A DNA stretch of 62,134 nt, counting the filler, from Sphacelaria rigidula (lineage: Eukaryota), in the NCBI GenBank assembly GCA_964200075.2. It is 7 parts of 7 records of this genome, joined end to end, with 100 filler letters (N's around TTAATTAATTAA, not from the genome) between each part and the next. Parts side by side here need not be neighbours in the genome. Positions count along the whole stretch, not along the records: positions 17,784 to 26,574 come from CAXNAA020010086.1; positions 26,675 to 35,464 come from CAXNAA020010087.1; positions 35,565 to 44,354 come from CAXNAA020010088.1; positions 44,455 to 53,244 come from CAXNAA020010089.1; positions 53,345 to 62,134 come from CAXNAA020010090.1; 2 more parts are not named here. One strand, written 5' to 3'. Positions 1 to 62,134 of the stretch are shown here, piece after piece. The notes below the pieces were generated by a model. That model was not told the origin of the DNA and did not search any database. It was given only the letters and a program-made list of their open reading frames with translations. Every line of letters begins with the position of its first letter. Positions within the stretch are counted from its first letter, which is position 1. A program made the translations under genes and the position numbers.

Positions 1-566
1 ACATCATCAGTAGCCTTCGGGCCGAACAATCTTAGCCGGATGCAGCTCGCCCTCCATGCGGCTCGCCGAGCCCGCCACGGTGCTTCGCGCTTGGTGATTG
101 ATCGCGAGCCTGGTCCGGCGAAAACGCGGCGTGCTCCGTCTCGGCTTTGGGTGCGAGGCCATTGGTCTCATGACTGAAACATGCAGCAATAATGAGTACC
201 CCTCCCCCCATGAAACCGAGATTTGAATCCTGTTTGTAGTTCGTTTCATGACTGTCGTACCTCTCCTTTAGTAATGGATGGGAAGCGCATTTGTGTGGAT
301 ACTGTGATCTGTTGAACTTGTGGATGCCGTGGCTACTGGTCTGTGCGTGTGTCATGGACTCTGAGAAGCAATGTCAAACGTGTTCTCTCTTTCCCGGAGG
401 TCCTAGATCCGTCGGGAATGGTTCGTGGCTCAGGGGCTGTAATCTGGAGGCTGGGTCGGGTGATATATTCCTTGGTGTCTAGTCAGCACGCTTGAACAGT
501 CCACGTACATGTGTCTATTCATCTACGAGCTGGTTCAGATTGAACGCCCAAAATTCATTCCCCGGG

Positions 567-840
567 ATTTCCTCACGCCGTTTTTTCGAGTTAGACCACA
601 AAAATATGCACACGTGTTCCTGAGGGCAATATCTGAAACTCGAAGACCGTTTTTTTTTCTTGTCGGTGTCGAGATAGTCGGGATCCGACCCCTCCCCCGG
701 TCAAGTAGGTCAACCGCGACCTTGGATAAAAAGCCACCAACGAAACAAATAAAAAAAACCCGGTCTTGTTTTAGATAGTGCCCTCCCGAACATGTGTGTA
801 AATTTTCGTGTTCTAACTCGAAAAAACGGCTTGAGGAAAT
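567..840. repeat. Fold-back / MITE-like inverted repeat (~90-bp arms)
   Basis: 567-658 (ATTTCCTCACGCCGTTTTTTCGAGTTAGACCAC...) closely matches the reverse complement of 751-840. A third partial arm copy lies at ~936-1000. No TSD recognised. Confidence 0.85.
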
Positions 841-3800
841 GCCAAAACGTGCGCTGAAGTTTAAAAAAGTCTGTAATTACTTGATGAAAGTACAGAATTG
901 CCCTTTCAGAGGGTTGTTTTTACGGTCAACGACCCAGCCGATTCAGTTTTTCGAGTTGAGCAACGAAAATTGGTACACATGTTCCTTGGGATACCACATA
1001 ACCCTAGCGTGTCAAAAAGTTAGTGGTGGGGCATTCTTTACCGGTTGCCTGGGGTCTTTATGCCGGGACCCCCGGAAGCCGGTAGAGAACGGAGGAACTT
1101 TGAAATCTTGCCAAGAATATAAGTTTTCCATGTGGAGCATCAATACCTACGAAACTGCCAAGTTTGAGGATGATCTGAGCTTTTCTCCAGCAGATGAAAG
1201 GGAAATCGTCTCGAGGCTCCGTGAGTCTATATGACGTATCACGAGTGGAAATTATACGACGCCACAGCTCCACATCACCAAAACATCACGATTTTAGGCG
1301 AAATTCGACCCCGCTGGGACCGTTTTCAAATCTGTTTCTCCCGTTAGATTCCCAAGCTGATGACGGTTACTACGATTTGAAACATGTGGAGATTTGGTGG
1401 AAATTGGACTCGGAATTTGTGTTTTCAATTTCGGAACAATTTGAAAGGCGCTGCTTGGTCGAGACATAATTTTGTCCATAGCGCCACCGCTATAGCCTTC
1501 AACAAAAATCCGGCTATGTCACCATTTTTGTCTGTTCATTGCGGTCAGTATGATACCACATTCGTGCATATTGGCTGGGTATTGCGTTCGTCATCAGCCG
1601 GGGAAGAAATTTTTGGTATTCAATCTGAACCAGCTTGTATGGATATGGCATGGTGAGGGTATTTGAACGTGGCTCGCTCAACGAGTCAAGAGTGTGCGCG
1701 TCTCCACGCACGGCACTGTCATACCAGGCATACGTCCAAGCTCTCACGATGGTGGTGTGTACTGTACCCCGGCAGACTGGGTAGGCTGTGTATGGTGTCT
1801 ACTGCCTTCAATAATCATCAACTTTGCAGCTGATGATCCACGAGAGTGCTATGCCATGCGTGGTATGATGTTTATTACTATTACTCGCCTCATGGTAATT
1901 AAACGAGTGACCCTTCTCATTTCATGTTCCACACACCTGTCTCGAGAAGATGGCGTTTGCACACGAGTCACCAGTTGTCCATTTGCTATTCTTTATGAAG
2001 CAGTCACTTCACTTGCCCCGCCCCCCGTCCCCCGTCCGCCCCTCCCTCCTTGCCGCGGCCACCGCCGCCAACTACGCAGGATCCTGAACGAGGAAACAAT
2101 GAAGGTTGCCTCATCGTCTTCTTTCTCTTCTGGAAAATATTCCGTCATCTGATGGTCCACGAAATTTATCTTCTGCGCATCTCCTTCACCCAAGCATTTT
2201 CCTCATCTCCGTTCGGTCACTCCGGACGAGAGGGAAAGGAACGCGGGGTGGGAGGGGAAGGGGAAGGGATGTTTACAGCAGTTTTACCTGCGTGTGTAGT
2301 TGTGTGTGGCGAAATGATTCGAAGATGTAAGAGTTGTGGGGCTTGAGGGAGTGGGTGCAGTATCGGAGTCGTGTCGTGTCGTGTCGTGCTGCAAGCAGTG
2401 GTGCTCGCGGACTTGTTGCTATGGTGTCAGACAGTGCTATAGGCATGAGATTCGTTCAGCGGGCGGAGCTTACGCCCGCCCGGCGTATGGCATGTACCTC
2501 CCCTGTGTTTTTTATTTCGGCAGGCTTGAGTGACTGGGAAGACAGGGAGGGAGGGGGGGGGTGATGTAGATTGCCGGGGTGTAGGCGGTGGCGGTATTGT
2601 TCGGCATGAAGTGCACTTGCGCGTGTGCAGCCGATCGCAAGAGAGCAGCTCTTGTTTGCGAGCTAGATCCCGTCTTCGTCGGTCGCCGGGCCTTTTATTA
2701 TGAGATCGAACACGCGGCCAAACCGCTTGACGCCCGATCTCGCCGAATGTGCGCCCGAAAAAGCTCGCAGGGAAGCAACCGCCACCGTCGCCGCTGCTGC
2801 TGATACCAGAGGATCGACTGGCGACACGTGCTCGGTTGGCGCACCCAACTGATGTAGGTCGGTCAGACACGTCGGATGTAAATCGCTGGAAGACTTGACC
2901 GGTACTATAGGAGGAAAGAGCAAGGAGAGACAGGGGAGGGCGGGGGGGGGGGGAATCGTGGAGAGACAGGGGAACGACCACGAACTTCTGCATGTCTATT
3001 TACGTGTAATTGTTCGCAAGAATTATGACAAGAATGCTTGCTGTGGTGTGTGCGTGGTCGTGGTCGTGTTATCCTTCAGTCGGTGAATGTACGTTTACAG
3101 GATGTTCTTATATCATTCAGACTCGAGTCAAGCACACACATTATTGTGCTTGGTCATTTTTGTGTACTTTCCCACCTTCACGCTTATCACGTTTTTATTT
3201 TCTCAACGTCTTTGCAAAGATGTCAAGGGCGCGCCCCTTGTGTGCCACCCCCTGACAGGAGGCCGAAAAGCGGGCTCGAACTGTCGCGTGACTCACCGGA
3301 AGCAGATCATGGCATGGGCCGCGCTGCATGGCGATCGGCCGCAGGGGTCCGAGACACTGCGCACGGGGTCACACCGTTACTGATCGGTGAATTCGCGGCC
3401 AGAAATCATATGCAAGATCAAACCTGCCCTTGAACGCATGCATCTGCATGCTTGGTTGCCAGCAGCCAATCAACCATCACATCCCAGCTTTTGCTTGGAA
3501 AAATGGCAGCGTGTTGGAAGCAACTGTTGGTTTTTCTTACGCGAAAATCAGAGTTATGGCTGTTGTGGTTGTGCTTTCGCGTCATTTTAGCTCTCATGAT
3601 ACTTTCTACGCGAGGTGGAACTACGCTGTTACTCTCGTTGTTTCTTGTGTTTTTGTTCCGTGACGCCCGCCTACAGGCAATTGTTTCTTCACGGAGATGG
3701 TCTCTGATGACGTTGGGTCACCCACTAACATCTACCGAGAGGACAGAGGTCAGTCGGCCGTAGTCCGATGGTAACATGTGTTTTCTTCGAGGCCGCTTCA

Positions 3801-6800
3801 TGAATCTGCATTCGCCGGTATTGATCAGTCGAGACAGCGACCCTTCTTTCCGCACTATTCGGGATGATAACGCGCTCACCAGTGACGTGAGAAATGATAC
3901 TTTTTTTGGAAGGTGACGTTCGTTCGAGAGCCAAGTTGTGACGGAGTGCTTGCATGGCTTCGCCCAATCCTCACGTGCCTCAATACACACAGGTGCTGTT
4001 GTGCGCACCTCTCGGCCCAGGGCGTATTTTTCTGAGGTGAGGCTCATATGCCAGAGTTGTGCCAACGTTGAAGGGCTGCTGCGCAGTTATATTCTGCTCG
4101 TGATGGTTGCACCCGCTTTTGCGTGGATCGGGGTCGATTTTGACACCCACCTGCAAAGGCGGTATTTTGAGTGGGGGGTTCATTCACTTTACCCCGACTG
4201 TGTGTTACCTGCCGCTTCGTCACCTCGCTGTTGCCGTGTGTCCAAATAGGCATACTGGCTGCGTTGCTTCAGACTTGAGCGGTTTCCGTCGGTACGACCT
4301 CCTTCGTACTTTCTAAGCTTGTATAGTCAAGGCACAGCTTTTTTTTTTCGTTTACATGCTTTGCCCGCCTCAAAATGTTCGATGAGTTTTCCCCATTATT
4401 TATGCTGTTGCTACATCAACCGCCCTCTCGATTAGTTTCAAATGTTCACAATAGCACCAACGCCTGGATCGTGGTTGGTGCTCGAACCTGCCATTTCTGT
4501 TACAGGGTTGCACGCGCAAAATCGACATTTATTCTCTCTTGATCACGGAACTCGTACGGAAAATCTCTATTTCGACTCGAGTATCTCTTGGTTAGACGAA
4601 CTCATACTATTCATGTGCAAATGTACCAATAAACGTTTAAGCGTACTGTAGGGTATTTCCAGTGGGTCCATGATATCCGAATGTCACCTAATTGGCGGAT
4701 TGGTTACATTTCCGATCGATTTTTTGAGAGAAAACTGCAATGACATTGTACCAGTACCGTGCGTTCATGCGATGTCGGGCCACTTGAAGGTGCGGCTTGT
4801 ATGAAAATATCGAATGAAAAGACCGCCAATAGATATATTTATTTTGATCCGTATTCCTTCGACGGCGTTAGCACTTGAAAAACAGTTGGGTTACGCACTG
4901 TATGGATTGCGCAGCGGGAATGCCGACGCTTTTCGTATTGGTGGCATAAACGTTTCGTATGAGTAGTTCTGAGTGCTTTGCGCGCGGTACAGGATGTGTC
5001 TGCTTGACGGGCGATTGCAGGTTTGGCCCATGAACCCGAGTTGTGGGCAGGGTGTCGTATCTTGTCTTCTGTGTTTATGACAACATTCTTGAGGGGGGCG
5101 TCACACTTTTTTGCGAGTCATTCACCATGTCTCGGCAGCGGCCGATTCTGGATTGGGAATCCTACTTGCATCGGTCGAGCCACTGAGATACTGAAGCTTT
5201 GAACAAAGCAAATTTGTCGTGATCGGGCTCTTTCGAAGAGAGAGCATGCTTCTTTTTGTAGGTGCTGAGGCATATTTAGGGTAACTGAACGAAATATCAG
5301 TAAACTTCCCTCCTCAAAAGTAAACACATCGTGACATGGAATGGCGTGACTTCTCCTGATGAAATGGTTGGCGTGAACCAAACTCTTCACCCGTTTGTTG
5401 GGCTGAAGATTAATTCGCCTCCTGTCCTTTGTATTGCACAGTCAGGTGCACGTGCTGCATTACGTCATGCATGGTCACGCGGGTCCAAATCTGCGCTGCA
5501 GGAGCCCTCCCTCCGCCCCTCCCCCAAGTCCAGTGGGCTTCGAGGGCCGCGCACCACGTAGCCCAAGCCAATGTCTCACAGCTCATACGTTAACCGTTCT
5601 GTCAGTCTATTTGCGTCTAGGTTTTCATGGCTACAAGCCGTACAGCTGGAACAGGTTGCGTCGCGTGATACCGTCTCTCGGCCGCTGCTCCAGAAAATTG
5701 CCCAAACAAGACCGCAAATAAAACGGCATGGAGTTCCTGTGTCGGAAAAGCACCCTCGATTGTGATTGAATCATACCCTGAGTGCGTGCAAACTGGTGCT
5801 AGTCTCGACCAAGTAAAGCAAATCCGAGACTTTTTTAACGTTATCCTTCCCACTCCTCAAATAGCAGAAGTCCTTATGGTTGCTACTGATTGCAATCCAA
5901 CCGCGCTCTCGGCTCACAAAACTCATAGCGTACGAGCCCCTTCAGTATGCAAGCCACACGCTGGTAGCTGCGATAGTTGTGTCACTGGGCATGCCTGCTT
6001 ATGATCATGTTCGTTAGCTCTCCATGTTGTCCAGGTGATGCTGCCTCTACCCGCGCGCTACCCAGCAGCCAAGAGCACATCAAACTTGTTCCTGTCCTTG
6101 GGTGACAGAATTTGGTTAATGAAAAATTACTTGTGATCGTGTACACGAGTTCAGCTATCATCCTTTCTGTAAGCGAGCGTACCGGCCCTTTTTTTACTAC
6201 CGCACTTTCAAAGATGACGGGGGAAAAACACACACACACACACACCTCTGAAATTGTCCACCTGGGCCATTGTTGATATTTGCTGCGACGTCACAGTGGA
6301 CGAACGGAACAACGGTAGTCGACAAGCAAAAGCCACAAGTGCCAAACAACTGCAGGTTGCATTGATGCGCACAATGATTCGAAGTTAGCGCTATTACTTC
6401 GGCGTGGTATATCGCCCACCTACGCATCAATGACATCTTCGTTCTTGTTATGGATGTGACTGCACATATAATATGTCCGTGAAATGAACGGATTTTTTTT
6501 CGTAATGGGAGATTTTTCGTCGTGTATATCAAGACGGTCGATCCGTCTGAAAACGGTTGTCACCTCCTGTAAGCCCGTGATATGACAGGAACCTTGGCGA
6601 ATCATTTTTTGAATCAGTGACGCCTTCAAGGAGATACGGCCGGAATCGTGCAAAAAAATGTGTTTATTTCGCTCATTTTCCCCCATAACGGCGCTGACCG
6701 CGTTGATTTTAAATCTGTGCACCAACATTCCCGTCAGATAACGGGCTTTCAAGGGGTAGACCGCCGTTCCGGACAATTCGATCGTCTTGATGTAAATGAC

Positions 6801-8792
6801 GGAAAGCCTCCCGTCCTGGGGAAATATTCACTCCTAGCCCCACGAACGTGTTGTAAATATGGTGTACACGAAGCGCCTACAGTTGGCGTGCCTGAGTAAT
6901 GAAATGTTTTCGGCGCTCGATCTGTACCCTTCGGACCACCCGGGTTTCCGATTCAAGGTATTCACAAGGCGTAACTCAGCCCTCCCTCACGACGTCAAAT
7001 CGTACCGTGCTCCACGACGAGCTTGGTTTCGCCATTTGATTATGGTAACTTTCCGCACGATCAATACTCATGATAGTTGCTCTCTCGAAATGGTTGATGG
7101 TTATGTATATTTCGCAGGGGGTAAATAACAACGGAACTTGAGAGAAATCATGGGATGGAAGGAAAAGAGGAAGTACTGCGGGGTCATCGTTCGACCCTCT
7201 CGCTGCACTAGATTCACCCCGTTGTTTCGTACAATCAACATGTCTATCGCCCTCCTACATGAACGCATGGTATCTTTTCCTCTCTTGTCATCCTGTCATG
7301 GGCGTGTGAAGTACATCAGACTCCGAGCGTTGGAGTGTGTGATTACTGAAAAATTTCAAATCGGGGGCGTTTTTTTTGGAATTTCCAGGACTTGTGCACG
7401 AGTTTGAGTTGATATCGTGTTTTCGCGGCGATATGTGGCATGCATGACAAAATGCAACTCACTGTGGTATTTCGATTGTGATGCATTACAACGCAACAAG
7501 GCATATGCGATAGTGTGGCACAGTAAAATTGCTTACATACATGAGTGCAGCGGGATTCGGGCTGAGAAATCGTTACTGCCGCAGTTATTGTGTTGACTTT
7601 TTTCGAAGATCTCATTATTCATGGACGTCAACTCTCCGCGCTTCGAACACCGAATTTACAAATTGCGGATGGCTTTTTTATTGAGGAATAAAACCCGGAG
7701 AATTCAAACTACGTATCCACACGAAATCTTCAAAATATGGTTCCATCCTTTCACTCCCTGGTTGCTATTGACGACTGCTTCACGCCCTTGAAAGGTTGGA
7801 TTTCGATAACCAAAACGCTTGGGTCCCCTAGGTGAAAACCCAATTTTTGGGTCCGATCGGATAACTCGAAATGCACGAAATTGTTTCGTCACCCACCCCA
7901 ACATGTCGGTTATCAGGATTCAAACTTGTGTGGCGTGCAGTAGTTGTCAAAACCTACCGGCAGGTGAAGAAATTGAACCACATTTCGAAGATTTGGGATG
8001 AAAATGAAAATTTTGACTCTCCGGGTTCTCATCCTCAGTAAGGCATCCATCCCTAATTTGTAAAATCCCGCATTTTCGCGTGCTATCGTATGGATCATGT
8101 TCTTGACACATGAATGTTACTACTTGAGCCCATTATTGTCCTCGAAGATGTCAATTTTCTGTCGATTTTCGGACTCCGCGTTCAGACTTCTCCGGACAGT
8201 AAGCGGCCTGAATTTTCCTCTAAAGCTCGTTCTTGGAGAATTCCGAAAAATTCGGACGGCAACACAGCATCTCGGAGAGCTCCCCTTTTTGTACGCCGTG
8301 GCGCTCGCAAGCATCAAGAGTTATCAGGTACCGTGCCAGTGCCCCGAAAACTTCGAAGATCCGAAGAAACACCCTGATATTTGCTGAAAAAATACCTCCT
8401 CTTACAGGAGGCAGCGTGGAGAAAATTTCGGGCACGTAGCCCCCCCCCTCCCGGAGGGTATTTTTTCGAAAACTGTCATGATTTTTTCGATTCTTTTTTT
8501 GTCAAGTTTATCACAAGGACTTGATCACTAAACACTGATTTGATAATTTGTGTTGATTTTGTTACAAGAAGTTGATCAGTGAACGGTGACAATAACCGAA
8601 AAGTCTGGTGGGCTTTGTGGGGTTCGTATATCTGCCTCTGCTTCTTGCCCGTTCTGTCCCGATGACCTCGGATGCCGGAGGGCATTTTTCCGACGAAAAT
8701 TTTTTCCCGATTTTTTTTTCTCCGTTAACCCTTTGGGAACTAGACCCCCAGGGAGTGCTGATTTTTGTTTTGGTGAATCGGCATCATTTTCA

Positions 8793-8892
8793 NNNNNNNN
8801 NNNNNNNNNNNNNNNNNNNNNNNNNNNNNNNNNNNNTTAATTAATTAANNNNNNNNNNNNNNNNNNNNNNNNNNNNNNNNNNNNNNNNNNNN
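8793..8892. other. Artificial contig-joining spacer
   Basis: N44-TTAATTAATTAA-N44; the core gives stops in all six frames. Confidence 0.98.
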
Positions 8893-8990
8893 CCCAGCTT
8901 CTCGTTGTGCTCGGCCTCTCCCATTTCGATTTACGTGAAGATTTTGCCTCCCAAAACCATGCACTTTTTTGAGGGAGCTATCGTAGAAAG
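8893..8990. repeat. Dispersed repeat, second copy at 23014-23111
   Basis: CAGCT.CTCGTTGTGCTC...GATTTTGCCTCCC.AAACCA...GCTATCGTAGAAAG is present in both places. Confidence 0.8.
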
Positions 8991-9265
8991 TGTCATCGCT
9001 TTTACACCCACATAACATTCCCTCGGTCTCATAGACTACTGCCGCGGAGCATGGTAAAAACACTGGCTGAAGTATGCCATGATCGCACCTCGTCGCCTTC
9101 TGTTGGGTCGAAATCGAGCCGGCCTCTTCCTCTGACACATCTAGTTAGAAGCCTTTGCAATTCCTGGAAAAATGAAGTATCAGTGCGCTCGTCAAAAGCC
9201 GTTATGTTCTGCAAGGCTACGCCATGTTCAGGCTGCCAACGTTTTGCCCCGCCCAAAACCTTCCG

Positions 9266-9313
9266 CGAGGTTCGGTATAAGTTTCCTCACGAGGTTCGGT
9301 ATAAGTTTCCTCA
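9266..9313. repeat. Perfect 24-bp tandem duplication
   Basis: CGAGGTTCGGTATAAGTTTCCTCA x2. Confidence 0.95.
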
Positions 9314-10829
9314 CCAACGTAATCGTTCCTATCACTAGAAGTAACTATTTGTGATGTTGGTCGTTTTGGTCTTCTCTTATGTCGATATCATCCTCCCACA
9401 GCGTGGGTCTCGGGTACTCTTTTGGTCCAAACTAAAATGTCGATGGTGTCAGGAATCAATACCCGCGCCGCTTTTAGCGTTTGAATATGCATTCGAGTCA
9501 GTAGAGTTTTCTTCCCTACCGTACCACGAGGCCAAATGAATGAACCCAAAATTCTTCATCGGTGAATTGCACGCATTTCCCGGCGTTGAACCGTAATTGT
9601 TCAAATTCAAAGATCCAGATCAAAATATCCACGTGAATGTGGCCGAATGATATTTTGGAGTGATTATGGATAGGTCCAATTTTGAATCAACGGCGCTTGC
9701 CTACTGCCTTGTTCTTTACTCTGGCGGCAGGTTGAAGACGTGTCAACTTGGAATGTAAGACCATCGATCCCTTGGGGGTACGGCGCAACATGTAACGCGA
9801 TATAAGTCTCCGCGACTTGAACTTCCTTTTCACCAATTTTGAATCAGTGTTCAGTGTATTGTTTCTATGACGGCTATGTTACTGAGGCTGCTGAGGAACT
9901 GAGTCGAAGTACGGGGGGTGGTTATGACACACACCACACTCATTTTTTCCGACTGTTGGGTGCTATCGGACTGTTTGTACCACCCTCTTAATTTTCATTA
10001 GTTTGTTGGGTACGAGTTTTTTTTTACCTATATACTTCGCCCTTGTTGCACGCGTTCGATGATATAGAATATTGAACTACCTGCAATTTATAGCTCCTCT
10101 CGACATGTGAGCTGTGAGATGCGGCAACACCGTTCGTACACCTTCTTTCGCTTGCTAAGTGGTACAGTAGTGAATTTGCAGGTTGGGTAGTATCTTCGTC
10201 AGCGCCATTCGAGTCACCGCATTTCTAGAGGTCGGTCTGCTTGACTGATTTCCTCGCCTCAAGTACTGTGGTGGTGAGAGGTGGGTTGGTAGGTGTGGTT
10301 TCACAATTTGACAAGCCATGCACGTGACATGTAATGCACCCTGAAGATGCTGATTTCGCGCTGTCCCGAACACATATCGACTACGACCTTTCAACTCAAA
10401 TTATTTTTGCACGTGACCCGTATGTTTCACCTGCTACTGCACTCCTTGAACAACCCTGGCGTCCCTGGCGTCTGAGCAACGTCTTGTTCGGGCTCGACAT
10501 AAGCACCTCGACGGGTGTAGTAGGTGGTGTCGCCACTATTGCTACTCTGTACTCCGGGTGCTTCGCAAACGTGAACATGTTTCGATTGGTGTCGGCAATG
10601 AGGAGGTCGCGAGACTCCCGATCGACGGTAGCAACCGCCTAGGGGTGGCCGATGATTTTCCTCGTGTTACGTGGGCAAGAAGTGGACTAAAGTCGAGTGT
10701 TTAGGCTATGGGGTCACTAGGCACCGGTGAGGGGCAGATGTTAGTTCCAAGTGATTCCCAGGGGGCATAACGAGAGTTCACCGGGAGGATCCCCTGTTAC
10801 CTAGGGTCCCAGATTCGGCTGTACAGATA

Positions 10830-11430
10830 TAGAAGTTTCGGAGCTCCCAGGCAGTCAAAACTGCATCTGCAACAGCCGTTGTCCGGTTTACACATGATGA
10901 AAAAAATCTCTTCGCACGTACAAAATGGTCATCTCTACTCAAATCCTCGGCAGTATCCCCTCGTTGGGGATCAGAAAACTAAGAAGCTGTTGGTTGTCAG
11001 ACATGCATTTTGTGGATGTTGTTCAAGAGATTAGAGCTATGAAGCCTCGAGGACGTCAGGGAAATCCTCTCCACATCACTTCCTCTATAAGCGTCTCATT
11101 TTCGTGACTAGGTCGATACGATTTCAAACATTTCGCTCCGGAGCAAGGTGGACACAGTTCTTGGACGTGGGCCAATTGCACACCCTACTGGCAATACGTC
11201 GAATTGCGGGCAGCCATTCGCATGATGTTCCTGGTGGTGAAGGGTCCAAGTTTTCACGTCGCCCAGGCCCGATTATGCTCCCAAGACTTGGTATGCTGCT
11301 GCCCCAGCCAAGTGCTTTGGTATGTACAGGAACGCTGACGTTCATTGTTACCATGTATGGAGAGGTGTGAGCTGTTGATTTGTGGGCTATGAGCACGGTA
11401 GCATAAAACTCAGCACGATCGTCATGTGAA
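10830..11430 (-). pseudogene. Highly degenerate Ty1/Copia RT-RNase H relic
   Basis: Frameshifted minus-strand motifs in Copia RNase H order: NWPTSKNCVHLA (~SW.SKKQ.CVALS), EEVMWRGF, MSDNQ, DDHFVREE (~HHFVRE), VADAVLT/LGAPK. Confidence 0.5.
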
Positions 11431-12104
11431 CCGGTTGGGGCCTTAAATAAAAACAAATGATCGAGGGAAAACATCCACATCCGTAGAAGAAGCGCCCTCA
11501 TGGCACAACGGCCTGAGACGCAAAGCAGTCGCAAAATCAGCCGATTACTTGATTGATACGATTCGAGTGACTGAGCCGATTGGACTATTGAAAAATCAAT
11601 CGAAGGGAAACATCCACATTCCTAGAAGTGGAATGCTCACCTGACGATCCTTTCGTGTTTCAAGCCGTTGTACCATGTCAATTGGAGTCAGCTGTCTTAT
11701 GTGAGATTCCGACACACTTACTGGAGCAACAGTTCACGTCTTGCACGGCGAGGGCCGCTGCCGTCATACCGCTGACTTTCGTCGCCTATCCAACATAATT
11801 CCAAATGTTGTTTGATCAGGGAATACACAAGACAAAAGCTTGAAACTTGACACCCGTCACCACTGGTTGGTAGCAACACGTCGGTCACAGGTCACGCTAC
11901 GGACTATGACTCGGCACCACACTCCAGTAAAGTTGTCGGTACGTCATGTAAGAGAGTTGGCCATGAATAACAGTCATCGATGCCCACACCGAACAAGTCA
12001 TCGCTGGCTGTGGCACGAATAAGAAATTGCCGAAAACGGCGAACAACTAGCTGACATGCCTGCCGCCATGCCTCAAGCTAAATTTGAGGCCTGCTGGTCT
12101 CCCT

Positions 12105-12128
12105 GGACAAGGACAAGGACAAGGACAA
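12105..12128. repeat. (GGACAA)4 microsatellite
   Basis: Direct reading. Confidence 0.9.
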
Positions 12129-12630
12129 GGATGAGGGGGTGTGGGGAGGGGCCACCGCTCTTTCTCAATCTTTCGGATACACGGCTACGTGCACCTCCTG
12201 TTTTTCCGCACACTCTCAACCTCTCCTCTTCCTCCGACCGAAACCGCGGTCTCAAGAGCCCAGCTCATCTCTTCCCCGGTACACCAGGTTCTTTATACAG
12301 TAGCACGTATGGAATTGCATCCAGAATTATATACACACCTTTAGGGCTCTATGCTCAATCCTAGTGTTGCCCAGCTCACTTTTTCGCTCACATCACCAAT
12401 GCTTCAGGTTTCGCGGGTTTGTATTGTAGAGCGCATGTGTTCAATTAATGCACACTTTATTTAACCGGCGCCACAGCCAGGAAGTACCTTGAAATTATCC
12501 TACGAACAATCAATGGATCAATTGCTTTCTCTTCTTGTCCTCTTCTTGTTTTCGTACACTTTGAACCCCTCCCGTCCCCCGGGACGAGTCCGTGGCCTCA
12601 AGGGATCAACCCATCTCTGCCCAGGCACAC

Positions 12631-12686
12631 GGCTTATGGTCGTTCGTTAAACGACTGAGGCAAGCAACAAAGGACCACGCCCCCCC
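12631..12686 (+). mobile_element. Diverged 3' end of oligo(C)-terminated LINE family
   Basis: AAACGACTGAGGCAAGCAACAAAGGACCACGCCCCCCC matches the family consensus AAACGACTAAGGCAAGCAACAAATGAGTACGCCCCC. Confidence 0.75.
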
Positions 12687-12860
12687 GCACCTCCCCGCCT
12701 CCCTCCCAAACAAATACACGGCTTGCACCCTGGCATCGCGAATTCGACCATTGCCGCCCCGCGCCGACTCCTGTGGAATGACTTTTTTCTGCTAGTCACC
12801 CTCATGTTCTCAACTGCGGACATCGGATAGTTTTACAAACAGCTCAAATGCGTCTGCCAG

Positions 12861-12933
12861 CATTCGAACCCGTATTTTTTCCGACCCAACAATGGCGTCA
12901 GTTGTACCCTAACGACCACTGGGGCGCGGCGGC
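12861..12933 (-). mobile_element. tRNA-derived SINE head (Pol III A/B boxes)
   Basis: Minus strand GCCGCCGCGCCCCAG-TGGTCGTTAGG (A-box-like) ... GGTTCGAATG (B box); no full cloverleaf. Confidence 0.5.
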
Positions 12934-13703
12934 TTCACTGTACCGCAGTTTGAAGCGTTAGCAGGACCAGAAACGTTTCCGATATGACGGCTACTGTGGA
13001 GCAACATAATACTCTCTGTAGGAGGGCCGCTGGGCTGCGCTTCCTATCCACAGGGTTGACAACTCAACGTGGAGCGTGTTTCTCGCGGAGCAAGGACAAC
13101 ATAACGAACAAGAAACAAGAAACGAAGGCGTATGTTTGATAAGCCCGCGGGAAAATGAAAAGTAATCATTCAAGAACTATAGCTGGCGTGCACGCTAAAA
13201 ATGGGAACTTGAGCCTCGACCCTATGTTGACTCTTCTTAGTGGCGAGCGCCCTCTTTACCTAATTGATTAAAAACTAGCTTACCCCTCGAAGTTCATCTT
13301 CAACACTCACTGATGTTGTTCCTTCAGATGTCCATGGGCCAGAGTGCAATTGTCTGTTTTTCTTTTGCCGGAGGTTCGGGATACAAGGTGGTTTTGGTAT
13401 AAAAACGACGCCTACGTGAACTAAGGCCGATGCCACGCATACGCCGCGCGTCAGGCATAATAGTGCATTAGCCGCGGCCAGCGGCACTGCGGTTTCAAAA
13501 CAGTAAAATTGACACAGTTCAGTCCAGTCGTCGTGATCGCACCAACAGGGTGAAGTATACCTGCATGTCACCAACACATACCGCTAGCTGAACGGCGTGA
13601 CGTATTTGGTAGGGGTGTGCGCGTTGCAGGCGGCGCGTGCAGTTGTGGTTGGGAGGTGTTTTGGCTTTGTGTTTGAGTTTTGCAGAATTTCTCCCCCGAC
13701 CCT

Positions 13704-15102
13704 CACCCGTGGATAGATAGCACCCTGTGGGGCGCACTGTGCAGGGTCCGTACAGGGCCCTCCACAGTCTTCGTGAAAAAACCCTGACAGTGAAAATCCA
13801 AACCTGTACCCCGCGTAGTGTTTTGATGGGGTTTTCCCCAGGGTTGGGTCTACAGCCCGGTGTAGGCTTGTCGGCAAAGCCCTGCACAGTCATGTGGTGG
13901 TGTTTTGGTAATAAACCCTGAAGTTTTTTTTTTTTATTCCAAATATTTTCGGTACAAAATCTGTAAATTCATATATTTTCAATAGCTTGTCCTCCCGTCC
14001 TAGGTAAATTCCTCTTCACCCGATTGAAATCGGGCAAAAAGGAATTTATTTTGGACAGAAGGACAAGCTATTCAGAACAGATACTTTTCTCGCCCATTTT
14101 TGAAATGAGCGAAAAAAGGATCTACTTCAAACAGCTTCTTCTGCTGCGCAAATCTCATGCACACTGGAAGATTCAGGATTTGAACAGCAGAAGAAGCTCG
14201 AAATAATTATTTACTTTGCCCTCCAATTCATCCGGAGATTGGGGAGGAAGAGATTAATTACGAGCAGCGTCAGCTGCTGGGCAAATCCCGCATACTCACC
14301 GTTATCAGCATATGGGATCCGACAAGCAGCAAAAATTGTTGAAAGTATTTCATCCTCTTGCCCCCCGGTCCATGCACATGGGCTAAAGGATGAATAATTC
14401 TAAACAGCTTTTGCTGAATGGAGACTCGACGCACTGATTACGATCGAGTGTATGTCCACACGCCTACGAGTCTAGAAACGATGCTTTCGCTTAAAACGTG
14501 GATGTTGAGGTGGCGGCACACACCTCGCATATCGGTCTACATTGCTTGTGAAAACCCCGTGGTCCGCAGTCTACCAAATTCACTCAACCAAGTATGCTTT
14601 TGTGTAGACAGGTTTTTGCTTGATAGTTAGTAGAAGCACAAAGTAATTCCGCGGTCGACATTAAATTGGGTAGCTCAATGTACAACCTGACGCACTCCCG
14701 AGCACAAGTTTCACCCATGCCACTTTTCGACCATTTTTTCTGCCAGTACCATGCCCATGCTGTATGGAGCATATTGTATGCGTTCTATAAAGGCTGCACA
14801 GCATATTAACAGCGACGAATGCTACACGGAGTGACGAAATCCTGTGCAGCGCCCTGTGCGGGACAAAATATTACCCTACAGTCAAATCCCCGCGAGAAAC
14901 CCTGCACAGTTTCCCTGGTCCCTGTAGACATGCCCCACAGGGTGCTATTTGTCCACGTGTGCATGACCACTGTAGACAAACGCTGTGGAGCGCCCTGTGC
15001 TACGCTGGAAAACACTGTACAGTAAAACTCCCGCTAGAAACACTGCGCAGGGTACGTAAACCCTGTAGACCCCCTCCACAGGGTGCTATCTGTCCACGTG
15101 TG
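13704..15102 (+). mobile_element. Non-autonomous TIR DNA transposon with CAC...GTG termini (CMC/EnSpm-like), copy 1
   Basis: 27-bp TIR CACMCGTGGAYAGATAGCACCCTGTGG at both ends and dense subterminal CCCTGY.CAG repeats. An extra internal TIR copy ends at 14961. Homologous to 45355-48001. No TSD seen. Confidence 0.8.
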
Positions 15103-16819
15103 AGGTCAAAGGAGAGAAACCTGTGAATATTGTTCAGGTCTCGAGCGGCGTACTCGGAGGCAGCTACGTCTACACAGTAGCTATCCCTCAAAACATGCCG
15201 AGGCGGTCAGAGGCTGGAGTGGAGACTCGTGTACTTCATACTATCATACACTACTAGGCCAAGGGTAGGTCAAGCTTTTTTTAGTTTTCTTCATTTTCGG
15301 AGATGGATCGCGACGGGTTTACGTTTTCTCAAGCCGCAAGAGTGAGTCATTCATGTTTGCTCCAAATGAGTTGTCGAACTCCCTCTCTCTTATCCTCTCG
15401 GAAGTCTTCGGCCGACATACCCCGACTGTGCTAGAGGATTTGTCTCCGTGTTTGAGTAGTATACACAGTTTGTCTTATCTTTAGTTCTTCGCCTTCTCGA
15501 GCATCCTCTAGCGAACGTTTCCGGCTTGTTCGCTTTGGGTGCGTCTATCCTGTAATCACGACTGGATACCTCGGGTATCAGTTGATGTGCGACGATATAT
15601 CAATCGGTCGATCAATCAATCAGTTGATTGAGCATGTCGGAAGGTTAGCCTACCTGCGTTCACTTCTTGTCTCACGTACCATGTTTACCGCATCGGCTTC
15701 ACTGCCGTCAGTGACATGTCATCATCATTAGTATCAACGTTCGTGCGGGTGAAAGTCCACGATAAGGCAGCTGCTGGGGTCAATCACTCCCGGTGATTCA
15801 AACAAAGTAAGCAGCGATATTTGCGGTTACAGCTTTTTTTATGTCTCGCGCCCAAAGGCAGGCACACGGACGACTAGTTTCACGACATTGTCGAACTCGT
15901 TGCGATTTATCTCACTTATCAATCTATGCGATCTGGGGTTCCACGGTTTCAAGGGCAGTGCCCCTGGAGAGGTTCCAGCAGTAAATCTTGGTCAAAGTGT
16001 GGTCACAACAGATGCAAATGAGGTTGCCGAGTGGGTGAGTTACATATAGTTTACGCAAAGTAAAACCGTGGGGCAATTCGCCCTTTAGCCTCAGCGTTAT
16101 CCCTCTCATGTTCATGTTTCCCTCCCTCGTTTTCTCCACAGTGACGTGGTCACAGATCCTGCAATGCGGTGTCCGATTCAGAGCTCACGTCATGGGAGAC
16201 ATTTCAGGAGCAGGACGAGACGTAACCAAGAGGCACTGCTGCAGAGGCCCTCAAGCTGAACACTGTGTTTGCTCCGAAACAGGCTTGAGACAGCGACGTT
16301 TTTGTTTCAAGGCTAACATTTAGCACGTGATCACGTGGTTGGGGTACGGTCAGGATGTTCGCGCAGCATCGCCGGTGTTTCTTTAAATGTTTTGATCGGG
16401 ATACGCTGCTCAGATCTGGTGTCGGAAATCGTATCGGTTCTTATGCCTTCACTCGCTCCGGTGGGTGCACTACGTCGCTTCGTGTTTGACCTTACCGTCA
16501 AACAGGGTTTGTAACATTTTCTGCATCCTCTGCTTGCTATAGGTAAACAAGCAATCCGCCACCCCCCTTCCCCTCGACCCGGAGTTTCGATCAGCTTCTC
16601 GGAATAGCCCCACATGGATCACTACGGTTCCATCGCCGCCGGTTGCTCATAGCGTACCGTGTAAAAATATACCTCTTCAAGTTATTTTTCCTGCTCACTT
16701 CCAGTCCCTCCTCTTCCTCCGGACGCGTCCGTACCCTCGAGGGATCAATCGATCTCTCCCCCCGTGAACAGCTTACATTCTGGTGTAGCGGGTTCAATCA
16801 GCACTCCCGCACAGCGTCT

Positions 16820-17400
16820 ACCACGGACCCCCTACGGTGATACTAATTTTAGATGTGGACTGTTTACGTCCTGATGTGACCAATATAATAGTACTTTCGG
16901 TCATGTGTGAGAACCCGGCATGGCTTCAGCTCGTCGATTCTTGCTTTTTGCTTGCCCACTTGTTTTTTCAGACTGCGCCTTACGAGTTCAAAAGCCAGCT
17001 GCATTTCTTTCAATTACTTTCGTGTACTCTTCAGTATCTTGGCTGTGTGCTTGATTGGGAATGTCTAGGAACATGTGACCTGGCAACTTCGGCTGAAGTT
17101 CAAACGTGAGACAATACGGGGACTCCTGCACTGCGGTATTGAGCGACGTATTATACGCCATCTGCACAAAATATAGCATTTTCGCTCAGCTGTCCTGTTT
17201 GACAGAACTCTGCATCGCTGCAGTAGTCATGGCGTGTAAACTCGAGTATAATCGTTCTGAAACTGAGCTCCCTTGAGGGCAGAAAGGCGTTGTGTGCGTT
17301 TGCTCAAAGTTGCGGAGCGTTCGCAAGTGATGTACCCAATGATTCTTTGCCCTGATCAGAACGCAACTTATCTGGTATATCATGAAAGTTGTCAGAGCTC
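16820..17400 (-). pseudogene. Ty3/Gypsy integrase core fragment
   Basis: IPDKLRSDQGKE ... TTPFCPQGSSVSERLYSSLHAM ... FVQMAYNTSLNTAVQESPYCLTF...PKLP, which is the rve core and its downstream motif, with stops and frameshifts. Confidence 0.8.
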
Positions 17401-17683
17401 AGCATTTGTTTTTGTTGCTTCTGTGATACTTCCTCTGTCCCATGGGTAAAGGTATCTAAATTTGTACGGGCCCGTATTGATGTCCGATCGTTTATTTGTT
17501 TTTTAAATGAACTCTACAGTGTGTTTTGGGTCAAGAAAATGTGTTCAAAATTTGCAGCTCATGCTTGAGCCATGCCGCCGAAAGGCTGCAAAAAAAGGAC
17601 TTGGCCCAGAAATGGCCGTTTTTTGCCCCTTTCCGAGGGAAAAATAAGTGTCGGGTTTTTTTTTTTCCAATCGCCCCCGCCTT

Positions 17684-17783
17684 NNNNNNNNNNNNNNNNN
17701 NNNNNNNNNNNNNNNNNNNNNNNNNNNTTAATTAATTAANNNNNNNNNNNNNNNNNNNNNNNNNNNNNNNNNNNNNNNNNNNN
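17684..17783. other. Artificial contig-joining spacer
   Basis: N44-TTAATTAATTAA-N44. Confidence 0.98.
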
Positions 17784-17852
17784 CGTAGCTCATTACGTTT
17801 CTTCCATACATTACACAGGAACCTCTTACATATCTTATCTCCTTCCTGTTTC
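17784..17852 (-). mobile_element. 5'-truncated LINE fragment (oligo(C) family), cut by contig end
   Basis: Encodes KQEGDKICKRFLCNVWKKRNE, matching copies at 20203-20400 and 48004-48176. Preceded on its own strand by a C-rich run. Confidence 0.75.
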
Positions 17853-17974
17853 GGGGGGAGGGGGTGGGGGTCACTAAATCCCATACATGAATTAGAAATA
17901 AAGAAATAAAGAAATAAAGGAATAAAATAAAAAGTATATATAAAAATAAGGGCAATATACAAAAAAAGCTTAGA

Positions 17975-18072
17975 GGGGGGAGGGGGAGCGGGACGTACTC
18001 ATTTGTTGCTTGCCTTAGTCGTTTGACCATTGACCACGCATCCCTGACCCTGACGAGACCGAGCACCGTCCC
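17975..18072 (-). mobile_element. 3' end of oligo(C)-terminated LINE family
   Basis: Encodes ...GCVVNGQTTKASNK* then GTACG and a C-rich tract. Confidence 0.85.
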
Positions 18073-18650
18073 AATCGTCCCGGTAGAGGTGTCCTTCTGC
18101 CTCTTTTTCAACCATCGCACGAGCCCGCTTGTTCAGGTCCGCGCTCACAATATGACTACTCTGGTTGGGTGGGGGGGGGGGGTACTCCACTGCAGTCGTG
18201 AGCTGTAGGCGATACTCTCCCCACGCCAACGCAGAGAAAATCGGATAAACCGGAGATGGTAGTTTTCATCTAAAATGGGAGATTTTTGTGATTTTTTCGT
18301 AGACGGCGAGTTTCAGTTGTTTCTTCGCGTGCCACCGCCCATCCCAGCGAGCAGCTGATCCCAATGTTTGGAGGTCGGGAGATACTAGGCATTCGCTCCA
18401 CATTTCGGAACAAACCTCGTCTCTGCGCTCAATATTGAACGACTTCCGAGCTGAATCGACGGGTAGGTGTTGTTGACCGTTTCTGGTCCAAAACACTTAC
18501 TTTTGGCCTCTAGCATAATGAATACTGTAGGTAAAAATGAAAAAAAAGGGAGTTCTTAATGTCTTTCATGAGAATGATCGGAATCGGTTCACCCACGCCT
18601 GTGCCATGAAGACCTCTGTTGGGCAATTTCCGTTTTCGGGTACATTTCAG

Positions 18651-19702
18651 GGGCAGGTAGAGTAGGGTATACTCAAATGCGGGTTATTTGAAAGTCGTAC
18701 CTCAAGTACTCAAATTGGGGTAGGGTGTTAGAAGTCGTACCCATAAAATCACTGGGAAGCAACCCCTAAGACTACTTTGTATGGCAGTCGAAAAAACGGA
18801 TCTGTACACAGATCGGGGGATCTCAGTCAGATCCGGAAACGCACTGTATGGACCCCAATTTGGCCCAAATTGAGGAAGCTCAGATTCGTTTGTCACGATT
18901 CGAGAACGGTTTCACGCGAATCTGAGCGCAGATCCGTGGAAAATCGAGGTCCCCCGAATCTGTAACACTGCCGTACGTATGTTGACGTACAGTGCTGGGG
19001 CAACAGGCGTTTGGCATTTTTGCAACAACAGCAACAGACAGTCTCGTGACAGCACAGACAAGTGCCCGCGAGCGCCGGCTGCTGGAGCAGCTCCGCACGG
19101 AATTCGACAGGCGGACAAGAAGTGTTGACGCCGTACCCTGCGGTGATGACAAAATTTCATGCTGCGCTGTGGTGCTGTATGTATCATCATAACGAACCGT
19201 ACTGTACTATCCTACACTACTGTCGCGGTTGTTGCAGGGTGACGAATGACACTGCACTCGTCAACTCTTGTCGCACACTGTGCCCTGTTCTCGCAATACC
19301 GACTGCACCATCATGTATTGCCACACGACATTATCGGGTACTATGATGGTGGAGTGTACTGCACTGCATCATACCCTAGGGTACCACGGTACGACGCTGC
19401 TCTTGAAGTAGATTTTCCTGCCTGCCTGTCCTTCCGCTTCACTGTGATACCACACCCACCCAGATATTGACCGTTAGGGTACAGAACAATTTCAACATAT
19501 CTGTGAAACCATACAGGGGCACATACGAATCTGAGTTTCACGAATCTGGGTCCCCCCGATTTGGCACAAATTCGAGTCCCACCAGATTCGAGGTCCCCTG
19601 CCATACAAAGTGGTCTAACACCCTCCTTCAATTTGTGTACTGTACTGTAAAGTACGACTTTCAAAATACCCCGCAATTGAGTACACACTACTCGACCTGC
19701 CC
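18651..19702. mobile_element. MITE / non-autonomous TIR element, possibly PIF-Harbinger-like
   Basis: ~50-bp TIR GGGCAGGT.GAGTAG.GT.TACTCAA.TGCGGG.TATTT.GAAAGTCGTAC at 18651-18700 and 19652-19702. Inner IR CTTTGTATGGCAG at ~18776 and ~19598. Right flank is TTA; left TSD not intact. Confidence 0.8.
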
Positions 19703-20118
19703 TTAGTACTTTTTATTTTATTTTCCCGTGTAATATCCGTCCTTGGCGCTTGAAGCACCTAGCGTCGATAAATATTGGGAACAAAAGCAGGCCGTGTTTA
19801 TCACACAACCCCCCATTGGTGTTGTCGGGATAATACAGAGTAGGTATCTCGTTTATCAGGGGGTGTTATCTACCATCATTGGTCCAAAAGACACAGTGTT
19901 TAAGCTCCAGCGCAATAAATAGGTGGAAATAGAATACACAAGTAAGGGGATACTATCGAAAGCAATGATGGAGTCACTGAGAAATGGTGATGATACACAT
20001 ATCTACAGAGCACACGCACATAATCCACATACGCAAAGGACAACCAGAGGATAAGAAGGATATGGAAAGGAGCCAAGAGAAGAGACAAAAGAACAGCCAC
20101 ATCACAGAGAGCGGCGGC

Positions 20119-20400
20119 GGGAGGGGGGTTGAGGGACGTACTGAATTATTGCTTGCCTCAGTCATTCGTCCATTGACCGCGCATCCCTTTCGAGATGAAC
20201 CAGGGGGGGGGGGTACTCATTTGCTGCTCGCCTCAGCCATTTGACCATTGACCACTCATCCCTTTCGAGACGGAGCACCGTCCCCACTCCTAATAGCGAC
20301 ACCTCCAACATTTTGGCGCTCATTATGTTCCTTTCATACACTACACAAGAATATACATGCCTTACCCCCGTCCTGTGTCACCGTCTGCGGCCATCATAAG
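20119..20400 (-). mobile_element. Two tandem 3' ends of the oligo(C) LINE family (20119-20200 and 20203-20400)
   Basis: The longer copy encodes WPQTVTQDGGKACIFLCSV*KEHNERQNVGGVAIRSGDGAPSRKG*VVNGQMAEASSK*. The two copies are joined through a G run (C on the element strand). Confidence 0.85.
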
Positions 20401-21174
20401 TCTCCCAGTGTAGGGATCAAAGGGGGATGGGCGGGGGGCGCTTGAATCGCCATCGTTTTTACGTGGAACATGACTGTAGGACCTAGGTCCCCGTCATCTG
20501 TGGGTGCCTAAGGGGTTGAGCGCGACGACAAAACCAATATTACTACTGATAAGACTGACATTAGCACCAGCAACACGAAAAGACATCACCTTTCCGTTAT
20601 GCTAAAAAAGATGTCTTGACGAAGAACATAAAGACAAGAGAAAAAAAATAGAAAAACGGAGGGTCAGGGCCCATCTCATGTCATTGTCAAGGGAGCCAGG
20701 AGGATATATGAAAAAAATATTGCGTTTGGCGATTGACGCACTTGTATTTGGCACAGACGGTAGCTGCTACTTTGGGATTGGCAACCGATTACAGCAGCAT
20801 CTATCGATCATCACACGTCTATCGTCGATTTTTCCTCCATGAGTTTTTCGAATAATGTTTTTGGTCCCGTCAAAAACAGGTCGTTTTCAGTACCGTGCGA
20901 GTTCGCTTGTGCTCTTTGTCCACTTACTTGAATCTGTGCAGATGTTCTAAGCTCTTTGCTATGTCCAGACACATGTTGAACTTGTCATGTTTCCACTGCA
21001 GTTGAGACCCTCTTCCAGCACAGTCGCCAAGTTGCCTCGCTCCATCTAGTCAGCCTTCACAACCAAGCGACAAAACACAACAGAACAGTACCAGGTGTTT
21101 CTTAAAAAAATGCGGGAAACAATATGAAGCAAAACTCGGAAACATGAAGGAAAAGAAGAGAAAGGAAAAACAAA

Positions 21175-21200
21175 ACACACACACACACACACACACACAC
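21175..21200. repeat. (AC)13 microsatellite
   Basis: Direct reading. Confidence 0.95.
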
Positions 21201-21649
21201 AAGGATACACGCAACATGAATGAACAAAGGAACACAAAAAACGTAGAACGCAAAAAAAACACCAAACGAAAATATACACGAAAAGACAAAAAATACAGCA
21301 GTCAGCAGCAGAAGTACAGTATTCAGAACTCGTAATTTCTTCGTTTCCAAAAGATTTTCCAGATTTGTTTCGCTCGCCACCGCTCATCACAGTGACTGTT
21401 GGATGCCAAAAAGTCGGCATCTGGAGATCTTTTGATCCTCTCGACAAATGTTGAAAGAAAAAAATAGCTGTGATCGATATTGGAGTGACTGACGGGCTTG
21501 ACCGCTCTTCGGGGGTCCTGCGAAAGTGCAACCCCAGGTTCTAGCTTTCCGGTATTTTCGGTGGACCGACTCGATCCCAATCGTATGAGTGAAGACTCAA
21601 AAACGATTATTTTTTCTTAATTCCACATGTTCCCTGCGCTAAAGCCGGG

Positions 21650-22087
21650 AAACTATATTTCTTGGACCATTCACGATCCATGACACCTCCTGATAAACGG
21701 GGTATCTAGTCCGTATCGCACCCTCAACACCAACTTGGGAATCGTGATTCGAGCACAGTCTGCTTAATTTGCTGAAACTATCGATGCTAGCACTTTCGAG
21801 TGCCCATGGAAAATGTTATGCGAAAAAAAAACGAAAAGAGGCCATCCGCAGAAAATGCTACACCGAGTTCTGTGCAGTATAGGAGGGGAACACGACCTCG
21901 ATCGTTTTTGTGAAAATTTGTGTACGTATTCATATATCTGAATATTTACCCTGGACCAAAAACGGTCTATAACACCCCCTGATAAACGGGGTAGTTCGTA
22001 CCGCCCCAAAATCACCAACTTGAGCACTGCAGTTTGAGCGCGGCCTACGCTTTCCCCCTGAATCTACCGGCGCTAGCACGTCCGAGT
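21650..22087. repeat. Diverged ~150-bp direct repeat pair; third copy inverted at ~19790-19868
   Basis: Core ACACCYCCTGATAAACGRGRTA at ~21683, ~21972 and (minus) ~19845-19866, followed by CACCAA and, in the two direct copies, GCTAGCAC. Confidence 0.7.
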
Positions 22088-24839
22088 AGTAATAAAGAAT
22101 AGTACCAGAGAAAAACTCGAATACTACAACAACTACGGATTCTGAAAACTTCTGATGCTGACTACTATACAGAAAAAGACAAAAAACAGAAGAATGTGCC
22201 ATATGTATACCTCATTACGTAGCTAGATAAACAAAAGAAATTGTGTTGTCAGTTGTCAGCACAGGCCTACCACCATGGCAGAAAATACAGGACTTTCTAA
22301 TACGAGTAGGGAGTGATGATCACGTTCTTTCGATCGGCAAACTGCCTTCACCTGGGTGAAAATATTACATACACACAAAAGGGTGCAAAAAGTGTTACCT
22401 GCGCCGATAGATATATGCCCGCGACAAAAGAAGACAAAACAGGTACAGTACAACACACAAGAGCATGCCGAAAGTTGAGAGAACGTGCGTGAAACAGGAA
22501 AAAAAACTAAATACATGGAACAACAACCGAAGCACAAGACCTCTTGTATACATGGAAGTGAAAATACTCAATCCGGGAAACACAAGAAAACCTTCTCAAG
22601 TGCTCACGACCCTCTCACTCGCTCACGTACTCTCGTCCACAAGTCATTTTCCACGATCGCAAGAACTAACCCAACTTGAGAGCATATTTGCACATGCTCA
22701 TCATTGCTGCCACTCTACATGCTGACCGTCCCCATATATTTCACCATAAATCAACGAGACAAGACACATGTACAGAGATATTTTCTTCTCTAGGGAAAAT
22801 GCTAACGAATCTGCAAGGATCAAAGCGTATTTCTCCCCGGAAAAATAAATAAATAATCGTGAGTGTGATTCTACACTCCCCCCCTCCAAACAATACGACA
22901 GCCCAAAACTGTCACGAATAAAATGGTCATACAGCGCCTGATGCCATGTTTCAGGCTGCATGCAGCACCTCATATGGACGACATTGGTGAAAACGACCCC
23001 AAGCGTGGGAATTCACAGCTGCTCGTTGTGCTCTGCTTTTTTCATTTCGGTTCACGTGTCGATTTTGCCTCCCCAAACCAGCCGCTTTTCCGGGAGGGGC
23101 TATCGTAGAAAGAAAAAAAATGGGTTATGATCATTTCCCCCCAGAGGAACAATCCCGAGTCACCAAGCCATTTCCTCCTGATAAGAATGCCAGATAACCA
23201 ACACATTTAACTCTCAAGAACAGAAAACAACGGAAAACGTCAAAGTATCTTGTTTCTCACGGTCATCATCATCAGGCGTCGGCCTCGCCATGTTGCTCCC
23301 AGCAGCCTAACCATGTTCGGGTGATTCAGATCCTGTTCCAAGGCACGCCAGCACCAGCCACCACGGCCATTACAAACAAAAATAACTCAGTGGTTCAGTG
23401 GTTCAGCGGGAGATGACGATACTTGTAGTCAGCAAGATCCGTGTACACACCAGCTACTACCCACCAATAGCCTACATAGGTGACGGGAGACGATACTGCG
23501 GAGCCGTTTTGACGCAAACTAAACAGTGTCGAAGGCGTTGGGTGCATCGAAAACATACACACACACACACGACACAGAGGAACACAGACCTTGAGTCTTC
23601 ACAAGTCTCTGACTGGTCGAAGCCGAGCGGGATTGATGAACATCGATTCAAGATGAAATCAAGTAGGAATCGGGACGGTCCATGAAACAATTCGTATTCC
23701 ATCCAAAACGCCCAGGCTACAACTACCGTGCTTCATCTCTTGAACTCGGCACCATGACCACTTGAGGAATTGACCTATCAGACACGACCATGCGTCTATC
23801 CATCTATGAGCAGTCATGGAGTGCTTGTCACCGGTGTGCTCCCACATCGCAACCCAAAACATCAGCTGCTGTCGACAACGAATGAATACAACATCATGCT
23901 CAATGCGCAAGACCGGCTGCCGCGGGCGCTGTGTCCTGCTCCAGTTGTATGTAGAACGCATCTCAGGAGGTGTATGTAGTATGGACGTAGGTTGTGGATC
24001 TAGAGAGACTGAGTCTCTACTACTAGGACCAGTCAGCAAGCCGTTGGCTACTAAGGGATCACCTTTCGGGGGTGTTGTCTAGGGGGGGCGTACTCACGGA
24101 ACTCCAGGAAAGTCAGGAACGTTAGTTTCACAACTCAAGTTCAACATATGTACAAATCAAAGGAAGGGGGGGAGGGGGGGGAGACAGATGGAGGACAAAA
24201 TTAAAAAAACAAAAGGGAAATTGTTGTAGGGTGGCAGACAACACGCGTGTTGCTTGTCCAGAGAAAAAGTCTTCCCTGGAGAAACCACACATGTCAGAAG
24301 TCCTTGGGCGTCGAGATTGTGATATCGTGGACACTCACTATCTGGGGGGGGGGGGGGAAGGAAGGAATCAAATATTCCCAGGAAGATCACAAAAGTCAAA
24401 GCTTGATGAAAGAGAATACAAAAAAACTCCATGACTGGTCACACCGGTCTCTTCACCGCAGGCCTTGACATGTAAGGCAAGCCCTAGGCCCACTGCGGGA
24501 AGCACAGTACAGTAAGGCCCGACGCAGGAGAAACATTTTGAGGTGTACTCATCTCGCAAAAAAAAACATTCATGTACTAAGCTGGTGTTGTACGCCCCGA
24601 TTTCCGAGGCTCTAGACAGTACAGTGTAAAATACGATAACGCCAAACCGATCCACTTGATGCGCTCTTCCACCGACTCCGTACTTGTTGACCAGTTGACA
24701 TTCAAGACGTCTATCGTGAGTAGTTTCCCTCTCTCCTCTCGACGTCACCTCTTCCGTGCATCCTGTCAATACCCTTGTATATCGCGGTTAACATACAGTG
24801 ACGAGTGGATAGCTCCCACCCCGTCAGTATCTTCTAAAC

Positions 24840-25795
24840 ATCTTGAATAGCAGACGAATATGATCGCACTGTGGAGCTCTGGTTCCCGTGGCAGAAAACC
24901 TCAGTCGCCATGAACCTAGTGAGGGAGGTCACCCCGGCCAGCTCTCCGTCCTCTTCTCGTAACAGTGCATGCTCCCCTCGAGCTCCTCTCCATTCAACCC
25001 ATGTCTTGAACTGCCTTATGTAGCTTTTCTTGGTACTCCTGCCTACGGAAGCGAGGGCTAACGTTCCTACCACTGTAGCTCTTGCTCGTCATGTAAGTGC
25101 CCGTGTGGTTCTCCTGGTGAGTATTGAGGGAAACGAACCCGGGAAGGGAAGGTATGGTGCCAAACAGGGCGGCGATCATACATTCTATATTTTCGTTACG
25201 TCATTTCTTAGTCCATGAACAACCACAACTCATCGTCTAGTCGGCTTTTCGGCGACGGTTCTTGAACAACCACATCGAATATAGATTATCCCCGGAGACC
25301 GATGTCGTAATATTACCAGCCCCGTTCTCCTGTTAATTGCTTAGTCCTGTATTGAACCTGGTCCGCGAGCCATCTCGAAATTCCGTCGGCCAGGACATTG
25401 TCAATACAGTACCTCGAATGTGTGGTACTGTTGGACACTATCCCCATGTAATTTCCATCCGACCCATCATTCTCATGAGGAGACCAGCACGTCTGTCTCG
25501 AGAACACCCACACCGGGTCACCCACGATACGACTGAGGCGTTGTCGCCCAGCATCAATACGGGTTCTCCTGGCTCGGTCGTGGTTTTTCCCTCAAGAAAC
25601 ATCTGGATAACGCACGCCATCATCATCATGCCGCGCAACTTTAAAAGATTGATCGTGATGGAACAGTTTTCTCTTACTTTTGCTTCTCGGACTGGTTCCT
25701 ACGTAAGGGCAGGGGGAGGGGTGTATGGCCAGAATATCTTCAACTCTAGGCAGTATCCTCCAAAAGCGCCGGAGCTGGCCACGGAAAAATAGCAT
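24840..25795 (-). mobile_element. DIRS/Ngaro-type tyrosine-recombinase retrotransposon fragment (RNase H plus YR N-terminal domain)
   Basis: RNase H: FSVASSGAFGGYCLE..FW, INLLKLRGM, MLGDNASVVSWVTRCG, HIRG..NVLADGISRW. YR core-binding domain: SVGRSTKKSYIRQFKTWVEWR...GNQSSTVRSYSSAI. Frameshifted; the catalytic YR part is absent. Confidence 0.85.
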
Positions 25796-26087
25796 CGTGT
25801 GGCCCGACGATCAGTATCTTTACTGGGTGCTACGATTGAGGTTTCACCACATTCAATTGGTCCGAATAATCTCAGATGATCAGAGGCGAGAGAGGTGGAC
25901 GCTAGTAACGCCGACTGGTCACCTTCGCCGGGTTGTGGTTTTGCTAAGATAAAGGGATAGGCTTGGGGTTAAACTTAGAGTTAGGGTTATTCCCGTCAAG
26001 CACTTTTGACAAGGGATGGTGAGATAGTCCTGTTGATTCTCCTACCCGATTTTTGGTGCATCGTCTAGCCGACCCATTTTTCGCGCT

Positions 26088-26133
26088 TTCAGCATGTGTT
26101 ATCCTACTGATTCAGCATGTGTTATCCTACTGA
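26088..26133. repeat. Perfect 23-bp tandem duplication
   Basis: TTCAGCATGTGTTATCCTACTGA x2. Confidence 0.95.
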
Positions 26134-26355
26134 TTGCTACGTCGCTTGGGGTTGGGTTATCACTGTGTTTTTCCGAGTTGGGCGGGGTCGTACAAGGCAG
26201 TTCATTGGATTCTGCAAGTTGATGTGTTGCTGCCGATTTCAGAGGCTGTACATTGTGTTTTTCGTCATTTTTCAGGCAATGTATCCCACCTACTGACCTA
26301 TCTGCCTTCCAGGTCGGACCTATCTTTGGGGCGGTGAACCTGCGGGCGCGACGTT

Positions 26356-26430
26356 GGGGGGGGGCGTACTCATTTGTTGCTTGCCTTAGTCGTTTGACCA
26401 CTGACTACGCATCCCTTTCGAGACGGAGCA
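26356..26430 (-). mobile_element. 3' end of oligo(C)-terminated LINE family
   Basis: TGCTCCGTCTCGAAAGGGATGCGTAGTCAGTGGTCAAACGACTAAGGCAAGCAACAAATGAGTACG(C)9 on the minus strand. Confidence 0.9.
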
Positions 26431-26574
26431 GGCGTGACGTGGGGCGACGTGTTGTATACACCTGTATTGTACCACTATGCTTCCCTGCGTTGCTACTCAT
26501 GCGAAAGACTGTCCTGAACGATTGACGAAGCCTACTATCCTTGCTACGTACAACCGTCTCTTTTCTACTTGCTA

Positions 26575-26674
26575 NNNNNNNNNNNNNNNNNNNNNNNNNN
26601 NNNNNNNNNNNNNNNNNNTTAATTAATTAANNNNNNNNNNNNNNNNNNNNNNNNNNNNNNNNNNNNNNNNNNNN
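26575..26674. other. Artificial contig-joining spacer
   Basis: N44-TTAATTAATTAA-N44. Confidence 0.98.
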
Positions 26675-27620
26675 AGAGGCAGAGAGGGGGGGTGGCGAGG
26701 TGGGGGGGTGGGGGGGGGGGCGTGGTGGCGGGGGGTGGGGGAACACACAAGACACACGGACACACAACAGTCCGATAATCAATTTTCGGTCACAAGCGTC
26801 CACCTAGTTGCTTCTTGTAAAACAACAGCCTTGCGTAGAAATCAACAAGGTGCAGCTAAGGTGCTGCTGCTTCTTCGTCAACTTCATATTTTCGTGTTCC
26901 GAAGTCTGGCCGATGCAACCAACCTCTTCCAAGAGTGAGCTGACACCGTCACAGTACTCTTATGACAAGCCGGGAGCTACATGTACAGCCGCAGCAACAA
27001 CTCCCGCTCGCAATCGACGCCCTTCCCCTTCGTCTCATACCTTACACCCTCATGTCTACTGTCGCGACGATCATGCCTGATAGCGGACACACCGAGAGTG
27101 CGTGACGTATCATCGCTTGATGTCGCCAGTATTTCAGGCCAAAAGACGGGGTCTCCCACGCCAAGAGAGTGTGAGCGACAAACACCGCACGCTTGAACTT
27201 CGATTAAGGCTTATCAATGGCAATAGGCACTGCCTAACTGCTTCCCATCATAAATTCACCCTTTACGTGTATATTCACAACAAGTAGAAAAACCCGACGG
27301 AGTATCCTCGCCATCTACCATATTTATTATTCAGTCCACCAACAACCACAAACGAGACAGATATCTATCTCTAAGCATAACTCACCTTGGAGCCCCATTG
27401 CCGATTTACGTCGACTGCGAAGGCTCCAACAGCCGATCTCGCTCACAACGCTCATACACACAAACACCTATTTAGTAGGACTTGGATGGGATAACAAGCA
27501 ACACACCCACTTTATGTAGTAAGCGACGGTGAAGGCTCGACATTACGCACCGCGGCAAAAGCTTACAGTCGCCAAAAAGGAACCACCTCGTGCTCACGGA
27601 CGTGCTCTCGAGACATAAGT

Positions 27621-28295
27621 TCAAACCGGCTCCAAATTCTCATGCCCTGCGTTCGAGAGGATAGGTCTAGAGCCATCCACGGTCCTCGAAGCGATAACCT
27701 CGTCCTGACGCAGCGTGCGCTTCTCCCCTCGTGCCTTTTGACCGTCACCACTACTGCCTACATCAAGGTTCTCATTATCAGCACCACTAACGTCGCAGCC
27801 GTAGCTGCCGCCGATCGCGGGGAACAGCACCTCGTTCCCAGCCGCGAACACGGCGTAAAATAGACCTGAAACTCCGCACAACCCACCGATCACGCCCATG
27901 GCTACCTTCCACGCGTCAACGTCATCTGCTCCCCCGAAGTTATCCAACATTGCACCCGTTATCGTGATGCCGACCACGCTCGTGATAGAGCTGACACAAT
28001 TGGCGACCGAAAACAGCATGGGGCCGTGTTCGGGTGCGCATATCTCGGCGTGGTTCGTGGACCACCCGCCTCGTGACAGGGCGAGGGAGGCGAGAACGCC
28101 CGACGTTACACAGGTACCCCCGGCGGCGGTAGTAGTGGTAGTCATGCTGAGAAATGCGACAAGAGCTCCGAACAAACCTACGCCGGTGACGATTTTGGAT
28201 GCGCTGGATTTGGAAAAGTCGCACGTGCTGATCAACCACGAATACCACACGCCTCCCAGGACTGAGAACACCAGCATTGTCAGGTACGGTGACAG
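27621..28295 (-). CDS. SLC17/ACS-family MFS anion transporter (PHT4/sialin-like), last coding exon
   Basis: Acceptor AACAG|CTG, phase 0. LSPYLTMLVFSVLGG...GGWSTNHAEICAPEHGPMLFSVANCVSSITSVVGITITG...AWKVAM matches the C-terminal TM helices of SLC17. Stop at 27621. Confidence 0.85.
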   Translation of the reverse strand: MSPYLTMLVFSVLGGVWYSWLISTCDFSKSSASKIVTGVGLFGALVAFLSMTTTTTAAGGTCVTSGVLASLALSRGGWSTNHAEICAPEHGPMLFSVANCVSSITSVVGITITGAMLDNFGGADDVDAWKVAMGVIGGLCGVSGLFYAVFAAGNEVLFPAIGGSYGCDVSGADNENLDVGSSGDGQKARGEKRTLRQDEVIASRTVDGSRPILSNAGHENLEPV

Positions 28296-28578
28296 CTGTT
28301 TTCCGTTATGTGTGTGCATCGTGGTGCACCAAAAGTTGGAGAGAAAGAGGTGATGGTGCAGATGGGAGGGAGAAGGGGCGCGGTCAGAGGTAAAGAGGGT
28401 AAATTTTTCGAGTATATTCTCGACATGTTTTTCCGAGTGGCACCTTCATCAAGTTGAATAAATGCTGAGAGCGCTATTCCTGGGGGTAGCGGGCGGCGGA
28501 TATGACGCCGACGCGGGGAGCATCATAGGTAAAGATGGTGAACATGGACGATGGCATCACGCAAAAGGAACACGTTAC

Positions 28579-30122
28579 CTGGTACACCAGGTCTAGATCC
28601 GCGAGGTCGACGCCAAGAAACGACTCAAAGTAGGTGGGCTGCCAACTCATCAAGACCGAAATGCCCGTAGAGCATCCGACGTTTCCAATCACCACCGCCC
28701 ACGCCGGCCGACTGCTCGACATCGCTCTCCACGGAAAAGAAGGCGGCTTTGATGATGACGACGAAACACTTCGTTGTCCCTGTTTGCCGGCTGAGCGAAC
28801 GGCGTGGTTGTCACCGACGTCGATATGATCCGCGAAGCAGCCACCAGCCTCGGCAGTGGCGCATCCTGCAGCGCTGATGCGGGGCTGTAAAGTGTTTTCT
28901 CCCTTCTTGAGCGCGCATGGAGCCGTGGCATTGGCGGCATTGGCACCACCGTATCCACCACCACGATGGTCAACACTAACCCCGTTTTCCGTCTCTCCTC
29001 GTCCTCGTTGTACGTGTACATCCCTCTCGCTACGCTTCTCCCCCGCGCCGGTGCAGTAAGAGTAACCGCCTCCGTCAACAGAATTTGTGACTTGTGCTGT
29101 TCCGTCGACGTAATTGCCTCGATCTTCCAGCTTCATGCTGCTCTCACCACTGTTGCTTGTGTTGACACTCTTATCGCTTACCGCCGCACCACCCCGATCG
29201 ACGACGGGGGCGCATCGGTGCGGCGTTGGAGGTAGATTCCACGTGCGATTGCCAGCCGACTGCTGGACACTGTTGAAACGCCCGGATGCTCGCAAGCCGT
29301 TGGTGGGTGAGCCCCAACTCGAGACTGGCGTGATGGTTGCCGTCGATGCGCCCCAACTGAGCCTGTTGCCCGCGTCGCCGCCACCGTCCGCCCTGCCCCC
29401 GCCACCACATCCGCTATAGGTCACCAGCGATTGGCCACCTTCAGCTACTGGCGGGAAGGTGGGAAGACAGCCTCGGCGTTGGCCATGTCCGGGCACCGAC
29501 AACTGCGAACCGGGGAAGGTGAACGGGCAGCCACAACCCCCGCAATAGTTGGCGGCGGCAACGTGTGACATCGGAGAGTATCTTCTCGGGGAGCACGACG
29601 AAGATGACGCGGAACGCAGCTGATCCTTATCCCGGGAGCACCGCTCGTAGAAGGCGAGGTTCAAGACAGAAAACTCGCCCAGGTCGGTCGCCGGGATGCC
29701 GAACGCCGACCACGAACCTTCTCTGGTGGATGTGCTGTCCTCGATGTTCGTGTTCGAGGAGAGGTCACTGTCAACATCTCCGTTTTCTCGCTCTGAATAT
29801 TCTGACGTATCACGCGAATACGTCATGCCTTGCACCCTTTTCCCTCCAGGATTTCTTGAGCCCGACGGTAATAATACCGGCAAGGCTGTCGGTGGTGGTA
29901 CTTTCGGTCTCAGCACTTTCAGGGTTACCTGTTTCCGTCGCTTCCCGCCCCGCCCTTTCCGTCCTCCACTCCGCGTTAATGACTTTACTGATGCTGATGT
30001 TGCTGGTGTCGGCGCCGATGTATCCCATGGGGCGCTCGAGCCGAACACGAACCACAGAAGCAACCACCCTACGCCAGAAGCGGAGGTGACGTAGAAGAGA
30101 GACGCGGGTGCGTACGCCGCGA
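28579..30122 (-). CDS. SLC17/ACS-family MFS transporter, 1544-bp internal exon (TM6, long loop, TM7)
   Basis: Acceptor GTGCAG|TC (phase 1) and donor CAG|GTAACG (phase 0). Reads SLFYVTSASGVGWLLLWFVFGSSAP ... FPWRAMSSSRPAWAVVIGN...LMSWQPTYFESFLGVDL with an open frame throughout. Confidence 0.85.
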
Positions 30123-30480
30123 CTGCACGAACAGGAAACAAACAGGGTTGCAAGAAGAAGGGACAAGAAAAAGAGGGGGACAGGAGTGGCAACGTGAGGG
30201 CGGCAAGAAGCTTTTTTTTTTTCCCCCGGGGAATTCAAAACGAAATCAGGAATATATACCTATAGATATGTATACACAGGTGGTTCAACTAGAAAGCCCC
30301 ATCTCGAATGTGATAATACGATATTTTCCCATCATATCTGAAGTGCGCGTAGTAGAGCCACCTCACACACACCCGTACTCAATACAGGTGTGTACTGCAC
30401 AAGGCTATCATGATCCAAGAAATACTCCAGAATACTCCTACATTATCAAAGCAGGTACCGCAGCAGCGAAGGTAACTAAC

Positions 30481-30781
30481 CGAATGCGGAAGCGAACACC
30501 ATAGCAGCAGCCGCGCCGGCGTACATGCCCGACACAGCAAACGCAAAGTGGTGACCCCGGTGCTGAGGTGGTATCCAGTGCGCGAGCACCGTATGCACGG
30601 CCGGCAAAAGCATTCCCTGGGCCAGGCCAACAGCGACCCGGCAGCTAGCCACACCCGGAACGACGGACTCGATGCTGCTAGCTGGCAGAGCCGTGAGAGC
30701 CGACGCGGGTATCCACAGCAAAAATGTCGCAGCCAGAACTATCTTTCCACCGTATTTTTTCGCCAAGAACCCGCCGGGTAT
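30481..30781 (-). CDS. SLC17/ACS-family MFS transporter, internal exon (TM3-5); upstream exons not found
   Basis: Acceptor AAACAG|ATA and donor G|GTTAGT. IPGGFLAKKYGGKIVL...CRVAVGLAQGMLLPAVHTVLAHWIPPQHRG...SGMYAG is the classic ACS signature. Phases join all three exons in frame. Confidence 0.92.
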
Positions 30782-30904
30782 CTGTTTCATTAATCGTTTA
30801 GAATTATAGGGTGGTTGAGGGGGGACGGGGGGGGGGGCAACCGAGCGAGATGCCGTCGAGTAAATGGTGAAATATGTAGCAGCGACAAGCGAAGACGATA
30901 AAAT

Positions 30905-30995
30905 GGTTGTTGATTGCCGCACTTTGACTGACTCCCCAGGGATCCAGCCGTGGTCTCATGATGGACGTACCCAAGAAAAACGAAACTGAAACACG
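30905..30995 (-). mobile_element. Retroposon (LINE/SINE) 3'-tail fragment; related copy at 32815-32912
   Basis: Both copies share CCCCAGGGATCC.GCCGTGGTC.CA.GAT.GA.GT.CCC...AAAAC.AAACTGA and end on the minus strand in AATC/AAC-type short repeats. Confidence 0.6.
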
Positions 30996-31082
30996 CTCTT
31001 AGGAAAAAAAGGATCATGAACAAAAAAAACAAAGTCGAGCAAAACGACATAGCAGACTAAGTCGTGACAAAGAAAAAACGTA

Positions 31083-32452
31083 CCACCTCTGGGCGGATTT
31101 ATAAGCAAGGTTCGGACCAAAAGCGGTCTAACTCGGGCATATGAAGGTCTTTTTCCGAACCGTTTTTTTTTGTTGTTTTTGGACCACCGCTGCGGATCGC
31201 ACAGAACCGCTTTCTTCGAGAGGTCGCACCGAAAAAGTTCATCACACTCCAGCAGAAGTTGCTCGAAATCACCACCACAACTTTGGACCACCGCCTAAAG
31301 TCTTCCCATCTGCTGGTGAGACATGTCTGCTGCTGAGAACGCCTCTCAGGGGCAAAAACGCAAGAATTTGGATGATACAGAGAGAGAAGAAGTCATTCCT
31401 ATTGACGCGCAGCATCGATGGGTTTCTGAAGTGTGGTGCGTACAAGAACACCGCGGCGGAGTTCGGCTGCCACTTCGAGACAGGTAAGAGAGTGTGGTTG
31501 AAATACGAGGAGACCGCAGCAGGTGTCGCCCATCCTAACCCGCAATCCGGACGCGAGGGGAAAAGTGGTAGGAAGGGGATCGGAATCGAACAGTTGCGCA
31601 CCCGTCTGCGTGACATCCCACTGAACGAGCGTACCACACAGCGCCGCTTGGCTGCGGCGGTCGGGGTTGCCAGGACTACGCTCCGGGATAACCTCAAGGC
31701 GCTTGGATTGAGAGCACACTCGAACCCGCCACACATAAGGAAGGTGGAGACAACACCTGCGAACTGCCACAACTAAGGAAGGACACTCGGGGACGCGCTG
31801 GGACCCCGATCCCCTGGCGATTCCCTATTTCCGAGGAGGCGTGGACGAAAGGGACGGCGGCACTCGTGGCGGCAGAGGGATAAGGGGCGGCGGCAGCGGG
31901 GCAAGGAGCGGCGGGGGGGGGGCTCGGGGCGGCGGCAGCGGGGGCGGCTGCCGTGTAGCATGGGGTTAGGGGGGCGTAGAGGCAGTGGCTGCTGCGTATG
32001 AGGCGAGTGCGGCGGGGCAAGGGGCGACTACTGCGCCGTAGAAGGTCGTATGCTGTGTAGGGGGCGGCTGCCGTGTAGAGTTGACTGATTTGGACCTGGA
32101 GGGGGCGGCTGCTGCGTCGAAGGGTTGACTGAGTTGTAGAAAATCCTTTTCGAGAGGGGACTCTTTATTTTTTTGCATCAAATGCCGTGCCCCATTCATA
32201 CGGGGTATTTCGGGTTGTGAAACCTGTGACGGCGCTTGTTTTTCCGTCACTGGGTACAAAAATGCTGGATCTCCACCGAAATGACTGACCGGAGGATTTT
32301 TACGCACAATACCCCCCCAACCTCATCGATTTTTGTTTTTTCCAATGTGGTACCTGATCGTATACAAATGTTGTTCGATGTCCCACAGTGCCCAGACGAC
32401 CCGTTTTGGGCCATATCATACCAACCTTGCTTATAAATCCGCTCAGACGCAG
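31083..32452 (+). mobile_element. Internally deleted Tc1/mariner element, plant DD39D (Soymar/Osmar/Stowaway)-like
   Basis: TA TSD at 31081-82 and 32453-54, with a 30-bp TIR C..C.TCTG.GCGGATTTATAAGCAAGGTT. The ORF segment ~31375-31725 (LLTRSIDGFLKCG...GKSGRKG...IPLNERTTQRRLAAAVGVARTTL...RAHSN) resembles the DNA-binding N-terminus. No DDD domain. Confidence 0.85.
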
Positions 32453-33359
32453 TAATAAAAAAAAAGTTAACACAAGCAAAGCACAGAAAGAAATGGCCGA
32501 CCTCGAACAAAAAAAAAGGGAAAAGAAGAGGAAAGTACAAATGACAAGCGCTGCTTTTTCTTTTTCTCTTTCTTTCTCCCGCCAGGAGACGATGCGATGT
32601 AACCGTGATAGTGGAGTGTAGTAAAACGCTCTTCAATATCTTGATTACAAGAATCGATGTGGGCCGCATATTGGGGAAAGCGATCCCTTATTGGCGGGGG
32701 CGAAGGCCGGTTGAGGGAGGAAACAGGAAACGAGAGATGACCACCGCACGTGCAAGAGATAGTACGCCGCGGTCAGCACTCCAATTGGGAAGAGATACTA
32801 TTGATTCAGGTGAGTAAGTGATTGATTTATCATCGCATTGTAACCGACCCCCCAGGGATCCCGCCGTGGTCACAGGATAGATGTCCCCGGGACAAAACAA
32901 AACTGAGCACTCGCTGAATTACAAGAGGAAAAAAAGACAATGCAGAACACATCAACAGAGTAGACTGAGGAAGAAAAATCAAGTATATCTGAACGAATTT
33001 CGAAACAGGAGTGTTCTGACCCGTATTCTTGTGTAGCTCCTAACTCTAGGAGCCCCTCAACGAGAAACATCTGGGCCCAAACGTGCAACCCCTACCGTAG
33101 CTTGACTCAGAATAAAGGTATATATATATACTCAGGTCACAATTTCGCTTCGTGTCAGAGTAGGATACACCTCGACTTATTTTTTGTGCCACGACGGGAA
33201 TTGAGCTAAGGAGATGTGCGTGCGCACCTACCTCACTTCCCCAGTCGTGTAGCTGGGATGGCCTCGTGTGTAGACTTCACACGGGGAAGCTGCGAAGAGA
33301 TTAAAGTGCATCTGCATGTACACGTACAATGCACGACTGTCAGAACACATATATGAATA

Positions 33360-33703
33360 CCCCTCCTGACAGTCCCAAAGGGGTCTGATCCAGCGACGGA
33401 AAGCGCTGGCACCCTCCCCCCTCAGATAGGATTTGTGACAATCTCAGGGTTAGTCCGGAAATAACAGATGGTTTTCTTGAAAAGCAGTCGTTCATTGTAA
33501 CGGGTATAAAGCGTTCAAGCAGGGAAATTTCGATTTTGAACAGGAAAATATGTACTACGAAACCCCTGAATACTTTTCTACATGTTTCGTTCCGAGCGAT
33601 GTTCCCCAAATACCCACACAGTTGTCACAAATCCTATCTGAGGGGGAGGGTGCTAGCGCTTTGCGTCGCTGGATCAGACCCCGTTTGGGACCATCAGGAG
33701 GGA
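33360..33703. mobile_element. Stowaway-like MITE with ~85-bp TIRs
   Basis: 33354-33441 is the near-perfect reverse complement of 33622-33709; TA|CCCCTCCTG...CAGGAGGGA|TA. Confidence 0.88.
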
Positions 33704-34704
33704 TATTCAAACTACAGCTGATGCGGGTTCTAAATTTAAAGAAACGGCTCGGATTCTACAAGCGCGTTGCACTATAGTAGTATTGTTCGACAGCCTCATC
33801 GCGAAACCGGTTCTCAACACAGCCACGGCGGAAGTGACCATACAAGGCGTGATAGCTGGTTCAGACTGGATGAAGCGCCTCGCATGGGCACTACTGGCGA
33901 AACAATCCCAAGCGTGGGAGTAACCCTTACCCGCGTTGTGTGTGTTTGCAGCTTTAATGTGGGGCATCCATTTTATCCAACTAACGACTGTACTGTAGTG
34001 GTGCTGTACACTGGTGTGCTGGTATATCTCAGTAGACTGTTGAATGATGCTGCGTTTCAAAGATCGCTGGCATCTGTCGCCGCATTGGATCGTTTTGCTG
34101 ACGGCGGTCGTCGCCGGCGCAACAGTATGAAGTCTCTCTCAGATACTCAACAAGAGGCGCTCGAAAATTCGATGACTGGTCCAAAAAAGTATGTTTTCAG
34201 CATGCTCTGTTACGTGTTCCGGAGCGCTTCGGCGCAGGTCCTGCTCAATAGATGCCGCACAATCAATAACGGCGGTTCTTCTGTTGGACTGCTCATCATC
34301 ATGCTTGCGCTGCCGTGCAGAAACTTCTGCGTTAGGGTCGAAACGGCTTGCGAATCCCGAGCCTTTTGGACTAAACAAATGAAAATTCGATGGCCAGTTG
34401 AACCTCAAAAACGAATCCAGGGTGTTACGAGTCGATTTCGAGAGAATGACGCGATTCCCGAAATTTTGACACGATGTACAGGACGTTTGTGCGAATACCC
34501 CTTCTTTCGCTGGAGGCCTTGTCTGCGTGCCACCTTAGGGACTACGCGCCCAGTGCGGCACCACGTGGCACAACTGACTGTAACCGAAAATTCAACTCCA
34601 GCCGTTTGTTTTGACTAACTCCGCCGCACGTGGTATCCACAACTCTTTAGGCTTCAGCTTCGTATGCGCGCATAAGGTTTAGCTTAATTTGGGTTTTTTG
34701 GAGA

Positions 34705-34940
34705 TTAACCTTGGAAAGCGAGAGCAGGTTATCTGTTGAATCGACATCAATTTTAATTGAAAAAAGTATGCCTAGTTCAGATGGACTACGTTCGCGGTCT
34801 AAGGGTTGACATTTCTGACAAGCTTACAACGTGCTCAACCCTTAGACCGCGAGATTAGTGTTTCTGGATCATGCATACTTTTTTTCACTTGAAATTGGTG
34901 CCGATTCAACGGAAGACTAACCTCGCGGTGTAAGGGTTAA
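34705..34940. mobile_element. Head-to-head pair of ~98-bp piggyBac-like mini-elements
   Basis: 34709-34805 and 34839-34936 are inverted homologues. The second has self-TIRs CCCTTAGACCGCG / CGCGGTGTAAGGG. Outer flanks are TTAA; inner flanks are TTGA and TCAA. Confidence 0.65.
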
Positions 34941-35464
34941 CCCATTTGGGACCGGGCCTCCAGAACGACCAATGAGGTTGGTCAGGAATGACGTGTCTGG
35001 CGTCTGCACGAAACAGTGGCGTGTTGCTGAAAATCCGCGTATGTAACTGCAGGGCTATGACGAAGGCTGAAAGTTTCATCTGGTCTATTTTCAGGTGCTG
35101 GGTGCGCATTAGGTAGTGTATATCTGATGTAGCAATCTGATGTAGCAAGCAGTATGGGTCGCGGTAGAGAGCTTCCAAAAGGATGCGGCGACCGACGGGC
35201 CGCCTGCCGCACTTGTGGCTTTGGACAATACTTTTGTCCCCATCACCTTACCACACAGCCCTCTTTGGTCGGGGTGGGCCGCCATTTATTTCCCCTTTGT
35301 TGCATGCAGCAAATTCTTTTCGAACGGGATCAGTGTTGCAGCACGCATGCATGCAACAGTATAGTACAGTACAGTGTAGTACGCCTCTCCGACTGAAGCA
35401 GCAGCTGCCGCTGCATACTCCCTTGCAGTTCCGGGAAATTCTCAGCTACCGAGATCAACTGCCT

Positions 35465-35564
35465 NNNNNNNNNNNNNNNNNNNNNNNNNNNNNNNNNNNN
35501 NNNNNNNNTTAATTAATTAANNNNNNNNNNNNNNNNNNNNNNNNNNNNNNNNNNNNNNNNNNNN
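35465..35564. other. Artificial contig-joining spacer
   Basis: N44-TTAATTAATTAA-N44. Confidence 0.98.
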
Positions 35565-36270
35565 ATGCCTTGCACGAGCAGGGGTACGTGGGGTGAGAAG
35601 TAACCCAGCTACCGCACGGGCGTGATACGAAGTAGATTAATAGTAGATGTCACAGATACTCCGTACTAGCCAAGTTGCTGCCTATTTCCTTGGGCCGCTG
35701 CCGTCAGCCAGCCCGACCCGGCCTCAGCGCTCGGGCCGAGGCCGGAGGAGCAGGGGATCAGTATGCTGTAGTATCGTATATTTGAGAATTGCGAAGAACG
35801 TTCGCGGTCCTTTCTGTTGGTTATGTAGGAATACTCTTTGTGGATAGTGCATTAGTCCGAGCATGGTATCTGTGGTGCGGGGAACAACCCGAGGTTTTTG
35901 TGGTACGTGAGGAAGTGCGTTGGTCCGAGTTCCATTGCTGGAACCATGTGGTTTCTAGAGTCTCTGGGATGCAGATGACGCGAGCTAGCCTACCTTGCTC
36001 ACTCCACTTCCCCGGTCCGTCTCTGCGGACCAAGGCCTCAATAATACAACAATACATATTTTTCTCCAGAAGTCACGAGTTTACCAACACGCTATAGCGC
36101 ATCAGTCGACTGCTGCTCCGTCCCCCTGGATTGTGCGCGAGACTATTGAGGGAGGCTTGATCAACCTGCCTCATCATGGCTGAACCGGGGAACAAGGATC
36201 CTGCGGTTGACCCAGCTGAGGGTGGATCGCAGGAAATTGATGAGAGAATTTGGAGTCATCCTACGATAGA

Positions 36271-36388
36271 GGGGCGTTCTCATGTGTTGCTTGCCCTAGT
36301 CGTCTGACCATTGACCACGCATCCCATTCGAGACGGAGCACCGTTCCTACTCCTAATAGAGACACCTCCAACATTCTGGCGCTCATTA
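36271..36388 (-). mobile_element. 3' end of oligo(C)-terminated LINE family
   Basis: Matches the family over 118 bp, with C6 immediately 5' (G at 36389-36394) and a C-run 3'. Confidence 0.88.
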
Positions 36389-39029
36389 GGGGGGTATTTG
36401 ATTGCCCGAAAAAATAGGATCGAGAGTGTGTCAGACGACCTGCCACAGTCGCGGTGCGCTTGTATTTGGTTTAGAATGGTGTCAATCGGTATGAATGAGC
36501 ATTATTCATCTATAACAAGCTCGTTGGAGCAACCGTTGCTCCTTTCAACGACGATATGCCTTGGAATTCCGTGCAAGAAGTGGCCCAAATACCCCCCCCC
36601 CCCCCTATCGTAGGATGACTCTTTGTTCCATACAGACACAGTTGTCTCAACTTACGACTCTAGTATTGTCGCTAGTTGAGCAACAGGGAGAGAAAGTGGA
36701 GTCCTCTGGCTTTGTAGCTGCCGCACCGGGAGGCAGCGGGCCAGAGACTAGTATGCATCTTTCTGCTGATGCTACTGGTAGGACCGCGGGAGGTACGGGT
36801 GGCTATGCCCAAGGCTTAGGCGTGTCCAGCATGTGGGTTGGGAGTAGCAGTCTTGCAGACTCAGGCTTGAACCCTCATGTATCTGCTTTAACCCTTTTGG
36901 AACCCTCCCCTCCTGTCCCCTGGCCAAACGCCTTATTATGAGAAGCCCTGACGAAGAGGAAAACATGGAAACAGAATAGGCCGACGGCAACCATTTTTAT
37001 AATGGAAGCCCGAAGAAGAATATCCTCCCTGGAGAATTTGGGTAAAGTTTGTCCAATCATACCACGCAACGGATGAAGTGTGTCCAATTATATCCATCGA
37101 CAATAATCAGCAAAACCACTATGAAACATTCCATTCAAAAAATAGCAATGGGCTCCAGGGTGCAACCGGGCACGTTTGTATATTAGCATTTGTAGATAAG
37201 GGAAGCATCGCTTTGACGGGCTGCAGCATCGGGTGGCGAGTTTGCCAAGCCACACCGTACATACAGCACAGTATGGCTGAACCCAGCGAAATCCCGTCAC
37301 CACATGTGGAAGGCACAGTGGGTTGTGCGGACGGTACATGGCGGGCGTAATCGCAGGCGTCCGAACAGGCGATATACATGTACACGGCAGGGAGCCGACG
37401 GACACCGCCTACCGTAATCAGGCCAGATGAAAAACACTACAGTCAGTAAATACAGTAGGTTACAGTAATGACTTGCGGCTACACTCCGTGCAAGATAAAT
37501 ATGGGCATGTCGTGAAAAGTCGGCCACGAGACTAGACGGCACGAGACGATAGCGGTAGCCGGCGTCATGAATCTCATGCAGCATGCAGTATGTCTATGCA
37601 ACGGCCGGGAACGATCAACCCGCGGTATAGATGTGGTGGAGCAACTGTGCCTTTCGCTACGCCGTTGTGTCATAGTCAGCCCGAAGTATGATGTTGTCGG
37701 CACGTACTTGGCAGAGCGCAGTTCTGTGCATGCCCCTCGTTTCACAGAGATATTTTCAAAATACAATACAGACATGACACGAAGCAGTAAGGTATCACCC
37801 CTGGGGCGACGGTACTTGGCAGACTCTACACCACAGTGACGGTGCATAACTGCAGGGCACATGGCGTCTGCGTCGCCTTTACCCATTTTTCAAAGGGCGG
37901 GGTGGTGCTGTCGGAACGTGCATGAGTGCGATGTTGTGCATGACGTGAGTCTGCAGTCGAGATTACCCCAAACTGCTGTAAACACACCCAGTACTGTATA
38001 GGGCAGTGTCGCAGCACCCCCGGCGGCACGGAAAGGTGACTGCCTGGGATTGTATACCGCCAGTTCATACATTTAGCGAATGCGCCATCGGCGTTGCCCT
38101 TGTTTCTATGACACTGCAAAGAGTATAAACTGCAGCGGGCAGGGTGTGCAGGTCAGGCGGGAAGCATGCTTCACAGAGGCCTGCCGCGCACTGTGGCCGG
38201 GGAAAGAGCTCATGAGTGTAGAAAAAGAGCCGACGGGTCGCAGCAAGAAAAGAGGAAACCTTCTCTTGTTCCACTTGTCACTCGTACGGGTCTGAAAAAT
38301 ACGCGTTTGGCCAAAATTGTTGCGTCTAAGCTGTGAACCATCAACCATATCTTGCTCAAAAACCGTCACTTGCAAATGATCAATTTTCCATTGTGAGTTC
38401 CAAAAGGATTAAATCGTTCCTCTGTTGCTGCAGTAAACTTTGGTTCGATCGGGACTGTAGGTGGGGCTTTAGGTCAGTCCTCTATTTCGCCCGCTTCTTC
38501 TCTGTCAACTATGAATGGGAAAACGTCGCCAGTGGAAACACTCTGATTCCTGAGGTTGACATTTCTGACACAGGAGAGAAGTTGGGTAGGGGTCCTTTTA
38601 AAGTTCCCAAAGCTCCTGTTTTTTCACGGCAACGACGTGTCGTATCCCTCATGGTCGCAGAACGTTCTGTTGAGTGCCCGACACAACAATCTGTATGAGG
38701 CGTTTGTTTCTGAGGCTGAGATTCCGATTGCAGACATTGATTTCGACTTACCAACATGATACTGTCGTTGAAATTTCTTACAGCCAGTAATCTAGCTGCT
38801 TGTTTCGTTCTAGGTTTTGACTGTAGCAAACTAGCGGTGCAATAGATTCCGGCTTATGAAGGGCCCCAGGAATAACCCTGGGTGCAGTATCGTTTCATGT
38901 GGATCCTTGATGATAGATATCTTCCAAGCTGAGCCGCGTAAGCTCGTAGGATACGACAGTGTGCTCCCATTGTGAGTAGCGTACTGTACTCTCGTAGGTG
39001 GAGGAGAAACTGAAGTCGCTACGCATGCG

Positions 39030-42000
39030 AGAATCCCGCAACCTTCTTTGCACCCATGAGAGAGACGCTTGGTGTTCTACAAATGCTTGAAGTCAAGAAA
39101 GATGACAGAGAGGTGTGCAACCTGATGCTTGAGGGACTGTCGCACGAGTACAAGACTTTGCGTGAAACTCTTGAGGTGTTCTGTCGGAATAACCCATGGT
39201 TCATATAGAGAGAAGGGTCACTTGAGGAAGGACTGCCTGGCTCGCGTGATCGCTAATCCTACCCAGACCGGAAAATCCGAAGATGCCGAGGATGAGAACG
39301 GTGAGAGGTCTAGCTTGGTGTTGCTCTCTCACACCAACTTGAACAACTCGAGTGATCTGACGTGTCTGGTAGTATTTTACGATGCCATGCTGCGTGAGTG
39401 CTTGTTCAGTGATGATGCTGTTCGTAAATTATTTTCTCTTGTAAAGAAGGATAGGTGTGTCGAAGATTGGTATGCAGACACGGTTACTGATTTCCACATG
39501 ACTGACCCTCTCTCTTGTATGAAGGATGTAAAGCCTTGCCACAAGAACGCAAGAGGGATTGGTGGCGTGACTTGTGAGGTAGCACTCTGAAATTCTGGAG
39601 CTCGTGTTTGTGATTGCTGACAGCAAATTTTCCGTAGAGTTGGAGAACGTGTTGTACTCTCCTAACTTAGGGTATAATCTCTTTTCCCCCAGCGCAGAGT
39701 TTGATGGCAAGTCATGGAATGGCCTTGGTGGTCCTAATAGTGTGATGCCTGCTTACGACGGACATGTTACTTTCCAGAACTTCGATGGCATGCTAATTGC
39801 GACAGTGTATCGTCTGGGAGATGACTCTGTTTGTTCGGTGTTGGCTGCCTTCACTCCTTCAAACCCCAAGCATGAAAATAAAATGGATGTGAACGAGTTC
39901 CATAACATATATGCTCATTCACACGAGGGATTACTTCGTACTACTGCAAAACGACTAGGTACTGAGTTGACCGGTGACATGCATGCTTGTACGGGATGTT
40001 CGATGTCGAAGGATATTAGGAAAGGAATTGCTCATGAAACTCAAAGTAGATCGGAGAAAAAGTTGGGCAGAGGTTTTGTTGACCTGGAAGGGAGGAAGGA
40101 CGTTGCGTCCGCAGGGGGTAAACACTACCCCATGATTGTAAAGGATGATTTCACAAGGCGTGCATGGATGTATTCCCTGAGAAGTAAATCGGACGCTGGG
40201 AGTGCTTTCCGAAGTTTGTTTGTAGCTTCGTGACCCCGTGAGAGGATGGGGTACAGACTCGACTCAGATAGTCGATCAATGAACACGACTGCGATAGTCG
40301 ATCAATGGACACGGCTGACCGCCGATCAAGATGAGGTAGAAATGTATATAAAGCTTTGTTGATGAAGAGGGAAGGAAGGGGAGTGATCTCTGTAGGCACC
40401 AAGGTCTCAGGATGCGACAAGCACCACTCACGTATGTCCAGTCACTAACATCACAATATAAAGTCATCCTGCATAGTACCCGGAACTCAACCAGGTATGT
40501 TGTACCTTACCCTGACTTGGTGTATCTTACTGAACACTGCAGGCCATCCTACGAACAAAGTTTTCTTGCTAGTGTGCGTGCTGATAGAATCCCATCATTG
40601 GTTGAGATTGCTAGATCTGACAATGGAGGGGAGTTTTTCGGGGGGGAGTTTTCATCCGTGTGCAATGAGCTTTTGATCAAAAAAGAGTACACTCCTGCTT
40701 ACAGTCCCCAAAATAACGGTGTTGTAGAGCGTGGATTGGCATTGATTGAGGAGGCCGCTATGGCGGCTCGTATTCAGGCGAATGTTCTGTTTGAGCATGT
40801 GCAATTACCTAAGACTGACAGACTCTGGGCTGAGGCGATGCATTACGCTTGTGAGGCACTTAACCACACAGCGTGCTCTACTCACCCTGACTCTAAGTCG
40901 CCGTATGAGATGTGGTACGGAGAACCTCGTCCTGCTAGACCGAATCCTTCTTTGAAGCTGGCTTACTGCAGGTGGTAGCAACCGTCTAAGCTGCGACCGA
41001 AAGGTAAGAGTTGCTTTTATGTCGGTCCTGCGAGATACCACCCGCGTGATTGTCATAGAGTACTTACGAGGGCTGGGACTATTCAGGAAAGGAGAGATGT
41101 GACGTGGGAGGTGTTGCCGTCACAGCTCCCTCCACCGCAACTTTCTCTACCGATTGACATCACGGAAGAGGGAGGGGAGGAAAGTGACGACGATGTAGAA
41201 GCTGTAGTATGGCCGCTTGCAGGAAGGGGAATTCAACACATTCGTATTCGTGTGAATCGTGATGCAGTGTTACCCTATGGTTCAGGAATCGATGAGGTTG
41301 GCAGTGTTGATGCAGGCAGTGTAGGCCAGCCCCCTTCTGTTCCGTCTTCCCTCTCTGTACCGTCTTCGCCCGTGAACAACTCCTCTAGTAGGGCGGCTCC
41401 CTCAGTGTTTTCTCCAGCACTTGAGATAGATGGGGGGGGGGGGCAGGGAGGGCAGGAGACAGGGGAAGTAGAGACTGCGGGTCCGGGAAGGGATGATGAC
41501 GTAAAGTCTATTGGGTCGGGAGGGCATGGTGATGTAGAGTCGATTGGACCGGGAGGGCAGGAAGTAGAGGCGGAGGCACCTCCCCCAGCCGCTCGTCGTC
41601 CGAGGCATGTCGCTGACCTTGCTACTTTCAATACTGGTATGCGTGAGAATGATGAAGTAAGAGAAGGTAGAACTCGTGCGCAAATCCGTGCAGTTAATCA
41701 GTAGAGCGTGTCTGGCCTTGTGGCCACCCTAGGACCCATCTCCGCATCAGAGATAATGTATGCACTCTTAGCGGAACAGAGAGCAGGTGACGCCGTGGAA
41801 TTGCCGAAAGAACTCGTTCAGGATGTTGAGTCAGAACCTGGTAGCTATCAAGAAGCCCGGCAATCGAAGCACGCATAGATTTTGGATGGAGCCATGTCTG
41901 CAGAAGTTGAAGGCTTGATAAGAGCAGAAACGTTCACGTTAGTAGTAAAGATCCCAGTAGGCTGTGATGTGATTGATGCTATATGGGTTTTCAAATAGAA

Positions 42001-42660
42001 AGCAAACGAAACACGGAAGATAGTGAAGGCCAAGGCTAGGCTTGTAGCGAAGGGCTCCAAGCAGAAGTATGGTGTGGACTATCTTAAGACTTTCCCGCGT
42101 CTACTGCAAATACTGCATCGATGCGATTGCTAGTAGCGTTGGCGTGCAAGTACAACTTGGAATAACTTCACCGGGATATTGAGCAAGCCTTTGGTCAGTC
42201 GGAATTGGATCACGAGGTGTTCATCAAGTTGCCTCCTGGCTGAGTTTCGATGTCAGGAAAGGTTGCCCGTTTAAACAAGAGTTTGTACGGATTGAAACAG
42301 GCATCTAGAATATTTTTCAAGAGGCTAGTGTCGGACCCGAAAATGATTGGTTTCGAGCAGTCTCTGTCTGACCCCTGTGTCTTGCCATTCATGATGGGAG
42401 ACGAGGTGGTGGGTATGGTCGCGATTCACGTGGATGACATTCTGTATGCAGGAACCAAGAGTCTTGCCAAGGTGGTAGTGAAATCGCCAGGTGACTCTCT
42501 TCCTACGAAGAATTCGGGTGAGGTCAAGTTCTTTCTTGGTTGAGCATTTATAGGCGACCGCGAGGCTAGCACGATTGAGATTTCTCAAGAAAGTTACATC
42601 AGGAGTGTTCTCGAGAGATCCAATATTTGTCGCACCAGCTCGATCCCTGCTTTTCTTGCC
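39030..42660 (+). mobile_element. Ty1/Copia LTR retrotransposon gag-pol, decayed
   Basis: Gag (MLEGLSHEYKTLRETL) and Zn-knuckle remnant (EKGHLRKDC). Protease (WYADTVTDFHMT). Pre-integrase HH-CC (FHNIYAHSH..CTGC) and integrase (FVDL..DDFTR; RSDNGGEF; SPQNNGVVER). RT (KARLVAKG, LNKSLYGLKQASR, HVDDIL). Multiple stops and frameshifts; truncated before RNase H; own LTRs not identified. Confidence 0.96.
40217..40557. mobile_element. Solo LTR (341 bp) inserted in the Copia integrase
   Basis: TGTTTGTAG...CTACGAACA termini and a perfect 5-bp TSD AAGTT (40212-16, 40558-62). Excision restores AFRSFLASVRAD. Confidence 0.95.
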
Positions 42661-44280
42661 AACGATTCTGCCGCGAAACTACCCCAACATACAGCGGACA
42701 ACACTCGTCCCCTTTCACATTTAGCAGTGCCCTTTGTACCGAGCTTGCCAGCGGACAGTCCACAAGTTTCGGCCGGGCATGCGCCGATGCTGACAACATC
42801 ACCTCAACTGGACGCAGTTGCAGTTTCCCGAGAAGTCTTGGAAGTTCCCAGCCATTTGTCACGGCACGAGAGGAAGCCTCGTCGTCATGCCCCCAAGAAA
42901 GCGCGAGCATTGACACGTCCCCCTCCCGTCAGAGGAAAATTCCGACCTCATTCTCCTCCAAAAGCGGCGACTTTGAGCTCGAGGACATTGCCAGGCATCC
43001 AAGAGGAATCAAAATCGGACCTTTCAGACGGTACCGCTTCCTCCATTGATGGCCCCCGTGGCACTTCGCAGCAATCTCTCTTCAACGATGACCCTTGTAC
43101 TTCCAAGCCAGTCATCTACGAGATTGATCAAAATCCTGATTCACGCTGCCCTTCACGATCGGATCACACTCCCGCGCTGTCTACCGATACCTTCGAACCC
43201 CCAGCGGATCACCCGCCATCCGTCTTCACAGTCAGTCCGACTAATCCTGACCAATTCACGTTATCTGAACATGGCCCTGACGTCGTTGATGGTAAGGTGT
43301 CCGTTGATCTTGCTACCTTCACTACCCGCGTAGCATTACACTGCGATCCTTACACCACCACGCGCGCCAAGTGCGTCTCGTTCTTAGACAGCGGTAGTCC
43401 ACAGATATTCATCAAAGAATCCATGTGGAATCACATGAAGCAGACTAGCGCTGCTTCCGATGTTTGCGAAATCACCACCCACCCTCGCGTTTGGGGCGGT
43501 TTCGGCGACTCCAAAACACCTTTGACGACACGAAAATCTGTTCGTCTTCGTGTGCAATTTTTCCACAATGATACACGTTCGGCTAGTCTCGCAGTCTGGG
43601 CTTACATCGTCCCTGATAGCACCATACATCATGCTCTCCTTCTTGGCAGAGATAGCTACGTGCGGTTCGACCAACGTACGTACCGCACCCTTCCACCATT
43701 ATTGCCTCAGTCAGCGCCTCGTGGAGAACTCCAACTTGAACACTTTGGTACCCTCAATGATGCCTTAGCCTAAAAAAAGAATGAGCAGGCTACCGGAGCG
43801 GCTTACCACCTTCGGTACAATGGCAGTTCTGGTGTCACCCTTTCCGACGAGCCTCAACTCTTGGAAGTTCTGCTTGTTCGCCGCAACGGTATGCCTGTCC
43901 TCACCGGCCACTACCTTGCGGAATTACTACCTAAAGTCGGTGCGCCCGCTGGCACTGAGCATTTTGTCTCGGACGGCGACCAACTCCTGCCTCTCATAGG
44001 CCATGCTAATTTGGAACCTGGCAATGTCTTGGGCATCGCCGCGGCTCCTCTTATGCACATTCCTCTCGATACCTGTGTAGCCGACCCTTCGGCGCCTGAT
44101 CCCACACCACCGACTGATGGTTCTGTTCATTGCATTGATGAGCCATACTTTGATCTATTCCCCTCACCCCCGACTCGGATTTCTGCGGTGGAATCCGACC
44201 GGCCACCTGTTAAACCTCCTGATGAAGTGCTTCAACGCTTATCAGTCGAGTCTCGGGAACACTTCCTGCAAATGTGGCAT
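42660..44280 (+). mobile_element. Ty3/Gypsy-type pol fragment (retroviral-like aspartic protease and pre-RT region)
   Basis: CVSFLDSGSPQIFI ... VWAYIVPD....HALLLGRDSY in ORF 42727-43773, continuing after a stop and frameshift into 43861-44280; no RT core. Confidence 0.8.
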
Positions 44281-44354
44281 GTGACGCTAGCAGGTCTGCT
44301 AGTACTGCAGCGTCTAAATGCTGTTGAGGGACTCCCCAGCTCTTCTGGCCTCAA

Positions 44355-44454
44355 NNNNNNNNNNNNNNNNNNNNNNNNNNNNNNNNNNNNNNNNNNNNTT
44401 AATTAATTAANNNNNNNNNNNNNNNNNNNNNNNNNNNNNNNNNNNNNNNNNNNN
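44355..44454. other. Artificial contig-joining spacer
   Basis: N44-TTAATTAATTAA-N44. Confidence 0.98.
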
Positions 44455-44499
44455 AGAGGAAGCTCCTCGCCTGTGCCCTTTGTGTGTCCTCGCTCGGCG

Positions 44500-45100
44500 A
44501 TTACCAATCGCTCGAGAGATTGGCATCATCGATGTTACCAGCATGTACCCAATTTTCCATGTGCCAGAACATCGAGGTGCGGAGAGATTCCGTCTCTCCT
44601 TGCCTGTGGCCAGTGCGAAGATCGATTTCTCTCTGCCTCTCGTTCTGGACAGGACGCGCCTCTGTGCGCTGAAAAACATGTCGTTGAAAAATAGGGCAAT
44701 GCTCCCGTCACCGTTACTACTGTTCTCTGTCACACACATACCAGCAAGGGTGGTGGTGCAGCGAAAACAATAGATATATCCAATTTGAACTTGGGGGTGT
44801 TATTCATCGTTGATCTGTATGTGAGCGACCCTCTGGGCGCCCAACGACAAGAAGAGCGTGCGAGACGCCAGTTGGGAGGGGGGTGTATGAGACATCAGAC
44901 ACTTGTGGAGACCTTCTTGACATGCGGAGTGAAAAAAGATACCTATGGTGGTGACCTGACCGTTGCGAGCGTGGTGCAGAGGGGTACGTCCATGCTGCAG
45001 TTTGGAGCACGCGCTGACTGCGTGAACATCTCGGTACAGGAGCTTTCAAGAACTGATTCCGATGTGACGAGATCACGCACTACCACCTGGGGCGAGATAT
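44500..45100 (+). pseudogene. Probable Penelope-like element reverse transcriptase relic
   Basis: IIDVTSMYP..(~DV.SLYPNI)...GAERFRLSL...LCALKN, then VDLYV, ETFLT...SMLQF...VQELSR, which resembles the PLE RT and thumb order. YxDD not preserved. Confidence 0.42.
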
Positions 45101-45354
45101 GAAGCCACGAAAAACAAGGGTGCTCTATGATCAACCACTTGTCGTTGCATTCGACACCCACGCCATCAACCGTCAACCTCAAAGGTCTTGTGGCTGTGAC
45201 GCTTCAAGTGTGACGGTTCAAGAGACAACCAACTAGACTACTGACCAGTCAGCACTAGCGCGATAAATAGTTGGAGATAAAGAATAGGGGCCCGTAAAAT
45301 CATTCAAGACAATGATCGGATTTGGTTCACCCCCGCCTGTGCTATGCAGAACTC

Positions 45355-48001
45355 CACACGTGGACAGATAGCACCCTGTGGAGGGGGTCTACAGGGTTTA
45401 CGTACCCTGCGCAGTGTTTCTGGCGGGAATTTTACTGTAAAGTGTTTTCCAGCGTAGCACAGGACGCTGCACAGGGTTTCCGTACAGTGGTCATGAATAG
45501 TGTGCAACATAGGGTTCCGTCGCCCCGTGAATAGTTCATCGCTGCTGGGAATGCTGTGCAGTGTGTTTACGCACAAACACTACTCTTCACAAGCAGCTGC
45601 GGGCGCAAGGTACTGGCGGAAAAAAGAACTGATCAGGCTGGACCGGAGTCGAACCCTCGACTTCACAATGATGTCACATGCCGGTTACACACGGAGCTAC
45701 GCGTGGCATTCGTTACGGATTGGTTGAGTTTTTTGTACTTCTGAATTTTGGGGCGGCCCTCGAAGGTCCGTGTCAATAACACTGGAATCCCCCGAATTGT
45801 TTTTAGAGGCACAGGTGTAATGGAAATCTGAAATTTGGACAGCCGCTGCTGTTCGAAATATATCCTAATTCCAAACTTGGAATATAGTTGAGAAAGGATT
45901 CACTTCGAAGAGCTTCACCTGTACAGACAAGCCTTATATACACTGTATATCGCAGATGGAATTTGTACACCAAGAACACCTGAAATTAGGTGGAGAAAGA
46001 ACTTGCTCGCGAGCAGCTTCAGCTGTTCAAGTCCTGTATACTGCACGCAAGCTTTTGTTGCAGCTGACGCCATGTTGACATTTGGTAATTGACCTCGCTA
46101 ATAGATCCATACACCTGATGAAAACCCCGTAGTCCCGCGTCGACGAAACTAACACAATATACAGGGGATAATGAAACATCGATCTTATCGCATACTGCGT
46201 AATCAGGATGTATATTCACAACAATAAACTATACTGGACTGTACAATACCGTTGCATGCGGGACAGTGCGCTATACCGCCGTGCTTATACGTGCGGCGCC
46301 ATGTACTGCAGATGGCTGGCTATAAATACAATGTATAGATGCCTGCAGCTTATTTTGATATATGGGGCGGGTGTTATATACCGTCACGAACTCCAGTTTT
46401 TCACGCCCGTTCCACGTCATATATTTGCGCGCACAGCTGCTGCAGCACAGTAAGTAGGGCGTGCGAAAGGGAAGGGGAAACGTATACAGTACAGACAGCG
46501 CAGGACAATGTGTATATGTATGTTCTCTACCTACAGTGCGACGTGAAAAGGACTTGAACAACGTGCAGCATATCGTATACGCGCGGCCTGTATATGCTGC
46601 ACTACAGTATATGTTATATCGCGGTGCGTCCGCGATCCGCAGCATGCATATGATGGTGAGTATGTGTATATGCACACTTGTACCATAGGCGGCCGGTTGA
46701 TTGTTGTTCTTCGCACCCGTGCCTGCTGTATATATATGTATACGCACCCCGCAATGTCGTCGCCGCGCGATGTCGCGACCATGAAAGAAGTAGGTGCTCA
46801 AGTTTCCACCAACGAGAAATACATCATATCCACCCGCGCCGCACGGCAGTGCGTGTATGTGTCTATATCCCTGTGCCCAACCCGTGCTCTTTGTTGCGGG
46901 GTTGTGGTCGTATAGCTGGGCGGAATAATAACACCGTTGTGCGGGCGGGTGCTTTTGGTGATATTCAATTTGTGTGCTCTGATAAATACACGGAGTGATG
47001 GTCCATACTATTCATATACGATTTATTATAAGTGATATTTCTAAACATGGTTCGTCTTGGTAAACAATGGAAAACGGGGTTTGGGGGAAAATGTACATAC
47101 TTTGACGAGGTATATCCAATCGGTCGGCATACTCCCACCTTCCCAGGGGCTTCAAACGAAGCACAGGTGTGGACATACCCACGTATCCAACGTGTGGGAT
47201 CTCTGTTCAGCGAAAGTGGTAGAGAGCTATTCATCCTTCAACCCATGTATACATGAACTCGGGGGCAAATGGATGATTACCTTTCAGCAACTGTTTTTGC
47301 GTGTCGGATCCCACGCACCGGTGACGATGCAGCATGCGGGATTTGCCCAGCAGCTAACGCTGCTCGCCATGAATTTCGTTTCCCCCAATCTCTCTATGAA
47401 TGGGAGGGAAAATAAAATATTCATTTCGAGCTTCTTTTGCCGGTCAAATCCTGAATATGCCAGTGTGCATAGGATTTGCGCAGCAAAAGGAGCTGTTCGA
47501 AATAGATCCTTTTTCGCTCATCTCGAAAATGGGCGAAAAATGGATCGATCTTGAACAGCTTCTTCTGCTGTTCTAAATAAATTCTTTCCTTTGCCGAAAT
47601 TAATCGGGCGAGAAAAAAATCTGTTTCGGATCTAGCCTGACCTGCTGTCCAAAATAAATTCGTTTTCGCTCGACTCAAATCGGGTGAAGAGGAATTTACC
47701 TCGGACAGGAGGACAAGGTATTGAAGATATATCAATTCACAGATTTTGTACCAAAATATTTGGAATTTTCGAAAAAAAACACTTGAGGTTTTTTCACCAA
47801 AACACTACCACATGACTGTGCAGGGCTTTGCCGACGTGCCTACACAGGGCTGCAAATCCAACCCTGGGGAAATCCCTATCAAAACACTGCCACGGGTACA
47901 GATTTTGCATTTCACTGTCAGGGTTTTTTCACAAAGACTGTGGAGGACCCTGTACGGACCCTGCACAGTGCGCCCCACAGGGTGCTATCTGTCCACGTGT
48001 G
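45355..48001 (-). mobile_element. Non-autonomous CAC...GTG TIR transposon, copy 2 (2.65 kb)
   Basis: Perfect 27-bp TIR CACACGTGGACAGATAGCACCCTGTGG at both ends. ~47050-48001 is the reverse complement of ~13704-14590, and 45355-45495 is the reverse complement of ~14962-15102. Confidence 0.88.
45635..45700 (-). other. tRNA-like / SINE-head remnant inside the TIR element
   Basis: Minus strand TAGCTCCGTGTG (A-box-like) ... GAGGGTTCGACTCC (B box); not a complete tRNA. Confidence 0.5.
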
Positions 48002-48003
48002 CG

Positions 48004-48176
48004 TGGATAAGATAATATGTAAAGGGTTTTTTGCAACATATGGAATAAACGTAATGAGCGCCACAATGTCGAAGATGTCTTTATCAGGAGTAGGAACGGT
48101 GCTCCGTCTCGAAAGGCATGCGATGTCAATGGTCAAATGAGTAAGGCAAGCAACAAATGAGTACGCCCCCCCCCCC
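48004..48176 (+). mobile_element. 3' end of oligo(C)-terminated LINE family
   Basis: RVFCNIWNKRNERHNVEDVFIRSRNGAPSRKACDVNGQMSKASNK* followed by GTACG(C)11. Confidence 0.88.
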
Positions 48177-48710
48177 GTCAAAAACTCAAATCGTCGATCT
48201 TGGGGCCTGGGCCTATGTGTCCTGAGATTGTTTTTGCTGCCCCCTGAATTCCTTTGAGGCCCTAGGCCGAAAAGGGTTCTACTGGACCGAAATTAAAAAA
48301 GTGTCGTCCCTGTCCGTCCGCTCGCACAACGAAGGCCAGAACCACGCACTTCTTTTGCCGAATGGATTCGAAGCCGCGCTGCGCTAAAAACCCATTCCAT
48401 CGCTCTTCTTTTATCAATCGAGACGCCCTCAACAAGTTTCAGCTTCATCGGTGCTCATGGCGTTGTCTTTCGCTTCTGTCTGTGAGCGGTCTCAAGAACA
48501 GCCCAACTTGACCCCTTTTGACCACGGCTGGTCTTGATTGAACTTCTCAGACTTGACTGTCGCAACTTCAAACGAGGCACGTTTGGAGGTTGGAGGCATC
48601 ACACGCAGCAACCGGCTCTCCGAATCACTTTAAAATCCCTCAAGAAGGTTCAGCTTCATTGCTGCTTTCTCCTTTTTCTTCGCTTGTGCATGCCGACGCC
48701 GTCCGTGGCC

Positions 48711-50716
48711 GAGATGGGAGGAGGTCTTAAAGTACGTGACCTGATTGATTCGAACTACTCCCCGTGTGTCGACTGTCGACAAACGGTGAACGTACGGGCG
48801 CTGCTGGTCACAACGTCAGCGGGCGGCGGAGACGTATCTCGGCTTCCACGGTGACAAATGGAGACTGTACAGGTGCGACCTTGCACTGCTGAACTGTCTG
48901 TGCTTGCAGAGCTGCGCTTCGCACGAGGTTTGACAAGCGGATAAGAAGTGTTGACGCCGTATCCTGGTGCGCCTTCACTTTTTATCGCGAGAGGGGTTCA
49001 GCAGTCCCTTTCCGTCGTCGACCGTAGAGTCGAATTTTGTGTACCCACGACATAGTCGCTCTCCACTGTAGTATGAATTTATATCTCCTCGAGAAATGAG
49101 GCGTCCCTATATCCCCACTCACCACGCCAAAACGTTCATATGTGGGCGCATCAGCCGGGGTCATACAGGAGGAAGATCAACACAGGAGTTGTTCTTTTTT
49201 TGTTTGCTTTTAGTACTCCACCTGCCTTCTGCGGCGCCTGCCTTTATTTTTTATCGCGAGAGGGGTTCAGAAGTTCCTTTCCGTTGTTGACCGTAGAGTC
49301 GAATTTTGTGTACCCACGACATAGTCGCTCTCCACTGTAGTATGGACTTGTTTCTCCTCGAGAAAAGAGGCGTCCCTATATCCCCACTCATCACGCCAAA
49401 AGGTTCCATGTCTTTATGTGGTTCAACCGGCCAGGTTACCGCCCCTTTCCGCCGCCACCCCCCAGCTGAGATGGGAGGAGGTCTTAAAGTACGTGACCTG
49501 ATTGATTCGAACTACTCCCCGTGTGTCGACTGTCGAAAAACGGTGAACGTACGGGCGCTGCTGGTCGCAACGTCCGCGGGCGGTGGAGATGTATCTCGGC
49601 TTCCACGGTGACAAATGGAGACTGTACAGGTGCGACCTTGCACTGCTGAACTAACTGTCTGTGCTTGCAGAGCTGCGCTTCGCACGGGGTTTGACGAGCG
49701 GATAAGAAGTGTTGACGCCGTATCCTGGTGCGATGGTAATTTTATGCTGCACTACCGTCTGTGTATGTTGTCGTCCCATCTTCTCTGGGGGTTGGCTTCA
49801 AGGCACATAGGTTCGAACTTCGTGTAGTGTGTGTGTTGTCGTCCAATCTACTGTGGACGCCGGTCTACACCTTTCGGTATATGTGGGCGCATCAGCCGGG
49901 GTCACACAGGAGGAAGGTCAACACAGGAGTGTTTTTTTGTTTGTTTGTTGTTAGTACTCCACCTTCCTTCTACGGTGCTTGCCTGTATTGTTTATCTCGA
50001 GAGGGGTTCAGCAGTCCCTTCTCCTCGTCGACCATGCAGGCTAGACCAGCAAAGAATGCCGCATTTGCATCTCCAACCATAATTCCTCACGTGTACCAAA
50101 TCAGCTCGACTTGAGCATATCGCTGTGAACTGCAGACCAAGTTGCGTGCACGCTCATGGACAGTGCAGCAGGCAGCACAAAGCTGCACGTTGCTGAATGA
50201 AGTCCTTTTCACGTCGCATTGTGAGCAAAGAAAATTGATAGTCCTGGGCAGTCTGCACTGCACGTTGCCCGCTTCTCCTTTATATCCTCCTGCACGAAAC
50301 ATGCTCACACGCACTCAAGACACCCTGCTTGCAAGCATTGCAGACAGTACAGACTGTCTGTACGGTACACGAGAGACTATGTACCGTTTCACGATTTTCA
50401 CTGTCTTTCTTTGATCGAAAGCTTTAAAATCCATCCGGATCCAACTGCATCAAAACGATATATTTTCGCTTGAATCAATTCCACCGCCTCATCTTTTCGA
50501 TCGAAATAAAAAGTGCTACGATAGGCCCTGAAAATATGTTTTTCTCACAGAGGGAGGCTAACACAGGATTTGTTTTTTTTCAATTCTTTCGAGCACCCCA
50601 CCTTCCTTCTACGGTGCTTGCCTTTCTTTTACCGAGAGAAGGGTCCAGCGATCCCTTCCCTCGTCGACCGTAAAGTCGAACTGTGTGTACTCACGACATA
50701 GTCGCTCTCCACTGTT
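48711..50716. repeat. Modular tandem repeat complex (A-B-C-B-A-C-b-C-B)
   Basis: A: 48711-48971 and 49468-49732. B: ~48979-49132, ~49250-49401, partial ~49991-50033 and ~50629-50716. C: ~49139-49250, ~49880-49990 and partial ~50550-50628. Confidence 0.9.
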
Positions 50717-50718
50717 GG

Positions 50719-50820
50719 GCATGGTGTGAGAGAAAACCCCAGGTCTTCCGGATATTTGAACCCACGTCCTAACCGTCAGAGGGTTTCGAGGGTACCATCT
50801 GAGCCACCGGGGTGACCGGC
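50719..50820 (-). mobile_element. tRNA-derived SINE
   Basis: Minus strand GCCGGTCACCCCGG-TGGCTCAGATGG (A box, 50795-50806) ... GGTTCAAATATCC (B box, 50750-50762). Confidence 0.75.
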
Positions 50821-51879
50821 TACTGCTGTGTGTTCCTCAACCTTGTCACCCCTGTGAAACGTTTATACCGGCACACGACAGTTTTGTATGTTCTGTAAAT
50901 CCATCACACCCCTGGTCGACAACGACACCCCCGTGGGTGGATCGAGTTCGACGACGCAACATTTGAGATTTAGACTTGCTCTTCTCTCGCTACGCAAGAT
51001 ACTTTTCATCAACACGTCAATATTTGTCATGTGTATGGGAATTATCCCGGGGAACCGGTAATAGGGTTTGATGCTGCAGCCAATTGCGTGCAGAGCCGGT
51101 ATGTATGTGCGCTGTTTTTCTTCACGGAGATCAACGGCAAGACGCACCTTATCGTGCCATCGCTCCGCACTGAAACACAAATTCCGGCGTGCTGCCATCA
51201 GTGCTGTCAACAAGCTGTGTGTTTTGTCGTCCGACGTATCGTTTAAACGAACCTACACCTTGTCGGCACGATATGGCAAAACAAAAAAATCGCGTCTTCG
51301 CCGGGGCGATTGGCTCCTGCTGTCTTTTGTCCAGTCCTTTCAACCGTGTAAGACTATCAAACCGGTACGCAGAGGCTGTGTGAGACCTTTCTTAACTTTA
51401 CTTGCCAGTTTGTTGTTGTCTGAAACTACCTCGTACCCCTTGTCGACGACTCTGCAAGGTCTGTAAGCCTCCCGTAATCCCGACCCGGATTCAACATATA
51501 CACCCTTGTGCGTATATACGATGCAGGCAGCGTGCGGGTATTACCCGGGAGGGGTGAAGATTTAAACTCAATCCCCACCTTTGTTCTAAAACCTCGCACT
51601 TGTTCCTCAACCTCCATCCATCCAACACCCCTAGGTATTCAACTCCGTACACCCTTCAAGATATGGTTTCCTGTTCGGGGAACGGACGGGTTACAGGGTA
51701 CGAGTTGAAAGGGAAAGCGAAACATGATAACCAACAGGTATCGGACCGACTCGGGGGCCTTCATCTGCGCCGCCATCGGTATCAATTTGCAGGGCATCGG
51801 TCTATGGTGTCCAACCCTATCTCGTTTGGGGGCCGGTTTGTTGCATACACGGGGTATCTTTAGAGATATTATCCCTATA

Positions 51880-52205
51880 CGACAGTTCGGTGACTTCTGG
51901 AAACCTTTCATCCCCGTAACCGACAGTTCTGTAGCTTCTCTTTGATGGTGGTTGGCCTACCCGACTTTTCTAGTGAAATCTGTAAGGCTTTCGTTGCCCA
52001 ACTTGATAGCTCTATGACTTCAGTGTCACTTGCACACCCCTATCGACAGATGTTTGACTTCAGTAACGCTTTCCCAATCCCTCGACAGTTCTGTGACTTG
52101 TCGAAGACTGTCCCACCGGTCCACGACAGTTTCGTGACTGTTGTGATCCACCATACCCTTCCAAGATAGCTCTGTTCTTTCTGTACACACGGTTTAACCC
52201 TACAC
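51880..52205. repeat. Degenerate ~41-bp tandem array (8 units)
   Basis: Units start at 51880, 51921, 51962, 52004, 52044, 52083, 52124 and 52164 with core CGACAGTTCTGTGACTTC; outliers near 50877, 51445 and 52302. Confidence 0.8.
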
Positions 52206-53244
52206 CCTTGTACAAATATCCGGGTGCGTGTTCTATTTTCTATGCAACTCTTTTTCATCACAAGACCACCAGTGGATTCTCTGTAAGCCTATTATCCCTA
52301 CCCGACAGGTTCCGTGGCCCCCGAGCGATTTTGTATCGGTACTCCCTACTTCTGTATGATCCACGAAAACTCTCGTACCCTACCCAATGCACCTTAACGC
52401 TGCAAAAGCTCAAATCTATTCTCGGGGCTGTGAACAATCAGCTCTGCTCAGTTCCGTCAACACTTGCCGCGCCAGTTGCCACTCTTTCCACTTTTTCCAG
52501 CTAATCGCCCCTCCCGGCTGGTAGGGGGTCCCGCTCAGAAGCGTCGCCCAAGTCAGAAAATTTTGCCGTGTTTGACCTTTTTTTCCTGCGGTAACCGTAA
52601 TTGGTTGCGAATTATGTAACCACTCACTGCGGGCTTATACGAGCCTCATACTGCTCTAACATGTTTTCGGTATGTAGTAGCGGTTCGAACATCATTTCTC
52701 TACACCATCCAGCAGCAGACTCTCTTCACGGGGACCTGGGGATCGGAACAAACATGCCACACTCTGGCAGTACCTTGGGCAATTGAAGTAAACAGGTTCT
52801 CACCGCAGATTATTCGACAGAACGCTTGTGTGTTTTGTGATCGCCCATGACCGGATTTTTTTTCTTCGGATGAGATACATACCCTGCTACATTTCTTCGA
52901 TGTATTGTGAGTATCTCCGACTTCATGTTCACATCGATCTTCATGAAATTGTGAATTGGGGTGTGGAGTTCGGCACTTCAGCACCAACCGTCCCACCATA
53001 ACTGAGACCCACCTCTTCATTTCTTCGTTTATCTCATTCGACCGACCAGCCTTCGACCGACCCGATGTCGGCGATAAAAGAAACTGCAGAACAACCGGGT
53101 ACCACCGACGTTTGTGGGACCTGAACTGCTGTAGACTGCTAACTTCAACCTTACAGTCTAATCGTACACGACTCATGCCGAGATAGCTCCCCCACAAAAC
53201 GTGCACGTGAGACGGTGCGACAAAACGGCTGCGATCCCACTATT

Positions 53245-53344
53245 NNNNNNNNNNNNNNNNNNNNNNNNNNNNNNNNNNNNNNNNNNNNTTAATTAATTAA
53301 NNNNNNNNNNNNNNNNNNNNNNNNNNNNNNNNNNNNNNNNNNNN
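53245..53344. other. Artificial contig-joining spacer
   Basis: N44-TTAATTAATTAA-N44. Confidence 0.98.
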
Positions 53345-54481
53345 TACAGATTTATTGGTCATGTTCCAGTCGACTGGGTTCCATTTGTCATACTTTGTCA
53401 TGCTTGGTACCTGATGGGTCATACTACATTGTTTGATTGAGTTGACTTGGCCACCCCCTTTGGGTCACAGCGTTTTGGACTGTGCATCTCATCTAGCAAA
53501 GCACAAGTTAGCCTGTACGCCAATAATACAAGAGCATCTACGCTATCATGGACTGCTATCTCAGAGGATTCTCTGGTCTTCAAGCAATGTAAGCCCGCAT
53601 TGCACGCAACATATAGGTCTTGTCTCCGGCGCGAACCATGGGCATGCGTCTGGTCATTGGTGTGTGGGTTGACTCCCCACCTGGCAAATCGAGCCCAATG
53701 GCTTCGATACTAATGATTGTGTTTGAGACCGCTAGCNNNNNNNNNNCCGCTAGCCTGGTGCCCACTGAACTGGCACCATTCCCAGCTAGAGTATCGAACC
53801 ATGATATGTATCTTCTCGCAACCCCGTAGCGTCTGTTTTCCCGTTCGGTTGCATTTTTCTGTAGTGTGTATATCGAAGGTAGAGTTAGGAATGTGTGGGA
53901 TAAAAAACACGCGCTGGGGCGATAGAGGAAATATAGCAATGATGAAGATCGCGTTATCTACAACTTCCCAGCCAATCACGAGACGGACCCCTCGATATCG
54001 AACGCCGGGACAAGTATTCTCGTATCTGTTACATCTGGATGTCATGGGCGATTGGGGAGGGGGGGGGGGGGGGGCTATGTTGCTGTTCACAGTACTATTA
54101 TTGTATTGATCTCGTGTTTCAGCAGCGTGTATCGCCCGCGAGGAAGGGACGTCATGTCTACAGACGAGCTCAGAGATGTTGCCGCTTGTCGTCAGTGATA
54201 ACATCCGCAACGAGCGATCCCAACTGCTGGGAATGTCTTGCGTGCTTGCTTCCTCTCAGCCTATGACGGTGGTGCCTCGTAGTCGGCGTTGTGCTGTACT
54301 GTACGAGCTTGCGGTATAATAAAGAAACTCTTCATACAGTGCGAATGACTTCTTGGTGTCTTACAGTTCACCTGCATGACATAGTCGGGTGAACTCCGCA
54401 TCAACGGGATATATGCCAGTTGCTAGCACACGCTCACCGCCTGCTCTCCTTTGTCGACGCCAAACCCTATTAGCTCCCCCC

Positions 54482-54554
54482 GCTCCGTCTCGAAAGGGAT
54501 GCGTGGTCAATGGTCAAACGACTAAGGCAAGCAACAAATCAGTACGCCCCCCCC
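54482..54554 (+). mobile_element. 3' end of oligo(C)-terminated LINE family
   Basis: C6 | GCTCCGTCTCGAAAGGGATGCGTGGTCAATGGTCAAACGACTAAGGCAAGCAACAAATCAGTACG | C8. Confidence 0.9.
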
Positions 54555-57500
54555 ATCCCCTCAGAAACACGTATGTCAACCTGGTTCTTACGGCGCGGCA
54601 ACATGTCGTCTATGACTTCGGTCGCAAACAACAGTTGATCTGGACGAGTACATGTTGGACCGTAGATAGTTCTGAGAAAATGCATGGACTGGGGCAAGTG
54701 GGCATTGGACCCAGATCCTCCCGAGCGTGTTTTGGTCTAAAATCAGCCATGTATGTGCAGTCGACCTGAGGTCTACCATCTAACAGTTGCCTAGGGAGAG
54801 GTTGTGCATTTCCCATGCCGGGGGGTGTCGTGCGTGTTGGGTTGGGGTTAGGGTTGCGGTTAGCATTGGGGTTTGAAAATGATCGAAAAAGCAACAAATG
54901 TTTTCGAACAAAACCAGAGGTTGCCTCCATGCATAATCAATATAATCGGACTTCAACCATGGTGGCTTTAAACCAGCAACGTATATTTTTCTGTGAGAAA
55001 AGTCCGATGATTATCTTTGGTATCTTCTACTGTAGGGGCTGATCCCAAGCTGACAGAATATGTCCGCTGTCCTTCCTGAGCACATCTACGAGGAGGATTA
55101 CCCTCCCACGGCTTGGTGATATGAACGCCGATGAACGTCACGACGGAGCGGTCGACGGAAATAACCAACAACCGCGCGGTAGGCCACCGATTTCAGTCCC
55201 CGAATTGTTCACGTTGTCAGCATATGACGTGGCCTATGCTGTGAACAATGTGCTACGCTGCGTTATGGGTGTTCCAATCATGGATACAGCACAAATATTC
55301 GGGGATCACCACGGCGCTTGTTAAGCATTGCTAAGGCTTGGAGAGAGGAGGGTATCACTTCCGACGCCGCAGCACCTATACTGCTGTGTCCCGCCAGCAA
55401 TCATTTCGGAACTCCGAGGAGTTCTAAAGGCTTTTATCCGGCACGCCAGAGATCGCCTCCAGGACAGCAGCGCAAACGGGGACAGAGAGGCAAGAATTTC
55501 TGTTTGAGAAAGAAGGCCGAGGTGAATACGTGAGGCGTTTATGTTTCACGAGCGCCGTTATTTGAAGTATATCGGCTCTGGTTTGCCGAACCACTGAATC
55601 TCCAGCGTCGACTTGCGCGCAATATTTTTCTCGCATTATCAATCCTGCTGCCGCAGCACTATCCGGGGGTGGGGGGGAGTAGGGGGGGGGCTTGTTCGCA
55701 CGAAATAGGGAGTAAAGTTCCCGTTGAAGCAGAAACGGTTGGTCGAACGAGCGTTTCACTGATGAGCAACGCTTACTCATACTGGTTGCCTCCGTCTAGA
55801 AACAGAGATAAGATCATGACTGCGGCTGAGCAATTTCTCCTGATTTGCGTTTGGTCCCATGTTCCACCGCAACCCGCAGTTATTATCGTCAAATTACTCA
55901 TGTCGCCAATGGATGGAAGCAACAACGGCACTTGTATCACCGATCATTGAAATACGCAAAAAAATCTGCCTGTCATGTGTGCATCATCACTCAGAGGGGA
56001 TCAAACCCCCGAGCACTGCTGACCTACAACCGCAAAGTCACGGAACGTTTGAGAAGCAATGTCATAACATGGAGAGCAACCCTGAGGTGCACGATGTGGG
56101 TAAGTATTCCTCAGTGTAAATGGTTGCAAGTCCCAACTTGATTATGTCGTGCTTTGTACACAGTTTGCGAAAATGTGACCACATGCAACACAGGGAGGCG
56201 GGAACGGCGACAGTAAGAGACGCGATGATGCTGTCATGCCGGAATGTGTAAGAAAAAAACTATATGCTGGCCCCACAGGACAAATGGCACCGTTCAGGGC
56301 GTGGTGATGGCATTGACTCGGGTCTATTTGTTTCACGCGCGGTCCTACTGTGTCGTCAACACAGGATTGCGAGATTTTCGGACGTCCGCCTAAGTCATTT
56401 ATGGAGGACAAGCCATGCCTCATTTCCATCCAAGGCCAAATAAGGAGCGCATTGTTCATGATGGTATACAGCGTGGATCTGAATCTCCCGCTACACTGTA
56501 CTGGGGTTCTTGAGGGAGCGCCACCGCCCAGCACTGAAGGTGCGAAACTACGATGAAGAAGTAGTACATCACTAGCTAGCGCTTGTACTTCCTCTGTGTT
56601 TGTGGCAAATACCGGAAACCACAACAACAGTAGCCCCATCCCGGAGAGGTTGCTGCATGTCAGAAGGAGACTTCAAAACCAGTACACATCTGTTTTTGGT
56701 CGAGAAAACTGGCTGATCCGGATGACGGCGGCAGTACAAAGATAAACAGAGACAACATGGATGGTTGTACGTAATGAATAACCACCCGCATTTAGCTCAA
56801 ACCGGGCGGACTATGGGTACGGGCGGTCAGAACCCATACGTAGAGCTTCATGACCGTTATCGTGGGCGCATGCACGGTCGCCGCCACCCATTTATATTCA
56901 TCTCGCGAAAACAGAGTTGGAAGGATTGCGAGAGGCGATGAACGCTACCTCAGGAGACCAGCAGCCGTGGATTTCCGTAAGGGTATATAATTCTATGTCC
57001 CACGAGAAAGCGAGAGCGGTAGGGCACGAGCAACATGCTGCGGAGGAACTGTCAAAGGCGAGTGGGAAAAAGAGACGTGTATGTTGAGAAATGACGTTGC
57101 ACCGGAGATCGGATATGTCCACGGAACAACAATTTACGTTGTGTAATTTACATGTGTGTTGGTTTTCCCAGTCGTTAATTCTTTTTTTGATGTGATATTG
57201 TACAGATAGATTTGTAATGGACGTGATGCTGTTGAGATGTTTCCCCCTGCGTTGGAGGAGTGTCGTGTCCTCGCGCCACAAGTAACGGGATCATACTGTA
57301 CGTACGCGTCAGGCCACGATTTGGTATGTCCCAAAGTACGCACGCAAGAGAACGGGCGCTTTGTAACGACGAAGCCAGAGACTAACGTCATCGCAATAAC
57401 AGCAAATACCACGTCTATGTAATCAGCCATAGCATTCCGACTGGTGAAGATCCCCCGACATCCGCCCAGATGTCTCAGATTCGAATCTTTTAATCTAAGA

Positions 57501-58649
57501 TGCGGTGGGGCATATGACCAGCCGTACCTATAACATCGGTCAATCGTAGCAGTGGCATCAACCGTTGTCCGCAATACAAGGGATCCCAAGGAGTAAGTCA
57601 TATTCTCGATCGGTTTTCAAAACCGACGATCGACGATTGTCGTGGTGCATATCCGTTTCGAAGAAGGCTTAATATCTATGGCATACAAAGGCCGATTCGC
57701 TTAATCATCTTCCCGTGAACAACATGAAAATCGGCCAACCCTAACAGACATATTCACATACAGTACATTTTCACATAACATACGCACCGTCCTACTCTCA
57801 CACCGCCAGACAGGCACGCGATGTGGAGTACTAGAGTCGATTTGGAAAACCGTCCCCCGATGAGCGATATACAACATAACTAGCCTCATGGCGGGACACA
57901 ACGTAACCCTAAAAACAGTTGTTGTTGTATAACCACCCCCCTACCGGCATCATAGTAAAAGTTCAAATTATCCAGAAACTCAACATCATATCTTACTCGA
58001 AATAACCTGCTACATTTCGAGATACAAACGCAGACGCAGGCTATACGTTGTAGTCCACTTGCAATGTTAATAATATCTCCCTGTAAAAAGATGGAGAATC
58101 CGTTGGCCGAATGTACGATCTCTGAGAGTGGTCCGATGAATAATATCATCATTGGATAGCCAAGCGATTCCGATATGTAAGAAACGATATCCCTATCCCC
58201 GCACAGGATGGTGACCATGTCCTTCAACATTCACATGCGCCTCTTCCGAAATTATCATCCGATAAACGTACATTGGGTCGAAGTAGTCAGTTTCGGAAAT
58301 CGACCCACGACATTCTCAACCCTCACAATGCCGTGATGTGTTATCTTGAAAGCCGCATACGCAAATACCTAAACAGAACGTTGCCGAGATACAATCATCC
58401 CGCTAACGGAGATCGTCTCGCCTCCGATGTCTGGAGCGAGGCCATCATAAAGCATGTCTGTCGTGTGTCTTTCGTAGTTGCATGTATGTCGCTTGTGTTC
58501 AATGTTAGAAGCAGTAATAATAAGACCATCGGTAGGAGTGGCATGCTATTGTGCATAGAGTTGTTGGTGTTGAGTGTGCAACCAACCTCATGCTATACCG
58601 GCAACATGGACCGTGCGGGATACATCTTCTCCATTCGTCTTCAATAGCA

Positions 58650-61600
58650 GAAGCCCTGTGTGAGTTCAGCCATTGGGGTCCTTGTCCCTATCATCCGACA
58701 AGCGTGCCACAGAGAAGAAGTCAGCACACCGGCACAGTTGACTCAAATATTGGGCAGTAATTGGGAGGACAACCTCTGGAAGGAAGACGGAAAGAAGAGA
58801 GGTGGGAAGAAAGACGCGAACGAGACATGGAGGAAGCTCCTCGACTACATGAAGGGATATGTGATGAGATTCGTCCTCACACCCCCAGGGGGGGCGCCAT
58901 TGAAAAACGAACCGCCTAAGCTCGGGTCGCTGGTGACGCTCGTGTTCTCCGTGGCACTTCACGACCGAGGCTGGCCATTGCAAGACGTGGTCCTCGATCA
59001 CCTCGCATTCGAGGAGGAGGAAGGGATCAAACCGGTGAGCGCCGCATGTGCGGCATTGAGTGGATTATATGGTGGACTATGCTCCCATGATAGCTTTGGT
59101 GTCCAAACAAAATCTAGTCTTCCTTCTGCTCGGGTCGGCGTACACGCCCCTGTTTCATGTCACACCCAGGACGACATCGCTTGTTTAGATCACAGCTGTG
59201 TGATGTTACGCTCGCTGCCTGTGCCTATAAATGAACGTGGGTCCCATTGTACATGATCTGCGTGATTAACCTAGCCATGTACCCATCTGGTGTCATCTCG
59301 ACGATTTTGTCTCATGCGCGTCATGTTCGACAGCCGATGCAGGGGTCGTCGCTGGGAAATCTCCTAGGCTACTCTTACTTATTTGGTCTCGACAAACGCT
59401 GCTTGAGTGATGGTCACCTGCACAAGCTTGTCCGGGAGAATGGCATCAACCAAGCGGTCATGACCTACTGTCAGGTATTGAAGCCGTTCCATCTCGCGCA
59501 CGATGTTGCATCCACCGTCATCAACGGAGCACACATGGACAGAGGTAATCATAGTCCACTCGACGAGACCGGTCGTATTTTGAGGGTGAGTCTGCGGGTG
59601 GTGACTAACGATAAGGAAGATGGCGACAAGATAGCCGCGTTGCGGTGGCAGCAACTTCAGTTTGATTTTGCTATGGCATCCGCAACGTGGATTAATGAGC
59701 AGGAAAGCCGTAAGGCGATACAGTCATACACTTACCCGGCTACGAACCCCAACACGTCGGACGGGGCGAAGGGAGCAACCGGGAACGTCTTCGATTGGCT
59801 GGACGCCGCATATCACCGGGTGTTTAAGGACGCACTCAGCGGGGCGAATTCCACGACTTTGGCGAAAGCCTAGGGACGGATTCAGAAGAAGAAACCGCCC
59901 CACAGCAATAAGAATTCGTTCACTATGGGAGTGTGGGAAGTGCCCCACGTGTCTGCGTGGGCGCACCCATACATTTTCGACAGTATCACCATTTACGAAT
60001 TCGTGAGTGCATGAATTGTTCGCAACAGCGACCGGTTTACATAATATGCAGATAATGTGAAACCTAAACAATATATTAGTAGCGACGTCAGTACATCCGA
60101 CGCAGACATAGAATGGGTGCACTCCCAGTCAAACGGGGAACGAATGTTCCACAATAACGAAGATATATGAGACTCGGTTTCTGAGACCGATCCGCGTGCA
60201 TCATTCAAATAGTAAAAAATAAATGTATTATGCATCATTCAAACTCCGATAGTTATACGCTTACCGGCATGTCATTTGGGATTTCTGTCGTCCCTGTGTG
60301 TGATGCCAACAGTCAACTTGAGGTGCATGACTTACTGTATCTACGGAGCAGTATACCGGCGGATTGACTGGGATGTAAAGGCTACCATCGACAACTCAGT
60401 CCCACAAGCCTCAGGAGCAAGAATGACATATAGCTGGCGATCGCCCATGCCCATAGACATCGCAGATATTCTCTCCGTTTTCAAATTGAGGTTCATGCAG
60501 CCACTGTCTGATATATCCATACCTTGGAGCAGATGACGGCTACACCACAAGGAGCCAAGGACACGACGAAGGCGGCGACCAGACGGAAGCTCGTCGTTAT
60601 CTATGCCCTTCTGGGGATGCTGCACACGCAGCATTTTGCGGAAGGGTCTACGGATGTATGCGACGATTTTAGAGCCGTAGTAAATATCCTCAAGTGTGAG
60701 GATGATGCCCTGGAGTTCAACAAGCTGTTGATGAGTGATCTGCCCAAACACCAGGTATACGACGGTGGCCCATATTTCCTGACTGAGACGGAGAGGAAGT
60801 ACATCAAAGGCGTAATATTCCCTGGCGGCATCAGCGACCCAGTGGCTACGAAGGTGGATGCTGCTCCCACCACCGAACGAGCAGCCACCCTACCCGGTGA
60901 GTTCTTACAACCCCTCGATGAAATATAATTATTCCAGATGTGTACATGTGTTCGCGGATGACACGCGGGGCCGACGTTTTAGTAAGCAGCGCGACAGATC
61001 GTTTGCGTTCATAACTTACGTGGTGCACGGCGTATTGCACTATATATGGTTACATGATGGTGATGAGCATCATGGGCTGCAATACTCACTTCACGTCCGA
61101 ATATCGGATGGGAGGTGGTCATCTACTCACTCGTTATTCGATACGTTCATCATTTCATCACTACTCGCAAAATTTGTGCATTACACACAATTGTAGACCG
61201 GCAGTCGCTTTCTGAAACCCGGAGAGAGAATGCTCGATACCCACGGATCTCATCAGCTGTTGGGTAAACGGGGGATGTTCATACACACAACGCGGAGTCA
61301 CAATATGTCCTCCACGCTTATACTCACTCAGCACGGTAGGCGAATTTTGTTACATGCCACAAGATTTAACACACATAATAACTCCAACAACATACAAGGG
61401 CAACGCACACTCCCTCATCCTCATTCTCTTACCTCTGCACAGACGTCAACATTGAGGCGCGCACCATTGAATTCAGGATCGACGACGACTAGTCTCCGCC
61501 GACAACGACGCCTGTACCTCTTCCTTTATGTGAGGCGCTCGAGAAGGTCATTGGCGGATCCGATGGTAGGATTCACCTAAGAGTGAAGAAAAATAAGACC

Positions 61601-62015
61601 CACTGGTGAGTTATTCTAGCGACATCATTGACCTAACGCTACCGCCCCCCTCTCTACCCTCGATTTGATAAATGGATAAGACCATATCAAATGCTGCTGT
61701 GTACTGCGACATGTGGGCGGGATAATGCAGATTTTGTGATGTGTTACAGTGGAGACAATGAGATGTTCAAGATGATGTTTGAATGCTGACGATGTGGTGG
61801 TAGCTATTGCAAGTGTGGCGCGGAATATGGTGCGATATGCAAAACAGGTGCACATGATCACGACGCAGATGACTCAAACTCTTCGTCAGCTTGAAAATCA
61901 CAGGATCACTATCGAAGGTGAACAATCACGATGTCTTATCGCCGCCCTCATCTCAACTGCTATCCCGACAGGAACCCACCAAATCGTACACGCTCGAGCA
62001 GCAGAAGAAGGGTAA
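58650..62015 (+). pseudogene. Decayed multi-exon gene, product unrecognised
   Basis: Protein-like blocks bounded by GTGAG donors (59035, 60003, 60897, 61606) and YAG acceptors (59333, 61196, 61442, 61749). Introns 59035-59333 and 60897-61196 join in phase. In-frame stop at 59871 and a frameshift near 60525. Confidence 0.55.
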
Positions 62016-62134
62016 AGGGAAGGCGCATCAAACTCCAATCCCCCCCCCCCCGGCGACGTAAACGAGCCTACGGAGTGTGATGATGGTGGTATGGAGGATG
62101 CCGGGCGCGGTAATGCCGTTGCCGATGGGATTAT

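Follow-up and report, generated by a model that had tools for sequence, protein, structure and literature searches.

A LINE family with a (C)n 3' end in Sphacelaria rigidula that probably spreads by insertion at C:G homopolymer runs

A stretch of Sphacelaria rigidula DNA (assembly GCA_964200075.2; 62,134 nucleotides in all, hereafter the window) carries 3' ends of a LINE family, and our data support the insertion of this family into pre-existing C-runs. We consider it likely that this is a brown-algal RTE-X-type LINE similar to RTEX-1/2_Ec32 of Ectocarpus, now present mostly as old, 5'-truncated copies, and that it spreads by target-primed reverse transcription at C:G homopolymer runs. The C-run behaviour itself is already known, recorded for Ectocarpus just as table notes; what the family adds is measured evidence, in the form of local controls, empty sites and duplications beginning with C, that C:G runs can serve a LINE in the way A:T runs serve L1. 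This is of relevance to LINE biology and to retrotransposon-based insertion tools.

Copies in the window and the full-length element

The window consists of seven ~8.8-kb contigs joined by linkers of the form N44-TTAATTAATTAA-N44. A first reading made from the sequence alone had placed nine fragments of the family on five of these contigs, and all nine are indeed there as 3' ends of one LINE. Eight terminate in ...ATGAGTACG-like bases followed by a C-run, and the ninth (17784) is cut by the contig end; the common 3' end described for the eight complete copies (KASNK*, about five bases, a C-run, no poly(A)) is thus confirmed.

The first of the nine is a diverged 43-nt 3' fragment with a C7 tail (12637..12686, plus strand; tail 12680-12686), 84% identical to the family reference. 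On the minus strand, the contig-cut fragment (17784..17853) covers element positions -171 to -106 and has a C-rich run directly 5' of it (17853-17870), and a 73-nt 3' fragment with a small internal duplication (17975..18072) ends in a C-rich tail (17975-17993). The 59-nt '20119 copy' (20116..20195, minus), also with a C-rich tail, sits 7 nt behind the C11 tail of a 205-nt fragment (20203..20413, minus), which has a C-rich run just upstream of its own 5' junction; a paralog of this tandem stack occurs in L002. The 66-nt copy at 26356..26444 (minus; element 26365-26430, C9 tail) shows a probable 14-nt target duplication starting CCC (5' copy 26431-26444, 2 mismatches), with a borderline score of 5.0 in the anchored test described below. 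The 114-nt '36271 copy' (36269..36394, minus; element 36275-36388), with C6 on its 5' side (36389-36394) and a C-rich tail on its 3' side, lies within a C-run that belongs to the subterminal region of another repeat. A 162-nt fragment with a C11 tail, the '48004 copy' (48002..48176, plus), abuts on its 5' side the terminus of a different repeat, of which the window holds four more copies, and therefore probably has no true insertion junction on that side. The last, a 65-nt copy 98% identical to the reference (54476..54554, plus; element 54482-54546), has C6 on its 5' side and C8 on its 3' side. Absent from the earlier list was a 5'-truncated copy of a ~500-bp non-autonomous partner, with a C-rich tail (105..209, plus).

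The sequence-only reading had also seen a C-run at the 5' junction of at least four copies, and of the four it named this holds for three (17784, 36271, 54482), where the run is directly adjacent; at 20119 it lies 7 nt off. The proposed stacking of copies in tandem through a shared run is borne out by the 20119/20203 pair and by 10 of 64 copies in the wider set, with a single stack inside the window. Two further runs were rejected as family tails: a C12 run at 18171, after GAGTAC, where the run-adjacent sequence matches only one other place in the sequence compared (G000), and the run at 24082, which has no match to the family. The repeated part near 18171 is situated further upstream. The 17784 copy hinted at a variant that skips 102 nt, but no other locus yielded it.

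The full-length element is ~6.2 kb long and has one ORF, which encodes an APE endonuclease, a reverse transcriptase (RT) and a C-terminal CxC..H..C motif and terminates in KASNK*, five bases before the (C)n end. The reconstructed peptide, earlier likened to a LINE ORF2 C-terminus, is a real frame and the true C-terminus of the ORF, and the almost absent 3' UTR proves to be 5 nt long, with no poly(A) inserted. The 5' end was set by two loci (L072 and L075) and recovered again in two others (L091 and L131); close to it sits a variable 63-bp tandem array (12.5 units in the ~6.2-kb element). Extended copies contain the RT domain PF00078 (E 7e-21 to 8e-27; above cut-off in three loci), for which the nearest solved structures are R2 (E 7e-12) and L1 ORF2p (E 1e-9). 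The APE match comes from a decayed copy and lies under the curated cut-off (PF14529, E 9.5e-5); a 78% relative of the family protein, P0001, has a PF03372/PF14529 match, and in the family protein itself catalytic-type motifs occur in order. A relative 82% identical to the family (L168) retains an intact single ORF of 1382 codons and has a C13 run after the identical 3' end. Neither the consensus nor L168 contains another long plus-strand ORF (ORF1/SGNH esterase), L168 being a locus that is without its extreme 5' end. Scans of 8 stretches gave no GIY-YIG endonuclease match, the APE domain being found instead. The N-terminal ~100 residues have no Atlas match at >=0.9, and their low-confidence model (pLDDT 53) gives weak ferredoxin/RRM-fold matches, none at E<=0.001. 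The family is an APE-type non-LTR retrotransposon (LINE).

Genome-wide, it amounts to roughly 11,000 copies, or about 2% of the genome, at 74-98% identity to the consensus. The 18 copies of a systematic sample measure 39-2218 nt, with a fixed 3' end and variable 5' truncation; long copies average 88% identity to the consensus. Over the last 60 nt, 66-nt copies (91.2%, n=20) are no younger than long ones (92.0%, n=39), which gives no hint that they form a young mini-family of their own. Relatives of the family were not found in viral contigs. The family adjoins a share of the genome's long C-runs; by a loose pattern, 35 of 445 C6+ clusters in the sample come after a family-like 3' motif.

Insertion into pre-existing C-runs

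Of 85 copies, 75 have a C4+ run in the 3' flank and one has an A5+ run, against a C4+ background of 1397 in 19,983 windows of 25 nt. On the 5' side, 43 of 64 copies have a C4+ run no more than 25 nt away, as do 14/18 of the systematic sample alone. After removal of four paralogous and two chained copies from these 64, the count upstream of the junction is 39/58, compared with 3/56 in local controls at -125..-101 (Fisher p 1e-12); with stacked copies excluded it is 31/49. In just 10 of the 58 is the run 6 nt or less from the junction, and about a third of 5' flanks lack a C4 run within 25 nt. Usually, the 5' run opens the target duplication and seldom touches the junction.

Visible target duplications of 9-17 nt, with C as the first base, are present in 7 of 64 copies. 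Since an unanchored duplication test was weak (14/64 above the 95th control percentile, p 0.011), we used an anchored one, in which a score of at least 8 was reached by 7/64 copies versus 3/600 mismatched pairs; one of the seven strong duplications (L013) is doubtful, and 52/64 copies score below 5, meaning no duplication past C residues.

Empty paralogs of three sites hold a C6+ run in nine of ten cases, L124 having CACACC instead. Within the window, one is the C6 run at 44878..44883 (minus; G6 on the plus strand), the empty paralog of an L076 site that holds a 66-nt copy. Other sites sharing the right flank of the 36271 copy show C5+ in 4/5, and a related unoccupied site at 36587..36620 (plus) reads AAATA, C14 and then that same flank. 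Stacking (10/64, as above) exceeds a 1.9% background, and family copies are found stacked in the tails of partner copies and vice versa.

Taken together, the junction enrichment, the runs in empty paralogs and the C-initial duplications bear out the earlier proposal of insertion into C-runs. They also largely refute the view that there is no targeting, i.e. that C tails expanded into runs after insertion or that copies simply survive in C-rich surroundings. Homopolymers are unstable, and the C tracts of occupied sites are often longer and less regular than those of empty sites, as this view would have it; however, the run is already present in empty paralogs, the enrichment is lost 100 nt further upstream and the duplications begin with C, which leaves it very improbable.

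Targeting and the 3' terminal element

By analogy with L1 and poly(A), the endonuclease would nick the G-rich strand within a C-run, and the freed (G)n 3' end would pair with C residues presumed to follow the element in its RNA, from which paired end the RT would start copying. The second nick would fall between a few and ~17 nt downstream, giving a duplication that starts with C, and every new copy would regenerate a target.

Alternatively, the element may lack a C tail altogether: the RNA could end at, or be copied from, ...GUACG, the following Cs being target DNA, with targeting by the endonuclease or a zinc-binding domain alone and no RNA-DNA pairing. A 66-nt copy (L114) fits this, its 3' run being just C4, wholly within a perfect 14-nt duplication, and its 5' run C18; moreover, the 3' runs show the same irregularity as C-rich tracts of the genome. 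Against it, a distant relative has changed tail and target together, to (TAT)n, as expected if the two pair, the duplication at L179 starts with the tail unit, and tail-target pairing is established for L1 and for stringent LINEs (PMC3747384). We regard a tail-less element as rather unlikely, though it is the likeliest of the alternatives.

The last ~67 nt of the family are still coding and have the appearance of a structured recognition element. They are common to the family, to its partner and to the distant (TAT)n relative, whose protein is 33-57% identical by segment. The partner (495 nt from its conserved head in L087) shares its last 51-66 nt with the LINE at 75-83%, ends in (C)n, occurs in tandem and has a head weakly similar to the LINE's 5' end. 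Between the 3' elements of these families, stems are kept and loops changed, with compensatory changes. Fold stability shows no excess over shuffles (z -0.64, -0.90, +0.09), and the probability of the closing helix is near 1 in the isolated 67 nt and about 0.25 with added flank. Doubly changed pairs number 4/16, a count equalled in 100/500 shuffles, with two independent lineages compared; the three-family count is confined to the third hairpin, since the 5' half of the partner was misaligned by MAFFT.

A putative extension of the model, which we hold with slightly less than even confidence, is that the protein recognises its own RNA through a ~67-nt three-helix structure in the last 20 codons, which brown algae and a distant host would both have retained through compensatory changes; tail and target would have switched together, (TAT)n versus (C)n, the partner would borrow the structure, and 66-nt copies, which cluster at its 5' edge, would be the smallest retroposable unit. 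If true, this would provide a natural matched pair, with the same 3' element, in which swaps could show what decides the homopolymer target, the RNA tail or the endonuclease.

Relation to known elements

In the Ectocarpus TE catalogue (PMC12477816, Supplementary Material 3), RTEX-1/2_Ec32 are entered as having one EN-RT ORF, TSDs rich in C and (C)n ends; the term 'C-rich' occurs 0 times in the main text, such ends being given only in the table. This is in substance an existing entry for the behaviour, so the novelty that the sequence-only reading implied for a poly(C)-targeting LINE does not stand, and there is no new mechanism. Ectocarpus RTE-X amounts to 16,418 copies and 3.41% of the genome (PMC12477816).

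Our family resembles RTEX-1/2_Ec32, as judged from the published description and Ectocarpus-named proteins and not from consensus sequences, in its one EN-RT ORF, its C-rich TSD, its (C)n 3' terminus and its high copy number. Their length of 5.5-5.9 kb (PMC12477816) we count as matching the about 6.2 kb found here, a figure that includes the 12.5 array units. Both have a partner: RTEX-N1_Ec32 is non-autonomous, tandem-prone and 604-607 bp long (PMC12477816), and ours, which has ~60 bp of 3' end in common with its LINE and a 5' head of weak similarity, is ~500 bp against ~605, the likeness being judged from the ends. The differences are that the family forms a separate lineage, nearer to P0001/P0147 (78-79%), and that its copies look older. 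By protein sequence, its nearest named relatives are Ectocarpus proteins, in two groups at 74% (P0129, ending TASNK) and 53% (P0158). In an RT tree of 108 rows, none of them a named RTEX reference, it falls in a 17-sequence group (support 1.0) including all 10 Ectocarpus-named rows. The family has neither the (CAA)n end of RTE-1/2_Ec32 (RTE clade) nor the RT-EN order and (CA)n end of CRE-1_Ec32 (CRE clade).

The RTE-X placement would follow the label in PMC12477816, which was itself based on best blastp hits. Were that label wrong for the whole lineage, the family would work like RTEX-1/2_Ec32 but belong to a different or undescribed LINE clade: it lacks a separate ORF1 and any esterase, unlike some animal RTEX, whose ORF1 encodes one (PMC3905857), and PMC3747384 gives green-algal RTEX tails such as (CA)n, (CAA)n and (CCAT)n, with (C)n not in its list. 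However, the Ectocarpus elements named RTE-X likewise carry a single EN-RT ORF and no esterase ORF1 (PMC12477816), and of the five autonomous Ectocarpus LINE families shown there after manual curation, RTEX-1/2 alone pair EN-RT order with (C)n. We find a mislabelled clade improbable and retain RTE-X as the working placement.

Many families of Chlamys Penelope-like elements are also reported to insert in a targeted way at (C)n and (CA)n repeats (PMC8557442), but these are of another class, with an N-terminal GIY-YIG endonuclease and pseudo-LTRs in place of the family's APE and LINE-type RT. With mammalian L1 the family shares the APE-RT-Cys/His architecture, a tail that matches the target and a duplication that starts with the tail base; it differs in using C instead of A, in lacking ORF1, in its 5-nt 3' UTR and in having a specific 3' sequence common to a partner, i.e. 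recognition of the stringent type, and not poly(A) alone. Finally, the stringent-type LINE/SINE pairs with a 3' stem-loop (PMC3747384) are alike in the common 3' end of LINE and partner, the conserved stems, the changed loops and the compensatory changes; in the pairs described there the shared segment lies in the 3' UTR, whereas that of the family lies inside the coding sequence.

Insertion into C-runs already present

The flanks of the LINE were counted in 86 copies with a 3' end, drawn from the window, the loci of the genome searches and a systematic sample of 60 evenly spaced contigs (537,553 bases). Among the 85 copies with a 3' flank, C4+ lies within 12 nt in 75 and A5+ in one. For the 5' side, exclusion of 19 flankless copies and three copies of the partner (a non-autonomous family with a LINE-like 3' end) left 64. 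C4+ occurs within 25 nt of the junction in 43/64 versus 1397/19,983 random windows, a comparison with background that the sequence-only reading had proposed and that came out in its favour. The systematic sample on its own gives 14/18. With four copies in L002 (a paralog of a region of the window) and two chained copies removed, C4+ is found within 25 nt in 39/58, versus 3/56 at -125..-101 (Fisher p 1e-12); a second local control, +101..+125, gives 8/57. When stacked copies, those inserted behind the 3' end of another family or partner copy, are excluded as well, 31/49 retain the feature. The C-run that had been placed at the 5' junction itself is thus enriched near it, but lies within 6 nt in only 10/58, because the target duplications start with C and then extend into unique sequence.

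In an anchored duplication test, 7/64 copies score at least 8 versus 3/600 mismatched pairs, and 12/64 score at least 5 versus 31/600. The strong cases are 9–17 nt long and C-initial, one of them, at L013 (7 nt), being doubtful. The remaining 52/64 copies show no duplication beyond C residues, which is consistent with age or with all-C duplications but proves neither. Three copies lie inside other repeats, and their empty paralogs, examined for pre-existing C-runs as had been suggested, carry a C6+ run in 9/10, the exception being L124. An empty version of the site of the 36271 copy, with both flanks, is present in L068, and its right flank recurs at five other sites, with C5+ in 4/5, including window 36592. 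The tandem stacking seen earlier also held: 10/64 copies follow the 3' end of another copy, of family or partner, by no more than 60 nt, versus a background of 1.9%. Together, the flanks, the empty paralogs and reverse transcriptase (RT) in three loci bear out the identification of a LINE that inserts into C-runs already present, without poly(A). The subterminal C-run of another repeat has been hit repeatedly by the LINE, in the window at 36271 and beside long copies in L068 and L072; this subterminal region lies at 36389-36450 and 36587-36620, and in L068, L072 and L115.

The window joins seven contigs of ~8.8 kb each, from an assembly of 244 Mb in 27,214 contigs. Its artificial linkers (8793-8892, 17684-17783, 26575-26674, 35465-35564, 44355-44454 and 53245-53344; N44, TTAATTAATTAA, N44) connect unrelated, size-sorted contigs, and neighbours across them are not linked. 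All nine LINE fragments reported on five contigs were found, eight with the common 3' end followed by a C-run, while the ninth, at 17784, is cut by its own contig end. That copy finishes, at 17784-17790, in bases resembling the true 3' end, which would fit a skip of 102 nt between two short direct repeats; no other locus shows this pattern. A tenth related copy, at ~105-209, belongs to the non-autonomous partner. C-runs at 24082-24094 and 18171-18188 (minus strand) follow GAGTAC, the terminal motif of the family, with the rest of the 3' end absent; they are possibly extremely truncated copies, or chance. The 5' side of the 48004 fragment is probably no true insertion junction and adjoins the terminus of a different repeat. 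Copies of this second repeat (13704-13933, 14877-15102, 45355-45495 and 47772-48001, one adjoining the fragment) share an identical end base, probably a DNA-transposon terminus. Broken plus-strand frames at 39583-41704 look by eye like what we take to be a Copia-type integrase region, and Pfam at E 0.01 gave no match for the two frames searched. The exons of a major-facilitator transporter gene lie at 27621-30955 on the minus strand (MFS_1, E 1e-14 at 30476-30955).

The full-length LINE and its partner

Own-genome searches with the longest window fragment (40 of 1249 candidates scored) and with the part 2.6 kb upstream (40 of 723 scored), followed by 5' walking through the longest copies, gave a LINE of ~6.2 kb. 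Its 5' end is common to L072 and L075, with a C-run before each, and recurs in L091 and L131. Next comes a tandem array of 63-bp units that varies in copy number (4.9–12.5 units in four loci; L072:1336-1796, L075:535-1323, L068:2072-2380); the units are possible internal promoter units. The majority consensus of 11 copies has one ORF of ~1380 codons with a single stop. It contains motifs that we take to be APE-type, RT and, at the C-terminus, a CxC..H..C motif; its last residues are KASNK*, behind which come GTACG and then (C)n. The 3' UTR is therefore 5 nt long, with no inserted poly(A). Extended copies do contain RT, with Pfam above cut-off in three loci; the endonuclease match (E 9.5e-5) is below cut-off, in a decayed copy. 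No intact copy was found among the own-genome loci fetched, and long copies average 88% to the consensus (n = 22). The systematic sample holds 29 3' ends, five being partner copies by our own reading, with 2.1% coverage when partners are counted; the other 24, scaled up, give roughly 11,000 copies genome-wide.

In L168, a relative with 82% DNA identity, a single frame of 1382 codons is intact; its 3' end is that of the LINE, and a C13 run is present. At L168:1056-1400, ~100 residues ahead of the endonuclease have a predicted beta-alpha-beta-beta-alpha-beta, RNA-recognition-motif-like fold in a low-confidence model; if so folded, this region might take over the role of the absent ORF1.

The partner (40 of 856 candidates scored) is ~500 bp long, with a head resembling the LINE 5' end and a (C)n terminus, and it stacks. 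It has the last 51–66 nt in common with the LINE at 75–83%, similarity starting near position -67. The 5' ends of LINE copies cluster there too: 10/64 are exactly 66 nt long, and 12/28 of those of up to 130 nt are 65–67 nt long (binomial p 3e-7 versus a flat expectation, from BLAST end points). Contigs from public sequencing runs, aligned to L082, likewise have 5' ends that are loose and C-rich near position -67 (30 and 21 contigs in X1, 31 and 21 in X2).

A 3' element within the coding region

In isolation, the last 67 nt fold into two hairpins and a closing 6-bp helix with pair probabilities of 0.98–1.0; that of the closing helix falls to ~0.25 once more flank is included, and the fold shows no excess stability versus shuffles. 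A scan of prokaryote genome records returned 29 loci. LINE copies in records filed as bacterial bins (L168; L170-L196), some multi-copy with tails and duplications, are probably eukaryotic host DNA. A distant relative, whose protein is 33–57% identical to that of the LINE depending on the segment, comes from one record set that bears the title of a bacterial bin and is presumably also eukaryotic host DNA. The 3' end of this relative is recognisably LINE-like and also within the ORF, with (TAT)n next in most of the 15 ends listed; the duplication in L179 starts with the tail unit, and stacking occurs here as well. Between LINE and relative, both bases have changed in 4/16 pairs, and pairing holds in 93% of cells. 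Such double changes number 0–1 in slid controls, but four are reached by 100/500 shuffles, and the comparison covers no more than two lineages. In the partner, the third stem is retained with a changed loop. From these counts, their controls and the partner, the hairpins are likely real, the closing helix less so. In distant proteins, ~37% identical (P0016, P0017, P0022, P0171, P0039), the motif G-C/R-V-V/A-N/Y/D-G is retained some ten residues ahead of the stop, possibly a reflection of the 3' RNA element.

Proposed insertion mechanism and relation to Ectocarpus elements

In target-primed reverse transcription, an established mechanism, nicked target DNA primes synthesis on the element RNA. 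By analogy, the G strand would be nicked inside the C-run, priming would occur on putative C residues of the LINE RNA, and a second nick would follow downstream. At L114, C18 lies upstream and only a duplicated C4 downstream; since the latter is wholly duplicated, the LINE need not add any C. Because tail and target have changed jointly in the distant relative, RNA–DNA pairing is favoured.

The closest named proteins are from Ectocarpus, in two groups with 74% (P0129, cluster of P0002) and 53% (P0158) identity to the LINE protein; P0001/P0147, which bear no Ectocarpus name, reach 78–79%. An RT tree with 108 rows places the LINE in a 17-row group (support 1.0) together with all 10 Ectocarpus-named rows, which makes a brown alga the probable host. 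In the accessible parts of the published sources, stringent 3' recognition is described and green-algal RTEX tails are listed, none of them (C)n (PMC3747384); some RTEX have an esterase ORF1, and RTEX is grouped with RTE (PMC3905857, PMC11203168); Chlamys Penelope-like elements target (C)n (PMC8557442). A literature search outside Repbase, Dfam and most subscription papers found no further C-run-targeting LINE or ORF-embedded RTEX 3' structure.

The sequence-only reading knew of no such LINE, yet in the accessible parts of PMC12477816 RTEX-1_Ec32 is catalogued with a "single EN-RT ORF; (C)n 3'" and RTEX-2_Ec32 with "(C)n termini/TSD", the TSD being entered as "C-rich"; the non-autonomous RTEX-N1_Ec32 shares 60 bp of 3' end and "can be present in tandem". 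Those parts give no junction statistics, and "stem-loop" has 0 occurrences in the five supplements. The LINE is a real feature; the family is new, but its kind was catalogued before in Ectocarpus, from which the provisional RTEX label is borrowed. A possible novelty is the 67-nt 3' element embedded in the coding sequence, together with the switch of tail and target between (C)n and (TAT)n; on every feature tested, the LINE is like RTEX-1_Ec32 and RTEX-2_Ec32.
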